Sequence record: OP953026.1 | Length of the DNA stretch: 64,000 bases | Direction: 5' to 3' (one strand) | Shown: positions 1-64,000 of the stretch, one piece after another | How positions within the stretch are numbered: the first letter of the stretch is position 1 | Layout: each line of letters begins with the position of its first letter | Notes under the pieces: generated by a model | The model's input: the letters and a program-made list of their open reading frames with translations, nothing else | What the model was told of the DNA's origin: nothing | The model's database searches: none | Made by a program: the position numbers and the translations under genes

Positions 1-1
1 A

Positions 2-118
2 TACACTCTTTCTCTACAATGGACTGATGATCCTAATCTTCGAGATAAACTAGAGGACAGTGTGCATATTGTTCCTGTACCTGATCCTCATTGGGTGGAG
101 CCTAATTCAAATGAATAA
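2..118 (+). CDS. 3' end of a gene starting upstream of the window (partial)
   Basis: Open frame from position 2 (YTLSLQWTDD...HWVEPNSNE*). Its stop TAA 116-118 overlaps the next gene's start (ATGAATAA). Confidence 0.65.
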   Translation, partial: YTLSLQWTDDPNLRDKLEDSVHIVPVPDPHWVEPNSNE

Positions 119-551
119 TCCAGAAACCCCATGGGTACAAAATAATTATCCTGTAGATAGCATCATTGTAGATCAGAGCGGTAATACACCGCTCCCTGAT
201 CTATTTCAGTTTAATGGAAAAGAGAAGAAGACCACACTTGATAATGAGAATTTCTTTTCATTCAAAGGTCTTCGGATGTATCTCATCACTGGTAAAAAAG
301 AAAAGGCTTTTCTTCAACCAGAGGTTAATTCCCATTATAAATTAGACTATGGTTTAAAGTATCAATATGTAGATGGACTTACCAATATCCTTCGTGATAC
401 CCTATTATTAAATCTTAATAGTCGACCATTCGTTTTATTTAAAGCAAAAAGTTTTGGTCCATTAGTTTTATCAGGAGCAAACCTAACCATTCAAGAAAAA
501 GAATGGTTTGAAATTGTTTGTGATGTTATTAAATCAATCAAACAGAGATAA
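111..551 (+). CDS. hypothetical protein
   Basis: ORF track 60..551. ATG 111 preferred because it overlaps the upstream stop. Confidence 0.7.
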   Translation: MNNPETPWVQNNYPVDSIIVDQSGNTPLPDLFQFNGKEKKTTLDNENFFSFKGLRMYLITGKKEKAFLQPEVNSHYKLDYGLKYQYVDGLTNILRDTLLLNLNSRPFVLFKAKSFGPLVLSGANLTIQEKEWFEIVCDVIKSIKQR

Positions 552-555
552 CTTA

Positions 556-1482
556 ATGCATACTGAACATAGCCTTAAAATCAGTAAAAAGATTAACTTC
601 CTTGTGCAAGTAGAAGCACGTATTAATGAACTATATCAGCAAAGACAAAATATGTCAATTGATCAATTCTCAAAAGAATTTTTCAATGAATCACCTGATG
701 TAGTTAAACAAGCTATCACTGAGCTATATACAACATATCCATTCCAAGATGAAACTAATCCAAAACGGCAAAACCTTCGTTTAGCTATATTTATCCACGA
801 TAATGATGTTAGTTGGATTAGTTCAATTCTAGGCGTAGATGAATTTAATAATGTTTTAAGGCACGCAGATATTTTTTATAATTATGTTAGTAGTTGCGAG
901 ACTGTTGTTCAGCGTAATTATTATGCGTCTTTACCAGATTACCGTGGCTACATGTATGCTATCTATGAAGAGGCATTCAACCGCGTTGCCCCACTAGTCA
1001 ATAAGTATTTAGATATTGATGCACATGACAGTGTTTCATTTTTAGAAACACCCCATGTTCTACCAAAAAAGAGTGTATCTATTAAAGATATTATTGATCC
1101 ATTTGGTCCATATAAACCTAATTACTGTATTAGTGATATTTATAGTGCACAAGCTACACAAGTAACAGAAAATACATATATCGCAGTTAATACATTTATC
1201 CGTACTGAGGTATATGAAAGACTATGTGCTGAAGGCGATACTGTAGATAAGATTGTTATTTCAGATAAACAAAGTATTATTAATGATGAGGATTATATTA
1301 AACTAGTCCAAGATAAGATTAATGCATTCCATAAAGAAATGGTAGATAATGATTTTATACTTTATGCGCCGTTTAATATGTCCAGGTTAATTTATGTAAT
1401 GAAGGCTAAATATCCGATTAAAGTTACTATTAGTTGTAAGGGATTCAAGCATATTGGAAAATTTATTGCTTATAAAAAATAG
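556..1482 (+). CDS. hypothetical protein
   Basis: ORF track 508..1482. ATG 556 lies just after the previous stop; long ORF with phage-like codon usage. Confidence 0.75.
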   Translation: MHTEHSLKISKKINFLVQVEARINELYQQRQNMSIDQFSKEFFNESPDVVKQAITELYTTYPFQDETNPKRQNLRLAIFIHDNDVSWISSILGVDEFNNVLRHADIFYNYVSSCETVVQRNYYASLPDYRGYMYAIYEEAFNRVAPLVNKYLDIDAHDSVSFLETPHVLPKKSVSIKDIIDPFGPYKPNYCISDIYSAQATQVTENTYIAVNTFIRTEVYERLCAEGDTVDKIVISDKQSIINDEDYIKLVQDKINAFHKEMVDNDFILYAPFNMSRLIYVMKAKYPIKVTISCKGFKHIGKFIAYKK

Positions 1483-1492
1483 TAGTTTTTAA

Positions 1493-2629
<1,137 letters not shown>

Positions 2630-2632
2630 CAG

Positions 2633-2678
2633 CATAAGCCCTCCCATTACGGGAGGGCATTATGTCTTTTTTTTATTT
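2633..2678. terminator. bidirectional intrinsic terminator
   Basis: GCCCTCCC-ATTAC-GGGAGGGC hairpin (2638-2658) with a downstream T tract, between convergent genes. Confidence 0.85.
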
Positions 2679-3491
2679 TTAACGCATGAAGCCAGGGCGC
2701 CTATGTTTAACTGGTGAAATATCCCAGCCAAGACTTTTCGCTAGATCTGTCACATTGGTGATATCAGAACATTCAAAACCCATGTTAATTTGACGTTCAC
2801 GTTCACGCTGTACCTGATATAGAGTATCAGGCGTGATAACCATTAATTGATCTTCATAGTTCTCTAATGCAGGGGAATTCCATTTATTAGCACCGTAAAT
2901 ACCACCTTCCCCAACCATATCCCAAGTTGAAATCTCACGGGTATATTTGATACCGCGCATAGGATCATCTTGAGTTATTGACCTTACCGAGCAATAAGTA
3001 TTCTGAGAAGGATTGGTAATAGATGCTTCGAAGTACTTACCAAAAGGACCGTATGGTTTGCATTTGCCAAGTACTAGTTTAATAGGAAGACCTTTCTCAT
3101 CTGTAGAATCAACCAGAATAAGTTCCTTAATATGCGCACACACACGATCATCATCGATTTGACGAATTCGCATTAGGTACTCATGTTCATTCATCCGTGT
3201 GCCATCTTTACGATAGGGTTCAGGGTGTTTGTATTCCATGAATAGAACACCCTTTTTAACACGGCGCATTAAAGGTGAGTCTGGATTAAACATAGATACG
3301 CCGGATGCCATTTCATAGAACATACCAGCTGAATTTCGGGTACCATAAGCTCCTAGTGGAGTTAGATAGTAACCATCCGCATCAGGTACTAATACACCTT
3401 TTTTATTAGTACCGGCTAACATATCACTGCCGATAACTACTTGGTTATTAGTACGCTGTTGCAAACCAGAAAAATTAGAATATGGTTGCAT
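2679..3491 (-). CDS. head maturation (prohead) serine protease, phiKZ gp175-like
   Basis: 270 aa. EYKHP (His) and YCSVRS (Ser) motifs, and an ALE self-cleavage-type site near the C-terminus. Length and synteny match recalled gp175. Confidence 0.85.
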   Translation of the reverse strand: MQPYSNFSGLQQRTNNQVVIGSDMLAGTNKKGVLVPDADGYYLTPLGAYGTRNSAGMFYEMASGVSMFNPDSPLMRRVKKGVLFMEYKHPEPYRKDGTRMNEHEYLMRIRQIDDDRVCAHIKELILVDSTDEKGLPIKLVLGKCKPYGPFGKYFEASITNPSQNTYCSVRSITQDDPMRGIKYTREISTWDMVGEGGIYGANKWNSPALENYEDQLMVITPDTLYQVQRERERQINMGFECSDITNVTDLAKSLGWDISPVKHRRPGFMR

Positions 3492-3502
3492 AACGCAACT
3501 CC

Positions 3503-4231
3503 TTAGGTCCTGAGGAGTTCTTCAATAAGCTCTACTGACTCAGATGGGTTAACAAGTGCTGATGTGATACCTTGATCAAAATAAGCCCCATTGAGTTTTG
3601 ATGTTGTGTCTGAAGTATTCCAGATAACTGAACGGAATGGTACGTCGACTGGTGGATTATCCACGATATCACTGTGTCTAGTTAACACATGTCGATATAG
3701 TTGTGATATATCATCCGAGGCACGCTGAGTGGTTGAAATAATAAGTTGTAATGTAGGCCATCCACCAAGGTTAACACCAGCGTGTAAATTAGCTGTCTCA
3801 AATAATTTGGCTTTGTCATAATAGTTAATATACCAAGGGAAGTTTCCTTTGTTAATTAACTCATCATAGACATAGTAAGTTAATGTATCATTAACAACTA
3901 AGTAAGTATTCTGGAAAATCTTACTACCTTTATCAAAATGAAATTCTAGATAAACTTCACCATTGATGTGGACGCGTTCAGTAGAGATTGGATTTATCCG
4001 CATCATTGCAATGGTATTATTTACTGCGTAATATTCATCATTAAAAATAATAGGAAATATACCAATAGTGAATACTTCACTACCAATAACAGCTAGATGT
4101 CTTCCTGTAAATCTTTCTGGAATCTGTATTTTACATGGGGCATTAGTTACTACTGAATTATCTTCTAAATCAGTTAGATGACTGTGGACCCGTTCTGGAT
4201 CCCGTCGAAGAGAACGTACGTCCATTATCAT
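3503..4231 (-). CDS. probable virion RNA polymerase beta' C-terminal subunit, phiKZ gp176-like
   Basis: 242 aa, between the protease and the head protein/RNAP genes as in phiKZ and SPN3US. The C-terminal DTTSKLNGAYFDQGITSAL segment is compatible with a beta' C-terminus. Confidence 0.6.
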   Translation of the reverse strand: MIMDVRSLRRDPERVHSHLTDLEDNSVVTNAPCKIQIPERFTGRHLAVIGSEVFTIGIFPIIFNDEYYAVNNTIAMMRINPISTERVHINGEVYLEFHFDKGSKIFQNTYLVVNDTLTYYVYDELINKGNFPWYINYYDKAKLFETANLHAGVNLGGWPTLQLIISTTQRASDDISQLYRHVLTRHSDIVDNPPVDVPFRSVIWNTSDTTSKLNGAYFDQGITSALVNPSESVELIEELLRT

Positions 4232-4304
4232 GTCCTAATTGTTCATTTATGTAAAGATTAAAATACTTAATCAAAATCATGCACCTTTAAATATTCGCTG
4301 TATT

Positions 4305-4332
4305 ACTCCGGTATCCTTCCAAATACCGGAGT
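4305..4332 (-). terminator. hairpin, putative terminator
   Basis: Perfect 10-bp stem ACTCCGGTAT/ATACCGGAGT downstream of the 4379..5938 gene. Confidence 0.6.
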
Positions 4333-4378
4333 TTATCATCGATTGCATGTTTTAATGATTATTAACCATTAAGATAAT

Positions 4379-5938
4379 TTAATTAGAAACTTCTTCTTCG
4401 ATTTCAACATCATCTAAAGTTTCAGTGCTATCATCTTCTACAGTTTCAATAACTTCTTTTACTGGTAGTTTTGCATAAGGATCAACAACACCAGTGAACC
4501 GCTCAACTTTAATCTGTTGAGACAGCCATGCTGCCATTAGTGAAATTAGTGATTGTGTATTGAGTTCACGTAGAGTGGCCTCAGGATACATTTGACTAAA
4601 TTCATCAACTGCTAGCAGATATTGCCAGTAAACATTTTCTGTAAAGAATGTTTTACAGATAAGTTTACCAAAGGTGATATAAGGATTCTTAAGATCTTCA
4701 GTCGTCATCGTACTCATTGCTTCTTTAATACGATATTCGAGTTCATTAACATGGCGATCTTTAAGTTCAGTATTAATGACACCATCCATAAATGATTCAT
4801 GAATGTCATTGCGTAGTTTACGTAAACCTTTATCCATAGCCGATTGTTTAATCAGCGGATATACTGATAGCCAACGTTGAATAAACTGTTCTGAGTTATT
4901 AAGAATCTGTTCTAGGTAAATGTTATTACTACCTGCTACAGCTGCACCAAGGATAGCTTGGATGTCACCACCGGCTAATTCAAATTGAGGTGCAACATCA
5001 CCATTAATGATTACTTTGCAACGAGAATTAGCAACTACATTATTAGCTTCTGAGGCTAGGATGAGTAGACCTGCATCACGATCAGCTTGACGACGTTCAT
5101 AAGCACGCTTGAGATAGAATCCAAACATCTCATGTAGTTTACGAATAGTTAGTGACCATGTTTCTAGGTCAACATCACTCTCGCCAATAACTTCAACCGG
5201 GTTATCGATGTAGTGACCGCAAATCATGTAAGCCAGAGCTAGTGAATCAACAGTGAATGGGAAGGACCTACCCACAACATATTCAAGTTCACCTGGAATG
5301 AGAAGACGACCATCATTGAAGATAGAATTCCACACACCTTCAATAACAGCGGCACTATTAGGAATAGATAGTAGCCATTCTTCAACTTCAGTTTGATCTA
5401 GATGCGGATTACCCATTGACACTAACCGAATAATTTCATTAGCATCAATTGATTCTAGAATAAAGGTACGATACTCAGGTAGCGGCTGTAAATTATTGTA
5501 TCGTGTACTAACGTGTGCAGTTAAGCGGGGATCACTATGAACTGCATTATAGTGGTAGAATGTAGCGCTTACATCTGGTTGACAACTAATGCTTTGACGC
5601 TCATTAAAAACACGTACCATATATTCAATTGCAGGGCAAATAACATTCTGCGTATTGAATTGGATCTTTTGTAATGATGAGCAGACATGTGCAATCAGAG
5701 CTTCTTGCTCTTCTTCTACACTAACAGGTTGCTCTTGGTTAGCTTCCTCGAAGAACTCTTCTACAGATGCTTCCAGCTCTTCAGAGAGGGCAACTTTATT
5801 AGAGTTGCCATCTACACTGAAACCATCTGCAAAGACCGCAAGGGGATATGTTTCATTAGGGATAACTAGAACAAGGTTATCCTCAGTTAGACTACGTGCT
5901 GAGCCAACAATCGCAGCTTGGGTTTCTTTACAGAACAT
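4379..5938 (-). CDS. internal head protein, phiKZ gp177-like
   Basis: 519 aa with acidic N- and C-terminal patches; synteny within the virion module. Confidence 0.6.
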   Translation of the reverse strand: MFCKETQAAIVGSARSLTEDNLVLVIPNETYPLAVFADGFSVDGNSNKVALSEELEASVEEFFEEANQEQPVSVEEEQEALIAHVCSSLQKIQFNTQNVICPAIEYMVRVFNERQSISCQPDVSATFYHYNAVHSDPRLTAHVSTRYNNLQPLPEYRTFILESIDANEIIRLVSMGNPHLDQTEVEEWLLSIPNSAAVIEGVWNSIFNDGRLLIPGELEYVVGRSFPFTVDSLALAYMICGHYIDNPVEVIGESDVDLETWSLTIRKLHEMFGFYLKRAYERRQADRDAGLLILASEANNVVANSRCKVIINGDVAPQFELAGGDIQAILGAAVAGSNNIYLEQILNNSEQFIQRWLSVYPLIKQSAMDKGLRKLRNDIHESFMDGVINTELKDRHVNELEYRIKEAMSTMTTEDLKNPYITFGKLICKTFFTENVYWQYLLAVDEFSQMYPEATLRELNTQSLISLMAAWLSQQIKVERFTGVVDPYAKLPVKEVIETVEDDSTETLDDVEIEEEVSN

Positions 5939-5949
5939 TTTAACACTCC

Positions 5950-6147
5950 TTAGATATTGAGGTTCTTCATTAAGCGAGCGTTTAAAGCTGCTGCAATATC
6001 AGCCTCAGTTAAAAACTCCCCATTCAGAGATGGGGAGCTGGTGGTGCCACCAAGCGATTGTAGAATTGCTTGAGTACCTAGTTTAACAGCAGCATGAAGA
6101 ACAGCAATGTTCTGACCATGTGCTACATTATTACTTAGCTTTTGCAT
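5950..6147 (-). CDS. small protein between the RNAP beta gene and the head protein gene
   Basis: 65 aa. Its start overlaps the end of the RNAP gene, and it is followed by an AGGAG RBS for the next gene. Confidence 0.65.
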   Translation of the reverse strand: MQKLSNNVAHGQNIAVLHAAVKLGTQAILQSLGGTTSSPSLNGEFLTEADIAAALNARLMKNLNI

Positions 6148-9100
6148 TAGTGTTTCCTCTATATACAGCTACAAGATGTTTTCCAGCTGCCCACAAGATA
6201 CCAGTTGTTGTAGCAATGATTTTAGGAGATAGAACCATTCGTTCTTCTACCGATGTATTACCGAATAGTAGATCAATATTACGGCCATCTTCAGTTTCAT
6301 TACGTCCAGTCATTACACGGGAGAATACCGTTTTCATCTGGTTAGCTACTACGCCTTTATCTCCAACACCACATGGGATATCATGATCGATATACACTCG
6401 AATAATCATGTGGTCATATTCTAAGGCTCGTCCTTTCACTCGATAGTTAGCATCTACTTGTCCAGTGAAAGTAGGTTCTTTCAATGATTTAGCTCGTTCA
6501 GCGCGTTGTTTATCTGACGTATTAGCTAATGCTTGTAAACTTGGTGTCATATCGTCTATTTCACCATGATAGAAGCATTCAATCTTTGATACTGTACCTA
6601 CGAGCTTAGCACGTGGCGAATATGCTGATAGTTTGCGTAATGTCTCAATAGATGCCTCGTCATATAGTGAGTGAGCAGCTGTTTCAGGATCTTCAATTAT
6701 ACATAGAATTGAATTTAAGTCGACGTGATCCCCAACTTTCACCATATCTCGAATAGTCTGATCAAACCTAACATCGATATTCTTGATTGCAGTTGTTTGA
6801 GTATTTAACCTTTTAGCTAGGTCTTCAGAAATAACTGAACCGTCTTCTAAAGTGTCAAGGTTATCATCAAATGCTACAACAGCCATACAACCGGCTTTCC
6901 ATAATACTTGCCCAGGCGTATACCTATCTTCAGAGAAATAACGTTTGTTATATGTGATAGTATCTCCACGTTTAAACTTATCACCTTTCTTTAATGAGGT
7001 AACAAGAATGTGTGGATAGTTAACACCAGCTGCTGTGCCATGAACTGTACCTAATTGATATCCAAATACATTACCATCGGCATATTTAACTTGGATACCA
7101 TATTCATCAATAGCTACAACCTCACCATCTTGTTCTGCTGCTACAGCAAAGATAGAACTAGTCCTTTGGGCTATGATTTGTTCATAGCCTGTACGAACTG
7201 GTGTAACTGTATACCCATCAGCATAAATACCTTGCTGCTGCTGAATTGAGATAAAGTTAATTCGCTTAGGGTCATCATGTTCGGTTGCAACACCAAGCAG
7301 TGCACTAGTTGAGAGTAGTCTAGCTGGCCCATCTGTCTTTGGATCAAACATACGCGTAACACCACGCATGTTTACAAAGTTAGCATCAGGTACTAAGTAA
7401 GCAATAACACCAACGTCACCTGAGTCCACAGTTGATTCACTGACCACACCAACATCCGCTTCACCGTAAATACGTGTACGTGCAACCATTGAAGTTGGAC
7501 CGCGTCCACCATCTCCACGATAAGTCATCGCTTCTTGTTCACGGATATTTGCAATGGGGTTAGAATCTTCAATAGTGGCTACTGTCGGATCTTGTACAAT
7601 CTTGCGCCAGATCACGTGTGGATCTAACTCGACAGTTTGCACTGACCCACCATTACGCATATTAAATACACGTACCGCTCTATTGAGTTCATTAAAAATA
7701 GCCCCTGCCATGCGCTCATAACCACGATAGCGCATATATGCACCATCTACTTCTGCTGGACTCCAGTCGTTCGTTAATAACTCGACAGACCGATAAAGCA
7801 ATCCTTCAAAAGTAGTTGGTTCACCCATCTCCTTGAGTAGACCCTCAGTGATTGGATCGACCCATGCTGAGAAGAGTGTATCAATATCACGTGTAAATCT
7901 ATTACTTAATCCAGCTTCTTCAAGAACCCTGAAGTAAACATCTCGTTTATTGAAATCATAAACAGAATAACGCCGCAGTGATTTATGATAACGTTTGAGT
8001 CCACTTAATACAAGCATTGCTTTATAATCAGCTCGATCAAATACTAGGATCTCATCAGCGAACGCTAATGTATAATCCGTACTATTGACAACAATCCTGG
8101 TACCACGCTGATGACGCTGATAATTAACATTCAACTTCTTAAGTAGATTGTTTAAGCCATGGTGATATGCTAAAATGAAACCTAATGGTAGCTCTTTACC
8201 ACCAATTGACATTAGAATAGCTTCTAACGGCGCTTTGGTTAGATCTAAGCCAAGTATATCTGTAATGGTACCAATAGGTTCTAGCTCATTACCTGTTTTC
8301 ATGTAAAAGATGGAATTCTTATCTAACAAGATAGCATCAGTGCCATTGAACCCCACCATTATCAAATCATCAGTTTCATAATCTTCGATATGTAATCCTT
8401 GTTTTGCAAAGAATTCATTACGATCTTTGAAATTAAAATAGAACACATTACGGTGATTATGGAAGCCTTTAAAAGCTGTTCCTAAAGTAGTGTACACCCT
8501 TGGTAGAACATAGTTGGATTGATCTAATTCAGCATAGGTAACTGAATGTACAGACATATCACTTCCATCTAATGCACGGTTGGTAATCGCTCTGATTAAC
8601 CAATTATCAAAGTTGTTTTCAGCACGTTCAGATCTGGTCACAAAGGTCTTATTATAATAAGAGGTCAATGCAACTTTACGTGGATTAACTTTACGAATTG
8701 GAATATCAGCACGTTGTAAACGTTGGCGATATGTTACCCCATTAGACATGAACCTACCGTCATTATCAATGACAGGGATACGGAACATTACTTGTGAACT
8801 TCTACCACGAATAGGCTTTAATGTAACTTTGTGGATTTGGTAATGGTTACCAGAATCGCGTACAGTTTCAATTTTGTAATTAGTTACTGATACGCCTTGT
8901 TTCTGAACAGATAACACACTGTTTAAAATATCTTTCTTTAATAAGACCTTGTTGTATTTGCGTTGGATGGCTTTTAACTTACTACCCAACATTGATTTAT
9001 CAACAATGGTTGGCTTATCTTCAAAAGTGGTGTCTTCTGGAATCTTAAGATCATCTGGATGATATTCCATCGCCTCAGCGATCGTCATAGGTTCTACTGA

Positions 9101-10486
9101 TTCATCATTAGGATCGGTAAATGGATCAGGTAGACGACGATACATAATCGAATCTTCTTGAGCTTGCTCGAATGTATTCGCAGAAATCATATTCACGCGA
9201 TACATGTCGTATGCTTTAGCTCTAATGGCATCGATTAGTTTATCTTCTTCATCAACTTCAGTATTGATGAATAACTCATCTTCTGGTACATCTGTTACAA
9301 TGAGTTCCTTCTCTTCTTTAATTTGGCGAGAAGGTGAAGATTCCAGTGGATCTTTTTCAATGATAAGCTTTGTTACCTCAAGATCACTTTCTGGTGGTGG
9401 GGTATATGTTACCTCAATTGCGCCAATATCAATTAAGTTAGTTAAGTTGGTTGGGTCAAATTGAACATCATCAATAACATCAACTTCAGTTACTTCTTCT
9501 TCAACGTTATTAGACTCAACATCCTCAACCTCTTCTGCTTCACCTTCTTCATAACTAACCGGAGTTTCTTCATCAACAATAATATCTTCATTAAAGATAG
9601 GCGTATCTTCTTTAATTAATGAAGTATTACCTTGGTTATATTCAACCATCGCTGATACTAGTGAAATAAGGCGCCTAGCTATTTGCTGGGTATCATAACC
9701 TTTATCATCTTTAATTTCTGGATCACGACGCCATTGATCAAGCATCCCTAAGTTAATAACAAAGAATGAACTTTGTACACGGAATAAAAGATTAATGTTA
9801 CCGTAATACTTAGCATCGATGACATTCATGAAAGAACTTTCACGATCATCAGAAACCCAGCGAACTAAATCAAATATATTTAGAATATCAGGTGTATTGA
9901 ATTGATTAGCTAGATCTTGAGTTAAACCCCCTCGTAGTTTATTAAAAGAAGAAGGAGGTGGAACTAACTCAGGTAAGTGTACATCAATGAACTGGTTCCA
10001 ACCAGGAAAACGTTCACATGCAGCCGCTACGCCACTCCAGAATGTACGCATGTCATTTGACCAACGGAACCATGTAGCTTTATAAGAAGCCATATAATTC
10101 CATTGAGGGTTAATTAAATTATAATTCATTACCAGAATGTTCTGGTTTGATAATTTAAAACCGGTATCACTGCGTAAAGGTTTAAAGAAACGGTTCTGGC
10201 GGCGAAACTCTTGAATCATTGTTGCTGGGATATTTGAAGTCCTACGTGGATTACCTTCAAATGTAAGCATATCAGTAACATGCTCAATATATACTTTACC
10301 TTGATGTTTGGAGAATAATGGGTCTGTTTGACTAGGACCCATTACTGCATTATTACCATCGAAGAACTGATAAATGGATTCGAAAGGTAGATCAAGTTTA
10401 TTTAGAGCATGCAACTTAGGTGACTGAAGTTTAGCATATTCGCGTACACTATAATTTTTCAGAAACTGTGTAATATTTAAGCGCAT
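6131..10486 (-). CDS. rpoB: virion RNA polymerase beta subunit (large part), phiKZ gp178-like
   Basis: 1451 aa with beta-like motifs RINFISIQQQQ, DDNLDTLEDGSVIS and GDKGVVANQMK. Length matches recalled gp178. Confidence 0.9.
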   Translation of the reverse strand: MRLNITQFLKNYSVREYAKLQSPKLHALNKLDLPFESIYQFFDGNNAVMGPSQTDPLFSKHQGKVYIEHVTDMLTFEGNPRRTSNIPATMIQEFRRQNRFFKPLRSDTGFKLSNQNILVMNYNLINPQWNYMASYKATWFRWSNDMRTFWSGVAAACERFPGWNQFIDVHLPELVPPPSSFNKLRGGLTQDLANQFNTPDILNIFDLVRWVSDDRESSFMNVIDAKYYGNINLLFRVQSSFFVINLGMLDQWRRDPEIKDDKGYDTQQIARRLISLVSAMVEYNQGNTSLIKEDTPIFNEDIIVDEETPVSYEEGEAEEVEDVESNNVEEEVTEVDVIDDVQFDPTNLTNLIDIGAIEVTYTPPPESDLEVTKLIIEKDPLESSPSRQIKEEKELIVTDVPEDELFINTEVDEEDKLIDAIRAKAYDMYRVNMISANTFEQAQEDSIMYRRLPDPFTDPNDESVEPMTIAEAMEYHPDDLKIPEDTTFEDKPTIVDKSMLGSKLKAIQRKYNKVLLKKDILNSVLSVQKQGVSVTNYKIETVRDSGNHYQIHKVTLKPIRGRSSQVMFRIPVIDNDGRFMSNGVTYRQRLQRADIPIRKVNPRKVALTSYYNKTFVTRSERAENNFDNWLIRAITNRALDGSDMSVHSVTYAELDQSNYVLPRVYTTLGTAFKGFHNHRNVFYFNFKDRNEFFAKQGLHIEDYETDDLIMVGFNGTDAILLDKNSIFYMKTGNELEPIGTITDILGLDLTKAPLEAILMSIGGKELPLGFILAYHHGLNNLLKKLNVNYQRHQRGTRIVVNSTDYTLAFADEILVFDRADYKAMLVLSGLKRYHKSLRRYSVYDFNKRDVYFRVLEEAGLSNRFTRDIDTLFSAWVDPITEGLLKEMGEPTTFEGLLYRSVELLTNDWSPAEVDGAYMRYRGYERMAGAIFNELNRAVRVFNMRNGGSVQTVELDPHVIWRKIVQDPTVATIEDSNPIANIREQEAMTYRGDGGRGPTSMVARTRIYGEADVGVVSESTVDSGDVGVIAYLVPDANFVNMRGVTRMFDPKTDGPARLLSTSALLGVATEHDDPKRINFISIQQQQGIYADGYTVTPVRTGYEQIIAQRTSSIFAVAAEQDGEVVAIDEYGIQVKYADGNVFGYQLGTVHGTAAGVNYPHILVTSLKKGDKFKRGDTITYNKRYFSEDRYTPGQVLWKAGCMAVVAFDDNLDTLEDGSVISEDLAKRLNTQTTAIKNIDVRFDQTIRDMVKVGDHVDLNSILCIIEDPETAAHSLYDEASIETLRKLSAYSPRAKLVGTVSKIECFYHGEIDDMTPSLQALANTSDKQRAERAKSLKEPTFTGQVDANYRVKGRALEYDHMIIRVYIDHDIPCGVGDKGVVANQMKTVFSRVMTGRNETEDGRNIDLLFGNTSVEERMVLSPKIIATTTGILWAAGKHLVAVYRGNTNAKAK

Positions 10487-10488
10487 GA

Positions 10489-12141
10489 TTAATCCCTTTG
10501 TTTGGGTTCCCCAGTCATGTACCGAAGAGTTAAATTGAGTGTATGGACACCAACACTAAATGCCAGTCGACCATCGGCATGTATATATGCAATACGTTTC
10601 TTAAAGAAAGCATCTGTTTCAGCGATAGCTTCCTCTGAATAAACTGCGTTAAATGATACAGTGTCCCCGTCGAAATCCGCCCCCAATGGCGCGAGAATAG
10701 AAGGAGAGATGGATACTGAGTCATGCCACTGGGCTGGTTTATTTAATTCAAACACAGGGAATTCTAAGGCTGGTTCCAACGTATCATCACGTTCCCATTG
10801 ATCATTTAACGGATAACGTAATTCACCCACTACGGTTGTTTTAACATACATCTTACAGGGGATAGAGCTATTGTAGTTTTCTACAGGATATCGTGTAACA
10901 AACGCTGAGTTTGTTCGCCACATACTTAATCCACTAAGGTAAACTAATTCGGCATAAGTAATAGGTCTAACAAATTTCTTATTTAGATTAGTAGGTAACT
11001 CATCGATGTTGCGGAATATTTTAAAATTCTGTTTATCATCAACGTAAATAAGGGCTAGATAATGATCAGCAATTTCAATTGCACGTGAGCGTTTTTCAAT
11101 GACATCTAGCTCATTGATGATTTGTTCTTGCCCTTCAGGAGTTCCCCATAAATCCATATCTTCGTTAGAGATATCGACCCATTCTAAACGTAGTGTTTTC
11201 TTATTGATGAGCTGTACAGTGTTAGTAACTGTATCAAACACTTCACCAACTACACCTTGCCTTAGTGCAAAGATTGTACGCGGTGCAACTGAACGAGCTG
11301 CTTGATGTAAGCCAACTACGGCATCTTTGAATGTTGGTCGATTAGGTGAATCAAGATCAGCAGCATTAGTATCTAGCGAACTAATGACGTTACGTGTACC
11401 ATTGGCAATACGACGGGATGCCCATTTAGATTGAATGTATCCACGTTTACCGGATAGCAGTCGTTCATAATGTTCATAAATAGCTAATACGGTGTTTTGC
11501 ATTGCTACTCGTTTGCGATCATAGATACTCAAGTCATCATTTGGTCCAAAGCTATCAGGTACACCAAACGACTGATTTAATAGATACCTATAGTGTTCAT
11601 TGATCTCATCCATCTCAACACGATTATTCTCATCAATCTCTGCATCACGATAAGCGGCTGGTGTTACAAGCATGTCTTTAAAAATACAGTTATCTTTATA
11701 TTTTTCGATTAATTGTAACCTTGATAGCCGAACCCCTGACTTAGTGGACCCAAAGTCAATTCGTTTCCAGTTATCAAAAAAGAATGTATAACCAGTTTTA
11801 CCAGTTAGTTCATCGGCGCGGATAAAATCTTTAATAGATTCGTCAAATACTGCAAATGCCTTACCAAGAATAATTTCTTCATAGAAAGCTTTTAATTTAA
11901 TTAAGTTTCGATATACAGCTGGATGGATAAGTTCTAAACCTAAATGAATATATCCAAATAAACTCTCACGATCAGTTGATCCAACTCTTCCAAAAATGGA
12001 AACAGAGAACAAACCATCTTCATGAAAGTTACCACCTAAACCTTCAAATATCTCATGACTCTTTACTTGACCTAAGAACTTTAATTGTTCTTTAGTGGGA
12101 ATAAGTAAAGAAATATTAAAAGGAACTAATGCCTTCTTCAT
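10489..12141 (-). CDS. rpoC: virion RNA polymerase beta' subunit carrying the catalytic site, phiKZ gp180-like
   Basis: Catalytic GADFDGD motif; N-terminal EDGLFSVSIFG...GYIHL beta' signature; uninterrupted 550 aa. Confidence 0.93.
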   Translation of the reverse strand: MKKALVPFNISLLIPTKEQLKFLGQVKSHEIFEGLGGNFHEDGLFSVSIFGRVGSTDRESLFGYIHLGLELIHPAVYRNLIKLKAFYEEIILGKAFAVFDESIKDFIRADELTGKTGYTFFFDNWKRIDFGSTKSGVRLSRLQLIEKYKDNCIFKDMLVTPAAYRDAEIDENNRVEMDEINEHYRYLLNQSFGVPDSFGPNDDLSIYDRKRVAMQNTVLAIYEHYERLLSGKRGYIQSKWASRRIANGTRNVISSLDTNAADLDSPNRPTFKDAVVGLHQAARSVAPRTIFALRQGVVGEVFDTVTNTVQLINKKTLRLEWVDISNEDMDLWGTPEGQEQIINELDVIEKRSRAIEIADHYLALIYVDDKQNFKIFRNIDELPTNLNKKFVRPITYAELVYLSGLSMWRTNSAFVTRYPVENYNSSIPCKMYVKTTVVGELRYPLNDQWERDDTLEPALEFPVFELNKPAQWHDSVSISPSILAPLGADFDGDTVSFNAVYSEEAIAETDAFFKKRIAYIHADGRLAFSVGVHTLNLTLRYMTGEPKQRD

Positions 12142-12216
12142 TTTCTATTTTCCTATTTTGGTAATACTAAGTTAAACAACGATATGATACTTTACTAATC
12201 GTCAATGGAGTTTAAT

Positions 12217-20980
<8,764 letters not shown>

Positions 20981-21038
20981 ATACTTGGAATAGTTATTTA
21001 TTGTAACCATTCTTAAACCAATGTAATAGGTAATTAAC

Positions 21039-21344
21039 ATGTCTCTACTTAAAAAGATCGGTCTAGCTTTAATTGGATCAGAAGGACGTAAGGAAGTTTT
21101 TGAACAAGAATTAACTAAACTATCAAATTCTAATGCAGTTATTGATCAAATGGTGATTAATTTACTGGGTAGTAAGAAGAAGTTAGATGACTTCCTAATT
21201 AAAGCTGAAGAAATTGATAATAAGAAACTAGGCTTCATTAAAAATCGAGCCGAACTTATTAAACTAGTCAAATCTAAATATTCACAAGACCCTCGGGTTG
21301 CCGATGTAGTAGTGTCACTTTACATTGGTGGTTTCATTTATTGA
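21039..21344 (+). CDS. hypothetical protein
   Basis: 101 aa ORF with an AGGT RBS. Confidence 0.7.
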   Translation: MSLLKKIGLALIGSEGRKEVFEQELTKLSNSNAVIDQMVINLLGSKKKLDDFLIKAEEIDNKKLGFIKNRAELIKLVKSKYSQDPRVADVVVSLYIGGFIY

Positions 21345-21351
21345 GGTAAGT

Positions 21352-22044
21352 ATGTCTAAACCTAATCTTGAGTGGTTAGCTTCCTTAGAAAGTAAAGAAG
21401 CTAAGAGTACAGTAGATTCTTCCGATATGGATAATGATCAAAAGGAAGGTAGCGATAAGTCTCAACAAGATGAAGCTACTGAACCTGAGAAGAAAATTAC
21501 TGCAACTGATGTACAAATTGCAATTGAAGAATATGCGCGTATCCGTGCATTAACCACTACTAAAGATCTTCCAACTGACCCTGAACCAGGTGATACTTAT
21601 CATGTAAATGGGGTAGATTGGATTTATCAAGAAGATGGTGGATGGGTAACTATGCAAGGTATTTATGGCCATGAACATTTTGATGAAAATGGTCTAAATA
21701 TTGAAGCAAGTGGTATTGATCAGAAATCAGGTGCAACTAAACGTTATGTGGTAACTGGTTATAATGCTCAGACTAACCCAGCTGCTATGCCTGGTGATAA
21801 TCTGACTGAATGTGTTATCCTAATGCAGAATGGACTTGTTCCAGAAGTTGGTGTAAATGGCCTAACTGCTGACTGTCTACTTAAAATCGTTAAAGATTTA
21901 TTTGAAGGTTATCAAGCAGGCCCATTTGCATGTGAAGAGAATCAGGTAGTGATTAATTCAATGGACCGTGCTCTTAGTGCAATTCATCAACGCCTCGTAA
22001 GACGTAAAGAACAAGGTACTGAAGGTACCTATAGTGGTAATTGA
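21352..22044 (+). CDS. probable virion protein (gp184-like) with C-terminal Acb2/Tad1-family cyclic-nucleotide sponge domain
   Basis: GAGGT RBS before ATG 21352. The C-terminal ~105 aa (NGLTADCLLKIVKDLFEGYQAGPFACEENQ...HQRLVRRKEQGTEGT) match the recalled Acb2/Tad1 signature. Confidence 0.8.
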   Translation: MSKPNLEWLASLESKEAKSTVDSSDMDNDQKEGSDKSQQDEATEPEKKITATDVQIAIEEYARIRALTTTKDLPTDPEPGDTYHVNGVDWIYQEDGGWVTMQGIYGHEHFDENGLNIEASGIDQKSGATKRYVVTGYNAQTNPAAMPGDNLTECVILMQNGLVPEVGVNGLTADCLLKIVKDLFEGYQAGPFACEENQVVINSMDRALSAIHQRLVRRKEQGTEGTYSGN

Positions 22045-22045
22045 C

Positions 22046-22112
22046 ATAAATGCCTCCCTTCGGGGAGGCTTTATTTCGTATTAAAAAAAATTTGAGATTT
22101 ATATTACTAGTG
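22046..22112 (+). promoter_or_regulatory. terminator plus early promoter cassette
   Basis: GCCTCCC-TTCG-GGGAGGC (22052-22069) with TTTATTT, then TTTGAGATTTATATTAC (TATATTAC 22100-22107), the phiKZ early promoter motif. Confidence 0.8.
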
Positions 22113-22152
22113 TGTAATTAGGAAACCATCTATCTAGTAAAGAGGAATCACA

Positions 22153-22707
22153 ATGAGCGTTGTAATTTTCACTGCCAGACCTATTGGTTATAAAGTTCCT
22201 GGCGCTAATTCCACTGTAAATAAGTTTGCACTAAATACAGCTAATGCACCTAGTGTATATAGTTCTTCACCAGGATCACCAATTACTGCTCAGGAGAGTA
22301 GTTGTATCTATACACTCACTTCAAATCATGAGTTAATCGCTGGGGACACCGATAAAGATAACTCCCTAATGAGTTTCAAACTAGTGCTTGCGTATAATAA
22401 CGATACAGCTAATTATCTAATTAGTACGCAGGTTATTGATAGTATCGATAAACTAAAAGGAGTGGAAATTATTAGTGAACTCAGTTTCAGTGTAATTGAT
22501 ACTGGTGCACATATGATCCGTAGAGTGAATTCGATCGGTGTATGTGAGGCTGTCGCCGCTCGATGGTCTCCAGTTGCAATTGAACACGTGGCTAAAGCAA
22601 CCGAGCGTGAGCACCCTGGTACTCCCATCGGTGATGTTCGTGAGATGATCGACTCTGGTGAAGACCTGGGTGACGTATGTACTTCATATATCAAATCGAG
22701 TAACTAG
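22153..22707 (+). CDS. hypothetical early protein
   Basis: 184 aa, GAGGA RBS, first gene after an early promoter. Confidence 0.75.
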   Translation: MSVVIFTARPIGYKVPGANSTVNKFALNTANAPSVYSSSPGSPITAQESSCIYTLTSNHELIAGDTDKDNSLMSFKLVLAYNNDTANYLISTQVIDSIDKLKGVEIISELSFSVIDTGAHMIRRVNSIGVCEAVAARWSPVAIEHVAKATEREHPGTPIGDVREMIDSGEDLGDVCTSYIKSSN

Positions 22708-22708
22708 C

Positions 22709-22951
22709 ATGGTAGATAAAGACAAAACAATGGTAGATTTGATTAAGTCAGCGCAAGAACTGACTTCACATCTTGGACCACTGAATAAAGTATTAACTAC
22801 CATTAATCTAATTGGTATGCCAGATGCTTTAAAAGAAGTAGTTAAACTCCCCGATGTAAAATGTGTTGTATATAAACGACCATTAACTGATAATCTAATT
22901 AAGGTTGTCTTTAATGATGGTAGTTGCTTTGTGATAAAAGATGTAAATTAA
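22709..22951 (+). CDS. hypothetical protein
   Basis: ORF track 22658..22951; ATG 22709 follows the previous stop. Confidence 0.65.
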   Translation: MVDKDKTMVDLIKSAQELTSHLGPLNKVLTTINLIGMPDALKEVVKLPDVKCVVYKRPLTDNLIKVVFNDGSCFVIKDVN

Positions 22952-22981
22952 ACCACCACCGTAAATAGAGAGAGTACTAAA

Positions 22982-23386
22982 ATGTCCATCGAAACCACCA
23001 AGAAGTTTATCGAAACCCACAACCTAAATGAAAAAGTAAGCATGTCTGATGCCGGGGTATTTGAGATCCCTGACGGTCTATTTGAAGAAGTTGTTCTTCA
23101 ACCAGCAGGCGTTACTGCCGAGCAGTATGCGCAGGTACATGAAGGTGCAGGTCAACTAGCAGCGGCTGTAAGTTATGTATTTGCTGAAAAAGCCGCACCG
23201 TACATGAAAGAAAATGAAAGCATTGCTGAGCTTGGTTATTCTTATAATGCAGGCGGTGCAACTGTTTCTGGTATCATTGATCGCAGTGGTGCTCTTGTAA
23301 CAGTTGTAGATACCAAATATAAGAGTAGCGCTATGACTGACGTTGTTGAAAGTGTAGCCAGCTTCTTTGAAGATGTCAATAGCTAA
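22982..23386 (+). CDS. hypothetical acidic protein
   Basis: 134 aa with a GAGAG RBS; followed by a hairpin at about 23417-23438. Confidence 0.75.
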   Translation: MSIETTKKFIETHNLNEKVSMSDAGVFEIPDGLFEEVVLQPAGVTAEQYAQVHEGAGQLAAAVSYVFAEKAAPYMKENESIAELGYSYNAGGATVSGIIDRSGALVTVVDTKYKSSAMTDVVESVASFFEDVNS

Positions 23387-23416
23387 TATATACTAGCTAT
23401 TTCAATATAATAAGAT

Positions 23417-23449
23417 CAGTGGGTGCATTGCCCACTGGTCATTTTTTAT
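23417..23449 (+). terminator. intrinsic terminator
   Basis: CAGTGGG-TGCATTG-CCCACTG followed by a T tract. Confidence 0.7.
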
Positions 23450-23506
23450 ATTAAAAAAGTTTAATGGCTAAATAGTACATTTTAATAATTTAAGGAACTG
23501 AGTATT

Positions 23507-23836
23507 ATGGCGGATCAGAATTTATTTAAAGAAGTTCATGGTGATAATAAAAAATCACATTCTGACAATATCAAATATAATCTAGTTATTGCAATTGTAC
23601 AAACTGCCCGTCAAAAAGCCATTTCTCAAAAAGTATTGATTGATGATGTTTTCACTAAACTAGGCATCTCTGATGAACTTAGTGAGAATATTAAAATGTT
23701 TAATTTACCAGCTTTAAGCATTGATGTATTAGTTGATGTTCTATATAGCTTAGGTTATAGAGCTTCATTAGAATTATCGCAACAAGATTTAGAAGATAAT
23801 GTTGAAGCAGTAATTAAACTTAAGATGAGGGATTAG
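23507..23836 (+). CDS. putative XRE-like helix-turn-helix protein
   Basis: 109 aa. The ARQKAISQK...LGIS...SIDVLVDVLYSLGYR pattern resembles XRE/HTH_37 proteins. Confidence 0.45.
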   Translation: MADQNLFKEVHGDNKKSHSDNIKYNLVIAIVQTARQKAISQKVLIDDVFTKLGISDELSENIKMFNLPALSIDVLVDVLYSLGYRASLELSQQDLEDNVEAVIKLKMRD

Positions 23837-23838
23837 TA

Positions 23839-24897
23839 ATGAATGGTTTATTTGTATGTATCGAAGGAACTGAAGGTGTTGGTAAAACAACTGTTACAAA
23901 GATGGTTGTTGAGGAACTACGTAAGCGCAATTACGATGTAGTAGCAATGCGTGAACCAGGTGGTACAGCTACATCGGAAAAGATTCGACAAATGTTAATT
24001 TGGCCAGAATTTAAAGATGAAGTTCGTCCGCCAGAATTCGATGTATTGATGCATAGTGCAGGTAGGATGCTTAATGTAGAAAACATTATTCGACCTGCTT
24101 TAAAAGATGATAAAATCGTTATCACTGAACGTTTCATTGCATCTACTTATGCTCTTAATGTAGTACCTTTTGAAGAAACTAATCCATACCTATCAAAACT
24201 ATTTATGGATATTCTTCAAGGAACACTACATTCTATTCCAGAACCGGCTACTTTCTTTTTAACTGCTCCTGAAGAAGTTCGTAAAAAACGAATTGAAATG
24301 CGCGACCGAGGTCTTGACTATTATGAGTCTAAGGGTTCCAGTTACTTTAATAAAGTAGATGAAGGTTATGGACGCTTAATTAATCAACCTAGTTCAATTG
24401 TTGTAGATACCAATCGCGATCTAGACATCATTGTTAATGAGATTGTTGAATCAATTATTTTCCTGCGTGATAAACAGAAAAATAAACAATCATCATTTGA
24501 TGAACAACTAGCTAAAACTACAACTAGTGATCAGTTTGATGATAGTGTAAGTTCTGAAATACCATGGAATGATGAACAGCAAGAAGATACTGTCGCAACA
24601 ACCGATGACACTATTAATTTTGATCTAGATGCTGAAATCAGTAAGTATCTTGATGAAAATATTATCCCTCAGTTATTCGAAGGTGATGATCGTTTCCTTG
24701 CATCTGGTAAGGTTGTGGCACAGAAGTACTGCCAACGAGTTTACGATCAGCTACCTGATAGTGAAAAGCACAAGATGTTCTTAGGTTCAAATAAAGAACG
24801 TCTAAATCAACAAATTCATAGTTTACTTTACTATGGACATCAATTAGATGCATTCATTGCAGAAAATGATCTAATTGGTAAAACACTCTGGAAATAA
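23839..24897 (+). CDS. tmk: thymidylate kinase with long acidic C-terminal extension
   Basis: P-loop IEGTEGVGKTT, REPGGT, ITERF and LID-region motifs. Confidence 0.92.
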   Translation: MNGLFVCIEGTEGVGKTTVTKMVVEELRKRNYDVVAMREPGGTATSEKIRQMLIWPEFKDEVRPPEFDVLMHSAGRMLNVENIIRPALKDDKIVITERFIASTYALNVVPFEETNPYLSKLFMDILQGTLHSIPEPATFFLTAPEEVRKKRIEMRDRGLDYYESKGSSYFNKVDEGYGRLINQPSSIVVDTNRDLDIIVNEIVESIIFLRDKQKNKQSSFDEQLAKTTTSDQFDDSVSSEIPWNDEQQEDTVATTDDTINFDLDAEISKYLDENIIPQLFEGDDRFLASGKVVAQKYCQRVYDQLPDSEKHKMFLGSNKERLNQQIHSLLYYGHQLDAFIAENDLIGKTLWK

Positions 24898-24934
24898 AAT
24901 TAATTTATTATTTCGTAATTGGTGAAGAAATTAA

Positions 24935-25186
24935 ATGAGCACTACCCTGACTCTGAAAGAATCTAAATACATCCCTGCAACTAATCTAGATAACCTAGAA
25001 GATTATATTGGTCGTACTTTTCTAGTCGAACGAAATGGCGTGTCTACAGCGCATAAGCTAATTAAACTCTCTCGCCGAGATGTTTATCTTGGTTATCCGG
25101 ATGGTAGGGAAGATTCATTTACATTGTCTATTAATAAATTCCGGAAGTTTTATAAACTAGCACCATCTAATCGCGATAAAAAATAA
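24935..25186 (+). CDS. hypothetical protein
   Basis: 83 aa ORF followed by a terminator. Confidence 0.7.
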   Translation: MSTTLTLKESKYIPATNLDNLEDYIGRTFLVERNGVSTAHKLIKLSRRDVYLGYPDGREDSFTLSINKFRKFYKLAPSNRDKK

Positions 25187-25197
25187 AATACGATATA

Positions 25198-25228
25198 ATA
25201 GAGTCCCCATTACGGGGACTCTTCTTTA
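25198..25228 (+). terminator. intrinsic terminator
   Basis: AGAGTCCCC-ATTAC-GGGGACTCT followed by TCTTT. Confidence 0.8.
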
Positions 25229-25255
25229 TAATTTTTTTGTTAAAAGGTATATCAA

Positions 25256-25696
25256 GTGTTCAATAGAATTGTTAGAGCTTTTCACATTATCGATAAAGAC
25301 CAATCTAAACATGGTGAACTAGATCTACCACAATGGCCAGCCTATGTATCGGTTACTCCTAAAGTTATCGATATTAGGGATAAAGAATTTAATTATCATG
25401 GTTTTATTTCACATATCAATGCCCCTTTAAAAGTTATAAAACCAGATGAATATATTAAAGCCAGGTATACTTTATCTTCATACTTTATCCATCAGAATGA
25501 AGGAGATGATGATCCAGTTGATGCACCAGGTTTTAGTATTGACATTGAATACAGGTTAGTTACTCAAAATACTAAGACATGGCATTTAGATATCAACATC
25601 ATCACTGATAAATCAATTAGTTACAATATCGAAAGTATTCTAAATGCGGAATTCATGTGTCAATGTCCATTTAATCTTTATATAAACGGTAAATAG
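25256..25696 (+). CDS. hypothetical protein
   Basis: 146 aa, GTG start with an AAAGGT RBS. Confidence 0.7.
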   Translation: MFNRIVRAFHIIDKDQSKHGELDLPQWPAYVSVTPKVIDIRDKEFNYHGFISHINAPLKVIKPDEYIKARYTLSSYFIHQNEGDDDPVDAPGFSIDIEYRLVTQNTKTWHLDINIITDKSISYNIESILNAEFMCQCPFNLYINGK

Positions 25697-25723
25697 CTAA
25701 TCATTTATAATAGAGGAAAGAGT

Positions 25724-26515
25724 ATGTTTAAATCCTTGAACTTTAACTACGCCACTCAACCTTCTACTGAAGGTATCTGTTTGTATATCGGTCATGGCGA
25801 TATTGGACTACTTGAGGGTAATAAATCTTCAACTGGCATTACTAAGAAATTAGAACAATGTCCTTATTACCTACATGTTACTGTTGGTGAATCAAATACA
25901 GCTAACCAATTGACCATTACTGGTTATACTAATAACCAACCTAACATCCGTAGTTGGCATGGTCAAGAAGCTATGGACATTCTGCTGAATAATATCAACA
26001 GCAATAACAATGTGGTGCAACGAGAACTTAACTTTGAAGTACTCATTGAATCAGTTGAACGTAAAGACCCGCGCGTTATTATACTAATGGCGCTAGGTGC
26101 ACTTCCATCTCAAGATTACCCTGGTCATTTTGATGATTTAGCATCCGATAAGCAACTATTCAAACGGGTAGGCTCTTTCATTGATTATAATGAAAAAGAA
26201 TATAGTGATACATACAATACCATTACACGCAAATTATTTAACCTGTGTGGTTGTGGCCATCCAGAAGCAGAATTGCAGTATATTGATGATGTATTGGATA
26301 TATATCGCCAAGGGTGGAATATTTCTAAACGTAATGAATGTGATAAGAAATATGGATTTGGTCCGACTACATTCATGCTACATTATTTAGATAGTCTTGG
26401 ATTTGCCGAGCATGGCACGGGTGCAGCTGGTTGGCTACTCGATGAAGGCGCATGGGTAAGTGTATTAGTAAAATTAGCAATTAAGGAAACCGAGGGTGGA
26501 TGCACTGATGTTTAA
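25724..26515 (+). CDS. conserved phage protein with CGCG.PE and EHG motifs
   Basis: 263 aa, GAGGA RBS. C-terminal LCGCGHPE...YLDSLGFAEHGTGAAGWL pattern resembles a phage hypothetical family. Confidence 0.7.
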   Translation: MFKSLNFNYATQPSTEGICLYIGHGDIGLLEGNKSSTGITKKLEQCPYYLHVTVGESNTANQLTITGYTNNQPNIRSWHGQEAMDILLNNINSNNNVVQRELNFEVLIESVERKDPRVIILMALGALPSQDYPGHFDDLASDKQLFKRVGSFIDYNEKEYSDTYNTITRKLFNLCGCGHPEAELQYIDDVLDIYRQGWNISKRNECDKKYGFGPTTFMLHYLDSLGFAEHGTGAAGWLLDEGAWVSVLVKLAIKETEGGCTDV

Positions 26516-27233
26516 ATTATCGATGCGTATATTCTGTGCAGTATTTCTGATTAGTATTGGCATGTATACTAAAGCTAGTGTTAATTACGAACCACTTGCT
26601 TTTTATGGAGTACCATTATTCTACTCTAATCATACTCCGCGAATTGCTCCATGTAATTTCAATAAGCAATCCAAACTGGGTAGTTGCGGTTGGACCAGTT
26701 ATCCAGAAAATTCAATAATATTGGTGGTTCACCCTAGTGATCCAACTAAACAACTACCTGTTGAATACTCGATGTATCAAGAGGTTATTTGTGAGAATGA
26801 TCAGTGCTATACATCTGATTATCATGAACCATATGGGTATCTATTGGGATTTAAAGGAACTACTTATTGGTCAGTACCAACTGGATACTATTTACTAAAT
26901 GGGCCTAATGGGGTACATGGTGTCAAATTTGGCAATGGTCCCTTAAAAGACACTTATCCTATTCGTGATGTATACATGGTAAATAATGATAGAGTGATTG
27001 ATGGTGAGTATCTTACACTACAAAATACTAGGGGCTTTTATAATGTAGTGTGTAGTCAACTTACACAAATGTGTAAATACTTTGGTAAAGAATATACTTT
27101 ACTAGAACTCAATCAAATTATCCCATTTGTAAAGACCACCACTTGCGATGAATTCCTTTGTTACATCAATAATGATAAAGGTAAGGTTGCAGGCATCAAT
27201 CCAAAACGAAAGGATATTTACGAGGGGCTGTAA
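26508..27233 (+). CDS. predicted secreted Cys-rich protein
   Basis: N-terminal signal-peptide-like MFKLSMRIFCAVFLISIGMYTKA; several Cys. Confidence 0.65.
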   Translation: MFKLSMRIFCAVFLISIGMYTKASVNYEPLAFYGVPLFYSNHTPRIAPCNFNKQSKLGSCGWTSYPENSIILVVHPSDPTKQLPVEYSMYQEVICENDQCYTSDYHEPYGYLLGFKGTTYWSVPTGYYLLNGPNGVHGVKFGNGPLKDTYPIRDVYMVNNDRVIDGEYLTLQNTRGFYNVVCSQLTQMCKYFGKEYTLLELNQIIPFVKTTTCDEFLCYINNDKGKVAGINPKRKDIYEGL

Positions 27234-27595
27234 TGAACATTACCAATATAAAGCTCATCCAAACTATGGATGCTGTATTAGAGGAACTCACGAAATATCA
27301 CGATAACCTCAAGCCTTGTGTAGGTATTAAAATAGAGGTTTCACCATGTGACGCTAAGTGTATACTCTTATCTGAGGATATGGTTCGTAAGGTAGTTATT
27401 GAGATCAATGTAGTTAAACCACTGAATATGCGTGTAACCTATCTCTTTGATGAGAAGATGGTTACTAAGATCAACAAATATAATTCACATTACTACACTG
27501 AATTAGCCAAACAAATAAATACGTTCTTTTCGGATACAAGTATCCCAACACGCACATTCGATTACCATGGATTCTTTGATTATCTTGGATTCTAA
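27233..27595 (+). CDS. hypothetical protein (paralogue set A)
   Basis: 120 aa, TAATG overlap with the previous gene. Confidence 0.7.
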   Translation: MNITNIKLIQTMDAVLEELTKYHDNLKPCVGIKIEVSPCDAKCILLSEDMVRKVVIEINVVKPLNMRVTYLFDEKMVTKINKYNSHYYTELAKQINTFFSDTSIPTRTFDYHGFFDYLGF

Positions 27596-27607
27596 AAGGA
27601 GATTATA

Positions 27608-27964
27608 ATGGGTTCTCTAACTCTTGAAACAGGGCGACAGATTGAGCATCATTTGCTGAATGCAATTAGCATTCATATTAATGCATCCCGGATTGACGCT
27701 ACATTGCGTGAAACAGTTAATGTCATCGATAACCCTGTAACAAAACGATCTATTGCATATGTGGTTGAGAGAGGCAAGGATATCCGCATTGCAGTTTATG
27801 ATACCAGCAATGATCATCTTGGCATGATATCTCATATTGAGTCTGGTGATAGTGAATTTAAAGTTCTTAATATGGCACAGGCTGTTCGGATAACCAAATT
27901 CTCATTGAATCAATTTGATGAGGCAGCAATATGTGCAGTAAGCTGGCTTGCCGGAAATCCATAA
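27608..27964 (+). CDS. hypothetical protein (possibly paralogue set A)
   Basis: 118 aa, AGGAG RBS. Confidence 0.7.
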   Translation: MGSLTLETGRQIEHHLLNAISIHINASRIDATLRETVNVIDNPVTKRSIAYVVERGKDIRIAVYDTSNDHLGMISHIESGDSEFKVLNMAQAVRITKFSLNQFDEAAICAVSWLAGNP

Positions 27965-27999
27965 TACATCATTGATTAAAGTACCACTACAGCTTAATA

Positions 28000-28043
28000 T
28001 TCAATCTCAGTCTAAACACTGATCCAATTAGGCTGAGATTGAA
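28000..28043. other. long intergenic stem-loop
   Basis: TTCAATCTCAGTCTAA / TTAGGCTGAGATTGAA, a 16-bp stem with one G-U pair, 12-nt loop and no U tract. Confidence 0.7.
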
Positions 28044-28119
28044 GACTACTGGGTCAGCTCATTATTGCCTACTTCTAATTTGATATAGGTAAATTATAAA
28101 TACAAAGTCAGGTAATGTC

Positions 28120-28494
28120 ATGGATTCATTAAAAATACAAAATATTCTCTTATGCAATAAAGCATTCAAGGCGATTGTTGAGCATCCACTTCAGATTAAA
28201 TCTAATAGATCTACTAGTATTCAAGTATTAAATAATGAGTTGAATTATGGGTTGACTTATATCTTTCATGATACCGACTCTACTCGTACAGTTAAATTAA
28301 CAGTACGTTACGGTAATGTAGTAATCTCATTAGTGGATAGTAATAATAGATTAGAAAAAGAATTTACCTTTGATAATGAAGCTAACTATCAATTAATGGG
28401 TAAAATAGTTTATTGTTATTTACGTAAAAATAAAGATGATTATTATCGTGGATTAAGTGATAGTGGTTATCTACAATGGTTAGGGATAACTTAA
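28120..28494 (+). CDS. hypothetical protein (paralogue set A)
   Basis: 124 aa, AGGT RBS. Confidence 0.7.
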   Translation: MDSLKIQNILLCNKAFKAIVEHPLQIKSNRSTSIQVLNNELNYGLTYIFHDTDSTRTVKLTVRYGNVVISLVDSNNRLEKEFTFDNEANYQLMGKIVYCYLRKNKDDYYRGLSDSGYLQWLGIT

Positions 28495-28495
28495 T

Positions 28496-28858
28496 ATGAT
28501 ATTTAATAAAATCACTCGATCTATAAAAAGAAGGCGATGTAATAAGTCTGAATTAATTGAAATTAATGAACTTATCTTAAAAGCAGCTCGTCGTCAAAAC
28601 TATGATTTATGTCATCTGATTAGTTATCTTGGTGATGGTAATGATCCAGTAGTTATTGATATTTTAAAGAAAGAATATTCTGAAATATATGCCTATTATA
28701 AATCTGTATTTGACCCTGCTGATTTTGGTAAGAATTATAAAAATAAATTACATAATGATTTATTAGAGGCTATGACCAAAATAGATAAATTTAAAGAATT
28801 ATGTGAAAAACATAATATCGACTATTCACACATTGTTGAAGATGAAATACCTTTCTAG
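28496..28858 (+). CDS. hypothetical protein
   Basis: 120 aa ORF in a tight operon. Confidence 0.7.
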   Translation: MIFNKITRSIKRRRCNKSELIEINELILKAARRQNYDLCHLISYLGDGNDPVVIDILKKEYSEIYAYYKSVFDPADFGKNYKNKLHNDLLEAMTKIDKFKELCEKHNIDYSHIVEDEIPF

Positions 28859-28869
28859 GCGGAAATAAA

Positions 28870-29232
28870 ATGGAATTAATCAGTGTCAACTCAATGGCAT
28901 TATTCTTTGGTTTAATTGTAGCGCACTTCATCTTTGATTTTTCATTGCAAAATGATTTCATTGCAAAGGCTAAAAATCATACTACTGAACTAGGTTCACT
29001 ATATTGGAAATGGGTATTACCTGCACACAGCTTCATGCATGGTGGCGCAGTTTATTTCATTACTGGTTCATTAGTTTTAGGACTTATTGAAACAATTTCT
29101 CACTGCATTATTGATTATTTAAAATGTGATAATAAAATTACATTTAATCAAGATCAGTGGTTACACATTGGTTTTAAACTAATGTATACTTATCTAATTG
29201 TTTACGAAGTACCTTTCGTGATGTATGGATAA
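28870..29232 (+). CDS. DUF3307-like membrane protein
   Basis: AHFIFDFSLQ...AHSFMHG...SHCIIDYLK His/Asp motifs in hydrophobic helices. Confidence 0.7.
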   Translation: MELISVNSMALFFGLIVAHFIFDFSLQNDFIAKAKNHTTELGSLYWKWVLPAHSFMHGGAVYFITGSLVLGLIETISHCIIDYLKCDNKITFNQDQWLHIGFKLMYTYLIVYEVPFVMYG

Positions 29233-29243
29233 AGTTATATATT

Positions 29244-29270
29244 ACCCTCTCCTTCGGGAGAGGGTTTTAT
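29244..29270 (+). terminator. intrinsic terminator (UUCG loop)
   Basis: ACCCTCTCC-TTCG-GGAGAGGGT followed by TTTAT. Confidence 0.85.
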
Positions 29271-29374
29271 GTTTAATATTTTTTTTTATTAAGTTTTATT
29301 ACCCAATCTGATAGGGCTATAATGGAGTTTAGTCTTGTGGAAGTTTATAAAACCCTATTGGGAAGAGAACTACA

Positions 29375-29863
29375 ATGGTTATTACACATCAAACTGTAGA
29401 CCAAATAGATACACAAGTAAGTTTAGGTTTACCTATTGGCTACTATGGTGCTAATGATGATTTATCTACACTAATTAGGACGATTGGTGATTGGAATATC
29501 AGACCTATTGAAGAGCGTAGGACACCAGGTACAGGCTACATTGTAGCTGTCCCATCGAATACTCGTACACGAGTGATTTACACTGCTGGTCGCAAAAGAT
29601 GGCTAGAAGCATTAGATTTTAGCCCCGAATTAGCCGAGAAGTATATTCGTGCTTGTAGTGCAATAAAACGATGCTGGGACCACGATGTCGCAACCTTTGT
29701 CCTGACACATAATAAAATTAGCGACGAATTACTTAAAGAATTGATGAGTGTTGAGAATCCTAAAGCTGTACTCAACCACTACAAAATTCCTGTAAAGATT
29801 TCTAGAAATAGAATAATTGCAGCTTGTCAAATAATCTTCAATATTCGTGGACTAAAAGTCTAA
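29375..29863 (+). CDS. hypothetical protein
   Basis: 162 aa, GGAAGAG RBS. Confidence 0.7.
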   Translation: MVITHQTVDQIDTQVSLGLPIGYYGANDDLSTLIRTIGDWNIRPIEERRTPGTGYIVAVPSNTRTRVIYTAGRKRWLEALDFSPELAEKYIRACSAIKRCWDHDVATFVLTHNKISDELLKELMSVENPKAVLNHYKIPVKISRNRIIAACQIIFNIRGLKV

Positions 29864-29953
29864 TACTTTTATAGGAGAGAACCGCCATGGTTCTCTCTTT
29901 TTGACGTAAGTGCATTATTGTTATGATAAGACTTTCGTACAAGGAAAACTACT

Positions 29954-30385
29954 ATGTTACTTTTTGTTGATACAGAATTTGATACGCCTACTGGTACTCT
30001 TATTTCACTTGGTATTGTTAGTGAAGATCGACGTTGTGAATTCTACGAAGTTCTACCATATGACAATATTGAAGATGAATGGGTTAAAGAAAACGTTATT
30101 CCTATTCTTCAAAAAGAACCAATCTCTTTAGAAGAATTCCATGATAGACTAGCCAAGTTTCTTGGTCAGTTTGCTCGATTACATTTTATAGCTAATCATG
30201 TTAACGATATGGTTTACACTGGTAAAGCTATGGATATGGGTAAAGGTAAACAAGTTGTTGAGTTACCAACTATATTTGAATTAAATCATGAGCTAAGTGG
30301 AAAAGGTTCTAAAATGCTTCACAACGCACTATTTGATGCTCGTGCAACCCTAGATGACTGGGAGCGTTTAAATGGTGTGAACTAA
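29954..30385 (+). CDS. standalone DEDDh 3'-5' exonuclease (Rv2179c/DUF5051-like)
   Basis: ExoI motif FVDTEF, LISLGIV, and C-terminal HNALFDAR. Confidence 0.8.
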   Translation: MLLFVDTEFDTPTGTLISLGIVSEDRRCEFYEVLPYDNIEDEWVKENVIPILQKEPISLEEFHDRLAKFLGQFARLHFIANHVNDMVYTGKAMDMGKGKQVVELPTIFELNHELSGKGSKMLHNALFDARATLDDWERLNGVN

Positions 30386-30404
30386 CCTTTTTGGGATAGC
30401 CATC

Positions 30405-31064
30405 ATGACTAATACCTTTGAGAAGATGTCAGGCGACAAAGATAGAAAAAGTCGTCCAGAAATCGTACTGCGTTTGCTGATCGCAACCAGTTTTCCTCAA
30501 TCCGTTTTAGCCGATTTGACTTTTGATATTACTAAGCAAGTTGGTATTACTGATAACGATGAATTAGAGAAGATTGCTAATGACATGCGTGATGTTGAAC
30601 GTAAGTTTGACATGACTGATTTCGTTAGATGTATTGATCTACGTCGTAATGGTAATGACGTAAATATAACTGTTAATTGTTGGGATTTTGATCCACGTGC
30701 TAAAACTATCGAGGATCGTGCGGAGAACCATGAATTCCTGGCAAACAGTAATATTACCTTACATTCACCAGAAGCAGATTTTAATGATCCACGTGAACTG
30801 GCTAGTAAATTAGTTGGACTATTTTTTCGTAGCAAGATAGGTCAAAAGCCATCAGCTAGTAATTTTACTAAGGGATGGAAAATTCTTAGTAAACCAATTA
30901 GTAAATCTAAAAATACAGGTGATATAGAATCAATCGATCTAGTTGATGCTATTGAACTAGTAGCTCAGAGTTTAGCTAAACGTAGGTTTAACATTAAAAT
31001 TACCACAAGCGCTATTTTATTACTTGATCAGAAAAGACGGTTATTTAATATAACGCGTGGTTAA
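30405..31064 (+). CDS. hypothetical protein
   Basis: 219 aa ORF ending at a convergent terminator. Confidence 0.7.
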   Translation: MTNTFEKMSGDKDRKSRPEIVLRLLIATSFPQSVLADLTFDITKQVGITDNDELEKIANDMRDVERKFDMTDFVRCIDLRRNGNDVNITVNCWDFDPRAKTIEDRAENHEFLANSNITLHSPEADFNDPRELASKLVGLFFRSKIGQKPSASNFTKGWKILSKPISKSKNTGDIESIDLVDAIELVAQSLAKRRFNIKITTSAILLLDQKRRLFNITRG

Positions 31065-31069
31065 AACAA

Positions 31070-31103
31070 CATAATGCCCTCCCATTGCGGGAGGGCTTAT
31101 GCC
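31070..31103. terminator. bidirectional terminator
   Basis: GCCCTCCC-ATTGC-GGGAGGGC between convergent genes; near-identical to the 2638 hairpin. Confidence 0.8.
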
Positions 31104-31104
31104 G

Positions 31105-33054
31105 TTAAACTTTTACAAGTTTATCATTTTCTATTTTCCAATTAGCATGGAAAGAAATTGGTTGACCAGTGGTCTCATCAAGAATGTCACCAGTCTTTAA
31201 CCTATTTTTAATAGCTCGGTTATTTCCAAAGAATGGAACTAGTTTAGCTACTGTTACATCAGCTAATCCTGGATCTTTCATTACATACCAGCCAGGTGTT
31301 GAAGCCAGTTCATCATACTGGACAACTTTAGAAGTATCTGCAAAGATAACAATATCACCATGTCGTCCGTTCTGGACACGTTGTGATAGTTTACCCCATG
31401 TGGAGTTATTATCATAAACATATACATTAGCTGTATTTAATGTCTCACCAAGGAATGTACGGCGTAATGCAGTCAATACTATTGGTTTTATATTAATGTT
31501 ATTCTTATATGCATTCTCTACACGATACATATACTTGGTCATGCTAAGATTAATATATTCATAAATTTTAGCTTTACTTATCCCTTTATAATCATCCCAT
31601 GCCATTGTACCTATAAGGGATGCTTCATTATAAAGAGAAGCAGGTTTTGAACTAAGTACCACCTGATGCTGCATTGTGTAAGTATAAGGTACACGTACGT
31701 TAATACGTATCTGATCATTATCATGGATTAAAAGAGTTGATCCATGAGTTATCAGATCCCACTGAGTAATGCCCTGACTAAATAAGAATGATCCAACTAA
31801 ATAGCCATTTATTTGAATATCGCCTAGATAATCCTGATGGTCAGTACCATTTGAGTAACCTAGATTAAGATCAAAATAACGCTTAGCTGTTAGTATCTGA
31901 GTAGTATCAATAGCTTGGCCATTATCACGTGCAACAAAGATACCATCATCTACACCAACTTGGAATCTAAATGAAATAGCATACGGTTTATTAGGATTTT
32001 CAGATGTCGTACAAAGAAAATTGTAAATGTACTCGCCAGTATGATCGAAGGTAAATTCAGGAATATCTTCTTTGTTATACGCTGGGAAAGTAACAAGCTT
32101 AATCTCACTTTCACTTGAATCACCTTTGATAACAAAGTCAGTTACTTGACCATTACCAATAGATTTATTCATACCTGTAAACAAACCAGATGATGCAGCT
32201 TTTGGTGACCAGCTTAGCATCTGATTTACAGTATATTGAACATCTGACCTATCAACAACACCAGAGAAATAAGAACCAAAATTAAAGGCTAGTCTATTAG
32301 CGGTAAATGCAAAACTACCATTATTTTCTTTAGCATCTTCAATATTAGTGTAATCTCTTGAAGCAGAATCAGTTATAACAAAGATACCATTACCCGATTT
32401 ACGCCAAGTAGCTAGATTATCAATAGTCGCCTGACTCACTCTTTCAGGAGTTAATGCACCAGTATTATGATCTTTAGTAGAGAATAGAATACATGCATAA
32501 TACTTATTAAGATCTGTTAAAGTAAGGTCTACTGTGCCACCCATCATTTCTGGGTAATAAACATCATAGGTAGAATCTTGTACACGAGCAGCCGTATCTA
32601 GTATCTTTTTAAAACCATTACCTGACGTATTGAGGACTGAATAAGGTTCACTAGGATTACTATCTGTGATTACTAAGAATTTCTTTCCAGTTGATTCGTA
32701 CTTACTACCATTCCTAATAAACCCAATAGCATTATAAAAATATCTTACCCATCCCCATAGATCTTGAGGGTTTGTTGTATTAGCCGGAATTTGGTAAGTA
32801 TCATAGTTTAAATTATAGAATTTTGGAAAACTACAATCATAAAGAACATTACCAGTGCCATCTTGCACAACAGCAATAAATGGACTACCACCTGTTGCAG
32901 GGTCACCATCATAAGCAATGTATTCAGAGAGCACCGGAGGTAACTCCGGGCTCACTGTATAATACACCTTCTGAATATCTGAACTAAAGTTAAATTTAAC
33001 TTTAGAGTTTAGTGCCACAGGACCCGGCACTTGCGACGGGACAATAGAAGGCAT
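31105..33054 (-). CDS. virion structural protein, phiKZ gp201-like
   Basis: 649 aa, beta-rich, AGGAG RBS; in an operon with the virion helicase as recalled for phiKZ. Confidence 0.55.
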   Translation of the reverse strand: MPSIVPSQVPGPVALNSKVKFNFSSDIQKVYYTVSPELPPVLSEYIAYDGDPATGGSPFIAVVQDGTGNVLYDCSFPKFYNLNYDTYQIPANTTNPQDLWGWVRYFYNAIGFIRNGSKYESTGKKFLVITDSNPSEPYSVLNTSGNGFKKILDTAARVQDSTYDVYYPEMMGGTVDLTLTDLNKYYACILFSTKDHNTGALTPERVSQATIDNLATWRKSGNGIFVITDSASRDYTNIEDAKENNGSFAFTANRLAFNFGSYFSGVVDRSDVQYTVNQMLSWSPKAASSGLFTGMNKSIGNGQVTDFVIKGDSSESEIKLVTFPAYNKEDIPEFTFDHTGEYIYNFLCTTSENPNKPYAISFRFQVGVDDGIFVARDNGQAIDTTQILTAKRYFDLNLGYSNGTDHQDYLGDIQINGYLVGSFLFSQGITQWDLITHGSTLLIHDNDQIRINVRVPYTYTMQHQVVLSSKPASLYNEASLIGTMAWDDYKGISKAKIYEYINLSMTKYMYRVENAYKNNINIKPIVLTALRRTFLGETLNTANVYVYDNNSTWGKLSQRVQNGRHGDIVIFADTSKVVQYDELASTPGWYVMKDPGLADVTVAKLVPFFGNNRAIKNRLKTGDILDETTGQPISFHANWKIENDKLVKV

Positions 33055-33064
33055 TTCTCACTCC

Positions 33065-33535
33065 TTACGGGGTATACACGGGAATATCAGCCGTCTTAAT
33101 AGGTGAGTCAACTCGAATATAATAAGTGATTGGTACAGACAGGCTATACCCACGGATATTTAAAATCCCTGTAGATGAATCGAGATCCCAACCAATACTA
33201 GCAGAAGCGCTAATAAGCTTACCACTAGTAGGACTAGTAGTTTCAGGGTCGATAATCTTGAGATCAACGATGGCTGTAGCCAGAGTATAATCACCCATAG
33301 AAGTAATAACTTTGGAAAGATCATAAGTAACTACATCTCCTGGGTTTAATGTACCAGTTTGAAATAGAATTGGTTTTAAACCAGTACTAGGACCTGGACC
33401 AGGGCCACCACCAGATTCTAGGATGGTTGTTACTTTGTCAACCCACCTTAAAATCGCATTATACATTTCTTCACTGGTGGCTTCAGGCCCAAGAATAAGA
33501 TCTTCACCAGTATTAGATGAATGTGGATCAGACAT
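33065..33535 (-). CDS. virion structural protein, phiKZ gp202-like
   Basis: 156 aa with a GGGPGPGP linker and an AGGAG RBS. Confidence 0.55.
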   Translation of the reverse strand: MSDPHSSNTGEDLILGPEATSEEMYNAILRWVDKVTTILESGGGPGPGPSTGLKPILFQTGTLNPGDVVTYDLSKVITSMGDYTLATAIVDLKIIDPETTSPTSGKLISASASIGWDLDSSTGILNIRGYSLSVPITYYIRVDSPIKTADIPVYTP

Positions 33536-33546
33536 TTCTGTCTCCT

Positions 33547-35658
33547 TTAAAACCGCATATATGCGGGCTGATATGGTTTATACATACGTGTATCAAAGTC
33601 ATTAAAATCAATTGCGATATCATACTTCTCAAATGATTCTTTTAGCATCTGATAAATGATTTTATTTTCATCAAAATTATTATTTTTATCAACATAACTT
33701 TCTAATGACTCTGTGATCTCAAATGGAGATTTAATACCCATAATAGCTTCAACCATTGCCTGACTCCATTTTAGAATGTCATCTGACCTTGTTGAGATAT
33801 TCGGTTCATCTTCTGTATCGAGAGTACATTGATATACGACTGTTTGTGAATCCTGACCTTTACGGTAAATTCGAGCAATAGCTTGTTCTAGAATGTAATG
33901 CCTAAACGGTGAATTAATTGTCACCATAGTATCAGCCATCGTCATACGGACCGCTGTTGAAAGGGAAGCATATGTAGCTACCAATGGATTTAATTTAGGG
34001 TCTTTCTCAAATCTACTGATTATTTGAGGTAAATTGTCATTGGTTTTACCATACACCACCGCCGGATGCATACCTAATTTATTGGTGTACTTATCAACAG
34101 TATCAACAACCTCAACAAACGATGTAAATGCAATCGTTTTCTTCATAGTTGATTCAGTGATACCAACCCAGTCAATATACGGTACCATGTCCACATGGCA
34201 CTGAATGCGTTTAGCACCTAAAACCCTTCCCAAACATTCACCTTGTATCTTTAGCATAACGTATTTTATAACTGATTTAATATCTCTAAAAGCAGCTATT
34301 TCATTACGAGGTAAAGTTGGCTCTATAAACATTTTTTCATATTGGTTAGATTCTTTAATTTCTTCACCAATGTATCGCGGGTCTTGATTCTTCTGAATTA
34401 TTTTAATCAAATTCTTATAGCGAGCGAAACCATCTTTCTGCGCCTGGGTCTTAAGAGAGTTCTCGTGTATCGCCATTAGTTTAGCCCAATACTTCTCATC
34501 TTCTGGTCGGCGCGCAGCATAGAACTTTACACGTTCTCTAATAAAAGCTTCACAATCACGTTTAATGGCATTAAGAGTATACTGTGATCCATTTGGTATC
34601 TTGATACGATACGCTTTTATCCTCGGTGGTAAAACCTCAGTATCTTTCTTTTCAATGACGTACGCAATTAACCCAAAGCGATGTTGGACAATATCTAATC
34701 CTTTCTGTGTCTCTTTTCCAAATGCTTTCTTAAAACGTTCTTCAACCTCATTGGTGAAGAGATCGTCTAATACTCTTAATGCACTTACTAATTCAGAACC
34801 AAGTGCTTTAACAGGGGTACCTGACGCTAATAATCTGTTATTAGAGTTAGACATAAAACATATTTGCTGGAACTTAAGAGATTGTGCAGAATTAGGATCG
34901 TTCATATTGTGTGATTCATCCAGAATCACCGTAATGTTCTTACCTTTGAATATACCGCTTCTTAATAGATCAATTATTTTATCTTGCGCCTGGTAATGGG
35001 ATATAAGTATTCTTTGACCGTTGTAGGCTTTATCATCAATGGTCGACCATACTTTTTGTCTTTCCTTATACATCTCAATAATAGATGGCTTCCATATTAG
35101 ATCAATAGACTTCTTTTCACAAACAACTATAATGATATCCGACTCAACCATTTCAGCAATAGCCATCGTCATGAATGTCTTACCAGTACCAGGTTTACCT
35201 GCAACAATATCACCACGTAAACCATACTGGTCAATTCGATAATTATAATTTTCAAAATAAGCTTTTTGAGACTCATCTGGTGTAAATGTCAATTTGTCTA
35301 ACATCTTGAAATTGAGTCTACCTGGTACAGAGTTGGTATCTACAGGACGAGTATTTTTTAACCAGGTATATTGAAGCATTGCTTCACGGATGGCATTAAC
35401 AGTTTTAATAGAGATGTATCTACTTCTATAATTCTTTACTGCTTCTAGCATGTAATATATTTCAGGAGCAAAGAATTTATAAAATGAAATACTACGACGA
35501 CTAACCGTGTTAAATAACTGCGTAGCTAATTTAGTGGTTCGCCAATACTTGTTAATATCTCTAATGAATGCAGCACCATCAAAACCACTGATGATAATTT
35601 CTTGATCAGTTTCAGTAATTGATAGCGAGCCCATTAGCTTCCTAAATGAGTCTATCAT
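33547..35658 (-). CDS. SF2 (SNF2/DEXH-like) helicase, phiKZ gp203-like
   Basis: Walker A GKPGTGKT, ILDESH, ASGTP and motif VI EQAIARIYRKGQ. Confidence 0.88.
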   Translation of the reverse strand: MIDSFRKLMGSLSITETDQEIIISGFDGAAFIRDINKYWRTTKLATQLFNTVSRRSISFYKFFAPEIYYMLEAVKNYRSRYISIKTVNAIREAMLQYTWLKNTRPVDTNSVPGRLNFKMLDKLTFTPDESQKAYFENYNYRIDQYGLRGDIVAGKPGTGKTFMTMAIAEMVESDIIIVVCEKKSIDLIWKPSIIEMYKERQKVWSTIDDKAYNGQRILISHYQAQDKIIDLLRSGIFKGKNITVILDESHNMNDPNSAQSLKFQQICFMSNSNNRLLASGTPVKALGSELVSALRVLDDLFTNEVEERFKKAFGKETQKGLDIVQHRFGLIAYVIEKKDTEVLPPRIKAYRIKIPNGSQYTLNAIKRDCEAFIRERVKFYAARRPEDEKYWAKLMAIHENSLKTQAQKDGFARYKNLIKIIQKNQDPRYIGEEIKESNQYEKMFIEPTLPRNEIAAFRDIKSVIKYVMLKIQGECLGRVLGAKRIQCHVDMVPYIDWVGITESTMKKTIAFTSFVEVVDTVDKYTNKLGMHPAVVYGKTNDNLPQIISRFEKDPKLNPLVATYASLSTAVRMTMADTMVTINSPFRHYILEQAIARIYRKGQDSQTVVYQCTLDTEDEPNISTRSDDILKWSQAMVEAIMGIKSPFEITESLESYVDKNNNFDENKIIYQMLKESFEKYDIAIDFNDFDTRMYKPYQPAYMRF

Positions 35659-35724
35659 TGCATTTTTCCTTAAGGGGTATGTAAATATAACTCTAAGTCA
35701 TAAGATTAGCTAACGAATAAAAAT

Positions 35725-35925
35725 ACGCACAGTGCAATGATATAGAGCAAGGCAGTTTGCGTAAAACGCACTGCACTTTAAGGGGGTGATCCAGTCGTAA
35801 ATAAACCGGGGTACTAAAGTATCGTCAGGAACGACACGAACCCCAACTACGGTGCCTTGCTACTCACCGACCTCTAGATAGGGGTCGGACCTATTACATT
35901 AAAGGAGCCCACCAGGGGCTCCTTT
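35725..35925 (+). ncRNA. candidate structured non-coding RNA
   Basis: GC-richer intergenic stretch with multiple nested complementary segments, a 9-bp hairpin and a terminal terminator (see findings). Confidence 0.5.
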
Positions 35926-35927
35926 AT
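35901..35927 (+). terminator. intrinsic terminator
   Basis: AAAGGAGCCC-ACCAG-GGGCTCCTTT. Confidence 0.75.
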
Positions 35928-35944
35928 GCCATTCATTATAAATT

Positions 35945-35963
35945 AATTTAAATCTATATTACA
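35945..35963 (+). promoter_or_regulatory. early promoter
   Basis: TTTAAATCTATATTAC (TATATTAC 35955-35962). Confidence 0.75.
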
Positions 35964-36008
35964 GGATTACCATAAAGATATTTATCCTTTTATAATGAGG
36001 AAAAGATT

Positions 36009-36404
36009 ATGTCCGATATTAATAGCACCAATGTAACAGATGAATTAGTACCTTATTTTCCATCGGCGGATGCCATTACTAGTTCTACTATTAGGGATGA
36101 AGTAATTCCTAATATTTTGTTATTCTACAAGAATGCTTTTAGTGACTTCCAACACGTTAGTAATATCACAGGTACTAACCAGATTGCATCAGGTTATTTA
36201 CCAGGTGTAGGTTATTATTTCGAGTATAGTGTTACCGGTAATGCTAATCTTATTCCACCTGAAGCAATTAAAGTATTACGTAATGTAATCACTAAAAATG
36301 GATATAAAGATGACATTACCATCACACCAAAAGGTTTTGGCCTAATCAATTGGTTCATTGTAAGAGTATACGTAGATGAGCAAATTAAGAAGACTACTCA
36401 ATAA
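36009..36404 (+). CDS. hypothetical early protein
   Basis: 131 aa, GAGGA RBS, first gene after an early promoter. Confidence 0.75.
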   Translation: MSDINSTNVTDELVPYFPSADAITSSTIRDEVIPNILLFYKNAFSDFQHVSNITGTNQIASGYLPGVGYYFEYSVTGNANLIPPEAIKVLRNVITKNGYKDDITITPKGFGLINWFIVRVYVDEQIKKTTQ

Positions 36405-36552
36405 AGAATTAGAAAAAGAGTTAGTTAAAAAACTAGATTTTCTAGAACGTGATTTTAGAGCTATAAAAGAAGTTATCAAAACTGGAAAATATCCTGATCC
36501 TGTTAATCCGAATCGCAGACAAAGTGATTATGATTTATCTTTTAATAATTAA
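36376..36552 (+). CDS. small protein (58 aa), not in the ORF track
   Basis: MSKLRRLLNKELEKELVKKLDFLERDFRAIKEVIKTGKYPDPVNPNRRQSDYDLSFNN*; fills the gap in the operon. Confidence 0.55.
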   Translation: MSKLRRLLNKELEKELVKKLDFLERDFRAIKEVIKTGKYPDPVNPNRRQSDYDLSFNN

Positions 36553-36568
36553 CCTATAAGAGGATGCT

Positions 36569-36970
36569 ATGGAAATCACATTTCCATCTGTAAAAGAAGT
36601 AATGACAACTGATCCAGCATTTATTGATTTGGTTCTGAAAAGTAAATTACTTACTATCCGTAAAGCAATGATTGATGTTATTCGAAACATTGAGAATACA
36701 TCACTAGCATCTAGTAGGCTTGTTAAACAGAAAAGCTATCCATATCAAACTACTTTCGAACTTGTATTTAACCCAAAGGTTTTTAAATGGTTTGATAAAA
36801 CAGATGCTATCAATATTAAAAATATTCTTCATGCTGAAGTAGTTAACCAGGATTGGGAGAGTATTGATATTTCTTATAATGGTAGGGATATACATGGTTT
36901 TGAAAAAGTGACTATTGTATTAACTCCTATGAAAGATGAAGCTATTAAATATGATCTTTCAAAAGCATGA
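36569..36970 (+). CDS. hypothetical protein
   Basis: 133 aa, GAGGA RBS. Confidence 0.75.
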   Translation: MEITFPSVKEVMTTDPAFIDLVLKSKLLTIRKAMIDVIRNIENTSLASSRLVKQKSYPYQTTFELVFNPKVFKWFDKTDAINIKNILHAEVVNQDWESIDISYNGRDIHGFEKVTIVLTPMKDEAIKYDLSKA

Positions 36971-36984
36971 ATTAAGATAACATA

Positions 36985-37016
36985 TACCCTCCCCTTTATT
37001 GGGGAGGGATTATTTA
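36985..37016 (+). terminator. intrinsic terminator
   Basis: CCCTCCCC-TTTATT-GGGGAGGG followed by ATTATTT. Confidence 0.75.
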
Positions 37017-37212
37017 CTCATATGTTTAATAGAATAAGGACTCTACCTTGGAATAATGCTAATGCTCTTCACCAGAGAAAAGAGATATATAGATAGACGT
37101 ATTACACATTATCAGGTTGAGTAGTAAATTAAAACAACCAATAATACGTTATTCAATATTGAAATAGTTGTTATAAAACATTTATATTAATCTAATACAG
37201 GAAATAAAGAAA

Positions 37213-37923
37213 ATGGGTGATTATGTATATTTAGAAACTCAAGCTAAAGTAAATAATGAATGGATTGGTATCGAAGATATTGAACTAACACAGAATTATG
37301 ATCTTTATGCATATCTACTTGATATTCGCAATTATTGGGATGTAAAACCATTTGCTTACCATAATGGTGTTCCTGATGATCTGAAAAAGAAACCAGAATG
37401 GTGGAGTAGTTATGATGATGATCCACGCTGTGATGCATGGATTAGTGGTGAAGCTATTCTAAAAGGTATGAGTGAGCTTAAACCAGTTACTAAAACAGTA
37501 TATATGAGTCTATATACTTATATGTCCTGGGATCGTATGTCAGAACCAGATTGCTATTCACGGTATAGCCCACGTCTTGTAACAGATGAACCAAAAATTA
37601 ATAAAATCTCTCAAAAACAATTACAGTATTATAAGAATTTAACTGAAAGTTTTTATTCTCTAAACCTTAAAGCTAATTATGATTGGAAGGTTATCGACGG
37701 TCGGTTACAACGAGTCGGGCCTAAATGTGGTAAGAATCACCTACGTAATCTACGTCGAGTATCGCGTTATCTATCTTTCTGCAATGTTCCTAATGAACCT
37801 ATCAAAGTAACTTATACACTCACGGCTGATCAACAGCGAAAAGAATTTAAACCTTTTATTTATCAAGTCCGAAATGCCGTTCTTAAGTACGGTGATATCC
37901 GTCTTCTAATGAGGGTTAGATAA
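37213..37923 (+). CDS. conserved phage protein (MG.D...NY.L..L..IRN family)
   Basis: 236 aa. N-terminal MGDYVYLE...QNYDLYAYLLDIRNY...GVPDD pattern. Confidence 0.7.
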   Translation: MGDYVYLETQAKVNNEWIGIEDIELTQNYDLYAYLLDIRNYWDVKPFAYHNGVPDDLKKKPEWWSSYDDDPRCDAWISGEAILKGMSELKPVTKTVYMSLYTYMSWDRMSEPDCYSRYSPRLVTDEPKINKISQKQLQYYKNLTESFYSLNLKANYDWKVIDGRLQRVGPKCGKNHLRNLRRVSRYLSFCNVPNEPIKVTYTLTADQQRKEFKPFIYQVRNAVLKYGDIRLLMRVR

Positions 37924-38576
37924 TGGCAATGACAGCTATTGTCGGTAGTCGCTATGCCCCTACATGGGCCCTAGAATTGATGATACGCGCAGGAAGAACA
38001 TTTGTTGATCTAGGTATAGGTATTTCATCAGGCGATGCATATGGATCAGATAGAGCTGGTTGGTATGGTGCAATTCAGTCTGATAAATGGGATACAGTAG
38101 AAAGTCGTATTTACATTATTCGAAATGGATTTCTTGGAAGACGAATTGAGAATCTAGCGTGGTTTCATGATGCCTCCGTATATACTGATACCATTCCCAC
38201 AGCTATGGTAATGGCCTGTGCAGCTCGGGGAAGTTTCAATGGTTTAGGTAGAACAGGTATTGAACTACATACTCGTAATGTATTTCAAATTCATGGCCAT
38301 ACTTTACGTGAACCTGTTTCAACTATTATTGCATACGGTGAACAAAAGACACCAACCTCTGTAATTAGTGGTGGTACTAATACAGCGTGGCAGTTGGCAT
38401 TAGATGCAAATGTGCCAACTATGTATAACCTATACTGGTCCGATGATGTAAAGAGACTAGAAGAATGGTTAAATAAAAATGAATCTGATGAGCCATATAT
38501 GCCAATTGATTGGTCTGAAATCTTAGATCCTAGAGATAGCCGTCTACCTGAATTGATGGATGAATATAATAATTAA
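37923..38576 (+). CDS. SLOG/DprA-like nucleotide-binding protein
   Basis: AIVGSRYAP, ISSGDAYGSD, RNVFQIHG and GGTNTAWQLA...VPTMYNL motifs. Confidence 0.7.
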   Translation: MAMTAIVGSRYAPTWALELMIRAGRTFVDLGIGISSGDAYGSDRAGWYGAIQSDKWDTVESRIYIIRNGFLGRRIENLAWFHDASVYTDTIPTAMVMACAARGSFNGLGRTGIELHTRNVFQIHGHTLREPVSTIIAYGEQKTPTSVISGGTNTAWQLALDANVPTMYNLYWSDDVKRLEEWLNKNESDEPYMPIDWSEILDPRDSRLPELMDEYNN

Positions 38577-38609
38577 TTTTCTCAAATGAATTAGTTATAA
38601 TAGCCAAAA

Positions 38610-38640
38610 TAAACCCTCCTCTTAGTAGGAGGGTTTATAT
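38610..38640 (+). terminator. intrinsic terminator
   Basis: AAACCCTCCT-CTTAGT-AGGAGGGTTT. Confidence 0.7.
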
Positions 38641-38679
38641 CGTCTCAAATTAGATTATCAATTAGAAAAGGAACATCAA

Positions 38680-39780
38680 ATGAATTATCGTAATAGCAAA
38701 CTTACGTTAGTCCAGCAGAAGTGGATTGATCGTTTTATCTCCATTGCTATGGAGGTTGATAATGGCCGTGCAATTTCCAATGCATATCGCTATACTCTTA
38801 ATGAACAGGGAATTAGTTCAGATAGTGAAGATCTACGTATTCACTATCCTTTTGGAGTTGATAGAAAAGAATTCATCAAAGAACAAATTTACAAACTATG
38901 TGATGAAGTTATAAGCCCTTTAAATCTGAAAGCATTCAGAATTAGTGGTGGTTTTGCATTACTAGATGATGAAGGAATCATTGGTTTCCTAATGAATGGA
39001 ATGGAAGGTACCACTAGTCAGAACTTTAGATTATACTCCAATGAAGAACTGATCAAAGTATTTAAATTACGTTTTGAAGAAGTATTTGATCAGACTCGTC
39101 CACCTAGTATTAAAAGAATTCGGGTTAACTATCAAAATAATGAACTATATAGCTTTAGTGAAGTTATTTCTGTTCGTAACTACAATCCAAATATGATGGA
39201 AATGTATCCATTCCTAGATCGATCTCCAGCTGAAATCTGGACTGAATTCGCTGCATCTGAATCTAATGTTCTACTATTGATTGGTCCTCCTGGTACTGGT
39301 AAGTCTAATTATATCAATGAGATTATTCGGGCTCGTGGTTATAATGATCGTAATGTGTATCTAGCTGATCAAGATGATGTACTTGGCCACGCCGGTTTGA
39401 CTAATTTTATTCGTGGTGTTGAGGATAATTCACTCATTATTACAGAAGACTCTGATAAAATGGTGGCTAAACGTGTAGATGGTAATAGTAATATGTCAGG
39501 GCTATTAAATGCTACAGCTGGTCTAGTATCTACTAAGACCAAGATTATCATTTCTACTAATCTTCCGACTCTTCGTGATGTTGATGAAGCTTTAGTTCGA
39601 CCTGGCCGTGCTTTCGATATTCTTACCTTCAAAACACTTACTGCTGAACAAGCGAATGCAGCTCGTTTAGCTAATGGTCTAGATCCAGTTGAGTTTGTCG
39701 GTAATAATCTTACTTTAGCTGAAGCATTGAATACTAGTTCTTGCAGTAGCCCACGCAAAGCAAGTCGTGTAGGTTTCTAA
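38680..39780 (+). CDS. AAA+ ATPase with N-terminal domain
   Basis: Walker A GPPGTGKS, Walker B IITEDSD, and LVRPGRAFD arginine finger. Confidence 0.85.
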   Translation: MNYRNSKLTLVQQKWIDRFISIAMEVDNGRAISNAYRYTLNEQGISSDSEDLRIHYPFGVDRKEFIKEQIYKLCDEVISPLNLKAFRISGGFALLDDEGIIGFLMNGMEGTTSQNFRLYSNEELIKVFKLRFEEVFDQTRPPSIKRIRVNYQNNELYSFSEVISVRNYNPNMMEMYPFLDRSPAEIWTEFAASESNVLLLIGPPGTGKSNYINEIIRARGYNDRNVYLADQDDVLGHAGLTNFIRGVEDNSLIITEDSDKMVAKRVDGNSNMSGLLNATAGLVSTKTKIIISTNLPTLRDVDEALVRPGRAFDILTFKTLTAEQANAARLANGLDPVEFVGNNLTLAEALNTSSCSSPRKASRVGF

Positions 39781-39887
39781 GGAAAAGTAAGCTGCTTTTA
39801 AACTAGCGAAGAAACATGAATTCCAACGTGTTATTTATAATCCTGATGACCTTAAAGTAAAGCATTATTTCACATACGGAGATCAGC

Positions 39888-40490
39888 ATGCAGCGCAATA
39901 ATGACCCGCAGCAAGTAATCATGTCGATTGAGATGTACAATAGCCTACTGGCTATGGCTAATGATTCACCTCATTACACGACAAAACTTATCCAACGTCA
40001 CGTGCGAAAGATGAATCCTTTTTTACAACCTGCACATCTAAAGAATGTCAGAACTAAGGAAGCTATTCGGTCCCAACGTATTCGTGAAGCTCGGGCTTTC
40101 TTCGAAGCCAATCATAGAAAAATTCTGTACGCAAAGGTTGATATGGGTAACTGTAAAAAAGGAGATGATCCGGTTTACTTCCCATGCATATCTGAACGTA
40201 TTGCCAAGAATAGACAACTAATCCAAGTTCGTCATGCCAATGAAGTTGGTTATGGACGGTGCATCCGGTTGGTAGAGGCTAAATATCTCACAACCATTAT
40301 TCCTGATGGATATATCCAAGGAACTGGGCCGTATAAAAAATATCTTGTTAAAGAGAATGGTCCTTACGATATCCGTGAACAAGAAGAAAAACGTAAACAA
40401 GCTTTTTCGAGTGAGATAGCTAAGAAGTTTGAGTTCAAACATGATTCTTACGATATGGATAATCTCAAAAAGAATTATTATACACAATGA
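39888..40490 (+). CDS. hypothetical basic protein
   Basis: 200 aa, GGAG RBS. Confidence 0.7.
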   Translation: MQRNNDPQQVIMSIEMYNSLLAMANDSPHYTTKLIQRHVRKMNPFLQPAHLKNVRTKEAIRSQRIREARAFFEANHRKILYAKVDMGNCKKGDDPVYFPCISERIAKNRQLIQVRHANEVGYGRCIRLVEAKYLTTIIPDGYIQGTGPYKKYLVKENGPYDIREQEEKRKQAFSSEIAKKFEFKHDSYDMDNLKKNYYTQ

Positions 40491-40617
40491 GATTAGTATA
40501 AATGGACATTAGTTTATCTCCAGTATGAATATTCCAACTTCTTAAATATTACTAAAGAGCAGACTATGAATATATCAGTGTTTGCTCTTTGGAGGTAATT
40601 ACTCTGGAGCATCTAAT

Positions 40618-40950
40618 ATGTGTGCAATTCCTGTAATACCTGTATCAAATGACATCACTGTTATTAAGCCAGGTGATACAGTTTGGTCAACAGGTGTTCT
40701 CGGTATGAAAGCATCTTGTGAGCATCCACCAGCGCTATTCTGTATACGGGGTGATGAACTTGAAGTTCTAGAAATTAGCCCTCCCACGGAATATGAGAAA
40801 AAAGCAATGTATAAGTGCCGCTTAAAAAGAGGCACTGGTCATTTCTGGATCTATCGTAGTGGGTTTACTAAAATAAAGCCATTTAATCACAATATGACTG
40901 GTTATGAGTTTTGGGATGGTGAGAAAATTAGAGAATATGGTGGGCATTAG
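40618..40950 (+). CDS. hypothetical protein
   Basis: ORF track 40582..40950; ATG 40618 has a GGAG RBS. Confidence 0.65.
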   Translation: MCAIPVIPVSNDITVIKPGDTVWSTGVLGMKASCEHPPALFCIRGDELEVLEISPPTEYEKKAMYKCRLKRGTGHFWIYRSGFTKIKPFNHNMTGYEFWDGEKIREYGGH

Positions 40951-40961
40951 AGTAAAAGAAA

Positions 40962-41087
40962 ATGGCTAGCGAAAATAATAAATCAGACATGCAACATGAA
41001 CAAGAAGAACCACCCATATTCAAAATGCTTTTTCTAAGTGCAGTTATAGGTGGATCATTATGGGAAATAATTAGACAGTGGTTTTAG
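40962..41087 (+). CDS. small membrane-anchored peptide (41 aa), not in the ORF track
   Basis: MASENNKSDMQHEQEEPPIFKMLFLSAVIGGSLWEIIRQWF*, with a C-terminal hydrophobic helix. Confidence 0.5.
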   Translation: MASENNKSDMQHEQEEPPIFKMLFLSAVIGGSLWEIIRQWF

Positions 41088-41121
41088 CCACTGTCTTTAT
41101 AATGTATTTTGAGTTATAAAA

Positions 41122-41286
41122 ATGTCCATAGAAAAAGCCTATTCCAATTTAATAGCTTCAATTAAAACAGTTAGAAAACATTTTCCTAAATTAATTCAAG
41201 AGAAGAATTTAGATGAGGAATTACGACGGGAGTTTACGACTCCTATTCAATTCGACCCGACTAAGAAATCGGGAAACTCCTTTTGA
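41122..41286 (+). CDS. small protein (54 aa), not in the ORF track
   Basis: MSIEKAYSNLIASIKTVRKHFPKLIQEKNLDEELRREFTTPIQFDPTKKSGNSF*. Confidence 0.5.
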   Translation: MSIEKAYSNLIASIKTVRKHFPKLIQEKNLDEELRREFTTPIQFDPTKKSGNSF

Positions 41287-41302
41287 TAACGAACAGTCAG
41301 AA

Positions 41303-41470
41303 ATGGATAAGTTAAAACCAATCGATGACTTTTGGAAAACTAAAACAATTAAACCATCAGATGCTTATTTAGAAAGAAAGAATGAGCAACTAAAGATGAT
41401 TAATCCGCATAAAGTTTATAATCCATTCAATGAAAAAGATACGGTATTAAAACCTATTTCTAAATTATAA
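41303..41470 (+). CDS. small hypothetical protein
   Basis: ORF track 41213..41470; ATG 41303 avoids overlap with the previous small ORF. Confidence 0.5.
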   Translation: MDKLKPIDDFWKTKTIKPSDAYLERKNEQLKMINPHKVYNPFNEKDTVLKPISKL

Positions 41471-41482
41471 AAAGGATTTACT

Positions 41483-41902
41483 ATGAAACAAGATCATCAA
41501 TTCTGGCATGATAAACCATTTTCAGAAAATGAAGTTAGGAAGAAACTTGGCGGATCGTCATTATCCAAACTAAGTACAGAACAGATTTTAGAAGAGTGGC
41601 GAACAGAACATATTGAACGTAATACTCCTTTAAGTAAAAGGCTATATGACATTCGTAATAAAGCCATCAATGATTACTCACTTACTGATAATCAACAAGT
41701 TAATAATTTGTTGCAATGTGCAGTGGATCAAGTCTTAGCAGATGTGATCATTATGTTAGATGGTTCAGTGCCACATAAGCAATTTCAAATTTCTGAATAT
41801 GAAATTGAAATGGACAGTAAGGAATTATCGATTAAAGAACATACTCGTCCAATAACTGAAGATCTACTAAAAAATTATTTTGAATTGGTGAATGGCAAAT
41901 GA
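41483..41902 (+). CDS. hypothetical protein
   Basis: 139 aa, AAGGA RBS. Confidence 0.7.
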   Translation: MKQDHQFWHDKPFSENEVRKKLGGSSLSKLSTEQILEEWRTEHIERNTPLSKRLYDIRNKAINDYSLTDNQQVNNLLQCAVDQVLADVIIMLDGSVPHKQFQISEYEIEMDSKELSIKEHTRPITEDLLKNYFELVNGK

Positions 41903-42243
41903 CTGAACGTATTCATTACTCAGATCGTAAGTTACCGCTGTGTTTTAAAGGTGTTTATGACATTCCAGTTGTAACCATCGAAAACTATTGTAAGTGGTAT
42001 GGTCTTAATATTGTCTATCCAGATGGGCGTGTTGAATGGGTTGACACTGATTTACTTGCTGAAATAGAACGGGAAAGCAAGTTCGCAGTAATGGGTGATC
42101 ACAACTATCATCCAATTCTGCTGGACAAAGTAGCTGAGAAGATTGGCGGGGCGGCATGTGATGTTGCACGTGAGTTGATGACTGGCCGTTGGGTACTAGA
42201 GGTTATGGACGGTGAAATCCCTGGTCAAGAAAAATTCTGTTAA
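41899..42243 (+). CDS. hypothetical protein
   Basis: 114 aa, ATGA overlap with the previous gene. Confidence 0.7.
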   Translation: MTERIHYSDRKLPLCFKGVYDIPVVTIENYCKWYGLNIVYPDGRVEWVDTDLLAEIERESKFAVMGDHNYHPILLDKVAEKIGGAACDVARELMTGRWVLEVMDGEIPGQEKFC

Positions 42244-42256
42244 ATGGATGATTAAA

Positions 42257-42796
42257 ATGGGTATTGATGTTTTCCCTGTAGTTACCAAACGTTCCACACG
42301 TTCTTCAGATGGTGCACGTGTACTTAAATTCATTGACATGCATACATGCGAGGCTCTTAACTTTAGCCGTTGCTATTATCTTTGGGATTGGTTAACCGAT
42401 AATAATGAGTATACCAACCGATTCTGTCGACCGACTCTTAAAGGCTGTGGATTTGGTACACTCGTCAGTGATGACTCGCATCCAGTATGGAACAACTTTG
42501 AAGGTCGCCTTTCACAAATTGTCAATTCCAAACAGGACAATCTAACACCGTACGCCTATTATAGTGAAGATGGTTGGTACCCACTTACAATGATCTTCAA
42601 TATGGAAGACCTCTGGAACTTCGATTATGATCAGAAGCCAACGATGTTCGATCAAGATGTTAATGGTGAAGTCATTTCGGAAAAAACCTATCGCCAGCTA
42701 TTTTTGAGCAATGGTGTGGATGATGGTTATTTCAAGTTCCTGGAAGAAACTAAAAAGATGGAGTGTGTTCACTTCATCGCCCGATTCTGGGGATGA
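42257..42796 (+). CDS. conserved phage protein (possible second MG.D family member)
   Basis: ATG 42257 (MGIDVFP...SRCYYLWDWL). Confidence 0.65.
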   Translation: MGIDVFPVVTKRSTRSSDGARVLKFIDMHTCEALNFSRCYYLWDWLTDNNEYTNRFCRPTLKGCGFGTLVSDDSHPVWNNFEGRLSQIVNSKQDNLTPYAYYSEDGWYPLTMIFNMEDLWNFDYDQKPTMFDQDVNGEVISEKTYRQLFLSNGVDDGYFKFLEETKKMECVHFIARFWG

Positions 42797-42819
42797 TTAC
42801 TTAACAGGAAAAGTTAAAA

Positions 42820-43389
42820 ATGGCTATTCTATCTGATAAAACAATCACTGACTTATCTAAAGGTCGTGAACCAATGATTACGGATTTCATTGGTCACCAG
42901 GTCCGTGAAAAAGATGGTAAAAAGATTATTAGTTATGGGCTTAGTTCATATGGGTACGATGTAAGGCTAGCCCGTAATTTTAAGATCTTTTCTAATGTAA
43001 CAAGTGCAGTTATTGACCCATTAGACCCTAGTGATGGATTCTTAGTAGATTGGACTGGTGATTATTGTATTATTCCACCTAACAGTTATATTCTTGGTCA
43101 TACTGTAGAATCGTTTAATATTCCAGATGATGTCCTAGCTATTTGCACAGGTAAATCAACCTATGCACGACTAGGTGCAATTGTTAATGTCACTCCTATT
43201 GAACCAGGTTTCAAAGGACAAGTCGTTATTGAGATTGCAAACTGCACTACACTACCTCTAAAAATTTATGCTGATATGGGTATTGCTCAGTTTATGTTCT
43301 TTAGAGGTGATGCCCCATGTGAAGTTAGTTATGCAAAACGTAATGGTAAATATCAAAATCAAATTGGTATCACAACAGCGAGACTTTAA
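42820..43389 (+). CDS. dcd: dCTP deaminase
   Basis: SYGLSSYGYDVRL, GKSTYARLG, TPIEPGFKGQVVIE and GIAQFMF motifs. Confidence 0.95.
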   Translation: MAILSDKTITDLSKGREPMITDFIGHQVREKDGKKIISYGLSSYGYDVRLARNFKIFSNVTSAVIDPLDPSDGFLVDWTGDYCIIPPNSYILGHTVESFNIPDDVLAICTGKSTYARLGAIVNVTPIEPGFKGQVVIEIANCTTLPLKIYADMGIAQFMFFRGDAPCEVSYAKRNGKYQNQIGITTARL

Positions 43390-43391
43390 TA

Positions 43392-43628
43392 ATGCTTAGT
43401 CCTAACCAAGAAAAGTTTGTCAGTCGGCTAACTGAAATTACAAAGGCATCTGATTCAGAACTTTGTGCAGTTAATGATACAATCTCATTTGATATTTCAA
43501 CTGATAACATGCATGCTGAATTCTTTAATTTGGTTGCTGAACTGCATTTTAAGATTGTTCATATGTTTCCAATTAACCAATATAACACTCGTTATCGGGT
43601 TGTTATTCATGAACCATTCTATCTATGA
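43392..43628 (+). CDS. hypothetical protein
   Basis: 78 aa, follows dcd. Confidence 0.65.
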   Translation: MLSPNQEKFVSRLTEITKASDSELCAVNDTISFDISTDNMHAEFFNLVAELHFKIVHMFPINQYNTRYRVVIHEPFYL

Positions 43629-43659
43629 TTGACCAACATAGTGGTTTATACATTCAAAG

Positions 43660-43682
43660 CATTTTAAACAGTATATCACAAA
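43660..43682 (+). promoter_or_regulatory. early promoter (variant)
   Basis: TTTTAAACAGTATATCAC, the same context as the 59778 promoter with a T>C change in the core. Confidence 0.55.
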
Positions 43683-43718
43683 TGTGATATAATCAACATA
43701 TATAGGAGATTCTAATAC

Positions 43719-44195
43719 ATGTCACGCAATACTATTTCTTCCTGGAGTGAACTTGGTTCAATGCTGGGTGTACAGCCGAAGCCGGTTCAGAAGAAACAGA
43801 AAAATCGAGCTAAAAAGAATCATGAAGCTGCGGTTCGTAAAAATTCTAGGGAAACCTTTATGGACATTGCTGCAAAACAAACTAAATCAAGTCCTAACTT
43901 CCGTAAGAACAAACAAAAAGATGTTCGTCATTGCAGTGTATGTGATAATATTAAACTAAAAGAAAATGGTATCGAAGAAGGGCGGGCCAAACCAATTGGT
44001 ATGACCGAATTAGCTAAGTTCAAAGTTGAGCTAGCAAAAAATGGTCTTGAGCTATTCGGTTGTGAAGTACGTAAGCAAGAATCTTTTGCAGATGCATTTT
44101 ATGGTAATAATACCATTTGTGAAGAAACTGCAAAGCTGATTAAAGCATACCAGGAAGAGTTTGATTCAGTCTTCCGCCGCGCTATTACTGCCTAA
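43719..44195 (+). CDS. basic early protein
   Basis: 158 aa, AGGAG RBS, Lys/Arg-rich N-terminal half, CSVC motif. Confidence 0.75.
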   Translation: MSRNTISSWSELGSMLGVQPKPVQKKQKNRAKKNHEAAVRKNSRETFMDIAAKQTKSSPNFRKNKQKDVRHCSVCDNIKLKENGIEEGRAKPIGMTELAKFKVELAKNGLELFGCEVRKQESFADAFYGNNTICEETAKLIKAYQEEFDSVFRRAITA

Positions 44196-44199
44196 CGAT

Positions 44200-44225
44200 A
44201 TAGGGGACCTTCTGGTCCCCTTAGT
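44200..44225 (+). terminator. hairpin/terminator
   Basis: AGGGGACC-TTCT-GGTCCCCT. Confidence 0.65.
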
Positions 44226-44252
44226 CATTATTATTTTTTTTGGATTTTAGCT

Positions 44253-44444
44253 ATGGATGATATTGAAAAGAAAATAGCCAAAATGGAAGCTCTATTTAGG
44301 TACCATGGTATTACCGTTGATATTAACCATAAGTTGAAACCTAATGCTAAGACAAAATTAACTCGTGCGGAAATTAACCGATTACAAATACAATATGATA
44401 AGCTTTTAGCTGAACGCGAAGAAGCTTTAAAAGCAATTCCTTAA
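44253..44444 (+). CDS. small coiled-coil protein
   Basis: 63 aa ORF. Confidence 0.6.
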   Translation: MDDIEKKIAKMEALFRYHGITVDINHKLKPNAKTKLTRAEINRLQIQYDKLLAEREEALKAIP

Positions 44445-44463
44445 ATTATTGAGGATTTATAAA

Positions 44464-44679
44464 ATGTTCAAGCGCGTTATGAGATATATTCGTGTTTTGA
44501 AATTAATTGTTATTTTCTATGTTAGGCGACAACTGGGTTTACACGATTATTGTACACGAAAAAATACAATTGCATTAGATCGTGAAAATAATAAACGTGT
44601 TCAAATAAATGCTATTTCTCGTAAAGTCGAAGAAGCATTATTTAAAGTTGAACTAGCTGCGATAATGAGTAAGCGGTAA
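44464..44679 (+). CDS. small basic protein
   Basis: GAGGA RBS before ATG 44464. Confidence 0.6.
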   Translation: MFKRVMRYIRVLKLIVIFYVRRQLGLHDYCTRKNTIALDRENNKRVQINAISRKVEEALFKVELAAIMSKR

Positions 44680-44685
44680 TGTTGT

Positions 44686-44739
44686 CATAAAGCCCTCCCT
44701 TCGGGGAGGGCTATTGCACTAAATTTTATTTGAGATCTA
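44686..44739 (+). repeat. 54-bp terminator-promoter cassette, copy 1
   Basis: CATAAAGCCCTCCCTTCGGGGAGGGCTATTGCACTAAATTTTATTTGAGATCTA, identical to 60158..60211. Confidence 0.92.
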
Positions 44740-44789
44740 CATTATAGATTAGCATATACTAATGGAAACATCTACATGAGGTAATTATC

Positions 44790-45089
44790 GTGAACGAAGC
44801 TATTATTTCACTGGACCGCAGAGGAGCCCATCATTTAGGATCTCGCGGTTATCCAATTAGATCAATTGGAGATGTTACAGTATTTGATTTGAATCATAAT
44901 CAACTATATCCCAAAATCCATTCTCTTAAAGATCAAAATCATGATGGATGGCACTCCATTAGTGTTGATGATGAAAATGGAGTAACAGCATATACGTTTG
45001 TTTTGAATATGGATCTTAATCTAGGATGGCTAAGACCTAAGCAGCCTAATGTTGGTGGTGGATATATCAAAATCAAATTTGAACAATAA
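44790..45089 (+). CDS. hypothetical protein
   Basis: 99 aa, GTG start with a GAGGT RBS. Confidence 0.7.
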   Translation: MNEAIISLDRRGAHHLGSRGYPIRSIGDVTVFDLNHNQLYPKIHSLKDQNHDGWHSISVDDENGVTAYTFVLNMDLNLGWLRPKQPNVGGGYIKIKFEQ

Positions 45090-45138
45090 GCGGTGTGTAC
45101 ACCGCTTTTATTCCGTGTTTATACTCAAAAGGTAATTT

Positions 45139-46272
45139 ATGATTATGTTTAAGTACTTAAAAAATGTTATTGATATTTTTAACAAACCAAAAAAGGTAGA
45201 TACATTAGAACAAAAGATAGCTAATCTAAATGATAAATACATCAGAGAAAATGTAGATGTTGATCAAATTGATATTCTGTCAGGTTATTTCACAGGAATG
45301 CTATCTGGGAAATTACATGATCGAAGTTTAGTATGGGGTTATTATACCAAAGAAACTAAGACATGGATGATTTATTTTGTTGAACAAAATTTTGATTCAT
45401 TCATGTATAAAGTAACTAATAATTCATTAGATATTATTAATCTAACTGATATAGAAGATCTTAAATTATTCTATTTCTCTAATGAACAATACATACCTGT
45501 AAATACACCAATCAATAGTGATCTAAATGTGGCTGTAATTTTCACATCAAAACCACTCACTAAGGATTTCATTGATCCATCTTTAATAGATCAAGTTAAA
45601 TCAGTTAATAGTAATTACAAGATTGTGATGGGTGGGTTATCTAATAATTCCAAATTTGATAGTAACCCAATAACTCTAATTGTAGAGTCTTATGAAGCAG
45701 ATGGTGATATCGTCGTAGTTGAATTAACTAATGGTACAACTGTGGCCATCAATAGAAAACTACTTAATATGTTTATGTATCAGTCAAGAATAGTTGATAC
45801 ATGTAATAACTCAAAAGTGCTTATAGATTTCAATGGACGGCTAAAGTTCACACCTATGGAGAATCATTTAGGTGGTATAAATAGTGCAATGCATTATTGG
45901 TCAAGTAATGGAATTATCAAAATTAGGTGTGACTATAGTATCATATTAGATCTAGATAAGTTTCCAGAGATTGTTAATCATATTGGAAACTGGATACATA
46001 TTGAAGCTAAAACAATTGCAAAAGTAATTGACTCGGTTGTGGTACCATACTTAACAAATGGGGAGCTTAGTACGCTCATTGTTGATTTAGATAATGTCGA
46101 TATTCAGTATCGTGGTTTAACATTATCTGGTAATATCAGCTTGCGTGATCGTTTAGATAAATGCAAAATCAAACTGATAAATCCATCAACTGATCCATAT
46201 GAGATACCTAGTCTAAATGGTAAACGTGATGTCCATGGTTTTTATAGAGTAGATGGAAGTTTATTAAAATGA
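45139..46272 (+). CDS. hypothetical protein
   Basis: 377 aa ORF, AAGGT RBS. Confidence 0.75.
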   Translation: MIMFKYLKNVIDIFNKPKKVDTLEQKIANLNDKYIRENVDVDQIDILSGYFTGMLSGKLHDRSLVWGYYTKETKTWMIYFVEQNFDSFMYKVTNNSLDIINLTDIEDLKLFYFSNEQYIPVNTPINSDLNVAVIFTSKPLTKDFIDPSLIDQVKSVNSNYKIVMGGLSNNSKFDSNPITLIVESYEADGDIVVVELTNGTTVAINRKLLNMFMYQSRIVDTCNNSKVLIDFNGRLKFTPMENHLGGINSAMHYWSSNGIIKIRCDYSIILDLDKFPEIVNHIGNWIHIEAKTIAKVIDSVVVPYLTNGELSTLIVDLDNVDIQYRGLTLSGNISLRDRLDKCKIKLINPSTDPYEIPSLNGKRDVHGFYRVDGSLLK

Positions 46273-46739
46273 TTAAATTAGTGATTAGTCTTTTTTATAA
46301 AATAGTTAATGAAAAGATGTCACCCACATATAAGAAATTAGTTACATTAGATAGAAATGGATACATTTTCAATAATAAACAAGATCTGTATTCGATTAAT
46401 CTTTCACTCTATCTTGAACTTATTCATTCAGTGACGAATGACTATATTGTTCAAGAAATTATAATGTGTCTAAGTTCTAAGCCACAAGCAGTGAAAGAAC
46501 TATTCCTTGAAGACCTAAGTACTAATAATCAACTACATTATTCATTGTTAGCTTGTAAAATAATGAATGAGAGGAAAATCATTAATAAGAATATTAATAA
46601 AGCGTGTGCTAAAAATATGGCTACTTTTTTAAAGGGCTATTTCCCAAGAGACTACTTCACTTGGTATAGTTGTCTCTATTTAGCGCTATCGGCTAAAAGT
46701 AAAGCTGAGAATAACAAAGTATCTGTTATTAATGAGTAA
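46269..46739 (+). CDS. hypothetical protein
   Basis: 156 aa, ATGA overlap. Confidence 0.65.
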   Translation: MIKLVISLFYKIVNEKMSPTYKKLVTLDRNGYIFNNKQDLYSINLSLYLELIHSVTNDYIVQEIIMCLSSKPQAVKELFLEDLSTNNQLHYSLLACKIMNERKIINKNINKACAKNMATFLKGYFPRDYFTWYSCLYLALSAKSKAENNKVSVINE

Positions 46740-46782
46740 ATACAATACTATGTAGTAGTATTTCTATTACGTACCTTTCGAG

Positions 46783-46820
46783 GCATATACTCCATGACTT
46801 ATGTTGTGGGGTATATGTGT
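46783..46820. terminator. hairpin, possible terminator
   Basis: CATATACTCCA...TGGGGTATATG inverted repeat. Confidence 0.5.
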
Positions 46821-46841
46821 TATAATGTTTAAGAGGTTAAA

Positions 46842-47189
46842 ATGCAAAAGCAACTAAATTCTGATGATCTAGATGTTCTTGACTCCTTTAATGCAGCATG
46901 GGAAATTGTTAAGGAAGAACATACTGATCTATTCTCACGTATAGCGATGATGGCTATTAATAAGTTAACTGATGATGATATCTCAGTCAATGATACTAAA
47001 GTAAGTATTCAACAAGTAGTTAATTTCCATGAGCGAATTCGAGATATCATTCCTAGCTCTGAGATTGTTAATCTTACGATTGTTAAAACTATCTTAGGTG
47101 AAATGAATGGTTGGTTAGAATTTGATGAACTTAATGAAGAACTATTTACAGCTTTAGGCAAAGCTTATAGCACTGTTAACTTTAATTGA
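46842..47189 (+). CDS. hypothetical acidic protein
   Basis: 115 aa, GAGGT RBS. Confidence 0.7.
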   Translation: MQKQLNSDDLDVLDSFNAAWEIVKEEHTDLFSRIAMMAINKLTDDDISVNDTKVSIQQVVNFHERIRDIIPSSEIVNLTIVKTILGEMNGWLEFDELNEELFTALGKAYSTVNFN

Positions 47190-47257
47190 TCATTAATATG
47201 AAAATTAAAACAATATAAGTGAGGCATGTGCCTCACTACATAGTAGAGGACTAACAC

Positions 47258-47590
47258 ATGCAGATTCAATTAGATCCATTAATGGTTTACCATGGTAGCA
47301 CTAGATCTTTATTTAATGAAGATTCTAGTTTAAATGTTGTTGATGTAAGGGGCATTCAATTAAATGCTGAAGGGATAGCTGATAACAAAAATTACTATTT
47401 TGATTATGGACGTAAGAAAGATGATGATGGTGAAATACTCACTATTTACGTACATGATCGAAATGTAGCTAAAGATTTTATTGTACTGTACGTTGAATTC
47501 CATTTAGGCACACATAAATTTCATACGTATGTACATCCACAATATCGGCATAAATTTCCAGTATTAGTACTGGAGTTATTATTCGTTTAA
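47258..47590 (+). CDS. hypothetical protein
   Basis: 110 aa, GAGGA RBS. Confidence 0.7.
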   Translation: MQIQLDPLMVYHGSTRSLFNEDSSLNVVDVRGIQLNAEGIADNKNYYFDYGRKKDDDGEILTIYVHDRNVAKDFIVLYVEFHLGTHKFHTYVHPQYRHKFPVLVLELLFV

Positions 47591-47778
47591 TATTAAGGGA
47601 CACTTAATGAGAGTCCCTATTTATTTTGCGTAAGTGTATATATGAAAAAGAAAGCATTTATTGAAACTAGTCTAAAATATTCAAACACCAAATATAACAA
47701 AGCGATCATCTGTAATGAAATAAAATTCAAACGGTACTAAACATACTAACCCTATGAATTAAAACGCACGGTGGTTGT

Positions 47779-48177
47779 ATGAAAATCTATGGTTCTTCTT
47801 TTCATGAGGTCACACTAGAATATGGAAAACCCTTTATACGCAATGGGGTTTTAAAACATTTACCTGATCTAGGTACACCAGACTTAGGATGGACTGATTT
47901 TAATATCCTTGAAATTATTCCAGGACCAGGTTATATCGATAAGAATACTCTAAACTTTTATAAAGAAAGAGATTGCTTATTTCCAGCAATCGTCAGGTTT
48001 ACTGTATTTGAAGAAGAGCGTAATCGTATTATATCAACAATTAATGTTGATCTGGCGAAAAAGGAATTAGAGTGGAATAAGACTGATCGTTTTTGGGAAA
48101 TCGAAAACTTTGCAATTAGATTCCAATTAACTCAAAATCCTTATTCAGTTTTATGGGCATCCAATGGATCACTATAG
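47779..48177 (+). CDS. hypothetical protein
   Basis: 132 aa, GGTGG RBS. Confidence 0.7.
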   Translation: MKIYGSSFHEVTLEYGKPFIRNGVLKHLPDLGTPDLGWTDFNILEIIPGPGYIDKNTLNFYKERDCLFPAIVRFTVFEEERNRIISTINVDLAKKELEWNKTDRFWEIENFAIRFQLTQNPYSVLWASNGSL

Positions 48178-48598
48178 GTGTCATATGCTTACAATGGTTC
48201 CGTTATACCCTGGTGTGAGAGGATATCTTGAAGACTCGGTATTTTCAAAGAATGGGATTAATGATATTGGTTATCATAAATGGCTATCCCCTAAACGAGT
48301 GGTAGGTCCAGATGGGCTAATCATTAGTGAGGTAAAGATAACTCCACGTATAGCCAGAATGGAAGGCGAAGTAATTCTTAAAGTATGGGATAAATGGCGA
48401 AGAGCCCAGCCTAAGCTAGTTGCTACTGTGTATATTGATCCTAAAGATAATTCATACAGGGTAGAAGTAGAGCCTTTTTATGCATGTCGTCGGATATTAC
48501 TTGAAGTGGATTTATGGGCTCAAGTAATACCTGGTGACCGTGCACCATTTGTAAATGACTCTGTAGATGGTACATGGGCATCAAGAGATATTATTTAA
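48164..48598 (+). CDS. hypothetical protein
   Basis: 144 aa, overlapping operon gene. Confidence 0.65.
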   Translation: MDHYRCHMLTMVPLYPGVRGYLEDSVFSKNGINDIGYHKWLSPKRVVGPDGLIISEVKITPRIARMEGEVILKVWDKWRRAQPKLVATVYIDPKDNSYRVEVEPFYACRRILLEVDLWAQVIPGDRAPFVNDSVDGTWASRDII

Positions 48599-48897
48599 TG
48601 CTTATACCAATTAAACTTCGTAAGACATTTAAAAGACTGGGCAAAAGACATTCTAAAAGAGTGTTGGCTGCCCAGTCATCTTTTCTGCCGTTTGGTGAAT
48701 TAACGTTGAGGAAGCAAAGAATGCCTAAGAAAAATAAAGAATATATTCTTGATGTTATTGATACTAATACTAAAGAACTACAGGCACAGATTAATACGTT
48801 AAGTGAACTTGTATGTGAACAACAGAAACAAATTAGTTTATTAAACAGAACACTAGTTGAGTTACAAGATAATTTGAAAAAAAAAGATAGGGATTAA
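48598..48897 (+). CDS. basic coiled-coil protein
   Basis: TAATG-coupled ATG 48598; C-terminal heptad pattern. Confidence 0.65.
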   Translation: MLIPIKLRKTFKRLGKRHSKRVLAAQSSFLPFGELTLRKQRMPKKNKEYILDVIDTNTKELQAQINTLSELVCEQQKQISLLNRTLVELQDNLKKKDRD

Positions 48898-48899
48898 AA

Positions 48900-49229
48900 A
48901 TGAATGTAGTTGATGAGTACCTACTTTTGACCTTATTCTGGATAGTTGTTTTATTTTCATTTATCCATGTATCGCAACGTTATAAACGAATTAAAGAAAA
49001 ACGAAGAGTTGATTTTCTAGTTAAAAGAGAATTAGTATATAATTATTTCAAAGTAACAGATCCTTCTGAATTAACTAATGATTCTATAGAAAGTATTATA
49101 CTTAAATTAATTGGTGATAATTATAGAAAATTAACAGATATGCAGAAATTAGTAATTAGGGCAGCAGCAGGTCGTGGTTATATGTATAACCCTAACAGAC
49201 CAATTGGCAAACATTTGAAATATATGTGA
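48900..49229 (+). CDS. single-pass membrane protein
   Basis: N-terminal YLLLTLFWIVVLFSFIHV helix. Confidence 0.7.
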   Translation: MNVVDEYLLLTLFWIVVLFSFIHVSQRYKRIKEKRRVDFLVKRELVYNYFKVTDPSELTNDSIESIILKLIGDNYRKLTDMQKLVIRAAAGRGYMYNPNRPIGKHLKYM

Positions 49230-49238
49230 GTTATAAAA

Positions 49239-49754
49239 ATGTCAGAAAACCGCCCGTTATATATAGCTGCTATTAAAAAAGATCTTTTAAAAACAACAGG
49301 TTTGTATAAACCTTATAATGATTCACCAATAGCTGTGGTTAGTAATGAAACCAGTAAGTGGCATGTAATGCTAAATATATTACGACATGGTTGGGAATGG
49401 ATTGAAATACCTGAAGGTGAGATTAAACAACCGGAAAGTTACCATGACTATGTTATTCTAGCATTAACCACTGTATTAACTGATACTTTAGATTATAAAA
49501 ATGATCCAAACTCTGATAAATATATCAAGCAAATAATCTGTACTGATATAGCACTAAAAGTTGAATATGATAAATTAATCAATGTGCTAGAGACAAGTAA
49601 CGAGTTAGATTTAGCTGATGAATACACCTTTACTAAACAAGGTAATCTCAGAGGATATTTCCATTATGATGAGTATTATGGTTTAGATGTACTGGCATGT
49701 GCATCTTATGTGATCTGTTCACATATCGAACTAACACCTAGAAATGTTAAATAA
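49239..49754 (+). CDS. hypothetical protein
   Basis: 171 aa ORF. Confidence 0.7.
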   Translation: MSENRPLYIAAIKKDLLKTTGLYKPYNDSPIAVVSNETSKWHVMLNILRHGWEWIEIPEGEIKQPESYHDYVILALTTVLTDTLDYKNDPNSDKYIKQIICTDIALKVEYDKLINVLETSNELDLADEYTFTKQGNLRGYFHYDEYYGLDVLACASYVICSHIELTPRNVK

Positions 49755-49766
49755 TAGGAACTACTG

Positions 49767-50366
49767 ATGAAAAAACGTACCGCTTATATCGATCGTGCTA
49801 AATTCCGAGATTTTCTAGCCGAGAAAAAAATTAGCGTAAGTAGCCGACAGTGGATTGAAAAGAGCCACCCAGATCATAAAGAATATTACAAGGCAATCCT
49901 AGATTACGTCGTATCTAATGTAAAATTCAAAGAAGAACGTTATATTGAAAAGGCAAATGAGGTTATTATTAATGGGTGTATTCGATATCATCTACCCATT
50001 CACGCTCAACGTGCACTAACTGTAGTTGAAGAAGAATTCATTAATAATGCTAGTCTTCAATTTACTTATCTGAATGATAATGATACTAATATTGCCAATA
50101 TTAACTTTGAAGAAGTTCTTGATGCACAAGTAACTGAGAATGAAACTGAACTAAGACAAAGTTGGGAATATGTCAATTGTGATATCAACCCATCAGAATA
50201 CTTTATTGATGTTGTTGATGTACCAGAAGAACTAATTCTTCGTCTATCTGTATTCCGTTTTGTACACAGTATCAAGAAACTGGAAGTAAAGGATAAGTTA
50301 GATCTTGCCGATGTTGTAGGTAAAGATCTAGTTATTGAAGATGGTAACGTTAAGGTTGTAGAATGA
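49767..50366 (+). CDS. hypothetical protein
   Basis: 199 aa, AGGA RBS. Confidence 0.75.
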   Translation: MKKRTAYIDRAKFRDFLAEKKISVSSRQWIEKSHPDHKEYYKAILDYVVSNVKFKEERYIEKANEVIINGCIRYHLPIHAQRALTVVEEEFINNASLQFTYLNDNDTNIANINFEEVLDAQVTENETELRQSWEYVNCDINPSEYFIDVVDVPEELILRLSVFRFVHSIKKLEVKDKLDLADVVGKDLVIEDGNVKVVE

Positions 50367-50443
50367 TTTAAGGCTATTTTAGTAGCTTTATATTCTGATC
50401 TTAGCAACCTAGGTACAACGTGATGCAATGTTTAACACACGTA

Positions 50444-50788
50444 ATGAAGTTAGTGGCCGTATTAAGTACGTTGTTATACGTATCAAACCCACTAGCTGCA
50501 TCGTTGGTAGTTGACGAGAATTACTGTAATGGTGTTGCACTTATAGCACATGCCACAGCAGAAGCACGTCAGCGTAAAACACCCATTTTACAATGGGAAG
50601 AAAACCTACGATCCCTAAAAGGGTACGGCGTGAAGAACAAAGATAACGTTCTTTACAATGTTCTCCCAGCAGCAATTAAAGAGGTGCACGTTGTGTATTC
50701 ACGTAGACAAAGCCCACGTGATGCATACGTTACATCATTTAAAACCTGTATGGATAACAACTACGGTAAAGCTGTGGTTGTAAAATAA
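50444..50788 (+). CDS. predicted secreted protein with a Cys pair
   Basis: Signal-like MKLVAVLSTLLYVSNPLAA; NYC...ARQ...TC pattern. Confidence 0.65.
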   Translation: MKLVAVLSTLLYVSNPLAASLVVDENYCNGVALIAHATAEARQRKTPILQWEENLRSLKGYGVKNKDNVLYNVLPAAIKEVHVVYSRRQSPRDAYVTSFKTCMDNNYGKAVVVK

Positions 50789-50790
50789 AT

Positions 50791-50817
50791 ACCAGCCCTT
50801 CGGGGCTGGTTTATTTC
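50791..50817 (+). terminator. intrinsic terminator (UUCG loop)
   Basis: ACCAGCCC-TTCG-GGGCTGGT followed by TTATTT. Confidence 0.85.
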
Positions 50818-50844
50818 ATCTAGATGAGAATCTGTGGGTTGCAA

Positions 50845-51141
50845 ATGTATAAAGTATTTGTTATATCAATGATAACACTAACGGCTATATCAACATGTGT
50901 AACTTTCATTATTAATATAAAAAATCATTATATTCACTGGATGGGTGTTTATAAGGTTAGATATGTATTAGATAAAATGCCCAATGGCATAAGTTATTTT
51001 TTCTATCAAAATGCTGTCCAAGACATTATAGATAAAGAATCATCTAAAATAACAAATCAACATATTTTTACATCTTTTATTTACGATATCAACTCATTGA
51101 TTATATTAAAATGTAATAATAGGGAAACAGCAAATGAATGA
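50845..51141 (+). CDS. single-pass membrane protein (paralogue set B)
   Basis: ORF track 50824..51141; N-terminal hydrophobic helix from MYKVFVISMITL. Confidence 0.65.
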   Translation: MYKVFVISMITLTAISTCVTFIINIKNHYIHWMGVYKVRYVLDKMPNGISYFFYQNAVQDIIDKESSKITNQHIFTSFIYDINSLIILKCNNRETANE

Positions 51142-51424
51142 TATCATGACAGTAATTATAGGTATTTTGTTTCTGATTATAATGATGGCTTTAATTAACT
51201 GGGGTTATTATGCCATCAAACACACGATAAAGTGTAACAGGCTTTATAAAGAAGCACTATCAATTATTGACAATATGAGTGATGGTTTATCTGAATACCA
51301 GTATACAGTAGCTATTGGACGTTTACGTAAAAAGGCATACTCTATCGACCATTTAACTGCTGTTAAAATGTTTGAAGCATTAGACTTAGTTATTAAAGAT
51401 AAGTCAAGAAAGAAAAATAAATAA
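51134..51424 (+). CDS. single-pass membrane protein (paralogue set B)
   Basis: IMTVIIGILFLIIMMALINWG helix. Confidence 0.7.
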   Translation: MNDIMTVIIGILFLIIMMALINWGYYAIKHTIKCNRLYKEALSIIDNMSDGLSEYQYTVAIGRLRKKAYSIDHLTAVKMFEALDLVIKDKSRKKNK

Positions 51425-51425
51425 G

Positions 51426-51492
51426 CATAAATAGGAGAGCTATTTAGCTCTCCTTTATTGCATTAAATTTTTTTTGAAATCTATATTACATA
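51426..51492 (+). promoter_or_regulatory. terminator plus early promoter cassette
   Basis: AGGAGAGC-TATTTA-GCTCTCCT followed by TATTGCATTAAATTTTTTTTGAAATCTATATTAC (core 51482-51489). Confidence 0.8.
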
Positions 51493-51525
51493 TTTGGTCA
51501 AGTCATATCAAAATAGGTAGTTATA

Positions 51526-51699
51526 ATGCTAGCATTACATTCACTACTATTATTAGTTATAGTGATTTGTTATATAATTCATAAGTGGTTGTGGTATACT
51601 TTCAATATGTTTAAACTAAAAGACATTATTAAAAATAAAGACAATTTAACTAATGATGAACTATTAAAATTACTCATTGATAAAATAAAGGCAACCTAA
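51526..51699 (+). CDS. small single-pass membrane protein (57 aa), not in the ORF track
   Basis: MLALHSLLLLVIVICYIIHKWLWY...IDKIKAT*; AGGT RBS; first gene after an early promoter; TAATG-coupled to the next gene. Confidence 0.65.
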   Translation: MLALHSLLLLVIVICYIIHKWLWYTFNMFKLKDIIKNKDNLTNDELLKLLIDKIKAT

Positions 51700-52166
51700 T
51701 GTATCCATTCTTTACAGGTAATGAGAAAGTTACTGTAGATGTTCTTGATGATAAACATAATCTACATAGAAGTTGGACTGATTATAAACATCCCATCACG
51801 ACGCGTGTGGACGGTAAACTAACCAATGTGTGGTATAAAGTTGAACCACCGATGAGTGCTAAGGATATTGAAAATAACTTTACAATTGACAAAGATAAAG
51901 TTAAATTATCTAATCGTTTGCACCAAGCTTTAGATGCAACGTTGATTAAAAATGAATTAGAAGAGTTTAACAAATTAATTGATCTATGCGTAAAACATGT
52001 TAATTCAGTTAGTATTCATCTAGGTCTTACTATTTGGAAATTAGCAGATACTGTAAAATATGAAAAAGCAGATTTAAAGAAACTATTTAATGCACATTAT
52101 ACCAAATCTACTGAACTTGTAAAAGAAAAGAATATAGTGCCCTCAGTAGAAGATATCTTCCTATAA
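51699..52166 (+). CDS. hypothetical protein
   Basis: 155 aa ORF. Confidence 0.7.
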   Translation: MYPFFTGNEKVTVDVLDDKHNLHRSWTDYKHPITTRVDGKLTNVWYKVEPPMSAKDIENNFTIDKDKVKLSNRLHQALDATLIKNELEEFNKLIDLCVKHVNSVSIHLGLTIWKLADTVKYEKADLKKLFNAHYTKSTELVKEKNIVPSVEDIFL

Positions 52167-52188
52167 TTTATTTAAAGGTAATACAAAT

Positions 52189-53097
52189 ATGCTAAAGGTA
52201 AAATCATTACTCACTGGCCATATTCTTCGAGCTACCTATGATTGGTTTCTTGAGAATAACTTCAGAGATATTCTAATTGTAGCACATACTCAATTAGTAC
52301 CTGATTTATCTGAGGTAGCTCTAAAGCATGCGAAAGAAGATCACACTATCACTTTCAATATCCATCCACGCTGTGCAAAGAATTTTTATATCAGTGACGA
52401 ATATATCTCTTTCAATGTAACAGTAAATGGAGTTGGGGTCAGTATTAAACTTCCTCTTTATGCAGTATTGGGTGTAGTTACACCTATTGATGATAATTCT
52501 AACGCATTCTTTGAAATGCCACTAGTAGATAGATATCTCAATGCAGATACTATTCGTGCAACATTAGAAGGAACTGTTAATAATGTAGTTGACAAAAACC
52601 CAGTATTAACTACCGTAGGTAATGTCACTGAGGTTAATTTTAAAAATAAAGCCGATACCACTAATGGTAAGTTAGTTGTAAGGAATACATCTGAGAATGA
52701 GCATGATCAGATGATTGAAAGCGCCATTAACAGAGTAACTGAATTTAGTAATCCAGAATTAGATGCACATATTAGAGTAGCGGTAACTGTAATTAAACAG
52801 AATGCACCAGAATTAATTATGGATTGGTGTGAGCGGGTTATTAATTGTACACGTAATGAAAACTATCAGGATAACATCAATGTACTTATGATGGAACTTC
52901 TCAGTTACCCTATTTCAAATGTGGTCAGTGAATCAACTGTTGACTCGGGTGATAATACATCTAATTCATTTGACAATGATGTAAATAAGATGGTTGAGGA
53001 TTTCAATAATTCTTCCAATTCGCAGGTTATTATTAATAAACCTTCTCGTCCTACCGGTCCACCAAAACTCACTGTTATTAAAGGTGGTAAGAAATGA
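52189..53097 (+). CDS. sspB: SspB-like (stringent starvation protein B) ClpXP adaptor
   Basis: ILRATYDWFLEN...ITFNIHPRC...ISFNVTVNG...KLPLYAVLG follows the SspB domain; C-terminal RPTGPPKLTVIKGGKK resembles the ClpX-binding motif. Confidence 0.8.
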   Translation: MLKVKSLLTGHILRATYDWFLENNFRDILIVAHTQLVPDLSEVALKHAKEDHTITFNIHPRCAKNFYISDEYISFNVTVNGVGVSIKLPLYAVLGVVTPIDDNSNAFFEMPLVDRYLNADTIRATLEGTVNNVVDKNPVLTTVGNVTEVNFKNKADTTNGKLVVRNTSENEHDQMIESAINRVTEFSNPELDAHIRVAVTVIKQNAPELIMDWCERVINCTRNENYQDNINVLMMELLSYPISNVVSESTVDSGDNTSNSFDNDVNKMVEDFNNSSNSQVIINKPSRPTGPPKLTVIKGGKK

Positions 53098-53351
53098 ATG
53101 CAACTTTAGCAATTCTTTTTAGTAGTATCAGTATCGCTGGTTATCAAGCCAATGGTGCATCGCAGTCAACCGCTGAGTTCTCTGACATGGCTACTTGTTT
53201 TAGCGCGATTGAGCGCATTCAAAAACTAGCTAAAGCAAGTGCTATTCGTAATAATGTAGAGACTGTAAAAATCAGTGATGGTGTTCTATTACGTTATTTT
53301 TCTTCTAGTACTAGTAAAGTAGAACATACTCTAATCTGTGTAAATAAATAG
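53094..53351 (+). CDS. small predicted secreted protein
   Basis: 85 aa with a hydrophobic N-terminus and two Cys. Confidence 0.6.
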   Translation: MNATLAILFSSISIAGYQANGASQSTAEFSDMATCFSAIERIQKLAKASAIRNNVETVKISDGVLLRYFSSSTSKVEHTLICVNK

Positions 53352-53359
53352 GTACGGAT

Positions 53360-54067
53360 ATGTCTGAGAAAATGTATTTATCTTTTTCTGGAATTGGACA
53401 CAATGACGTAATCAAACAAGATCTTAATGGATTCGTTCCAATGGATGTATCAACTATTGATAATGAAGTAGCTAATCGATTATTTTACACTCCATTCAAT
53501 AGTTCTGAACCAGGTACCTCATTACCTAATGTTGCTAATGTGGTATTCAAGGTATTACCTATCCATATCGAGGATAACACTATCTGTGTTTTAGATAGTT
53601 GTTCTAGTACCGAATACTCATTGAATGACTTAGTTGATACCAGTGTCTCATCATTAGAAACATATGGTCCATTAATAGATTTACGTAGTAGTGATCCAAT
53701 TGAGACATATGCTAATCAGGCAGTGTATACTTGGTTAAATAAGAATATCTGTGATATCGAATTTGAAGTACATGGCGGGCTGCAAGTGCAACTAACTGCT
53801 GACCAAGTGCGTTCCAATGTTAATGCATTTGTAGCAGGTATTGATCTTGACATCGACGATAAATTGATGGTATATGTGGTGATTAAAATCAATGATCGTT
53901 TATACGATGCTTGGTCTAGTCAACATGTGGTGGAACCATTAACAATGTATCATGTACAAGGTGGTCATGAGCCTATTGTCTATAGTGAAACCCATATTGA
54001 AAATAGCCTATTGCGATATGCTAAAGAGAAAGGTTGGGCTGAAATTTTGACTCGTATTGGTCTGTAA
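53360..54067 (+). CDS. hypothetical protein
   Basis: 235 aa ORF. Confidence 0.7.
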   Translation: MSEKMYLSFSGIGHNDVIKQDLNGFVPMDVSTIDNEVANRLFYTPFNSSEPGTSLPNVANVVFKVLPIHIEDNTICVLDSCSSTEYSLNDLVDTSVSSLETYGPLIDLRSSDPIETYANQAVYTWLNKNICDIEFEVHGGLQVQLTADQVRSNVNAFVAGIDLDIDDKLMVYVVIKINDRLYDAWSSQHVVEPLTMYHVQGGHEPIVYSETHIENSLLRYAKEKGWAEILTRIGL

Positions 54068-54131
54068 TAAAAATACTTTTAATAGACTAATATTATAGGC
54101 AAAATACTGGCCGATTGGTTAGTTGCGCTTA

Positions 54132-54151
54132 GGGGGTCCTTCGGGACTCCC
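54132..54151 (+). other. UUCG hairpin without U tract
   Basis: GGGGGTCC-TTCG-GGACTCCC just upstream of the AGGAGG RBS of 54173. Confidence 0.55.
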
Positions 54152-54172
54152 GTATGCCGTCTAGGAGGTTTT

Positions 54173-54466
54173 ATGTATACAGTTACACTTGAACAAGTAG
54201 GACACCGTATACAGTCTAGTTTAAGTGCTTTTGTAATTAGACCGTTTGAAAATACCATTACGCATAATGATACGTCTTATTACTTGATTATGGGTAAAGA
54301 TGATTTCGATAACATGCACATGGAATGGCGAGATGTAGTTGTAGCTGATAGTCAAGCAGTTATAGTTGCTACATACACTCCATCGAAAAACTCATTTAAT
54401 CTTGTAAAAAATGAATTAGGTATTCCAGTTAATATCAAATACAAACGGATAGAGGTTGATCTATGA
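54173..54466 (+). CDS. hypothetical protein
   Basis: 97 aa, AGGAGG RBS. Confidence 0.7.
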   Translation: MYTVTLEQVGHRIQSSLSAFVIRPFENTITHNDTSYYLIMGKDDFDNMHMEWRDVVVADSQAVIVATYTPSKNSFNLVKNELGIPVNIKYKRIEVDL

Positions 54467-54493
54467 TTACCAGTAAGGTTAGAGGAATGAAGT

Positions 54494-54694
54494 ATGGATC
54501 GTCTTGATGAAAGAATCACATTCAGTGTAAAGTCGTACAAAATTTTCAATGCTCTCTCCCATGGCCGAGTTCGGGCATTGATTATTAACTTTAAAGATGG
54601 TAAGGGTACGATCGTATCTATTAGTGATGATCGCCGCCATGATAAACATCTCTGGTTCAACTGTGGACTAGTAGACAATCCGAGGATCAAGTAA
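54494..54694 (+). CDS. small hypothetical protein
   Basis: 66 aa, TAATG-coupled to thyA. Confidence 0.6.
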   Translation: MDRLDERITFSVKSYKIFNALSHGRVRALIINFKDGKGTIVSISDDRRHDKHLWFNCGLVDNPRIK

Positions 54695-56160
54695 TGGAAC
54701 AATATCTTAATTCAATCCGTTTAGTTAAAGAACACGGTGTACATAAAGGTGACCGTACTGGTACTGGTACTCAGAGCATGTTTGGTCAACAAGAACGTTA
54801 TAGTCTGCGTAATAATCGGCTACCAGTTGTAACCACCAAGAAGATTCATCTAGCTTCTGTAATTCATGAATTGTTCTGGATGCTGTCAGGTGATACTAAG
54901 GTGGATTACCTGATCGCTAATGGTGTACGCATCTGGAACGAGTGGGTTAAACCTGAAACCGCAGTATATGAGCCGATGACCGATGAGGCCGTTCTTAAAG
55001 CAGTAACTGCCCTCATTGGTGCCCCATTCGTAATGTACTTACATTGTATGAACGATGACTCTACTCCATTCATTGAGACTGTAGCGGAATTCGAGTCGGG
55101 TATGACTCCAGAGACTATTCAGGCCTTCTGGGATGAATATCCAGTTAACCGTGAGGAAATCCAATACATCATTGGAGTTAGCGTAACGTCGTGGAATAGG
55201 TTCGCTACTGAAGGGTTCGATGAAGCCAAAAATCCTGAAGGTATTCGTGCTGAATATAACAAGCGACTGTATCGTGCTTTGATGCATAAAGAACCAGAGC
55301 GTCTGGTCGGCGGCGATCTAGGTGCTGTTTACGGTAAGACATGGCGTAATCTTGAAGACACTCGTGTAATCCCTAAATATGAGTGGTTTGATTATGAGAA
55401 GCGTGGTTTTGACTTCGTGGCGGATATCCCAGGTACAACCATGGAAACCGATCGATGCGTGGTTACTCGACGTATCGACCAAATCCAAGACATCATCGAT
55501 CAACTTCGCACCAACCCGGATTCTCGTCGGATCATTGTTTGTGCATGGGCGCCACATCTTATTGATGAGCAGGCACTCCCACCTTGCCACGCATTTATTC
55601 AGTTCTGGACCCGTGAACTGACCGTAGATGAACGAGTGCAAGCTCTAGACCAAACCCAGTTCGAAGCTGATGCTTATCATGATAAGATTAGTGGTGAGAT
55701 TACTCGTGGTCAACCTCCATTCGATAGTGCTGAGCAGGTTAAAGCACTTCTGCGTGTCTGTCGTGGTTATGAAAAGGCTACAGATGAAGCAGTAGTAGAA
55801 TGGCTGGATCAACATGGTGTTCCTAAACGTGCATTGAGTTGCCAACTCTATCAAAGATCTTGTGATACTTTCTTAGGAAAACCCTTTAATATCACGTTCT
55901 ACAGTCTGCTGACCCATATGTTAGCTAACCAAATGAATATGATTGCTGAAGAGTTTATCTGGACTGGTGGTGATGTACATATTTACTCTAACCACCAAGA
56001 ACAAACTGATCTTCAATTAACTCGTGAACCGAAGGTTCTACCTACCATCCGTTTTAAAGAAGAAGCTATTGGTAAAGATATTCGGGAAATTGGTGTAGAT
56101 GATTTTGTTATCGAGAACTATGAATATCATCCACACATTGCTGGTAAAGTTGCTGTTTAA
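54694..56160 (+). CDS. thyA: thymidylate synthase (ThyA) with large insertions
   Basis: DRTGTGT, IWNEW, catalytic ALPPCH, LYQRSCD, and HIYSNH motifs. Confidence 0.96.
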   Translation: MEQYLNSIRLVKEHGVHKGDRTGTGTQSMFGQQERYSLRNNRLPVVTTKKIHLASVIHELFWMLSGDTKVDYLIANGVRIWNEWVKPETAVYEPMTDEAVLKAVTALIGAPFVMYLHCMNDDSTPFIETVAEFESGMTPETIQAFWDEYPVNREEIQYIIGVSVTSWNRFATEGFDEAKNPEGIRAEYNKRLYRALMHKEPERLVGGDLGAVYGKTWRNLEDTRVIPKYEWFDYEKRGFDFVADIPGTTMETDRCVVTRRIDQIQDIIDQLRTNPDSRRIIVCAWAPHLIDEQALPPCHAFIQFWTRELTVDERVQALDQTQFEADAYHDKISGEITRGQPPFDSAEQVKALLRVCRGYEKATDEAVVEWLDQHGVPKRALSCQLYQRSCDTFLGKPFNITFYSLLTHMLANQMNMIAEEFIWTGGDVHIYSNHQEQTDLQLTREPKVLPTIRFKEEAIGKDIREIGVDDFVIENYEYHPHIAGKVAV

Positions 56161-56168
56161 CATAAAAC

Positions 56169-56197
56169 GCCTCCCTTCGGGGAGGCTTTATTTTCCT
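56169..56197 (+). terminator. intrinsic terminator (UUCG loop)
   Basis: GCCTCCC-TTCG-GGGAGGC followed by TTTATTTT. Confidence 0.85.
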
Positions 56198-56214
56198 TTG
56201 GAGGTATACTTCTT

Positions 56215-56604
56215 ATGAACATTATCGAACTTAAACGTCAACTTTAACTCGCCGAGGAACTGATGGGTATAGACCCTGCTCCACTTAAAATCGGTATCGC
56301 TGGTGATCGAGTTGATACTGCAACTCGATGCAGTATTTTCAATGGGAAAGATCCAGGTAGGGAATTCAGTATCAGTCTTGGAATTGTTAGCCGAAAGCAA
56401 TTGCTTGAACACACTGACGATGCATTGATTCTCAATAAGCCCGAGAAAGAGCCTATTGTCATCCCATACAAAGCTATCTACGACATGCCTACTTCTCTTG
56501 AATTCGAGGAAGAACTGATCTCGGAAGGATGGTTGGTCTACAATATTCTCAGGACACCGATATTCATGTGGCTTGATGCTGGTAAAACAGAAAAACTTAA
56601 ATAA
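56215..56604 (+). pseudogene. hypothetical gene with in-frame premature TAA
   Basis: GGAGGT RBS, ATG 56215, TAA at 56245-56247, then the same frame continues into the 56263..56604 ORF. Confidence 0.6.
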
Positions 56605-56615
56605 GGAAAAATGAA

Positions 56616-57128
56616 ATGACTATGTCTACTCTTGGTTGGGATTTAAATGGCGGTGCTCTGGACACGCTATATCAACTAGTTCGTCATGGTTTCCGTGAAC
56701 CAGGTGAGATCCCATCTAAAGCTGGCGCCGTCGATCTTGAACAGCTTCGACTGATTGATTACTTCCCGGATGGTTCCGGCATTGAGTTGACTCTATTGGG
56801 TTCTGTTGTTGGTGATCACATTGTCAACCATAAAGAACTGATCGGTTTCAAGATTGACTTCGCTGAACGTTGTGGTAATGGTGAACTTGACGGTAAACCT
56901 ATTCGGGTACTGAGTGACCATGATGACAACATCGTCTTTGTTCGTGATCTGATTCAAACTGCGGGCTTCAAGATCTCTGATCTGACCAGCGAGCACGATT
57001 ATGCTGTATTCCAGATCAATGATCCAGATACTGATGGAAAGTATATTACTCTTTATCCAGGTGACATTGTTGTCAAGACGGGATCTGGTTATATTGTTCA
57101 CACCACTACGGAAAACCAGAGTCGTTAA
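56616..57128 (+). CDS. hypothetical protein
   Basis: 170 aa with an N-terminal GEIPSKAG..DL winged-helix-like motif. Confidence 0.7.
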   Translation: MTMSTLGWDLNGGALDTLYQLVRHGFREPGEIPSKAGAVDLEQLRLIDYFPDGSGIELTLLGSVVGDHIVNHKELIGFKIDFAERCGNGELDGKPIRVLSDHDDNIVFVRDLIQTAGFKISDLTSEHDYAVFQINDPDTDGKYITLYPGDIVVKTGSGYIVHTTTENQSR

Positions 57129-57186
57129 ACAGTATATCGGGAGTCCATTTGGACTCCCTTTTATATCGTAAACATGTGAGGTCCAA

Positions 57187-57909
57187 ATGTTTGTAAAAAA
57201 GTGATCTACCCAGTAATATTGAAAATATCAAAGTTGGTGAGAAAGTTATCTCCCAATGGTTCGCTTTACCCAATTATACTGAGATGAAGAAGCTCTATTT
57301 GGATGATCTTCCAGCTCTCGGTTACCATCAATCAATGGCTGATTTTGAAGCAGCTGTCAGGAAATATACCACGGCATTCCTTATCGACAATCTACTGATG
57401 GATACTGCTGGTAAGGCTATCAACCCGATCTCACCTTACTTCCTCGATAAGGTCAACGAGCGCTTGGCAGAACTCGGTGATCCATTGTATCGAGTTACAT
57501 GCATTATATCTCGATGGCCAAACAAAACAAAATGCGTTGGTTGTCAGATGAGAAGGTTCGGATGAAGAAATACTTCTATTCATTGCGTCCTCTCCTTGCA
57601 GCATTGTGGGTTGAGACTAGCCATGAACATCCGCCCATGGTTTTCCATGAACTGTTACCTATCCTGTCAGATCCTATCTTGTATAAACGTATCCAAGAAT
57701 TGGTTAACGCTAAGGTTGGAGCTACTGAATAGGATCTGATTGATCGTTGCCCAGTTCTGGATCGGTTCATTGACTTCCATCTGGCTAAAGAGAAACCCAA
57801 CTTCGGTAAATATAAACGTCCGGACATCTATGCACTTACCGACCTAGCCTGGCATTTTGTTGACCAGTACAAGCTCGACACATTCGTAAAACTACCTGGT
57901 ACCGAATGA
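57187..57909 (+). pseudogene. fragmented predicted nucleotidyltransferase (PF10127/RlaP-like C-terminal half)
   Basis: Two frameshifts (A6 run 57195-57200; about 57495) and a TAG at 57730-57732 break one reading path. The HYISMA...KKYFYSLRPLLAALW...PPMVFHEL...PVLDRFI motif is family-typical. Confidence 0.6.
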
Positions 57910-57969
57910 AGAAAATATTAGTCAATAAAGAAAAAAGTCTAATACCATCTTATTAAAAGGAAATATACT

Positions 57970-58464
57970 ATGTTATTTAAAAAAGAAGTATGTATTGAGA
58001 ATATCCTAGTACTAGAAAAACTATACATGGTTACTAATCGTAAGGATAATATCTATCCTAATCCAGAGGTAACTTATGAAGATATTAAGAAATTTACCAA
58101 AACCTATGGTAAAATTCCAATGGACTTCTTAGGTCCATTATTACATGAGATTGTTGAACGGGAAGATTATATTCTAAAAGAAAAAGAAGCTCAAGAATAC
58201 ATTGATAAAATGCCTATTATTGTAGAACACGATAATAGTCGTATTGTTAATGAATACACTATCTTGAATTATATTATTCCAGTTACTACTCATCCTAATC
58301 TTAATAATCGATCATATACCATCAATCTTTATAAGTATGTCGACTGCCTAGAAAATACTACCAAAGCATTAAAACATTTTAGATGGACAAATAATCAAGA
58401 TTATAATTTCTTAAAGACGGTGCATGGCCGTTTACTAGATATTCTTGATATCATGGAAAGTTAA
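57970..58464 (+). CDS. hypothetical protein
   Basis: 164 aa, AAGGA RBS. Confidence 0.7.
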   Translation: MLFKKEVCIENILVLEKLYMVTNRKDNIYPNPEVTYEDIKKFTKTYGKIPMDFLGPLLHEIVEREDYILKEKEAQEYIDKMPIIVEHDNSRIVNEYTILNYIIPVTTHPNLNNRSYTINLYKYVDCLENTTKALKHFRWTNNQDYNFLKTVHGRLLDILDIMES

Positions 58465-58507
58465 TATGTTAAAAACATATTCATCTAATATACTCCATTA
58501 CATACGT

Positions 58508-58538
58508 TACCCTACTCCATATTGGGGTAGGGGTATTA
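58508..58538 (+). terminator. hairpin/terminator
   Basis: ACCCTACTCC-ATATT-GGGGTAGGG(G)T. Confidence 0.55.
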
Positions 58539-58553
58539 AGGTGGGGTATAAAT

Positions 58554-58847
58554 ATGTCAAGCAACAAACTATCTGCACAACTCAATCATCATCACAATAC
58601 TCGTATAGTTAATTATTATGTCTCACTAGCCGCAAGTCGTTATGGCGACACCAATCCTTCAGCAAAAGCTAAAGGTAAATGGCGTAAACATAATCCATTT
58701 AATTGTGGTAGGTCTCGTTGTATGCTATGTGGTAATCCCCGTAAGCGTTGGAATAGACTTACTCTTAATGAGATTAAAATTAATATTTCATTAAAAGAAC
58801 AATTAACTGAAATTAGTAGAGACATTGCTGAGCTAAATGAGGATTGA
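58554..58847 (+). CDS. basic protein with C-x4-C-x2-CGNPR putative zinc motif
   Basis: CGRSRCMLCGNPRK...TLNE pattern typical of a phage hypothetical family. Confidence 0.65.
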   Translation: MSSNKLSAQLNHHHNTRIVNYYVSLAASRYGDTNPSAKAKGKWRKHNPFNCGRSRCMLCGNPRKRWNRLTLNEIKINISLKEQLTEISRDIAELNED

Positions 58848-58918
58848 ACAATGTATGAAGAGTACGAAGCAATTTAATAGTTTAGATTAACCATTCGAAA
58901 TAAATTTGGAATAATTAA

Positions 58919-59041
58919 ATGAAAGTTAAAAATAAGCAACAGCCTAAATTTGTCAATCTAGCTACTATGCAAGCCGCATGGCGTTTAAATAACGCAGAGC
59001 TTAAAGCTAAGCGGGAAGCTAAAGAAAAGCAAAAAGAATAA
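58919..59041 (+). CDS. small basic peptide (40 aa), not in the ORF track
   Basis: MKVKNKQQPKFVNLATMQAAWRLNNAELKAKREAKEKQKE*, followed by a terminator. Confidence 0.45.
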   Translation: MKVKNKQQPKFVNLATMQAAWRLNNAELKAKREAKEKQKE

Positions 59042-59058
59042 AACTATTTGATTGCATA

Positions 59059-59092
59059 AAGAGAGAGGATAAATTCCTCTCTCTTTTTATGT
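59059..59092 (+). terminator. intrinsic terminator
   Basis: AGAGAGAGGA-TAAAT-TCCTCTCTCT followed by TTTT. Confidence 0.75.
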
Positions 59093-59161
59093 TGTTTTAT
59101 AACTTATATTTAGTCTAAAAGATAATTATGGAATAAACAAAAAATATCCTAACTGATATGT

Positions 59162-59692
59162 TTGTTCTTTATTCTTGACTTATTGAACCCAAAGAGGATT
59201 TTTAAAATGACTGATATTTTAAATAAAGATAACTTCTTTTCATGGGGTGCTGTAGTAGGTGGTGCACTATTACAGTATTTTGAAAATGGTAAACTTGAAG
59301 GTGGTTATAGTATATTTAAATTCAGTGATGATGTTAATGGCCTGGTAATTACAGGTGGTATAACGCATCGAAAAAATATCGGGATCCTGTGTGGTCAAGG
59401 TGATGATGAAGATCTATTTTTAGTATTCGTCATAAGTAATACTGAAAAGCCACATGCAGTATGGTATTACGATATTTATGTAGATGATGAAAGTAGTATT
59501 TGTTTTACAAATTCTTCACCTACCAGTGGTCGTATCTTTAAATCAGATACTGATGGAAATAATGACCTGTCGATAAGTCAATTACTTAAAGTAGTTAAAT
59601 ACTTAGTAGATGAACGAGTTCGTTTAAATAAAAATATAGTTAATTCACCAGGTTATAAAATCATTGAAGAAGATAAAGACTTTCAACTATAA
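59162..59692 (+). CDS. hypothetical protein
   Basis: 176 aa (the start may be the downstream ATG with a GAGGA RBS). Confidence 0.7.
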   Translation: MFFILDLLNPKRIFKMTDILNKDNFFSWGAVVGGALLQYFENGKLEGGYSIFKFSDDVNGLVITGGITHRKNIGILCGQGDDEDLFLVFVISNTEKPHAVWYYDIYVDDESSICFTNSSPTSGRIFKSDTDGNNDLSISQLLKVVKYLVDERVRLNKNIVNSPGYKIIEEDKDFQL

Positions 59693-59713
59693 TAAGTATT
59701 TTACAAAGTTACC

Positions 59714-59790
59714 ATAAATACCTCCCTTCGGGGAGGTTTTATATTGTGTTTTTTTGTATTCAAACATATTTAAACAGTATATTACAACAG
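59714..59790 (+). promoter_or_regulatory. terminator plus early promoter cassette
   Basis: ACCTCCC-TTCG-GGGAGGT with TTTA, then ATTTAAACAGTATATTAC (core 59778-59785). Confidence 0.85.
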
Positions 59791-59821
59791 TGAATTCAAT
59801 CTTGAAAAAAGGAGATATACC

Positions 59822-60151
59822 ATGAATATGTCCACTATTTCTACTGGTATTCTGGTGCTGGGCGGACTGGCATTTGGTTATAGCATTTGCAATGGTGTGC
59901 ATTCAGTTTATAAAGAACTGGCTATGGAAATCTATTATAAAAAGCAATTGACAAAAGTAAAAGAGAAACTCACCGAATATGAAAACAAATATGTAGAAGT
60001 ACCCTCAACAGCTGAAGTAAATATTTATATCGAACCTCTACTAACTGAGGCCCTTAATAAACTAGATCGATTCACCTATGGGTGTTTCCTAGCTGAGGTT
60101 GAACAACATATCGATTTTATTATTGATAATTACCGTGTAGTTAACAGATAA
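59822..60151 (+). CDS. early single-pass membrane protein; candidate phiKZ gp241 orthologue
   Basis: 109 aa, N-terminal TM helix (ILVLGGLAFGYSI), own early promoter, AGGAG RBS. Gene count from thyA fits recalled gp241. Confidence 0.55.
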   Translation: MNMSTISTGILVLGGLAFGYSICNGVHSVYKELAMEIYYKKQLTKVKEKLTEYENKYVEVPSTAEVNIYIEPLLTEALNKLDRFTYGCFLAEVEQHIDFIIDNYRVVNR

Positions 60152-60157
60152 TAAGAG

Positions 60158-60211
60158 CATAAAGCCCTCCCTTCGGGGAGGGCTATTGCACTAAATTTTA
60201 TTTGAGATCTA
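60158..60211 (+). repeat. 54-bp terminator-promoter cassette, copy 2
   Basis: Identical to 44686..44739; continues into a consensus TATATTAC (60210-60217). Confidence 0.92.
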
Positions 60212-60262
60212 TATTACATGTGTGTATTACAAAATCAAATTAATGTGTCGAGGTTTTAATAG

Positions 60263-60700
60263 ATGGACGTAGTTACTAACATTTGGGAGGACGTTCTTAC
60301 GAACGTGCACCACAAACTAAAGGTAATGGCCACTACTGCTGGCGATGTCATTCATACAGTGGAACCCAAATTAAATGAAATGATTAAATCGAATATTAAT
60401 CAACTACAGACAGAAAGGTATAGTCTTAGTTTAAACAAAACTAAAGACAATAAATACTACGCAAAATACCATGATAATCATCATGGCTGGGATGTTTATT
60501 TATTTGTTGAACAAACTAGGTATGGGGCTATTGTTGGTAGTGGGTTACGCCATCGTGCTAAAGAAGCTTGGGGGCTTAATAAATTCAGAGAATATAATCT
60601 TATCAAAGTAAGGTGTACTCGACAAAATAGTGTTGTTGATAGTATTGTCTTCTTCGATGATCCATCTGAATATTTTCTTAGAGCTGTAAATAAATTTTAA
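60263..60700 (+). CDS. hypothetical early protein
   Basis: 145 aa, GAGGT RBS. Confidence 0.75.
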   Translation: MDVVTNIWEDVLTNVHHKLKVMATTAGDVIHTVEPKLNEMIKSNINQLQTERYSLSLNKTKDNKYYAKYHDNHHGWDVYLFVEQTRYGAIVGSGLRHRAKEAWGLNKFREYNLIKVRCTRQNSVVDSIVFFDDPSEYFLRAVNKF

Positions 60701-60719
60701 ATTAACTAAAAGGTAAAAA

Positions 60720-61616
60720 ATGAATAATCTACAAGTTAATACCACTATTAAAGAATTACATAAACTTTTAATCTGTAATATTATTGATGGTAAACTAATT
60801 GAATATAATGATATTGTGAAAGAACTGAAAATTACTAATGATGAATTAGATAATCTACTAATAGCTATTTCAAAGCTATCTGATACACCAATTAATAATA
60901 TCTTTAAATCACTTTCACTAGCAATTGATCTACGTACAATTACATCCGTCATTGAAAAACTTAGTAATTCTACGAAACTATCTAAAAAAGAAATCCAGCT
61001 AGATCTATTAACTAGGTTAGGAATAAAAGATAATTATTTTTCGAATAGTTTTACCAACGTGTATCATGAACTAAGTGATATTATCAAAAAGCTTGAACAT
61101 AGTGATAAACTATATCAAACAGATTATCAAAACTTTATTATTGATAAAGTAACTAGTCATTTTAAAGATGTATTGTATTCGGCTGGTTATGCAATCAGTG
61201 ATATTTATAAGTACACTGATTCTAAAGTAGTTAATGTAGATAAAAATGGACTATTGATAGGTATGAGCATTACCAATTATGACTTCCATAATGAGGACGA
61301 ACCAATTAGAACTATTGGTTTTTCATTAATTGATGAAACTAAGGGTTGTGTTGGAAAATCTGAAACTATTAAAAAGTTTGATGTTGAATATTTTCTTAAT
61401 GCAATGGATACTATCAATATTAACCCTGCTGTTATTATTTTTTCAAATCAGTATCGAGAAAAAGACTTAGCCATTCATAATGCTATCATGAATGAATTTA
61501 AGGTGAACAAGATTTCAAATAATACACGTGACAATATAGTATCTTATCATACTGTCATGATGGGGCATAACTGTATTATCTCATTTAATCACAATGGGTT
61601 CCTATTGAAAATTTAA
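60720..61616 (+). CDS. hypothetical protein
   Basis: 298 aa, AAGGT RBS. Confidence 0.75.
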
Positions 61617-61673
61617 TAGAATATCAATTAAAAATTATCTTATGTAGTTTATCTAATTAAGGAAACAAAAAGA

Positions 61674-62030
61674 ATGCCAACTTATATTGAATTAATCAAT
61701 ATTGTCAATGATGATACTCCTGTAGATGATGCAGTTATTAGTGATCTGATGAGTCAAATGAATGATAAACAAACTGTTCTTGACAGTTGTCGTATCAATC
61801 ATAAAGGCTATGCTTATTTTAAGTTCCATGTTAAGGGATCAATTAGTAAGGATAAACTTAAGGCTCTAAATGAAACTTTAAAAGATTCTAATCTTGTTGT
61901 GACTGATGCTAGTACACAACGTGGTTTCATGCCACCTAATAAGTTTGATGATATCACTTATACTGAAGAGAGTGTTGGTTATAGGGCAATGGTCTGGACA
62001 AGCTTCACTATTGAAAAGCTACTTGTATAA
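61674..62030 (+). CDS. possible capsid vertex protein (phiKZ gp244-like)
   Basis: 118 aa with AAGGA RBS, upstream TATG and its own terminator. Identity rests on gene count only. Confidence 0.35.
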   Translation: MPTYIELINIVNDDTPVDDAVISDLMSQMNDKQTVLDSCRINHKGYAYFKFHVKGSISKDKLKALNETLKDSNLVVTDASTQRGFMPPNKFDDITYTEESVGYRAMVWTSFTIEKLLV

Positions 62031-62032
62031 TA

Positions 62033-62058
62033 AGAGCCCTTCGGGGCTCTTTCTATTT
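62033..62058 (+). terminator. intrinsic terminator (UUCG loop)
   Basis: AGAGCCC-TTCG-GGGCTCT followed by TTCTATTT. Confidence 0.85.
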
Positions 62059-62080
62059 CGCAATTAGGTATCTGTATTAA

Positions 62081-62515
62081 ATGGATAAGTATCCTATTCT
62101 ACAAGCTATGTCTAAAGAAGAGGCATTTAGACTTTTAGACATACAAGGTGAGTTTAGAAAAACTCAAATGAAAGAAAGGTATTGGAATGAGGAAACTGGT
62201 CTATGGTGGTGGGAACAACATCCCGATGTGAAATTAAGGATAGTTGCCGCCTGCAATAGATGGAAGGATGTTTATTTCATTGCAGCGAGGCATTCATCAA
62301 TCATAATGACTCAACAACAGCTAATGTATGGTGGTCTTAAGGTATTGCATGAATATGCAGGAGATGATCATGAACAAGGTTTTATTGATCAGTATGAAAA
62401 CTTCCACTCTAGGGAAGAAGCAGTAATTATCGCTAAGAATAATAATCAGTTATATCGAGCTGAATTAGAAAATAGATTAGTAACTAAATATTTATTTAGT
62501 GAAGACCTATATTAG
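62081..62515 (+). CDS. conserved phage protein (QGF.DQ...REEA..IA...LFSEDLY family)
   Basis: C-terminal motif typical of a widespread phage hypothetical family. Confidence 0.7.
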   Translation: MDKYPILQAMSKEEAFRLLDIQGEFRKTQMKERYWNEETGLWWWEQHPDVKLRIVAACNRWKDVYFIAARHSSIIMTQQQLMYGGLKVLHEYAGDDHEQGFIDQYENFHSREEAVIIAKNNNQLYRAELENRLVTKYLFSEDLY

Positions 62516-62545
62516 GTTTCCAATAATTTAAATAGGAATATAGCT

Positions 62546-63202
62546 ATGCTAATGAATGAAATTATCGATATTCTAGAAGGAGGGAAAGAGAATATTCTCT
62601 TAACTAACCATCTAGGTAATGGCAAATATTCCAATGCGGGTAATGCAATGGCTGCATCATATGCCATTGCGGCACATACTGCTGTTGGTCAATTGCGAGA
62701 TGGTTCAGGAAAACCTTACTGGCATCATTTATTACAAGTAGCTGAGATGGCGCAATTATTCGACCTATCTCACGCTGCTTATAAAGCAGCATGGTTACAT
62801 GATGTAATTGAGGATACTGCTGTAACTGCTTCTGATCTAACTAAACTATTCTCAATCCCTGTTGTTAATTTAGTAACTGAACTAACAAATGTAACTTACG
62901 AAGGTAATCGTAAAACTAGGATTAGTTTACAACATGAAAGACTTTCTCGCATTTCATGGAGTGGTCAATCTCTTAAGTTACTAGATTCCATTTCAAACAT
63001 GTGGTCGATTGTTAATGATAAGCCTGATTTTGCTGAACTGTATCTGACTGAGAAAGCTCAACTAATCAGTAAGTTAAATAATTGTCACCCCGCTATTAAA
63101 GATCTGGCTATATCTGTTCTCTATGGCAGGTGTACTATGGTTGGTGGGGATGCACTAAAAGAATATAATAAACTATTTTCTGATAATGAAATTGTATGTT
63201 AA
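62546..63202 (+). CDS. RelA/SpoT-type HD hydrolase (small alarmone hydrolase/Mesh1-like)
   Basis: AH...QLRDGSGKPYWHH, AAWLHDVIEDT, LVTELTN and LKLLDSISN motifs. Confidence 0.85.
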   Translation: MLMNEIIDILEGGKENILLTNHLGNGKYSNAGNAMAASYAIAAHTAVGQLRDGSGKPYWHHLLQVAEMAQLFDLSHAAYKAAWLHDVIEDTAVTASDLTKLFSIPVVNLVTELTNVTYEGNRKTRISLQHERLSRISWSGQSLKLLDSISNMWSIVNDKPDFAELYLTEKAQLISKLNNCHPAIKDLAISVLYGRCTMVGGDALKEYNKLFSDNEIVC

Positions 63203-63217
63203 AATAATTACTTAATA

Positions 63218-63292
63218 TACACCCTCCCTTCGGGGAGGGTTTTATTTATCTTTTTTTGTATTTAAACTATTTAAAAAGCTATATTACAAATA
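63218..63292 (+). promoter_or_regulatory. terminator plus early promoter cassette
   Basis: ACCCTCCC-TTCG-GGGAGGGT with TTTA, then ATTTAAAAAGCTATATTAC (core 63280-63287). Confidence 0.85.
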
Positions 63293-63320
63293 TGAATTTA
63301 ATAACCAAGAGGGCAATACA

Positions 63321-63584
63321 ATGACTGAACGTTTGAAATCCGTATGGTGCGCTTGCAGCTTACTGCGTGAACGCTGGAGACACATCCAAGACATTGCTGT
63401 CGGGGATGAACATCATGTCATAGTAAAAAACGATATGCTGATGGTGTTTCGTGGTCAAGTACCGGTAGGTAGCATGTACCGGGGTGACAGTGACCCACTC
63501 ATCTACGAGGGTGGTGCACTGGAAGAATTTACTAAAGTTGTATTGGATTTAGAATTCAATACTCGTGGTGAAACCAATAGTTAA
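63321..63584 (+). CDS. hypothetical early protein
   Basis: 87 aa, GAGG RBS, first gene after an early promoter. Confidence 0.7.
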   Translation: MTERLKSVWCACSLLRERWRHIQDIAVGDEHHVIVKNDMLMVFRGQVPVGSMYRGDSDPLIYEGGALEEFTKVVLDLEFNTRGETNS

Positions 63585-63610
63585 TAAAATTAATTTTGAG
63601 GTAATTCATT

Positions 63611-64000
63611 ATGAAATATGTAATTGCATTTATGTTGTCTATTGTAACTATCACTGCTAACTCGGCTGTCATGTACACTAATCGTGATTCATGCATCGAG
63701 TTTGTAAAACAGGCAGATGAATTGTTTGTAAAAGGTGCATCTGTAACTGAAGTGCAAATGAAGACTTATGAAAGGATTCATTATATCCTTAATAACACTA
63801 AAGATCTAAAGACCAACCAGTCTAAAGTTGAAGAACTCACTGGTCTATTTTACCTATGGTCTAAGGTAGATAAAATGGCAATTGAGGCAAGTTTGCCACG
63901 TGCAACAAATGCTGCTAAAGTCTATAAGACCACTCCTGAGAAATTCATCATTGATGGTTATTTCCAGCGTTGTGTAGCGGCAGGTGCGTTTGAAGCAAAA
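63611..64000 (+). CDS. predicted secreted protein, truncated by the window end
   Basis: GAGGT RBS; signal peptide MKYVIAFMLSIVTITANSA; frame open to the end of the window. Confidence 0.7.
   Translation, partial: MKYVIAFMLSIVTITANSAVMYTNRDSCIEFVKQADELFVKGASVTEVQMKTYERIHYILNNTKDLKTNQSKVEELTGLFYLWSKVDKMAIEASLPRATNAAKVYKTTPEKFIIDGYFQRCVAAGAFEAK

Follow-up and report, generated by a model that had tools for sequence, protein, structure and literature searches.

gp184 of a phiKZ-type Pseudomonas jumbo phage carries a Tad1 domain and is very probably a pro-protein for delivery of an immune-signal sponge within the phage particle

Several phages package anti-defence proteins in the head and thereby have them at hand when infection begins. 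IPI* of phage T4 and DarA/DarB of phage P1 are anti-restriction proteins with a capsid-targeting leader, IPI* being trimmed by the prohead protease, and all of them are ejected with the DNA and act before phage gene expression. The logic is that of gp184, the subject of this report, with which these proteins have no relation in sequence or fold. Their targets also differ, as IPI* and DarA/DarB counter DNA-attacking restriction nucleases and gp184 is directed at diffusible signalling nucleotides. A closer parallel is found in phiKZ itself, where gp93 and other processed, injected head or inner-body proteins share with gp184 a capsid-fixed N-terminus and an injected C-terminus freed by the head protease gp175. 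The N-termini of gp93 and gp184/Tad1 are described as wedged in the capsid, with the C-termini freed by the protease and injected, and gp93 is non-essential by TnSeq, as is gp184. What sets gp184 apart from gp93 and the other injected proteins is its payload, a small-molecule sponge.

The sponge itself belongs to a family known from structures of CbTad1 (PDB 7UAV, 7UAW, 8SMD, 8KBE-8KBH) and CmTad1 (8KBB-8KBD). The solved Tad1 proteins are free-standing and 122-138 residues long; gp184, by contrast, is made as a precursor of 230 residues, 108 of which form a capsid-targeting half. Tad1 genes in bacterial genomes lie nearly all within prophages, whereas the gene for gp184 stands in one unit with virion genes, and the phage that carries it is a lytic jumbo phage. 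Acb2 and Tad1 alike are sponges built as hexamers, and each hexamer takes up two cyclic trinucleotides (Li et al. preprint).

That gp184 is a capsid-packaged, injected Tad1 sponge is already known from published work. Injection was detected by western blot of the FLAG-tagged protein in infected cells with translation blocked (PMC10449902), and the protein is listed as "Thoeris anti-defense protein 1 (Tad1, gp184)", non-essential by TnSeq and tolerant of many insertions. In the capsid, gp184 is an inner minor protein of the vertex-binding complex that is cut by gp175 at verified cleavage sites (PMC11297242). Passages in reviews state that phiKZ injects Tad1 against Thoeris and CBASS, and gcADPR binding and the block of Thoeris by phiKZ Tad1 are stated in such a passage with citation of Li et al. 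2024; phiKZ goes unmentioned in the 2023 preprint of Li et al. and in a 2025 preprint on sponge diversity. Of known anti-defence genes, AntiDefenseFinder detects none but Tad1 in phiKZ. The value of the present analysis therefore lies in confirmation: starting from the bare sequence, a first-pass annotation arrived at what had been published, and the computation described here reproduces it independently.

The gp184 gene and its surroundings

We analysed a 64-kb stretch of DNA (the window) that sequence comparison identifies as part of a phiKZ-type Pseudomonas jumbo phage. Over bases 20500-23500 it matches phage pPA-N1803-4At.2 at 100% identity and equal coordinates, and phiKZ 197617-200617 at 99.9% identity. 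The open reading frame of interest (Table 1) has the position, strand and length that the first-pass annotation had given, and the letters quoted there recur in the product, namely the C-terminus, the ASLE/S stretch at residues 10-14 and LPTDPEPGDTYHVNGVDWIY..GGW at residues ~70-96. A phmmer comparison with PDB sequences identified the product as chain I, "gp184", of the phiKZ capsid structure 8Y6V, with 230/230 residues identical. Together with the capsid assignment in PMC11297242, this bears out the naming of gp184 as a capsid component in the first-pass annotation. The phiKZ record in GenBank labels PHIKZ184 a "structural protein", and the closest GenBank records listed carry either that label or "hypothetical protein". 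Neither a second Tad1-like ORF nor a paralogue of the beta wedge described below was found within the 64-kb window.

Table 1. Features of the gp184 locus, with two related fusion genes from other contigs (positions refer to the window unless a contig is named; residue numbers are those of gp184)
Feature	Position	Strand	Description	Basis
Terminator-like hairpin	18938..18965	+	12-pair stem then T run; just 5' of gp182, at the start of the unit	
gp182 (PHIKZ182), baseplate spacer	18986..20980	+	664 aa	ORF; phrog_3181 (virion structural protein)
gp183, function unknown	21039..21344	+	101 aa	ORF; phrog_27341 (unknown function); no Pfam match
Shine-Dalgarno-like GAGG	21343..21346	+	5 bases 5' of gp184 ATG	direct sequence reading
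gp184, Tad1 precursor	21352..22044	+	230 aa + stop; ATG 21352, TGA 22042-22044	ORF
N-terminal leader	21352..21390	+	residues 1-13; ends S-L-E13 (head-protease-type site)	motif conservation
Acidic linker	21391..21558	+	residues 14-69; 14 D/E vs 8 K/R; predicted disordered; variable among relatives	
Small beta module (capsid wedge)	21559..21675	+	residues 70-108; ends G-H-E108	model + 8Y6V
Tad1 sponge domain	21676..22041	+	residues 109-230; four-stranded antiparallel sheet + two-helix hairpin	homology, profile, model
Helix hairpin	21910..22005	+	pocket residues Y187, N197, R214, R218, plus E195, N202	HMMER alignment
E195	21934-21936		CbTad1 R90 (cA3 site, hexamer interface); R in only 9/94 relatives	HMMER alignment
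N202	21955-21957		CbTad1 T97 (cA3 site, hexamer interface); column variable	HMMER alignment
Terminator-like hairpin	22052..22069	+	7-pair stem, 6 G-C pairs, TTTATTT tail; 8 bases past gp184 stop	
P0159, capsid-fragment/Tad1 fusion	L005:8001-9455		484 aa; 252-kb JGI contig	
P0103, capsid-fragment/Tad1 fusion	L008:1067-2107			

The gene is the last of a co-oriented gp182-gp183-gp184 unit that is bracketed by terminator-like hairpins, with the giant tail lysin gp181 upstream. The product of gp182 forms the baseplate spacer ring (PMC13250141). The description of gp184 as ending a tail operon thus holds for its end position, and the operon is more exactly this three-gene unit with the baseplate spacer. 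The same order is seen on distant jumbo-phage contigs, where a giant SLT protein is followed by a protein of 660 aa, then by one or two small genes, a Tad1 fusion and, later, a thymidylate kinase.

Scanning for sigma-70 promoters returned fewer sites than in shuffled sequences, as expected of a phage with its own polymerases. The octamer TATATTAC, which we take to be phiKZ early-promoter-like, occurs at window positions 22100-22107, between the gp184 terminator and gp185; across the window this octamer is not enriched (10 found vs 7.7 expected), and 9 of the 10 copies lie on the + strand. Two further observations concern the downstream region. At the locus of one distant relative, the Tad1 fusion is followed ~1.3 kb downstream by an ORF of 373 aa (L002:7902-9023) that weakly matches PhiKZ_MCP, and no counterpart was seen among the ORFs read from gp184 to the thymidylate kinase gene in the window. 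The thymidylate kinase itself, gp188 (window 23839-24897), has 352 aa with an acidic C-terminal part from about residue 200; a typical thymidylate kinase is much shorter.

The C-terminal Tad1 domain and its ligand pocket

The assignment of the C-terminal half was approached through single-sequence, profile and structural comparison. In a phmmer search of all PDB sequences, residues 117-226 of gp184 matched five distinct Tad1 sequences with E values of 2e-6 to 4e-6, the chains being those of CbTad1 in 7UAV and 8KBE-8KBH and of CmTad1 in 8KBB. HMMER with residues 109-230 against 1.84 billion representative proteins retrieved 2133 relatives at E<=1e-3, 257 of them at E<=1e-10. A profile built from 94 relatives then matched the Tad1 chains across their whole length (E 1e-29 to 4e-26) at 24-27% identity.

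The same 94-sequence alignment afforded a confident AlphaFold2 model of the domain (pLDDT 95.4, pTM 0.84) with strands at 2-4, 7-14, 21-27 and 45-50 and helices at 65-81 and 87-112 in domain numbering. When this model was compared with the PDB by Foldseek, the top 20 matches were all CbTad1 or CmTad1 (TM 0.6-0.76, E 1e-7 to 4e-6), and the match next in rank had an E value of 0.09. The fold is thus common to gp184 and to the solved CbTad1 and CmTad1 structures, at TM 0.70-0.76. An earlier full-length model from 20 sequences was poor (pLDDT 55.8), with Tad1 matches at TM ~0.43 and an rmsd of ~16, and for comparison of the Tad1 fold it was superseded by the domain model. The likeness between gp184 and Tad1 is well outside chance, and residues 109-230 form a genuine domain of the Thoeris anti-defense 1 (Tad1) family.

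Family models in common use are largely silent on this domain. Local Pfam and NCBIfam scans of gp184 gave no match, even at E<=10 or E<=1. For the C-terminal part, too, Pfam and NCBIfam returned nothing useful. PHROGs yielded only families of "unknown function". The Pfam model PF24729 Acb2_Tad1_hairpin (cut-off 27 bits) matches 3 of 40 gp184 relatives, one of them at 19.1 bits and hence below the cut-off. Precomputed tables record it as "weak" for close relatives, with gp184 itself unmatched even at E<=10. Given the GenBank labels and the empty Pfam and NCBIfam scans, pipelines built on such family models may under-report gp184.

The first-pass annotation had spoken of an Acb2/Tad1-family sponge and had named profile and Foldseek comparison among the means of checking it. 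Both returned significant Tad1 matches (best profile E 1e-29; best Foldseek E 1e-7, TM 0.76), and the Tad1 half of the name stands on sequence, profile, fold and pocket residues; the Acb2 half fell away, no Acb2 chain being matched by sequence, by profile or among the 50 best Foldseek matches listed. That the domain might instead be an Acb2-type anti-CBASS sponge is scarcely credible. Acb2 has in common with the gp184 Tad1 domain the two-helix hairpin, and Pfam joins the Acb2 and Tad1 hairpins in PF24729, the model weakly recorded for gp184 relatives. Against this, neither the single sequence nor the family profile recovers an Acb2 chain at E<=10, and Acb2 is absent from the 50 best Foldseek matches listed. 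Furthermore, the domain carries the N-terminal beta-sheet typical of Tad1, and the residues with which CbTad1 binds cyclic trinucleotides are changed in gp184. An Acb2 identity for gp184 was accordingly rejected on the sequence and profile searches and the 50 best Foldseek matches listed. Vs.4 of phage T4 belongs to Acb2.

To relate the Tad1 domain of gp184 to ligands, residues were mapped by HMMER alignment of gp184 with CbTad1, with the roles of CbTad1 residues taken from the preprint of Li et al. and column shares counted over the 94 relatives. The pocket that binds gcADPR and cyclic dinucleotides is common to the two proteins. CbTad1 F82 is replaced by gp184 Y187, in a column that is aromatic in 92/94 relatives, whereas N92 corresponds to N197 (N in 94/94), R109 to R214 (R in 94/94) and R113 to R218 (R in 91/94). 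The C-terminal G-x-E-G-T lid motif of CbTad1 and CmTad1 is also present in gp184. The alignment upheld the view that QAGPF, the E-N pair and two arginines (R214 and R218) are retained, but not the proposed replacement of Trp by His, as the CbTad1 tryptophan aligns with A210 and not with H212.

In contrast to the pocket, the cA3-site residues of CbTad1, which lie where the dimers of its D3 hexamer (a trimer of dimers) meet, are not kept in gp184, where R90 and T97 give way to E195 and N202. The R90/T97 pair is a trait of CbTad1 and CmTad1 that is not universal in the relatives, so the change limits the predicted ligand range and not membership in Tad1. From the conserved pocket we infer that gp184 keeps gcADPR binding, and it probably keeps cyclic-dinucleotide binding, whereas cyclic-trinucleotide binding in the manner of CbTad1 is doubtful. 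The substitutions thus predict a narrower ligand range than that of CbTad1, and the Tad1 of the phiKZ clade may be a narrowed sponge whose cyclic-trinucleotide site has been lost. Such a loss would fit what is known of phiKZ and CBASS, as its tolerance of cA3/NucC CBASS reportedly needs the recombinase Nlp1 and an nlp1 mutant is rescued by Acb2 in trans. The two altered residues, E195 and N202, stand where CbTad1 uses the same positions for both hexamer interface and cA3 binding; the released gp184 domain would presumably assemble into hexamers.

The N-terminal half, release from the capsid and delivery

The first 108 residues of gp184 comprise a leader, an acidic linker and a small beta module (Table 1). 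Residues 1-69 have a pLDDT below 50 in the full-length model, and the strands of the beta module (82-85, 88-92 and 98-100) are the only confident ones beyond the Tad1 domain. In chain I of 8Y6V only 34 gp184 residues are ordered, and these match the full-length model at 100% identity with a TM of 0.82. In the phiKZ capsid, gp184 consists mainly of beta-strands and is inserted with gp86 on one side and the centre of hexameric capsomer 1 on the other (PMC11297242). This beta wedge is confined to the phiKZ-like subclade; in the A1 alignment, the window protein and P0001-P0004 are the ones that show it.

Protease-type sites flank the linker and wedge. gp184 has seven [SAG]-x-E sites, of which the two with E13 and E108 as their last residue are conserved. 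At the place of E13 the motif is found in 18/18 aligned relatives, the glutamate being nearly invariant, and the second site, G-H-E108, directly precedes the Tad1 domain. A site of this type lies within 12 residues of the Tad1 boundary in 15/20 relatives as compared with 28% of shuffled extensions, a comparison that is supportive and is not to be read as a probability, since the rows are related. The specificity of gp175 is said to be S/A/G-X-E, a description that reportedly goes back to Thomas et al. 2012. Judged by these conserved motifs, gp175 most likely cuts gp184 after S-L-E13 and after G-H-E108, and a cut after E108 would leave a 122-residue product, the size of a free-standing Tad1. 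The acidic N-terminus, S-L-E site and virion-type module that the first-pass annotation had picked out are present as a charge excess, a conserved motif and a beta module matching 8Y6V. The larger proposal, of a sponge that is joined to a virion module, packaged beforehand and delivered on injection, agrees with the Tad1 placement made here and with the published capsid and injection data (PMC11297242, PMC10449902).

The first-pass annotation had offered, as the other possibility, a sponge fold re-used structurally. A Tad1 domain serving as a capsid component with vestigial signal binding would accord with the place of gp184 in the vertex-binding complex (PMC11297242) and with its GenBank label of "structural protein", yet we consider this highly improbable. 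The 34 residues ordered in the capsid map match the beta module and not the 122-residue Tad1 domain, and the pocket residues N197, R214 and R218 are invariant or nearly so in the relatives. Furthermore, the gene ranks as non-essential, many insertions in it being tolerated, and the vertex complex of phage Goslar does without a gp184 homologue.

We therefore regard gp184, with high confidence, as a pro-protein that delivers an immune-signal sponge within the phage particle. The protein would be synthesised late, together with virion and baseplate genes of the gp182-gp184 unit, and its N-terminal half would bring it into the prohead. There, the beta module (~residues 70-108) would wedge between gp86 and the major-capsid hexamer beneath each vertex, and gp175 cleavage would release the Tad1 domain of ~122 residues within the head. 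Stored in the head, the freed domain would exit the capsid together with the DNA when the next cell is infected and, in the cytoplasm, would capture the first gcADPR, and probably cyclic dinucleotides, in the Y187/N197/R214/R218 pocket. With the signal captured ahead of phage transcription, the effector would stay off before phage gene expression. A phage that forms a nucleus keeps nucleases away from its DNA, but it cannot protect the cell from the small-molecule alarm signals that trigger abortive infection, and a ready-made, capsid-borne sponge would answer such signalling at time zero.

The dose delivered in this way would be small. Five vertex complexes per vertex (PMC11297242) imply ~55-60 gp184 copies per virion or, by our own arithmetic, binding sites at roughly 0.1 micromolar for a cell of 1 fL, and what is injected can therefore buffer no more than the first signal molecules. 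Late de novo synthesis may carry much of the sponge load. A stronger version of this argument holds that the sponge acts mainly through late new synthesis and that packaged and injected copies contribute little, as a by-product of the capsid-protein carrier. The count of only ~55-60 copies per particle, with one ligand per sponge site, speaks for it, as does the unit shared with a baseplate gene, from which late-made copies would far outnumber packaged ones. We nevertheless think it unlikely, because injection of gp184 has been demonstrated directly (PMC10449902), and because a protease-type site before the Tad1 domain in 15 of 20 relatives is only sensible if release in the head matters. The recurrence in the family of unrelated N-terminal carriers, capsid-protein fragments among them, likewise argues against it.

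Tad1 fusions among the relatives of gp184

The architecture of the family was surveyed in the 166 closest relatives (P0001-P0166) out of the 2133 at E<=1e-3. Free-standing Tad1 accounts for 84/166. In another 66/166 the Tad1 domain forms the C-terminal end of the protein and is preceded by an extension of 50 residues or more, a count possibly inflated by gene-start errors in metagenome calls. By blastp these 66 extensions sort into 39 unrelated groups; 58 of the 66 are net acidic.

Three of the extended proteins bear directly on carriage in the capsid. P0159, P0072 and P0103 begin with part of a major capsid protein of the phiKZ type, covering positions ~135-368 of the PF25620 profile with a best E of 3.9e-24 and sharing ~29% identity with the major head proteins of Ralstonia and Burkholderia jumbo phages. 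A whole capsid-fragment/Tad1 fusion was found in no cultured phage of the collection searched, and a literature search for capsid-protein::Tad1 fusions gave nothing specific. Two elements of the analysis may be new, namely the change of the cA3-site pair R90/T97 to E195/N202 and the unrelated acidic extensions, three of which are capsid-protein fragments. Taken together, a phiKZ-clade Tad1 narrowed by loss of its cyclic-trinucleotide site and a capsid-carried Tad1 that is widespread and of several origins form a picture that we put forward only tentatively. Within it, the capsid-fragment fusions may represent another route by which a sponge is anchored in the capsid, and their sequences suggest that such anchoring arose more than once.

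Follow-up and report, generated by a model that had tools for sequence, protein, structure and literature searches.

6S RNA, a noncoding RNA (ncRNA), sequesters RNA polymerase by mimicking an open promoter. At the level of translation, the STAB-SD elements or 5' stabilizers, such as that in the Bacillus cryIIIA leader, use a Shine-Dalgarno-like (SD-like) sequence that pairs with the anti-Shine-Dalgarno (anti-SD) without starting translation, and synthetic oligonucleotides and PNAs directed against the 16S rRNA 3' end block initiation. Other RNAs are known to engage ribosomes; for instance, HCV IIId contacts 18S ES7, and the Haloferax Val-tRF is a ribosome-associated tRNA fragment. We know of no ribosome-associated ncRNA that targets the anti-SD. 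The takeover of translation by jumbo phages is an open question, because the mRNAs of nucleus-forming phages need to be exported and compete for host ribosomes; to our knowledge, only proteins (e.g., phiKZ gp014) have been implicated so far. The infection of PAO1 by phiKZ is an established model, for which Grad-seq, ONT-cappable-seq, antisense knock-down, and Cas13-based editing exist.

The window analyzed here, a stretch of 64,000 nucleotides from sequence record OP953026.1, contains an intergenic gap that had been singled out as GC-rich, strongly folded, and devoid of an open reading frame (ORF), tRNA, or tmRNA. Each of these properties was borne out, and the complementary segments proposed in the original prediction were all located where it had placed them. 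The interval 35700-35899 (200 nt) has a G+C content of 45.5%, compared with 28-40% in its flanks, and positions 35725-35925 fold as plus-strand RNA with a minimum free energy (MFE) of -72.2 kcal/mol, which none of 200 dinucleotide shuffles equaled (mean -52.3 +/- 4.0; z = -4.99; 0/200), while the fold of the minus strand is weaker (z = -3.41). No ORF of at least 30 aa occurs in 35659-36008, and ARAGORN returned 0 tRNA or tmRNA genes for the whole window. The proposed comparison with Rfam was performed using all 4227 models of Rfam 15, including riboswitches, ribozymes, 6S, tmRNA, and known phage RNAs; no family matched the whole window at the gathering threshold, none overlapped 35744-35930 even at E <= 10, and seven divergent homologues searched at E <= 1 gave nothing overlapping the ncRNA. 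As judged from sequence, the gap encodes a stand-alone, strongly folded ncRNA gene, the predicted transcript of which is given together with its elements in Table 1.

Table 1. Coordinates of the predicted ncRNA gene and its elements (window positions unless stated otherwise)
Feature	Position	Strand	Details
Promoter-like region	35716-35745	+	A-rich run 35716-23, TACG 35724-27, AATGATATAG 35736-45
Predicted ncRNA transcript, ~185 nt	35744-35930	+	Covariance-model match, terminator after it, fold z -4.99
ncRNA in the phiKZ genome (NC_004629)	212,853-213,039 (genome positions)	+	
P1 5' strand (closing helix)	35744-35754	+	Pairs with 35853-35864
P2 hairpin	35755-35774	+	Upper stem TGCGT-AAA-ACGCA 35758-70; flanks GCAG, CTGC
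16S-complementary junction	35779-35797	+	Against 16S 1524-1542 (E. coli numbering); wobble pairs extend to 35799
P3 5' strand (GGGGT)	35808-35812	+	Pairs with 35840-35844
Inner helix and P4 hairpin	35819-35837	+	35819-20 with 35836-37; P4 ~35824-35835
P3 3' strand (ACCCC)	35840-35844	+	Pairs with 35808-35812
Conserved junction AACTACGG into P1 3' strand	35845-35852	+	Conservation
P1 3' strand	35853-35864	+	Pairs with 35744-35754
Hairpin H2, 9 bp, loop AGAT	35867-35888	+	Alignment helix 7
Intrinsic terminator	35901-35930	+	10-bp G+C-rich hairpin, then TTTATGCC

The middle promoters of phiKZ consist of an A-rich repeat followed by a TACT motif centered 22 nt upstream of the start site (Wicke 2020, PMC8244752). 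All homologues of the phiKZ clade carry, upstream of the RNA, an A-rich stretch, T(T)AC(T), about 12 nt, and (A/G)TGATATAG or TAGTATAG, a promoter-like motif that resembles this middle type; the 5' end of the RNA is predicted at about 35744-35748, from a putative start site. At the opposite end, a hairpin followed by TTTATG(C/T)C is present in every homologue, and this putative terminator fits the phiKZ-type motif of a hairpin plus TTAT (Putzeys 2024, PMC10914365). In PS119XW, the T-run is absent after the terminator hairpin on the reverse strand, thereby fixing the plus orientation. An sRNA gene is expected to have its own promoter and intrinsic terminator and no ORF, and this arrangement is found here at the sequence level. 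The surroundings of the ncRNA, in turn, are variable: the flanking genes and its orientation relative to them differ among phages, the downstream genes are unrelated among lineages, and in PS119XW the ncRNA lies on the plus strand with both adjoining genes on the minus strand. Synteny with the helicase gene is confined to the phiKZ clade, the ncRNA gene of the distant clade having been relocated away from it, and the neighbor genes matched no Pfam family; a conserved protein partner encoded next door was rejected on these grounds. The promoter-like motif and terminator, the variable neighbors and orientation, and the covarying helices described below lend good support to the earlier proposal of a stand-alone phage ncRNA. 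The locus goes unmentioned in the published Grad-seq papers on phiKZ, as does the gap in the transposon paper.

This arrangement also bears on the possibilities that the RNA regulates in cis as a leader, be it riboswitch or attenuator, and that it is a self-cleaving ribozyme, as its multi-helix junction, its conserved unpaired nucleotides, the terminator after it, and its location upstream of PHIKZ204 in phiKZ might suggest; moreover, 17 unnamed 5'UTR-derived candidates are listed for phiKZ (Putzeys 2024, PMC10914365). However, an early promoter (35953-35962) stands downstream of the ncRNA terminator, between the RNA and PHIKZ204, and the unrelated downstream genes of different phages, together with the opposite-strand neighbors in PS119XW, leave no conserved linkage to a regulated downstream gene of the kind that defines a riboswitch. 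Neither the window nor the seven divergent homologues match any riboswitch or ribozyme model of Rfam; hence, the ribozyme suggested earlier, as well as any known riboswitch, finds no support, and this class of explanation is very improbable.

Conservation and covariation among relatives, on which the original prediction had been staked, were both found. Distinct homologues, 36 in number, come from five named Pseudomonas jumbo-phage genera, phage pPa_SNUABM_DT01, and uncultured jumbo contigs, and the covariance model matches the window at 35743-35889 (56 bits, E 1.5e-11); in 201phi2-1, the corresponding locus is NC_010821 229,017-229,201 (+). In the model-based alignment (n = 36), 95.1% of cells pair, compared with 64.8% after shuffling and 29-44% with slid partners; double changes occur in 31 of 34 pairs, and the covariation score of 0.68 falls to 0.18 on shuffling and to 0.04-0.07 when partners are slid. 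When the clades are compared, almost no sequence is held in common outside the positions complementary to 16S rRNA. MAFFT with RNAalifold, applied to the distant clade alone, recovered only P1, and the inner helices of this clade needed the covariance model and reading by eye. The model scores the antisense of one real 16S gene at 17.7 bits, so that its weakest hits are partly motif-driven. Noxifer was rejected as a homologue, its BLAST match being only a terminator between structural genes. Taken from these alignments, the predicted ncRNA is the representative of an undescribed RNA family conserved in phiKZ-related jumbo phages.

The helix positions contain 99 G.U pairs as opposed to 20 A.C mismatches, which indicates that the plus strand acts as RNA and counts against the cis-acting DNA element (origin or packaging site) that had been offered as an alternative. 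A replication origin, a packaging site, or a cluster of protein-binding palindromes would suit a divergent intergenic gap with locally raised G+C that adjoins the gene of a virion-packaged helicase; yet the plus strand folds better than the minus strand, the promoter and terminator are oriented, and the gene is no longer near the helicase in the distant clade, making a function at the DNA level scarcely credible.

The predicted fold shown by the alignment consists of the closing helix P1 around the hairpin P2 and a P3-P4 arm, followed by H2 and the terminator. P1 (alignment helices 1 and 2) is paired in 91% and 99% of cells with double changes in 11 of 12 pairs, such as GGC/GCC to AGC/GCU in homologues L171 and L172, and P2 (helix 3) in 93% of cells with double changes in four pairs; the GCAG/CTGC flanks of P2 are invariant within the phiKZ clade, and other hairpins (CAGT-AGAT-ACTG and GTACT-TTCG-AGTAC) take its place in the distant clade. 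P3 (helix 4) is paired in 98% of cells and varies in all five of its pairs by double changes (GGUAC/GUACC, GAUAC/GUAUC, GAUUAG/CUAAUC, and others). The inner helix and P4 (helices 5 and 6) are paired in 93% and 100% of cells, with double changes in all pairs; their register in the window is uncertain as to exact position, and the P4 loop, a GNGA tetraloop (GAGA, GCGA, GUGA, or GGGA) in relatives, contains AGGA in phiKZ. The junction leading into the P1 3' strand has the form (CU)AACUACG(G) among phiKZ-clade members, as against (C)ACGG in the distant clade. H2 is paired in 94% of cells with double changes in 6/6 pairs; in part of the distant clade it is absent, and the model aligns the terminator stem instead. 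The closing helix, P2 hairpin (35758-70), 9-bp hairpin (35867-88), and terminator (35901-30) of the original prediction thus proved conserved and covarying, whereas its remaining pairings did not extend beyond phiKZ. Its P3 joined ACCCC (35840-44) to the GGGGT at 35783-87, as in the phiKZ MFE fold; this alternative is confined to the phiKZ lineage, the conserved partner being the second GGGGT (35808-12), and the first GGGGT falls within the conserved 16S-complementary stretch. Similarly, its P4 (35794-98 with 35831-35) and P5 (GGTAC/GTATC) belong to the phiKZ MFE fold only and have no counterpart in relatives, and the pairings AGTGCA/TGCACT and GGTGA/TCACC, from which a switch or pseudoknot had been surmised, are unconserved in relatives.

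As modeled, this covarying scaffold presents a long junction between P2 and P3, and the invariant core of this junction is the reverse complement of the Pseudomonas 16S rRNA 3' end, its target comprising the 13-nt anti-SD tail and the 3' strand of the helix 45 base. This central feature is absent from the original prediction. Real Pseudomonas 16S 3' ends were retrieved for the duplex comparison, and the sequences of the E. coli 16S tail and of the universal primers UN1542r and UN1541r(C) were taken from the literature (PMC6107228, PMC5329695). Against the last 25 nt of Pseudomonas 16S, the junction forms 21 contiguous Watson-Crick or G.U pairs, whereas the runner-up in 128 kb (both strands) reaches 12, and its duplex with the last 19 nt reaches -34.8 kcal/mol, as against -16.6 +/- 2.6 for shuffles. 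The first 15 homologues reach -28 to -38 kcal/mol with these 19 nt, through 14-19 contiguous pairs, whereas their shuffles average -16 +/- 2.5 (best of 3000, -27.5). The duplex with the 13-nt tail alone amounts to about -21 kcal/mol, twice that of the strongest phiKZ mRNA site measured.

Each position of 16S 1526-1541 is paired in 35-36 of the 36 homologues, the pairing starts 0 or 1 nt from the mature 16S 3' terminus in every homologue, and it collapses past 16S 1524. Three motif positions are polymorphic and carry pairing letters only (G/A opposite U1541 and U1537, C/U opposite G1526), a pattern that is weak alone (3/3 polymorphic positions among the 8 of 16 that tolerate transitions, p ~0.1). 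The 16S-complementary columns are the most conserved of the family, including across clades, and the complement ends at the mature 16S 3' end on one side and at the limit of the universally conserved part of 16S on the other, having reached 4-6 nt past the tail into helix 45. No covariation-supported helix in the 36-homologue alignment involves the motif, the mean unpaired probability of which is 0.68 in the alignment fold. Single-sequence thermodynamic folds do pair part of it (in phiKZ, GGGGU with ACCCC); opening costs 3.6-8.8 kcal/mol, far below the gain from the duplex. Three candidate sequestering helices, namely CACUGC/GGGGUG (alifold), GGGU/ACCU (201phi2-1 group), and GGGGU/ACCCC (phiKZ), were rejected as unconserved across clades. 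A conserved accessible seed, as expected of an sRNA, is present in the form of 16-19 invariant nucleotides, which are only partly accessible in single-sequence folds. The motif has no other pairing partner beyond 14 nt in the 64-kb window, and its only strong complement found is rRNA, in place of the mRNA targets and Hfq/ProQ that mark sRNAs. The conserved CCAG(C/U)C part would need to displace the helix 45 base, which is folded in the mature 30S, and cofolding indicates that this invasion brings no net gain.

The match to 16S might instead be a relic, for example of captured antisense rDNA, in a structured ncRNA whose junction serves as a site for a phage or host protein or as a tertiary contact. 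The structure is selected independently of the motif, and a compact tertiary fold or RNP is suggested by its GNGA tetraloop together with the invariant elements GCAG/CUGC and ACGG. Furthermore, the covariance model weakly matches antisense 16S, and, as expected after capture, a second, collinear stretch in the phiKZ, PS119XW, and L065 lineages shows similarity to the antisense of 16S 1493-1514 (z -2.4 to -3.6). A relic would decay, yet the 16 positions are the best conserved of the RNA across clades, and the boundaries of the complement coincide with the mature end of the rRNA and with its universally conserved part. The second similarity does not extend to the family as a whole (mean z -0.8) and sits in the freely covarying P1; the notion that the RNA is an antisense copy of the whole 16S 3' minor domain was rejected for the same reasons, and the stretch is a possible trace of origin and no family feature. 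The P1 3' strand, in which this stretch lies, resembles primer 1492R. Altogether, the relic explanation is considered rather unlikely.

Alternatively, the SD-like stretch could be a ribosome-loading site in cis, without any action in trans, either for a tiny or non-canonical ORF or for STAB-SD-like protection from decay. In favor of this, a perfect extended SD is embedded in the motif, Bacillus has non-translational SD elements to which 30S binds, and a few lineages carry short ORFs 13-15 nt downstream. Nevertheless, no AUG, GUG, or UUG is found 3-15 nt from the core in 27 of the 36 homologues, the few ORFs are lineage-specific and differ in frame, length, and sequence, and the extension of 4-6 nt into helix 45 is needless for any SD. 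A STAB-SD occupies the 5' end of the mRNA that it protects; here, a terminator closes the RNA, and the gene after it either is served by a separate early promoter or is encoded on the opposite strand, so that there is no cargo to stabilize but the RNA itself. A cis-acting site is accordingly improbable.

The best reading of the locus, held with somewhat more confidence than doubt, is that the RNA acts in trans, docking on the 30S subunit by means of a super-Shine-Dalgarno duplex; the ncRNA, as its sequence suggests, probably latches onto host ribosomes. As to the partner, the complement to the 16S 3' end argues for the ribosome itself, rather than for a host RNA-binding or defense protein for which the RNA had been proposed as a decoy. 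The phage non-virion RNA polymerase would make the ncRNA from the middle-type promoter; the ncRNA would then pair in trans with the 16S 3' end as a "super-Shine-Dalgarno" duplex and dock on 30S subunits or ribosomes, thereby occupying the anti-SD. In order of preference, docking might result in a timed damping or re-allocation of translation initiation, in a cap that shields the 16S 3' end from 3' exonucleases or from nucleases directed at the anti-SD, or in interference with late 30S maturation or subunit joining via the helix 45 base. Selective host shut-off by anti-SD blocking is weakened as an idea by the ordinary SD sites of the phiKZ genes (median -6.0 kcal/mol), since a stoichiometric anti-SD blocker would also strike phage translation. 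The more specific picture of a "ribosome 6S RNA" that clamps the host 16S 3' end and parks, protects, or reprograms 30S in middle or late infection is put forward tentatively, at just under an even chance. In some lineages, the second hairpin may also contact the neighboring 790 loop; this pairing of the H2 loop was dropped as a general feature, as it occurs in some relatives only and is absent from the window and the distant clade.

If the docking reading is true, an RNA layer would be added to host takeover, aimed at the most important mRNA-recognition element of the bacterial ribosome, and there would be a natural example of anti-SD occlusion, for which synthetic antisense oligomers are otherwise the only precedent. 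The literature that could be searched yielded no bacterial-virus RNA that engages ribosomes in this way, and a "ribosome 6S RNA" would be without precedent, as no natural RNA, viral or cellular, is known to target the anti-SD in trans. Even without a role at the ribosome, the locus adds a well-supported new structured RNA family that has 36 distinct members, covaries strongly, and is absent from Rfam.

Among known systems, the universal 16S reverse primers UN1541r/UN1542r (PMC5329695) have essentially the same sequence as the motif (TAAGGAGGTGATCCAGCC with one A-to-G change). Unlike synthetic anti-16S oligomers, the phage complement is natural, virus-encoded, embedded within a conserved fold, and under long-term selection. 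Other candidates of the phiKZ group (5'UTR_gp40, 3'UTR_PHIKZ298, the RNAs at T102 and T131, and 201phi2-1 sRNA005 / phiKZ sRNAgp182) are likewise short structured phage transcripts with phiKZ-type terminators, some of them conserved between genera; however, they are abundant transcripts from other loci, mostly UTR-derived, and none is reported as rRNA-complementary, whereas the RNA described here is predicted from sequence and may be among the unnamed candidates of the group. With the trans-acting base-pairing sRNAs the phage RNA shares a stand-alone gene with its own promoter and rho-independent terminator, as well as an exposed conserved stretch complementary to another RNA on an otherwise structured scaffold; it differs in that its partner is the 16S rRNA 3' end instead of an mRNA, its complement is 16-19 nt long and invariant, and its covarying multi-helix junction is far more elaborate than in typical sRNAs. 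Like a STAB-SD, it carries an SD-like sequence that, in 27/36 homologues, is not followed by a start codon at a distance of 3-15 nt, but a STAB-SD acts in cis from an mRNA 5' end with an SD of ordinary length, and the phage RNA is a separate terminated transcript whose complement extends to helix 45. With 6S RNA, the logic is shared, as an ncRNA imitates the nucleic acid that a core machine of gene expression naturally binds and fills the recognition site of that machine; the imitated ligand would be the mRNA ribosome-binding site on 30S instead of an open promoter, and the target would be the ribosome. There is no relation in sequence or structure, the consensus being a multi-branch junction without a Rfam 6S match as opposed to an interrupted duplex of ~180 nt with a large central bubble. 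Finally, viral IRESs and ribosome-associated ncRNAs are structured RNAs that engage the small subunit partly by rRNA pairing, as proposed here; IRESs work in cis for the translation of the message that carries them, and the phage RNA, for which physical association with 30S or 70S is predicted, would join the class of ribosome-associated ncRNAs.

The window comes from a phiKZ-type Pseudomonas aeruginosa jumbo phage and is numbered as OP953026.1. PHIKZ203 and PHIKZ204 are separated by 350 nt, and this gap holds the predicted RNA gene; the segment around it (35600–36050) shows 100% identity with phiKZ and some 40 further Phikzvirus isolates. Locally, a window coordinate is converted to phiKZ NC_004629 by adding 177,109; over the 50 kb of locus L357 (phiKZ 177,110–227,109), window and phiKZ are not collinear (25,797 positional mismatches), so that phiKZ gene coordinates are not transferable to the whole window. 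PHIKZ203 is variously annotated as a DEAD/DEAH helicase, SNF2 helicase or 'DarB-like antirestriction', and a transposon screen has reported it to be non-essential (bioRxiv 10.1101/2025.11.23.690004). On the - strand, about 40 nt ahead of the PHIKZ203 start, stands GCTAATCTTATGAC, the counterpart of GTCATAAGATTAGC (35697–35710), which is kept in phiKZ and in loci L049, L317, L336, L344, L353, and L355 and is probably a promoter or leader of PHIKZ203.

The gap had been singled out as GC-rich and highly structured, free of any ORF and of tRNA or tmRNA signatures, and each of these points holds: G+C content reaches 45.5% over 35700–35899 against 28–40% in the surroundings, no ORF of at least 30 aa is present, and no tRNA or tmRNA signature was detected. 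The + strand RNA folds at -72.2 kcal/mol, compared with -52.3 ± 4.0 kcal/mol for 200 dinucleotide shuffles (z -4.99; - strand, z -3.41); the strong folding is thus real and well beyond chance. Membership in a known Rfam family was rejected, as the gap gave no match at the gathering threshold or at E ≤ 10, and no family was matched by seven divergent homologues.

Homologues were collected by pattern scans of IMG/VR and JGI metagenomes, followed by a covariance model built on seven 201phi2-1-like sequences, their structure having been drawn by hand, yielding 39 matches, of which 36 are distinct. By blastn, the element core also occurs in other genera, namely Pawinskivirus (PS119XW, HPP-Temi), Miltoncavirus (PhiPA3), Serwervirus (201phi2-1, Viktualia), and Phabiovirus (Phabio), each time within an unannotated gap of 260–320 nt. 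In one homologue set, synteny with phiKZ is kept and the helicase gene lies close by; a more distant set comes from uncultured contigs of 240–280 kb, and its sole cultured relative is the P. aeruginosa phage pPa_SNUABM_DT01, which possesses both phiKZ-type RNA polymerases and has Noxifer as its nearest phage (PMC8541153). Among pattern-positive loci, the covariance model found no match in 20 of 25 of one set and 4 of 25 of another; among loci with a bare 14-mer or a 16S gene, 31 of 32 gave none. The single control match (17.7 bits), antisense to one real 16S gene (locus L206), is due to the 16S-complementary motif alone, so that it is the recognisable architecture (P1, P2, P4 with its GNGA cap, ACGG, and the terminator) that supports the weakest members (13–20 bits).

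The model structure comprises 34 pairs in 7 helices, and double-sided changes occur at 31 of the 34 pairs across the 36 sequences. Paired cells amount to 95.1%, against 64.8 ± 1.0% in column shuffles and 29–44% when the 3' partners are slid by 1–3 columns; the covariation score reaches 0.68, with 0.18 for the shuffled and 0.04–0.07 for the slid controls, and 31 sequences gave a similar outcome. Because the sequences were aligned to the model, the structure is favoured; even so, the lead over the slid controls is large, and in the raw sequences compensatory changes can be seen on visual inspection. Moreover, the helices contain 99 G.U pairs and only 20 A.C mismatches, which identifies the + strand as the RNA. 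All pairings listed in the original prediction are present where it placed them; P1, P2, the 9-bp hairpin (H2), and the terminator proved to be conserved, whereas P3 formed with the first GGGGT, P4, and P5 exist only in the phiKZ minimum-energy fold.

Window coordinates of the conserved RNA elements and of the flanking genes
Feature	Position	Strand	Description
PHIKZ203	33547–35658	-	SNF2/DEAD-type helicase, virion-packaged (head)
P1	35744–54 with 35853–64	+	conserved helix
P2	35755–74	+	conserved helix
P3	35808–12 with 35840–44	+	conserved helix
Inner helix	35819–20 with 35836–37	+	encloses short hairpin at ~35824–35
H2	35867–88	+	conserved hairpin
Terminator	35901–30	+	conserved
PHIKZ204	start 36009	+	

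The surroundings of the element change from phage to phage. The RNA gene adjoins the helicase throughout the phiKZ clade and not in the DT01-like clade; it lies upstream of the helicase gene in the same direction in PhiPA3, has a - strand gene on either side in PS119XW while itself being on the + strand, and is separated from the helicase gene by four small ORFs in 201phi2-1. All phiKZ-clade copies share an upstream layout of an A-rich run, T(T)AC(T), about 12 nt, and (A/G)TGATATAG, which fits the description of the phiKZ middle promoter as a TACT motif with its centre 22 nt ahead of the start site and an A-rich repeat before it (PMC8244752), and this promoter-like layout would place the RNA 5' end at ~35744–35748. 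All copies carry, on their downstream side, a G+C-rich hairpin with TTTATG(C/T)C after it, matching the phiKZ terminator motif (PMC10914365). An early-promoter-like TCTATATTAC appears only after the terminator, at 35953–35962 ahead of PHIKZ204 and likewise in Phabio and loci L049, L179, L336, L344, L353, and L355; hence the RNA is not the leader of PHIKZ204, and its gene lies directly upstream of an early operon in many lineages. A leader or riboswitch acting on the next gene was rejected more generally, the downstream genes being unrelated and without a Pfam family match. The proposal of a DNA element, such as an origin or packaging site, is contradicted by the excess of G.U pairs over A.C mismatches and by the directional signals, and the other early suggestion, a stand-alone phage ncRNA, is borne out by the element's own upstream and downstream signals, varying neighbours, and covarying helices.

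The most conserved columns of the family lie in the long P2–P3 junction; at window 35779–35797 they read TAAGGGGGTGATCCAGTCG, the reverse complement of the 16S rRNA 3' end. Pseudomonas 16S genes (P. paraeruginosa, P. delhiensis, P. taiwanensis, and others) all terminate in ...CCTGCGGCTGGATCACCTCCTTA; in E. coli, the 13-nt tail after helix 45 is GAUCACCUCCUUA, and universal primers are TAAGGAGGTGATCCA and AAGGAGGTGATCCAGCC (PMC6107228, PMC5329695). With the last 19 nt of 16S rRNA, RNAduplex gives -28 to -38 kcal/mol and 14–19 contiguous pairs for the first 15 homologues, against -16 ± 2.5 kcal/mol (best -27.5) for shuffles. Over both strands of the 64-kb window, pairing with the final 25 nt of 16S rRNA runs to 21 contiguous pairs at the motif, versus 12 at the runner-up and about 10 at genuine ribosome-binding sites. 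Opposite 16S positions 1526–1541 (E. coli numbering), pairing is found in 35 or 36 of the 36 sequences at each position, and the polymorphisms, limited to the positions opposite U1541 (G 18, A 18), U1537 (G 31, A 5), and G1526 (C 27, U 8), all keep it. Past 1524, the letters are random; at the other end, pairing starts 0 or 1 nt from the mature 16S 3' terminus in every homologue, with U opposite A1542 in 23 of 36. A ribosome-binding site for a peptide was also considered and rejected: 27 of 36 homologues lack AUG, GUG, or UUG 3–15 nt downstream, and such ORFs as do occur are confined to particular lineages.

None of the covariation-supported helices in the 36 sequences involves nucleotides of the motif, whose mean unpaired probability is 0.68 in the alignment partition function. 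In single-sequence ensembles it is partly paired, with an opening cost of 3.6–8.8 kcal/mol; forcing it open costs 3.6–9.6 kcal/mol and results in the common architecture. Both phiKZ and SL2 carry two GGGGU copies able to pair with ACCCC (35840–35844), one (35783–35787) within the 16S-complementary stretch and the other (35808–35812) being the conserved P3 5' strand; this lineage-specific alternative, which corresponds to the switch originally suggested, could mask the motif. At the equivalents of 35782–35786, 31 of 36 homologues have GGGGG, with a G.U wobble opposite U1537, in place of the canonical GGAGG found in Phabio, L336/L345, L344, L353, and L355; this preference might serve to evade RsmA-type proteins or SD-cleaving nucleases that recognise GGA or GGAG motifs.

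Further 16S similarities occur in some lineages. The H2 loop UAUCUAAUC(C) in L007:2660–2669 (HPP-Temi), L005 (Phabio), L171, and L172, and GGGUAUCU(A) directly after H2 in L006, L183, L151, L184, and L172, are complementary to the 790 loop (GGAUUAGAUACCC), which adjoins helix 45 and the 16S 3' end on the 30S platform. This loop, a site chosen post hoc, is the second commonest 16S site matched by family members, after the 3' end; its complement, absent from phiKZ, the window, and the distant clade, may provide a second ribosome contact in some lineages. In addition, the junction and P1 3' strand (window 35850–35870 and L002:2618–2640, CUACGGUGCCUUG...) resemble the antisense of 16S 1493–1514 (primer 1492R), collinear with the main complement. 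Only the phiKZ, PS119XW, and L065 lineages show this resemblance at a significant level (z -2.4 to -3.6; the family averages -0.8), and it may be a trace of origin through capture of antisense rDNA.

The locus holds a conserved, covarying, independently flanked RNA gene displaying an invariant 16–19 nt complement of the 16S 3' end; that it is a real, structured phage ncRNA gene is nearly certain, and that it works by base-pairing to the host 16S rRNA 3' end is the somewhat favoured reading. The RNA would be transcribed in the middle phase, pair in trans with the anti-Shine-Dalgarno (anti-SD) tail, and so dock on the 30S or 70S, filling the site used by mRNAs; the duplex with the single-stranded 13-nt tail alone is about -21 kcal/mol, compared with -8 for the PHIKZ204 site. 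Docking could bring about a damping of initiation at a set time or its re-allocation; it could cap the 16S 3' end with a flush duplex and so shield it from 3' exonucleases or from nucleases directed at the anti-SD; or it could disturb helix 45 and, with it, late maturation or the joining of subunits. That the RNA simply shuts off the host selectively is unlikely, because phiKZ genes themselves use ordinary SD sites (60 annotated genes in L357; median duplex with the 13-nt tail -6.0 kcal/mol, strongest -10.9, random 20-mers -2.9). Pairing with the base of helix 45 falls to the invariant CCAG(C/U)C part; by cofolding, this invasion is roughly isoenergetic, and the conservation of that part hints at an unfolded or immature target or an extra role.

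The literature searched, on phiKZ ncRNAs and on phage RNAs pairing with the anti-SD, yielded nothing on this locus or mechanism and no report of the 16S complementarity or family structure. Grad-seq work names two phiKZ ncRNA candidates, both at other loci, and ONT-cappable-seq work on 201phi2-1 names 11 sRNAs, three of them intergenic. For phiKZ, ONT-cappable-seq gave 17 unnamed 5'UTR-derived candidates (PMC10914365). The present transcript may figure among the candidates of these two ONT-cappable-seq lists, in which case its existence would already be on record. The 16S-pairing hypothesis is directly testable in the phiKZ-PAO1 model, and the RNA constitutes a new RNA family, which would be a novel form of antisense or ribosome-associated RNA.

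What the first reader, a model, noticed from the sequence alone, without database searches (positions are those of the whole stretch)
44686..60217. Perfect 54-bp terminator-promoter cassette duplicated 15.5 kb apart (PeSL-like)
Seen: 44686-44739 and 60158-60211 are identical (UUCG terminator, spacer and promoter upstream element), while the flanking genes are unrelated. Immediately after, copy 2 has consensus TATATTAC and copy 1 has the degenerate TACATTAT. A looser relative lies at 51426-51490 and another at 22046-22107. Known: T4-like PeSL (promoter-early-stem-loop) repeats mediate recombinational shuffling and excision of accessory gene modules. Inference: these direct repeats may let the 15.5-kb block (including sspB and thyA) be deleted, circularised or swapped, and may explain how accessory genes arrive with ready-made expression signals.
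Basis: partly seen in the sequence, partly recalled or inferred. Interest (0 to 1): 0.65.

Follow-up and report, generated by a model that had tools for sequence, protein, structure and literature searches.

The report
Recombining terminator-promoter cassettes in phiKZ-like phage
Two identical 54-base stop-and-start transcription signals in a giant Pseudomonas phage are real, and the second copy is a local recombination hot spot beside a gene that triggers a bacterial defence. Nothing shows that the 15.5 kb between the copies is ever cut out or moved as a block.

Summary
The window is bases 1-64000 of Pseudomonas phage pPA-N1803-4At.2 (Phikzvirus). The repeat is confirmed: 44686-44739 equals 60158-60211, and it is the longest regulatory repeat in the 280-kb genome. 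Each copy is a UUCG hairpin terminator followed by a phiKZ-type early promoter. Copy 1 lies before gp218.1 and copy 2 before gp242.

All 47 close relatives keep both copies about 15-15.7 kb apart. None lacks the block, and copy 1 is essentially invariant.

Copy 2 varies in patches, and each patch matches a sister cassette of the same genome:
- phage fnug carries the promoter half of a cassette 6.7 kb downstream;
- Flora_bin_1 carries the copy-1 core.

Copy 2 is also a mosaic junction:
- gp241 upstream, the published Juk-defence activator, is 75% identical to phiKZ's protein, while gp242 downstream is 100% identical;
- in fMGyn-Pae01 a different divergent block starts inside copy 2.

So the cassettes do recombine, by short-patch conversion and allele exchange, much like the PeSL cassettes of T4-like phages. 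Excision or circularisation of the 15.5-kb block is unsupported. Fixed deletions in relatives used 10-11-bp microhomologies inside genes instead.

The scan has reported similar cassette shuffling in other jumbo phages. This is a modest new member of a known kind.

The parts
44686..44745 (+). Cassette c1, between gp218 and gp218.1. Hairpin terminator at 44691-44712, T-rich upstream promoter element, and a degenerate core TACATTAT at 44738-44745.
   Evidence: Sequence, fold. It is identical in 32 of 47 relatives over +/-45 nt. In the others that were checked, the single difference lies outside the cassette.
60158..60217 (+). Cassette c2, between gp241 and gp242. Hairpin at 60163-60184 and consensus core TATATTAC at 60210-60217. 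It is a variable recipient of conversion patches and a mosaic junction.
51427..51489 (+). Cassette c3, before gp230.2. Hairpin at 51433-51454 and core at 51482-51489. Same promoter subtype. It shares a 30-nt exact repeat with c4, which lies at genome position 66891, outside the window.
22046..22107 (+). A looser terminator plus early-promoter cassette of another promoter subtype.
56165..56201 (+). thyA terminator (hairpin 56169-56186). The left edge of the KTN4-clade divergent module begins within 15 nt after it.
59058..59109 (+). Terminator hairpin at 59058-59086. The gp239 presence/absence difference (344 nt extra in phiKZ) starts 23 nt after it.
56201..60209 (+). Hypervariable early module. 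It differs from phiKZ by replacement or by 5-29% divergence, and is bounded by the thyA terminator on the left and c2 on the right.
59822..60151 (+). gp241 homolog. In phiKZ this protein is the activator of the Juk defence. The allele here is 75% identical to phiKZ's at the protein level.
   Evidence: Role from 10.1101/2025.11.23.690004 and PMC13434031.
60263..60700 (+). gp242 homolog, 100% identical to phiKZ's protein. First gene driven by c2.
44790..45089 (+). gp218.1 homolog, the first gene downstream of c1.

Best explanation
The two 54-mers are paralogous regulatory cassettes of a phiKZ-like phage. Each holds an intrinsic terminator for the upstream early operon, followed directly by an early promoter of the type read by the virion RNA polymerase for the next operon.

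They belong to a small subfamily of four cassettes: c1 at 44686, c3 at 51427, c2 at 60158, and c4 at genome position 66891. Their near-identity is kept up, and reshuffled, by ectopic homologous recombination among these cassettes.

Copy 2 is the active site. It receives short conversion patches from its sisters. It also serves as the crossover point where divergent alleles of the neighbouring accessory genes are exchanged between related phages, notably gp241, the Juk-defence activator.

The perfect 54/54 match is the state of one clade only (KTN4, AttikonH10, FBPa36 and this phage). Most relatives share a 45-nt exact core.

What is shown: the anatomy, the patch variants with their donors, and the two mosaic junctions. 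What is inferred: the recombination mechanism (conversion versus copy-choice), promoter activity at these two sites, and any link to selection by Juk.
For: Identity and uniqueness of the pair.

The components match published phiKZ elements. These are a conserved hairpin terminator motif and about 32 AT-rich early promoters read by the virion RNA polymerase (PMC8244752, PMC10914365).

Copy 2 occurs in at least six states among about 45 near-identical genomes, while c1, c3 and c4 stay constant:
- In fnug, five clustered changes turn the promoter half of c2 into the exact c4 38-mer. fnug holds two copies of that 38-mer; four other genomes hold one.
- In Flora_bin_1, four changes within 11 nt give the c1 state at 60209, 60212, 60217 and 60219.

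Mosaic junctions at c2:
- Against phiKZ, dense differences stop at 60146. Only 60162, 60163 and 60209 differ inside the cassette, and the next 100 nt are identical.
- gp241 is 75% identical at the protein level and gp242 is 100%.
- In fMGyn-Pae01, an independent divergent block starts at 60200, inside c2, and runs to about 60541.

Other module edges abut terminators at 56201 and 59109.
Against: - Only one record supports each clean conversion event. Flora_bin_1 is a concatenation of contigs that break in the cassette, so its c2 state rests mainly on one contig end.
- The single-base state at 60209 could be a point mutation.
- The fMGyn variant may simply be a divergent allele rather than a conversion.
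- Selection for viable recombinants would also place junctions in intergenic regions without any special role for the cassette.
- Genome-wide, the link between junctions and hairpins is weak: 5 of 30 alignment ends lie within 30 nt of a hairpin against 1.2 expected, and most sharp divergence steps lie elsewhere.
- No transcription start data for these two sites could be read, because the supplementary tables are not held.
Confidence: 0.7

Rival explanations
1. Crossing-over between the two direct repeats deletes, circularises or transposes the whole 15.5-kb block (gp218.1 to gp241, including the SspB-like gene and thyA), and this is a significant route of gene flux.
For: The cassettes demonstrably pair with each other. 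In phiKZ the block lies in a region reported as largely non-essential, orf184-304. Repeats of only 10-11 bp have produced fixed deletions in relatives, so a 54-bp repeat should recombine at some rate. Such a deletion would remove gp241, the Juk activator.
Against: None of 47 relatives lacks, duplicates or relocates the block. The spacing is 15,002-15,713 bp in five genomes checked directly. Copy 1 is never a mosaic or indel junction. The shared-core unitig sits at about twice the flanking depth in three of four runs, with no sign of amplification. That test used contigs only and is blind to rare forms.
Confidence: 0.1
2. There is no recombination role. The identity is left over from an old duplication and preserved purely by purifying selection on terminator and promoter function. 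The variants of copy 2 are ordinary mutations or alleles.
For: Both halves are functional motifs that are conserved even in other genera: PhiPA3 and PA1C have similar cassettes. Copy 1 is invariant.
Against: Sister cassettes with the same function differ at many positions. In fnug, five of six differences within 901 nt cluster in about 20 nt and reproduce c4 exactly. In Flora, four clustered changes reproduce c1. Independent point mutations would not do this.
Confidence: 0.15
3. Assembly artefact: one copy was written over the other during assembly or polishing of this record.
For: The record has a 127-bp overlap of its own ends. Repeats of this size break short-read assemblies.
Against: Three independently deposited genomes (KTN4, AttikonH10, FBPa36) have the identical copy 2 with the same flanks.
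Confidence: 0.03

Closest known systems
PeSL (promoter-early stem-loop) cassettes of T4-like phages (Arbiol et al. 2010, PMC2839356; Comeau et al. 2014, PMC4122927)
   Same: A compact intergenic unit that joins a stem-loop terminator to an early promoter. It is repeated in the accessory (hyperplastic) early region in front of small genes of unknown function. It is found at the edges of modules that differ between close relatives, and homologous exchange takes place between copies.
   Different: The promoter is the phiKZ virion-RNA-polymerase type (TATATTAC core), not sigma-70. The hairpin always precedes the promoter. What is seen here is short-patch conversion and allele exchange at one copy, not loss or gain of the DNA between two copies. 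Mini-circles are untested. Many indels in this phage group do not use the cassettes.
Published phiKZ regulatory elements: early promoters and the conserved intrinsic terminator motif (Wicke et al. 2020, PMC8244752; Putzeys et al. 2024, PMC10914365)
   Same: A GC-rich hairpin with a tetraloop, and an AT/T-rich element followed by an extended -10-like core. Early operons on the + strand. The distance from the core to the start codon fits the reported 31-40-nt leaders.
   Different: Those papers, as far as I could read them, treat the elements as transcription signals only. They do not mention the near-identical pair, conversion between copies, or mosaic junctions (one search found no 'recombination' in the text). 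After the stem, c1 and c2 read CTATTGCA rather than the motif's YTTAT.
Morons and conserved boundary sequences at module joints of lambdoid and other phages (general knowledge; morons are cited in PMC10914365)
   Same: Accessory genes come with their own promoter and terminator, and exchange joints lie in short conserved intergenic sequences.
   Different: Here the conserved joints are paralogous copies within one genome, and they also convert each other.

Membership tests
PeSL-type mobile regulatory cassette | Composite of a stable stem-loop and an early promoter within one intergenic unit of at most about 100 bp | tested here: met
   A 9-bp UUCG hairpin followed 25 nt later by the early-promoter core.
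PeSL-type mobile regulatory cassette | Sigma-70-like promoter used by the host RNA polymerase | tested here: not met
   The core TATATTAC with a T-rich upstream element is the phiKZ early motif, which the virion RNA polymerase reads. This makes it an analogue of PeSL, not a homologue.
PeSL-type mobile regulatory cassette | Concentrated in hyperplastic accessory regions, in front of small genes of unknown function | tested here: met
   About 16 hairpin-promoter cassettes, nearly all on the + strand of early regions. The neighbouring genes have no Pfam match. The region is reported as largely non-essential in phiKZ.
PeSL-type mobile regulatory cassette | Insertion, deletion and replacement breakpoints between close relatives coincide with the cassettes | tested here: inconclusive
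   Yes at c2 (two independent blocks), at the thyA terminator and at hairpin 59058. No at c1. No for the FBPa36 and PizzaParty deletions or the gp237 replacement. Genome-wide, 5 of 30 ends lie near hairpins against 1.2 expected.
PeSL-type mobile regulatory cassette | Recombination between copies yields mini-circles or deletions | not testable with these tools
   Only Logan contigs are available, and they break at the repeat.
phiKZ early (virion RNA polymerase) promoter | Extended -10-like core TATATTAC preceded by a T-rich element | tested here: met
   Copy 2 has an exact core. Copy 1 has two mismatches (TACATTAT), so its activity is uncertain. PhiPA3's related cassette has TACATTAC.
phiKZ early (virion RNA polymerase) promoter | Mapped transcription start just downstream | not testable with these tools
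   The supplementary start-site tables of PMC8244752 and PMC10914365 are not held. The RNA runs are contigs only.
phiKZ conserved intrinsic terminator motif (Putzeys 2024) | C-rich/G-rich stem, short loop, then YTTAT | tested here: inconclusive
   The stem and loop fit. The tail is CTATTGCA instead of YTTATKYYGT.

The most novel reading that the evidence does not exclude
Cassette c2 is a built-in exchange point that lets phiKZ-like phages replace or lose the gene just upstream, gp241, which triggers the bacterial Juk defence. In clades where c2 is a perfect repeat of c1 (or of c4, as in fnug), recombination between cassettes would constantly produce a small fraction of gp241-less or gp241-swapped genomes. 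The phage population would then be pre-adapted to hosts that carry Juk.
Probability: 0.15. Interest if true: 0.6.

Novelty: new member of a known kind. Interest (0 to 1): 0.4.

Why it matters
The short stop-and-start signals of phiKZ-like jumbo phages turn out to be more than transcription punctuation. They are also places where the genome exchanges sequence with itself and with relatives, as in T4-like phages, even though the polymerase and promoter are quite different.

The most active site lies directly beside gp241, a protein that a widespread bacterial defence (Juk) recognises. The divergent gp241 allele of the KTN4 clade may therefore have been swapped in through this junction, and that clade's sensitivity to Juk is now a simple thing to test.

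For phage engineering and therapy, the result flags repeats that can destabilise constructs. It also explains why short-read assemblies of these phages break at this position.

Tried and rejected
- IMG/VR and metagenome scans for the 26-mer spanning the hairpin and spacer found nothing, so no environmental variants were available.
- Flora_bin_1 first looked like a recombinant with new genes upstream of c2. It is in fact a concatenation of non-adjacent contigs that end in the cassette, so it is not evidence for module shuffling. Only its copy-2 sequence state was used. Its contig ends cannot strictly exclude that they are junction forms, but one converted c2 is the simpler reading.
- Public reads are all stored as contigs that break at the repeat. 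The 15.1-kb contig that starts in c1 and ends in c2 is what a de Bruijn assembly produces for a block flanked by repeats. It is not a circle.
- A strict genome-wide scan for sharp divergence steps missed the two junctions of interest and showed most steps are not near hairpins. I therefore do not claim a genome-wide rule.
- Supplementary start-site tables were not available, and Ceyssens 2014 could not be fetched.
- The whole genome was not held as G000. It was rebuilt from the public record in pieces.
Full report
**Identity of the window.** The window is bases 1-64000 of Pseudomonas phage pPA-N1803-4At.2 (OP953026.1, genus Phikzvirus, 280,431 bp). The best matches are KTN4, W10-2, fnug, AttikonH10 and FBPa36 at 99.5-99.7%, and phiKZ at about 97%. 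Against the phiKZ annotation, copy 1 lies between PHIKZ218 and PHIKZ218.1, and copy 2 lies between PHIKZ241 and PHIKZ242.

**The observation.** 44686-44739 and 60158-60211 are identical, and the match is 58/59 to 44744/60216.
- The first difference is C44740 against T60212. This gives TACATTAT at 44738-44745 and the consensus TATATTAC at 60210-60217.
- Each copy begins with a 9-bp GC-rich stem closed by a UUCG loop, at 44691-44712 and 60163-60184. The fold energy is about -22 kcal/mol, far below shuffled controls.
- A BLAST search of the cassette against the whole record finds only this pair matching over the full length. All other hits share only the hairpin or only the promoter part.
- Among exact direct repeats of the genome, the 54-mer ranks third. 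The longer two are a 127-bp overlap of the record's own ends and a 57-bp repeat outside the window. Most of the remaining repeats of 24 nt or more are also terminators or early promoters.

**What the unit is.** Published transcript mapping of phiKZ describes two elements. One is about 32 early promoters, read by the virion RNA polymerase, with an extended -10-like core and a T-rich upstream element. The other is a conserved hairpin terminator motif present in 61 terminators (PMC8244752 and PMC10914365).
- Both halves of the cassette fit these descriptions. The tail after the stem (CTATTGCA) departs from the published YTTAT.
- A simple scan finds about 16 units of a hairpin followed by an early-promoter core in this genome, nearly all on the + strand.
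- The promoters fall into subtypes by their upstream 30 nt. Copies c1 and c2 belong with c3 (51427-51489) and c4 (genome position 66891, outside the window). c3 and c4 themselves share a 30-nt exact repeat.
- I could not read start-site tables for these two positions. Promoter and terminator activity at c1 and c2 is therefore inferred from the motifs and from the 46-nt distance between core and start codon, which fits the reported 31-40-nt leaders.

**Test of the block-excision idea.**
- Flanks of copy 1 (44300-45200) are at least 99.4% identical in 47 records. Flanks of copy 2 are present in the same 47.
- In five genomes checked directly, the two copies lie 15,002-15,713 bp apart.
- No record lacks, duplicates or relocates the block.
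- Copy 1 with 45 nt on each side is 100% identical in 32 records. Twelve records have one mismatch. In phiKZ and fMGyn-Pae01, the two of these I read, it lies in gp218 outside the cassette.
- The deletions that do exist in relatives did not use the cassettes. FBPa36 lost 60969-66783 across an 11-bp microhomology inside gp243. PhiPizzaParty lost 299 bp across a 10-bp microhomology.
- Public sequencing runs are stored only as contigs, which break at the repeat. They show a 45- or 48-nt shared unitig, at about twice the flanking depth in three of the four runs and about equal in the fourth. They say nothing about rare junctions.

The specific inference is therefore unsupported. It is not excluded as a rare event.

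**Evidence that the cassettes recombine.** c1, c3 and c4 are constant in every genome examined. Copy 2 occurs in at least six states:

| State of copy 2 | Where found |
|---|---|
| 54/54 identical to c1 | Only in this phage, KTN4, FBPa36 and AttikonH10 |
| As above, but A at 60209 | W10-2 |
| Differs at 60162, 60163 and 60209, leaving a 45-nt exact core shared with c1 | About 36 records, including phiKZ and SL2 |
| phiKZ-type 5' end with C at 60209 | Run X5 |
| Promoter half replaced by the c4 sequence | fnug |
| 3' end replaced by the c1 sequence | Flora_bin_1 |

- In fnug, both flanks are identical to this phage, with 0 and 1 differences in gp241 and gp242. Five changes clustered in about 20 nt turn the promoter half into the exact sequence of c4. 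A pattern search finds two copies of that 38-mer in fnug and one in each of four other genomes.
- In Flora_bin_1, four changes within 11 nt (60209, 60212, 60217, 60219) give the c1 state, followed by normal copy-2 downstream sequence.

Independent point mutation does not explain such patches. They are the signature of ectopic gene conversion, or copy-choice, between paralogous cassettes 6.7 and 15.5 kb away.

One caveat applies. Flora_bin_1 is a concatenation of non-adjacent contigs that end in the cassette. Its state rests on contig ends. It agrees with an assembly break at a 55-nt repeat.

**Copy 2 as a mosaic junction.**
- Compared with phiKZ, this phage is 99.4% identical from 41500 to 56201. 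It is then replaced or 5-29% divergent up to copy 2, and it is nearly identical again afterwards.
- At base resolution, dense differences stop at 60146. Only 60162, 60163 and 60209 differ within the cassette, and the next difference is at 60310.
- The protein upstream (gp241) is 75% identical to phiKZ's. The one downstream (gp242) is 100% identical.
- The left edge of this divergent module lies within 15 nt after the thyA terminator hairpin. Inside the module, the gp239 presence/absence difference begins 23 nt after another terminator hairpin.
- In fMGyn-Pae01, which has the phiKZ-type gp241, an unrelated divergent block begins at 60200, inside copy 2, and runs to about 60541.

Copy 2 has therefore been a crossover point at least twice.

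Other edges in the same region fall inside genes. For example, the N-terminal half of the gp237 nucleotidyltransferase is replaced by a 170-aa ORF found only in the six KTN4-clade genomes. Genome-wide, only 5 of 30 alignment ends lie within 30 nt of a perfect hairpin (1.2 expected from random positions), and most sharp divergence steps are elsewhere. The cassettes are favoured joints in this hypervariable stretch, not a general rule.

**Biological context.** In phiKZ, gp241 is the early protein that the JukA sensor of the Juk defence recognises. A transposon insertion in orf241 lets the phage grow on a host carrying Juk. gp237-242 and most of orf184-304 are reported as non-essential (10.1101/2025.11.23.690004 and PMC13434031). 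A divergent gp241 allele bounded by copy 2 is therefore a plausible product of selection for escape. This is inference, and I did not test it.

**Comparison with known systems.** The closest described system is the PeSL cassette of T4-like phages. It is a stem-loop plus early promoter, repeated in hyperplastic regions, found at indel and replacement joints, and able to form mini-circles (PMC2839356, PMC4122927). The present cassettes work like PeSLs in their layout and as exchange joints. They differ in three ways: they use a phage-polymerase promoter, what is documented here is short-patch conversion and allele exchange at one copy, and circles are untested. Earlier follow-ups of this scan reported similar cassette-mediated shuffling in other jumbo phages, including a giant Pseudomonas phage (s1-162026). 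I did not re-test those.

**Verdict.**
- The finding is a new member of a known kind, of moderate interest.
- The most useful new points are the conversion donors, the hot-spot behaviour of copy 2, and its position beside the Juk activator gene.

Noticed in passing
window 1-127 and record 280305-280431: The record's two ends are an identical 127-bp overlap. This looks like an assembly circularisation leftover, so the unique genome length would be 280,304 bp.
   Followed up: no
window 56616-57128 and 57499-57732: In this clade the gp237 RlaP-type nucleotidyltransferase survives only as a C-terminal fragment (Pfam PF10127, profile positions 127-204 of 249). Its front half is replaced by a 170-aa ORF with no Pfam match, found only in the six KTN4-clade genomes.
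   Followed up: partly
L016 12407-14876 (fMGyn-Pae01), equivalent to window 55634-55864: thyA of fMGyn-Pae01 is annotated in two pieces around a 1.2-kb insert that carries an 890-nt ORF. It resembles an intron or homing-endonuclease insertion with diverged flanks.
   Followed up: no
window 60958-60968 and genome 66784-66794; window 43958-43967 and 44266-44275: FBPa36 has a 5.8-kb deletion and PhiPizzaParty a 299-bp deletion. Each is joined at a direct microhomology of 10-11 bp inside coding sequence.
   Followed up: yes
L017 (PQ533667.1 Flora_bin_1): The deposited 26-kb 'partial genome' is a chain of five non-adjacent genome pieces in mixed orientation. Two of its joints lie in cassette c2.
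   Followed up: yes
genome 92890-92946 and 96182-96238 (outside the window): A 57-bp exact direct repeat, the longest internal one. It lies beside indel junctions between this phage and phiKZ at 92910 and 94950-96060.
   Followed up: no
window 51461-51490 and genome 66923-66952: Cassettes c3 and c4 share a 30-nt exact promoter repeat. They form a second near-identical pair within the same promoter subtype.
   Followed up: partly

Follow-up and report, generated by a model that had tools for sequence, protein, structure and literature searches.

The product of gene gp232, carried by a phiKZ-like jumbo phage of Pseudomonas aeruginosa, is best explained, with somewhat more confidence than doubt, as a ClpX-tethered and highly divergent SspB-type adaptor whose cargo has changed, and it most likely plugs into the ClpXP protease of the host. 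Like bacterial SspB, the predicted protein consists of a folded domain, a disordered spacer and a short C-terminal ClpX-docking peptide. Phage genes resembling sspB were known before, being annotated in EL, pf16, RAY, and some phiKZ-like records; what is new here is a predicted XB core that is not terminal and is followed by an invariant Gly-Gly-Lys cap in Pseudomonas jumbo phages, an arrangement absent in bacteria. In the literature searched, no description turned up of this capped tail, of its confinement to Pseudomonas jumbo phages, of the long spacer, or of the spacer's helical unit. For now, the finding of an adaptor stands at the level of sequence annotation.

The gp232 Gene and Its Context

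The window (the whole stretch of DNA analyzed, 64,000 nucleotides) matches bases 1-64000 of Pseudomonas phage pPA-N1803-4At.2 with 100% identity; this is a phiKZ-like jumbo phage whose host, P. aeruginosa, is the one named in the preliminary description. The open reading frame placed there at 52189-53097 was confirmed on the plus strand from the ORF list and translation, with its ATG start at 52189 and its stop codon at 53095-53097. The encoded protein shares 99.7% identity with PHIKZ232, and the reading frame is uninterrupted in 47 phiKZ-like genomes, with identities of 97.7-100%. The features of the locus are as follows.

50791..50810, plus strand: terminator-like hairpin (consensus scan), the likely upstream bound of the plus-strand cluster containing gp232
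52174..52179, plus strand: Shine-Dalgarno-like AAAGGT, read from the sequence, 9 nt 5' of the gp232 ATG
52189..53097, plus strand: gp232 gene, ortholog of PHIKZ232, 302 amino acids plus stop (ORF list and translation)
53094..53351, plus strand: 85-amino-acid ORF (ORF list; one CDS in phage Bobae) whose ATG overlaps the gp232 stop (ATGA)
56169..56186, plus strand: terminator-like hairpin (consensus scan) 3' of the thymidylate synthase gene, the likely downstream bound of the cluster

The scan for the terminator consensus returned nine sites where 2.8 were expected. Between its likely bounds, gp232 lies in a plus-strand cluster of ORFs without assigned function, upstream of the thymidylate synthase gene. 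Bacterial loci are arranged rpsI-sspA-sspB; gp232 has no sspA neighbor, and the sspA-sspB operon arrangement was not found. ARAGORN detected no tRNA or tmRNA gene over positions 1-64000 of the window. The ATGA overlap suggests coupled translation of gp232 and the 85-amino-acid ORF, which has no Pfam match. The stretch 53094-53351 is a single ORF in the window and in Bobae and two short CDSs (PHIKZ232.1 and 232.2) in the phiKZ reference record. The following gene, gp233 (53360-54067, plus strand), encodes 235 amino acids with no Pfam match and shows a weak pairwise similarity (E 8e-4 over 63 amino acids) to a 224-amino-acid protein encoded behind the SspB-like gene of phage D6, suggesting from sequence that the two genes may form a pair conserved with D6. 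The thymidylate synthase (54694-56160, plus strand; 488 amino acids) has a Pfam match split into two stretches, and its residues 2-306 span only positions 1-154 of the 266 in the profile, indicating large insertions relative to an ordinary ThyA.

The name 'stringent starvation protein B' is already attached to the gene in two GenBank records (Bobae and Churi), and most others describe it as hypothetical. At the orthologous position in phage U5 (MT995928.1, 3590-4495), a feature is labeled 'HNH homing endonuclease'; since gp232 has no HNH endonuclease domain, the label seems either to be wrong or to belong to a feature that overlaps the gene. Two fragments 94-97% identical to gp232 (P0004 and P0005, on contigs of 312 and 216 bp) were entered under Klebsiella pneumoniae as hypothetical proteins and are most likely a carry-over of phiKZ-like phage reads into Klebsiella assemblies.

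The protein is made during infection. PHIKZ232 was detected by mass spectrometry in phiKZ-infected cells, and a fluorescent fusion was diffuse in the cytoplasm and did not localize to the shell; PHIKZ232 was also enriched in a sample of the phage-nucleus shell and co-fractionated with shell interactors (PMC10449902), which hints at another partner.

The N-Terminal SspB-Like Domain

The gp232 protein can be divided into the following segments, all encoded on the plus strand.

52210..52566, plus strand: SspB-like substrate-binding domain, residues 8-126 (phmmer, Foldseek, pLDDT and Pfam)
52567..52692, plus strand: linker 1, residues 127-168, predicted to be disordered (pLDDT below 50 over 130-168)
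52693..52902, plus strand: orphan four-helix bundle, residues 169-238 (predicted model)
52903..53040, plus strand: linker 2, residues 239-284, predicted disordered (pLDDT below 50), with an Asp-Phe motif (F272)
53041..53082, plus strand: predicted XB-like ClpX-docking core, residues 285-298 (9/14 identity to the Pseudomonas SspB tail; matrix score)
53083..53094, plus strand: Gly-Gly-Lys-Lys extension behind the XB core, residues 299-302 (translation; family comparison)

The likeness of the N-terminal part to SspB, proposed from the letters alone in the preliminary description, holds up on several lines. A phmmer comparison with SspB chains in the PDB gave an E-value of 1.4e-8 over about residues 11-110, and the NCBIfam SspB models matched with E-values down to 8e-13. 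The AlphaFold model of gp232, computed from an alignment of 18 sequences, has a pLDDT of 70-85 over residues 8-126, and a Foldseek search with the N-domain retrieved the SspB structures 1OUL, 1OX8, and 8ET3 with probability 1.0 and target-normalized TM-scores of 0.69-0.76. The last of these is the ClpXP-SspB delivery complex. The fold is thus matched, whereas the score against the Pfam family suggested for checking it, PF04386, stays at 24 bits, below the cut-off of 27. Likewise, the best of the NCBIfam equivalog models ('ClpXP protease specificity-enhancing factor') scores 48.7 bits against a cut-off of 202 for that model (135-319 for all of them); in the same run, P. syringae SspB and the pf16 protein gp18 both exceeded their cut-off. 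The likeness of this phage protein to SspB had been called mimicry; the likeness stands, but retention of a homologous module is the better reading.

The domain is very divergent. An alignment of 79 distinct bacterial SspB domains has 41 columns with at least 90% conservation; gp232 retains the bacterial residue in 14 of them, and a loop that does not vary among the bacterial proteins is replaced across the whole phage family. In SspB, high conservation is limited to the dimer interface and the groove that binds the ssrA tag (PMC9963277). Because most of the near-invariant positions, which on this account would be those of the groove and the dimer interface, have been lost, the binding specificity of the gp232 N-domain is probably altered relative to that of its bacterial counterparts. 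The domain is nevertheless constrained. In a comparison with the relative P0002, 61% identical overall, the N-domain is 74% identical while the linkers have drifted to 55 and 67%, which suggests that it binds something.

The C-Terminal Tail and Its Cap

The 45-residue tail of gp232 is too short for phmmer, which returned chance matches only when the tail alone was compared with the PDB, and a position matrix was chosen for this reason. It was built from 43 distinct tails drawn from Salmonella SspB (identical over its full length to the E. coli SspB of 8ET3) and from 80 chromosomal sspB loci, a sample retrieved with pf16 gp18 as the query and hence biased toward relatives of that protein. The SspB of P. 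aeruginosa, published as 135 amino acids in length, is absent from the 80 loci, and the tail form typical of the genus Pseudomonas was used in its place. Residues 285-298 of gp232 score 12.5 bits on this matrix. No other of the 25,946 14-mers in the six-frame ORFs of the window reaches this value (the runner-up scores 2.1), and five of 20,000 shuffles did so. An alignment made with MAFFT likewise puts the gp232 tail under that of Salmonella SspB.

A single tail form is found in all 39 SspB proteins labeled as Pseudomonas and in 2 of the remaining 41. Residues 285-298 of gp232 agree with this form at 9 of 14 positions, far more than chance would give. The match takes in the hydrophobic core, in which the Pro, the Leu, and two branched hydrophobic positions of the bacterial tail are retained, and extends upstream into the Pseudomonas-specific part; because it spans both, it points to descent of the gp232 tail from a Pseudomonas-type SspB tail and to a continued fit to it. 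One locus assigned to another genus (L022; NZ_VWXI01000005.1, Pantoea sp. Cy-639) also encodes the Pseudomonas-type tail and, as the Pseudomonas entries do, shows 52% identity to pf16 gp18; its genus label may be wrong.

The C-terminal XB likeness claimed in the preliminary description is therefore upheld, but not its position at the extreme end. In all 80 bacterial SspB proteins the XB motif forms the exact C-terminus, whereas four residues follow the core in gp232. The addition is a family trait: Gly-Gly-Lys stands behind the core in all 20 relatives from Pseudomonas jumbo phages, followed by one further residue in 19 of them and by none in the other, and none of the 80 bacterial proteins has Gly-Gly near its C-terminus. 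An XB-like hydrophobic core, Gly-Gly-Lys, and at most one more residue are accordingly common to all 20 relatives with an SspB-like N-domain. Within the core, the column of Leu294 holds Leu in 14 relatives, Trp in 4, and Met and Phe in 1 each; that of Val296 holds Val in 15 and Leu in 5; and that of Ile297 holds Ile in 19 and His in 1. The phage cores depart from the bacterial ones in having Ile for Val (Ile in 19/20 phages, Val in 75/80 bacteria), Gln for the final Lys (Gln in 14/20, Lys in 78/80), and Thr or Arg in place of Lys/Arg.

The tail is also the best-conserved segment of gp232, with 94% identity to P0002 (17 of 18 residues), and the last 11 residues of PS119XW gp267 are those of gp232 even though the N-domains of the two proteins are just 24% identical. 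Conservation of this strength supports the view that the tail is a working docking peptide. The Gly-Gly end was also considered as a ubiquitin-like conjugation signal and rejected; the N-domain has an SspB fold and not a beta-grasp, and the residues preceding the glycines match the XB tail.

The Spacer and Its Helical Unit

Between the end of the N-domain and the XB core, gp232 has 185 residues where bacterial SspB has a spacer of 20-40, in agreement with the long linker of the preliminary description. The extra helical subdomain that it had placed there is likewise borne out by modeling. Linker 1 is composed to 67% of polar or small residues. When modeled alone, the four predicted helices of residues 169-238 form a bundle with a pLDDT of 88 and a pTM of 0.77. 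The bundle has no structural neighbor in the PDB (best E-value 1.8), and among 1.84 billion representatives searched exhaustively with HMMER, its only relatives beyond phiKZ-like phages were one 318-amino-acid protein and a fragment. From residue 241 to the C-terminus at 302 the pLDDT of gp232 is below 50; the Asp-Phe motif (F272) falls inside a weak helix at residues 262-273, some 20 residues before the tail, and F272 reaches at least 90% conservation in the family, the motif being present in PS119XW gp267 as well.

The helical unit is the least conserved part of gp232, at 43% identity to P0002 with insertions and deletions, and is limited to phiKZ-like phages and one metagenomic relative. 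That it is poorly conserved, confined to a genus, and without a structural neighbor argues against its serving as the general cargo-recognition device of this family. Two further, weak matches over residues 115-198 were rejected, one to Fur (Pfam E-value 0.008) and one to staphylococcal superantigen-like protein 7 (PDB E-value 0.002; 26 bits in NCBIfam against a cut-off of 313). Both concern an Asn/Lys/Thr-rich stretch modeled with low confidence, lie far under the cut-offs, and are absent from P0002.

Relatives and Comparable Systems

The 20 relatives were gathered by a profile search, searches of phage genomes, and a viral fold library; narrower scans of viral contigs gave no further relatives. 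They come from phiKZ-like phages, PS119XW (Pawinskivirus), EL (Elvirus), Phabio, Psa21 (Tepukevirus), D6, RVTF4, and metagenomic contigs of about 305-317 kb, so that the same type of tail is spread over at least four named genera of Pseudomonas jumbo phages. The SspB-like proteins of Noxifer and RTH11 lack the tail. Among the long relatives, PS119XW gp267, Psa21 gp299, Phabio gp349, and the proteins of D6 and RVTF4, together with EL gp086, share the N-domain and Gly-Gly-Lys tail of gp232, and most also have a long spacer with an Asp-Phe-Gly motif; EL gp086, unlike gp232, is short (155 amino acids). Phabio gp349 further resembles gp232 in being encoded adjacent to thymidylate synthase. The middle regions of the long proteins are unrelated to that of gp232 (no BLAST similarity).

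Bacterial SspB (E. coli, Salmonella, and Pseudomonas; PF04386; 1OX9, 8ET3) shares the N-domain fold with gp232 at detectable homology but is smaller, at 124-166 amino acids against 302, and has neither a four-helix bundle in its spacer nor Gly-Gly-Lys-Lys behind the XB core. A second group of phage-encoded SspB homologs, comprising Erwinia phage RAY gp039 (150 amino acids), P. putida phage pf16 gp18 (128 amino acids), and Ralstonia phage FLC1-1B gp93 (135 amino acids), differs from gp232 in being of bacterial size and ending in a canonical XB motif without extension. These short proteins belong to PHROG 8945, whereas the gp232 family corresponds to PHROG 25970 (707 bits) and matches PHROG 8945 weakly (E-value 3.5e-4, 21 bits, residues 14-99). 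RAY gp039 is cytoplasmic (PMC10299810), as is PHIKZ232, and both it and pf16 gp18 have been discussed as ClpXP adaptors or competitors (PMC5587285, PMC10299810). A similar strategy has been proposed for the ClpS copies of jumbo phages, which would bring targets to the host ClpAP (PMC7824862), although ClpS has a different fold and serves the unfoldase ClpA instead of ClpX.

In D6 (L004:3852-5231) and Psa21 (L005:3814-5178), genes annotated as 'cell division protein FtsH' lie two genes downstream of the SspB-like gene. This label was rejected, each of them encoding a BCS1_N domain and an AAA ATPase with no protease domain; such a gene is not conserved beside the SspB-like gene in other genera, and no BCS1-like or AAA+ gene adjoins gp232 in the window.

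Proposed Function and Alternatives

In the SspB dimer, the folded domain takes hold of the tag, and the disordered C-terminal segment carries at its end the peptide that the ClpX N-domain binds; in the SspB-ClpX delivery complex this tethering of the tails to the N-domains is the chief stabilizer (PMC9963277, PMC8138137). By analogy, the gp232 tail would find its docking site in the cytoplasm, and so outside the phage nucleus, on the N-domain of host ClpX, which binds zinc; the invariant Gly-Gly-Lys extension would tune or strengthen the interaction. The N-domain would take up a peptide cargo other than the ssrA tag, as expected because most of the positions that are near-invariant in bacteria have been replaced, and this cargo would be passed to ClpXP for degradation. 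The docked protein would at the same time compete with host SspB for its site on ClpX, and the four-helix insert may be a genus-specific accessory.

It is also conceivable, if rather unlikely, that gp232 mainly occupies the ClpX N-domains with its tail and delivers nothing, shutting down the degradation that depends on host SspB and on the N-domains; the benefit could be, for instance, that phage proteins are protected or that host stress signaling is disturbed. A tail that is the most conserved part of the protein, carrying a Gly-Gly-Lys that is invariant in the phages and absent from their hosts, is what would be expected of a peptide tuned to outcompete, and the domain in front of it has lost most of the positions that would make up a canonical groove and dimer interface. 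Competitive inhibition is moreover an idea already in print for pf16 gp18 (PMC5587285), and it has been argued that the weak binding of empty SspB matters for avoiding competition (PMC9963277). What such a blocker leaves unaccounted for is the N-domain, whose 74% identity while the linkers drift, and whose fold persisting across genera, exceed the needs of a pure carrier for the tail unless it serves dimerization only. The adaptor and the blocker are compatible with each other, since an adaptor that docks on ClpX competes with host SspB in any case.

A different partner altogether seems improbable. Here the tail, and especially its Gly-Gly-Lys end, would dock on a phage AAA+ machine or a component of the phage-nucleus shell in place of ClpX, the SspB fold being reused as a general module for peptide binding or dimerization. 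The BCS1-like AAA+ ATPase encoded two genes downstream of the homologs in D6 and Psa21 would fit such a role, as would an extension that has no bacterial counterpart and the enrichment of PHIKZ232 in the shell sample with its co-fractionating shell interactors; but tagged PHIKZ232 was not seen at the shell (PMC10449902), gp232 has no AAA+ neighbor in the window, and Phabio, PS119XW, EL, and phiKZ do not have the BCS1-like neighbor. The 14-residue match, including its Pseudomonas-specific upstream part, is also hard to explain without ClpX. Least probable by far, and already disfavored, is that gp232 is a decaying relic of an sspB gene captured long ago and drifting without a specific function. 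Its scores below family cut-offs and its fast-evolving, orphan middle region could be taken that way, yet 47 phiKZ-like genomes contain the ORF intact (97.7-100% identity), the protein has been found in infected cells, its tail is near-invariant, and homologs that share this tail come from at least four named genera.

Implications

To our knowledge, only a handful of phage proteins reprogram a host AAA+ protease via its adaptor site. A wider reading, which we put forward as unlikely, is that the nucleus-forming jumbo phages of Pseudomonas share a re-engineered ClpX-docking peptide, made of the host SspB tail and a Gly-Gly-Lys cap, that out-binds the host adaptor; a phage adaptor with a rebuilt groove would then redirect cytoplasmic ClpXP to host defense or regulatory proteins, and genus-specific inserts would add further targets. 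If adaptor function is true, a viral SspB derivative with the docking tail of its host and an altered cargo surface would amount to a natural device for targeted degradation. The recognition of XB peptides by ClpX is used in engineered degradation systems, and the Gly-Gly-Lys cap, as a clear sequence feature directly addressable by structural work, could refine the rules of that recognition. For the phages themselves, gp232 could help explain how those that form a nucleus deal with the host cytoplasm, through which their own proteins have to pass.
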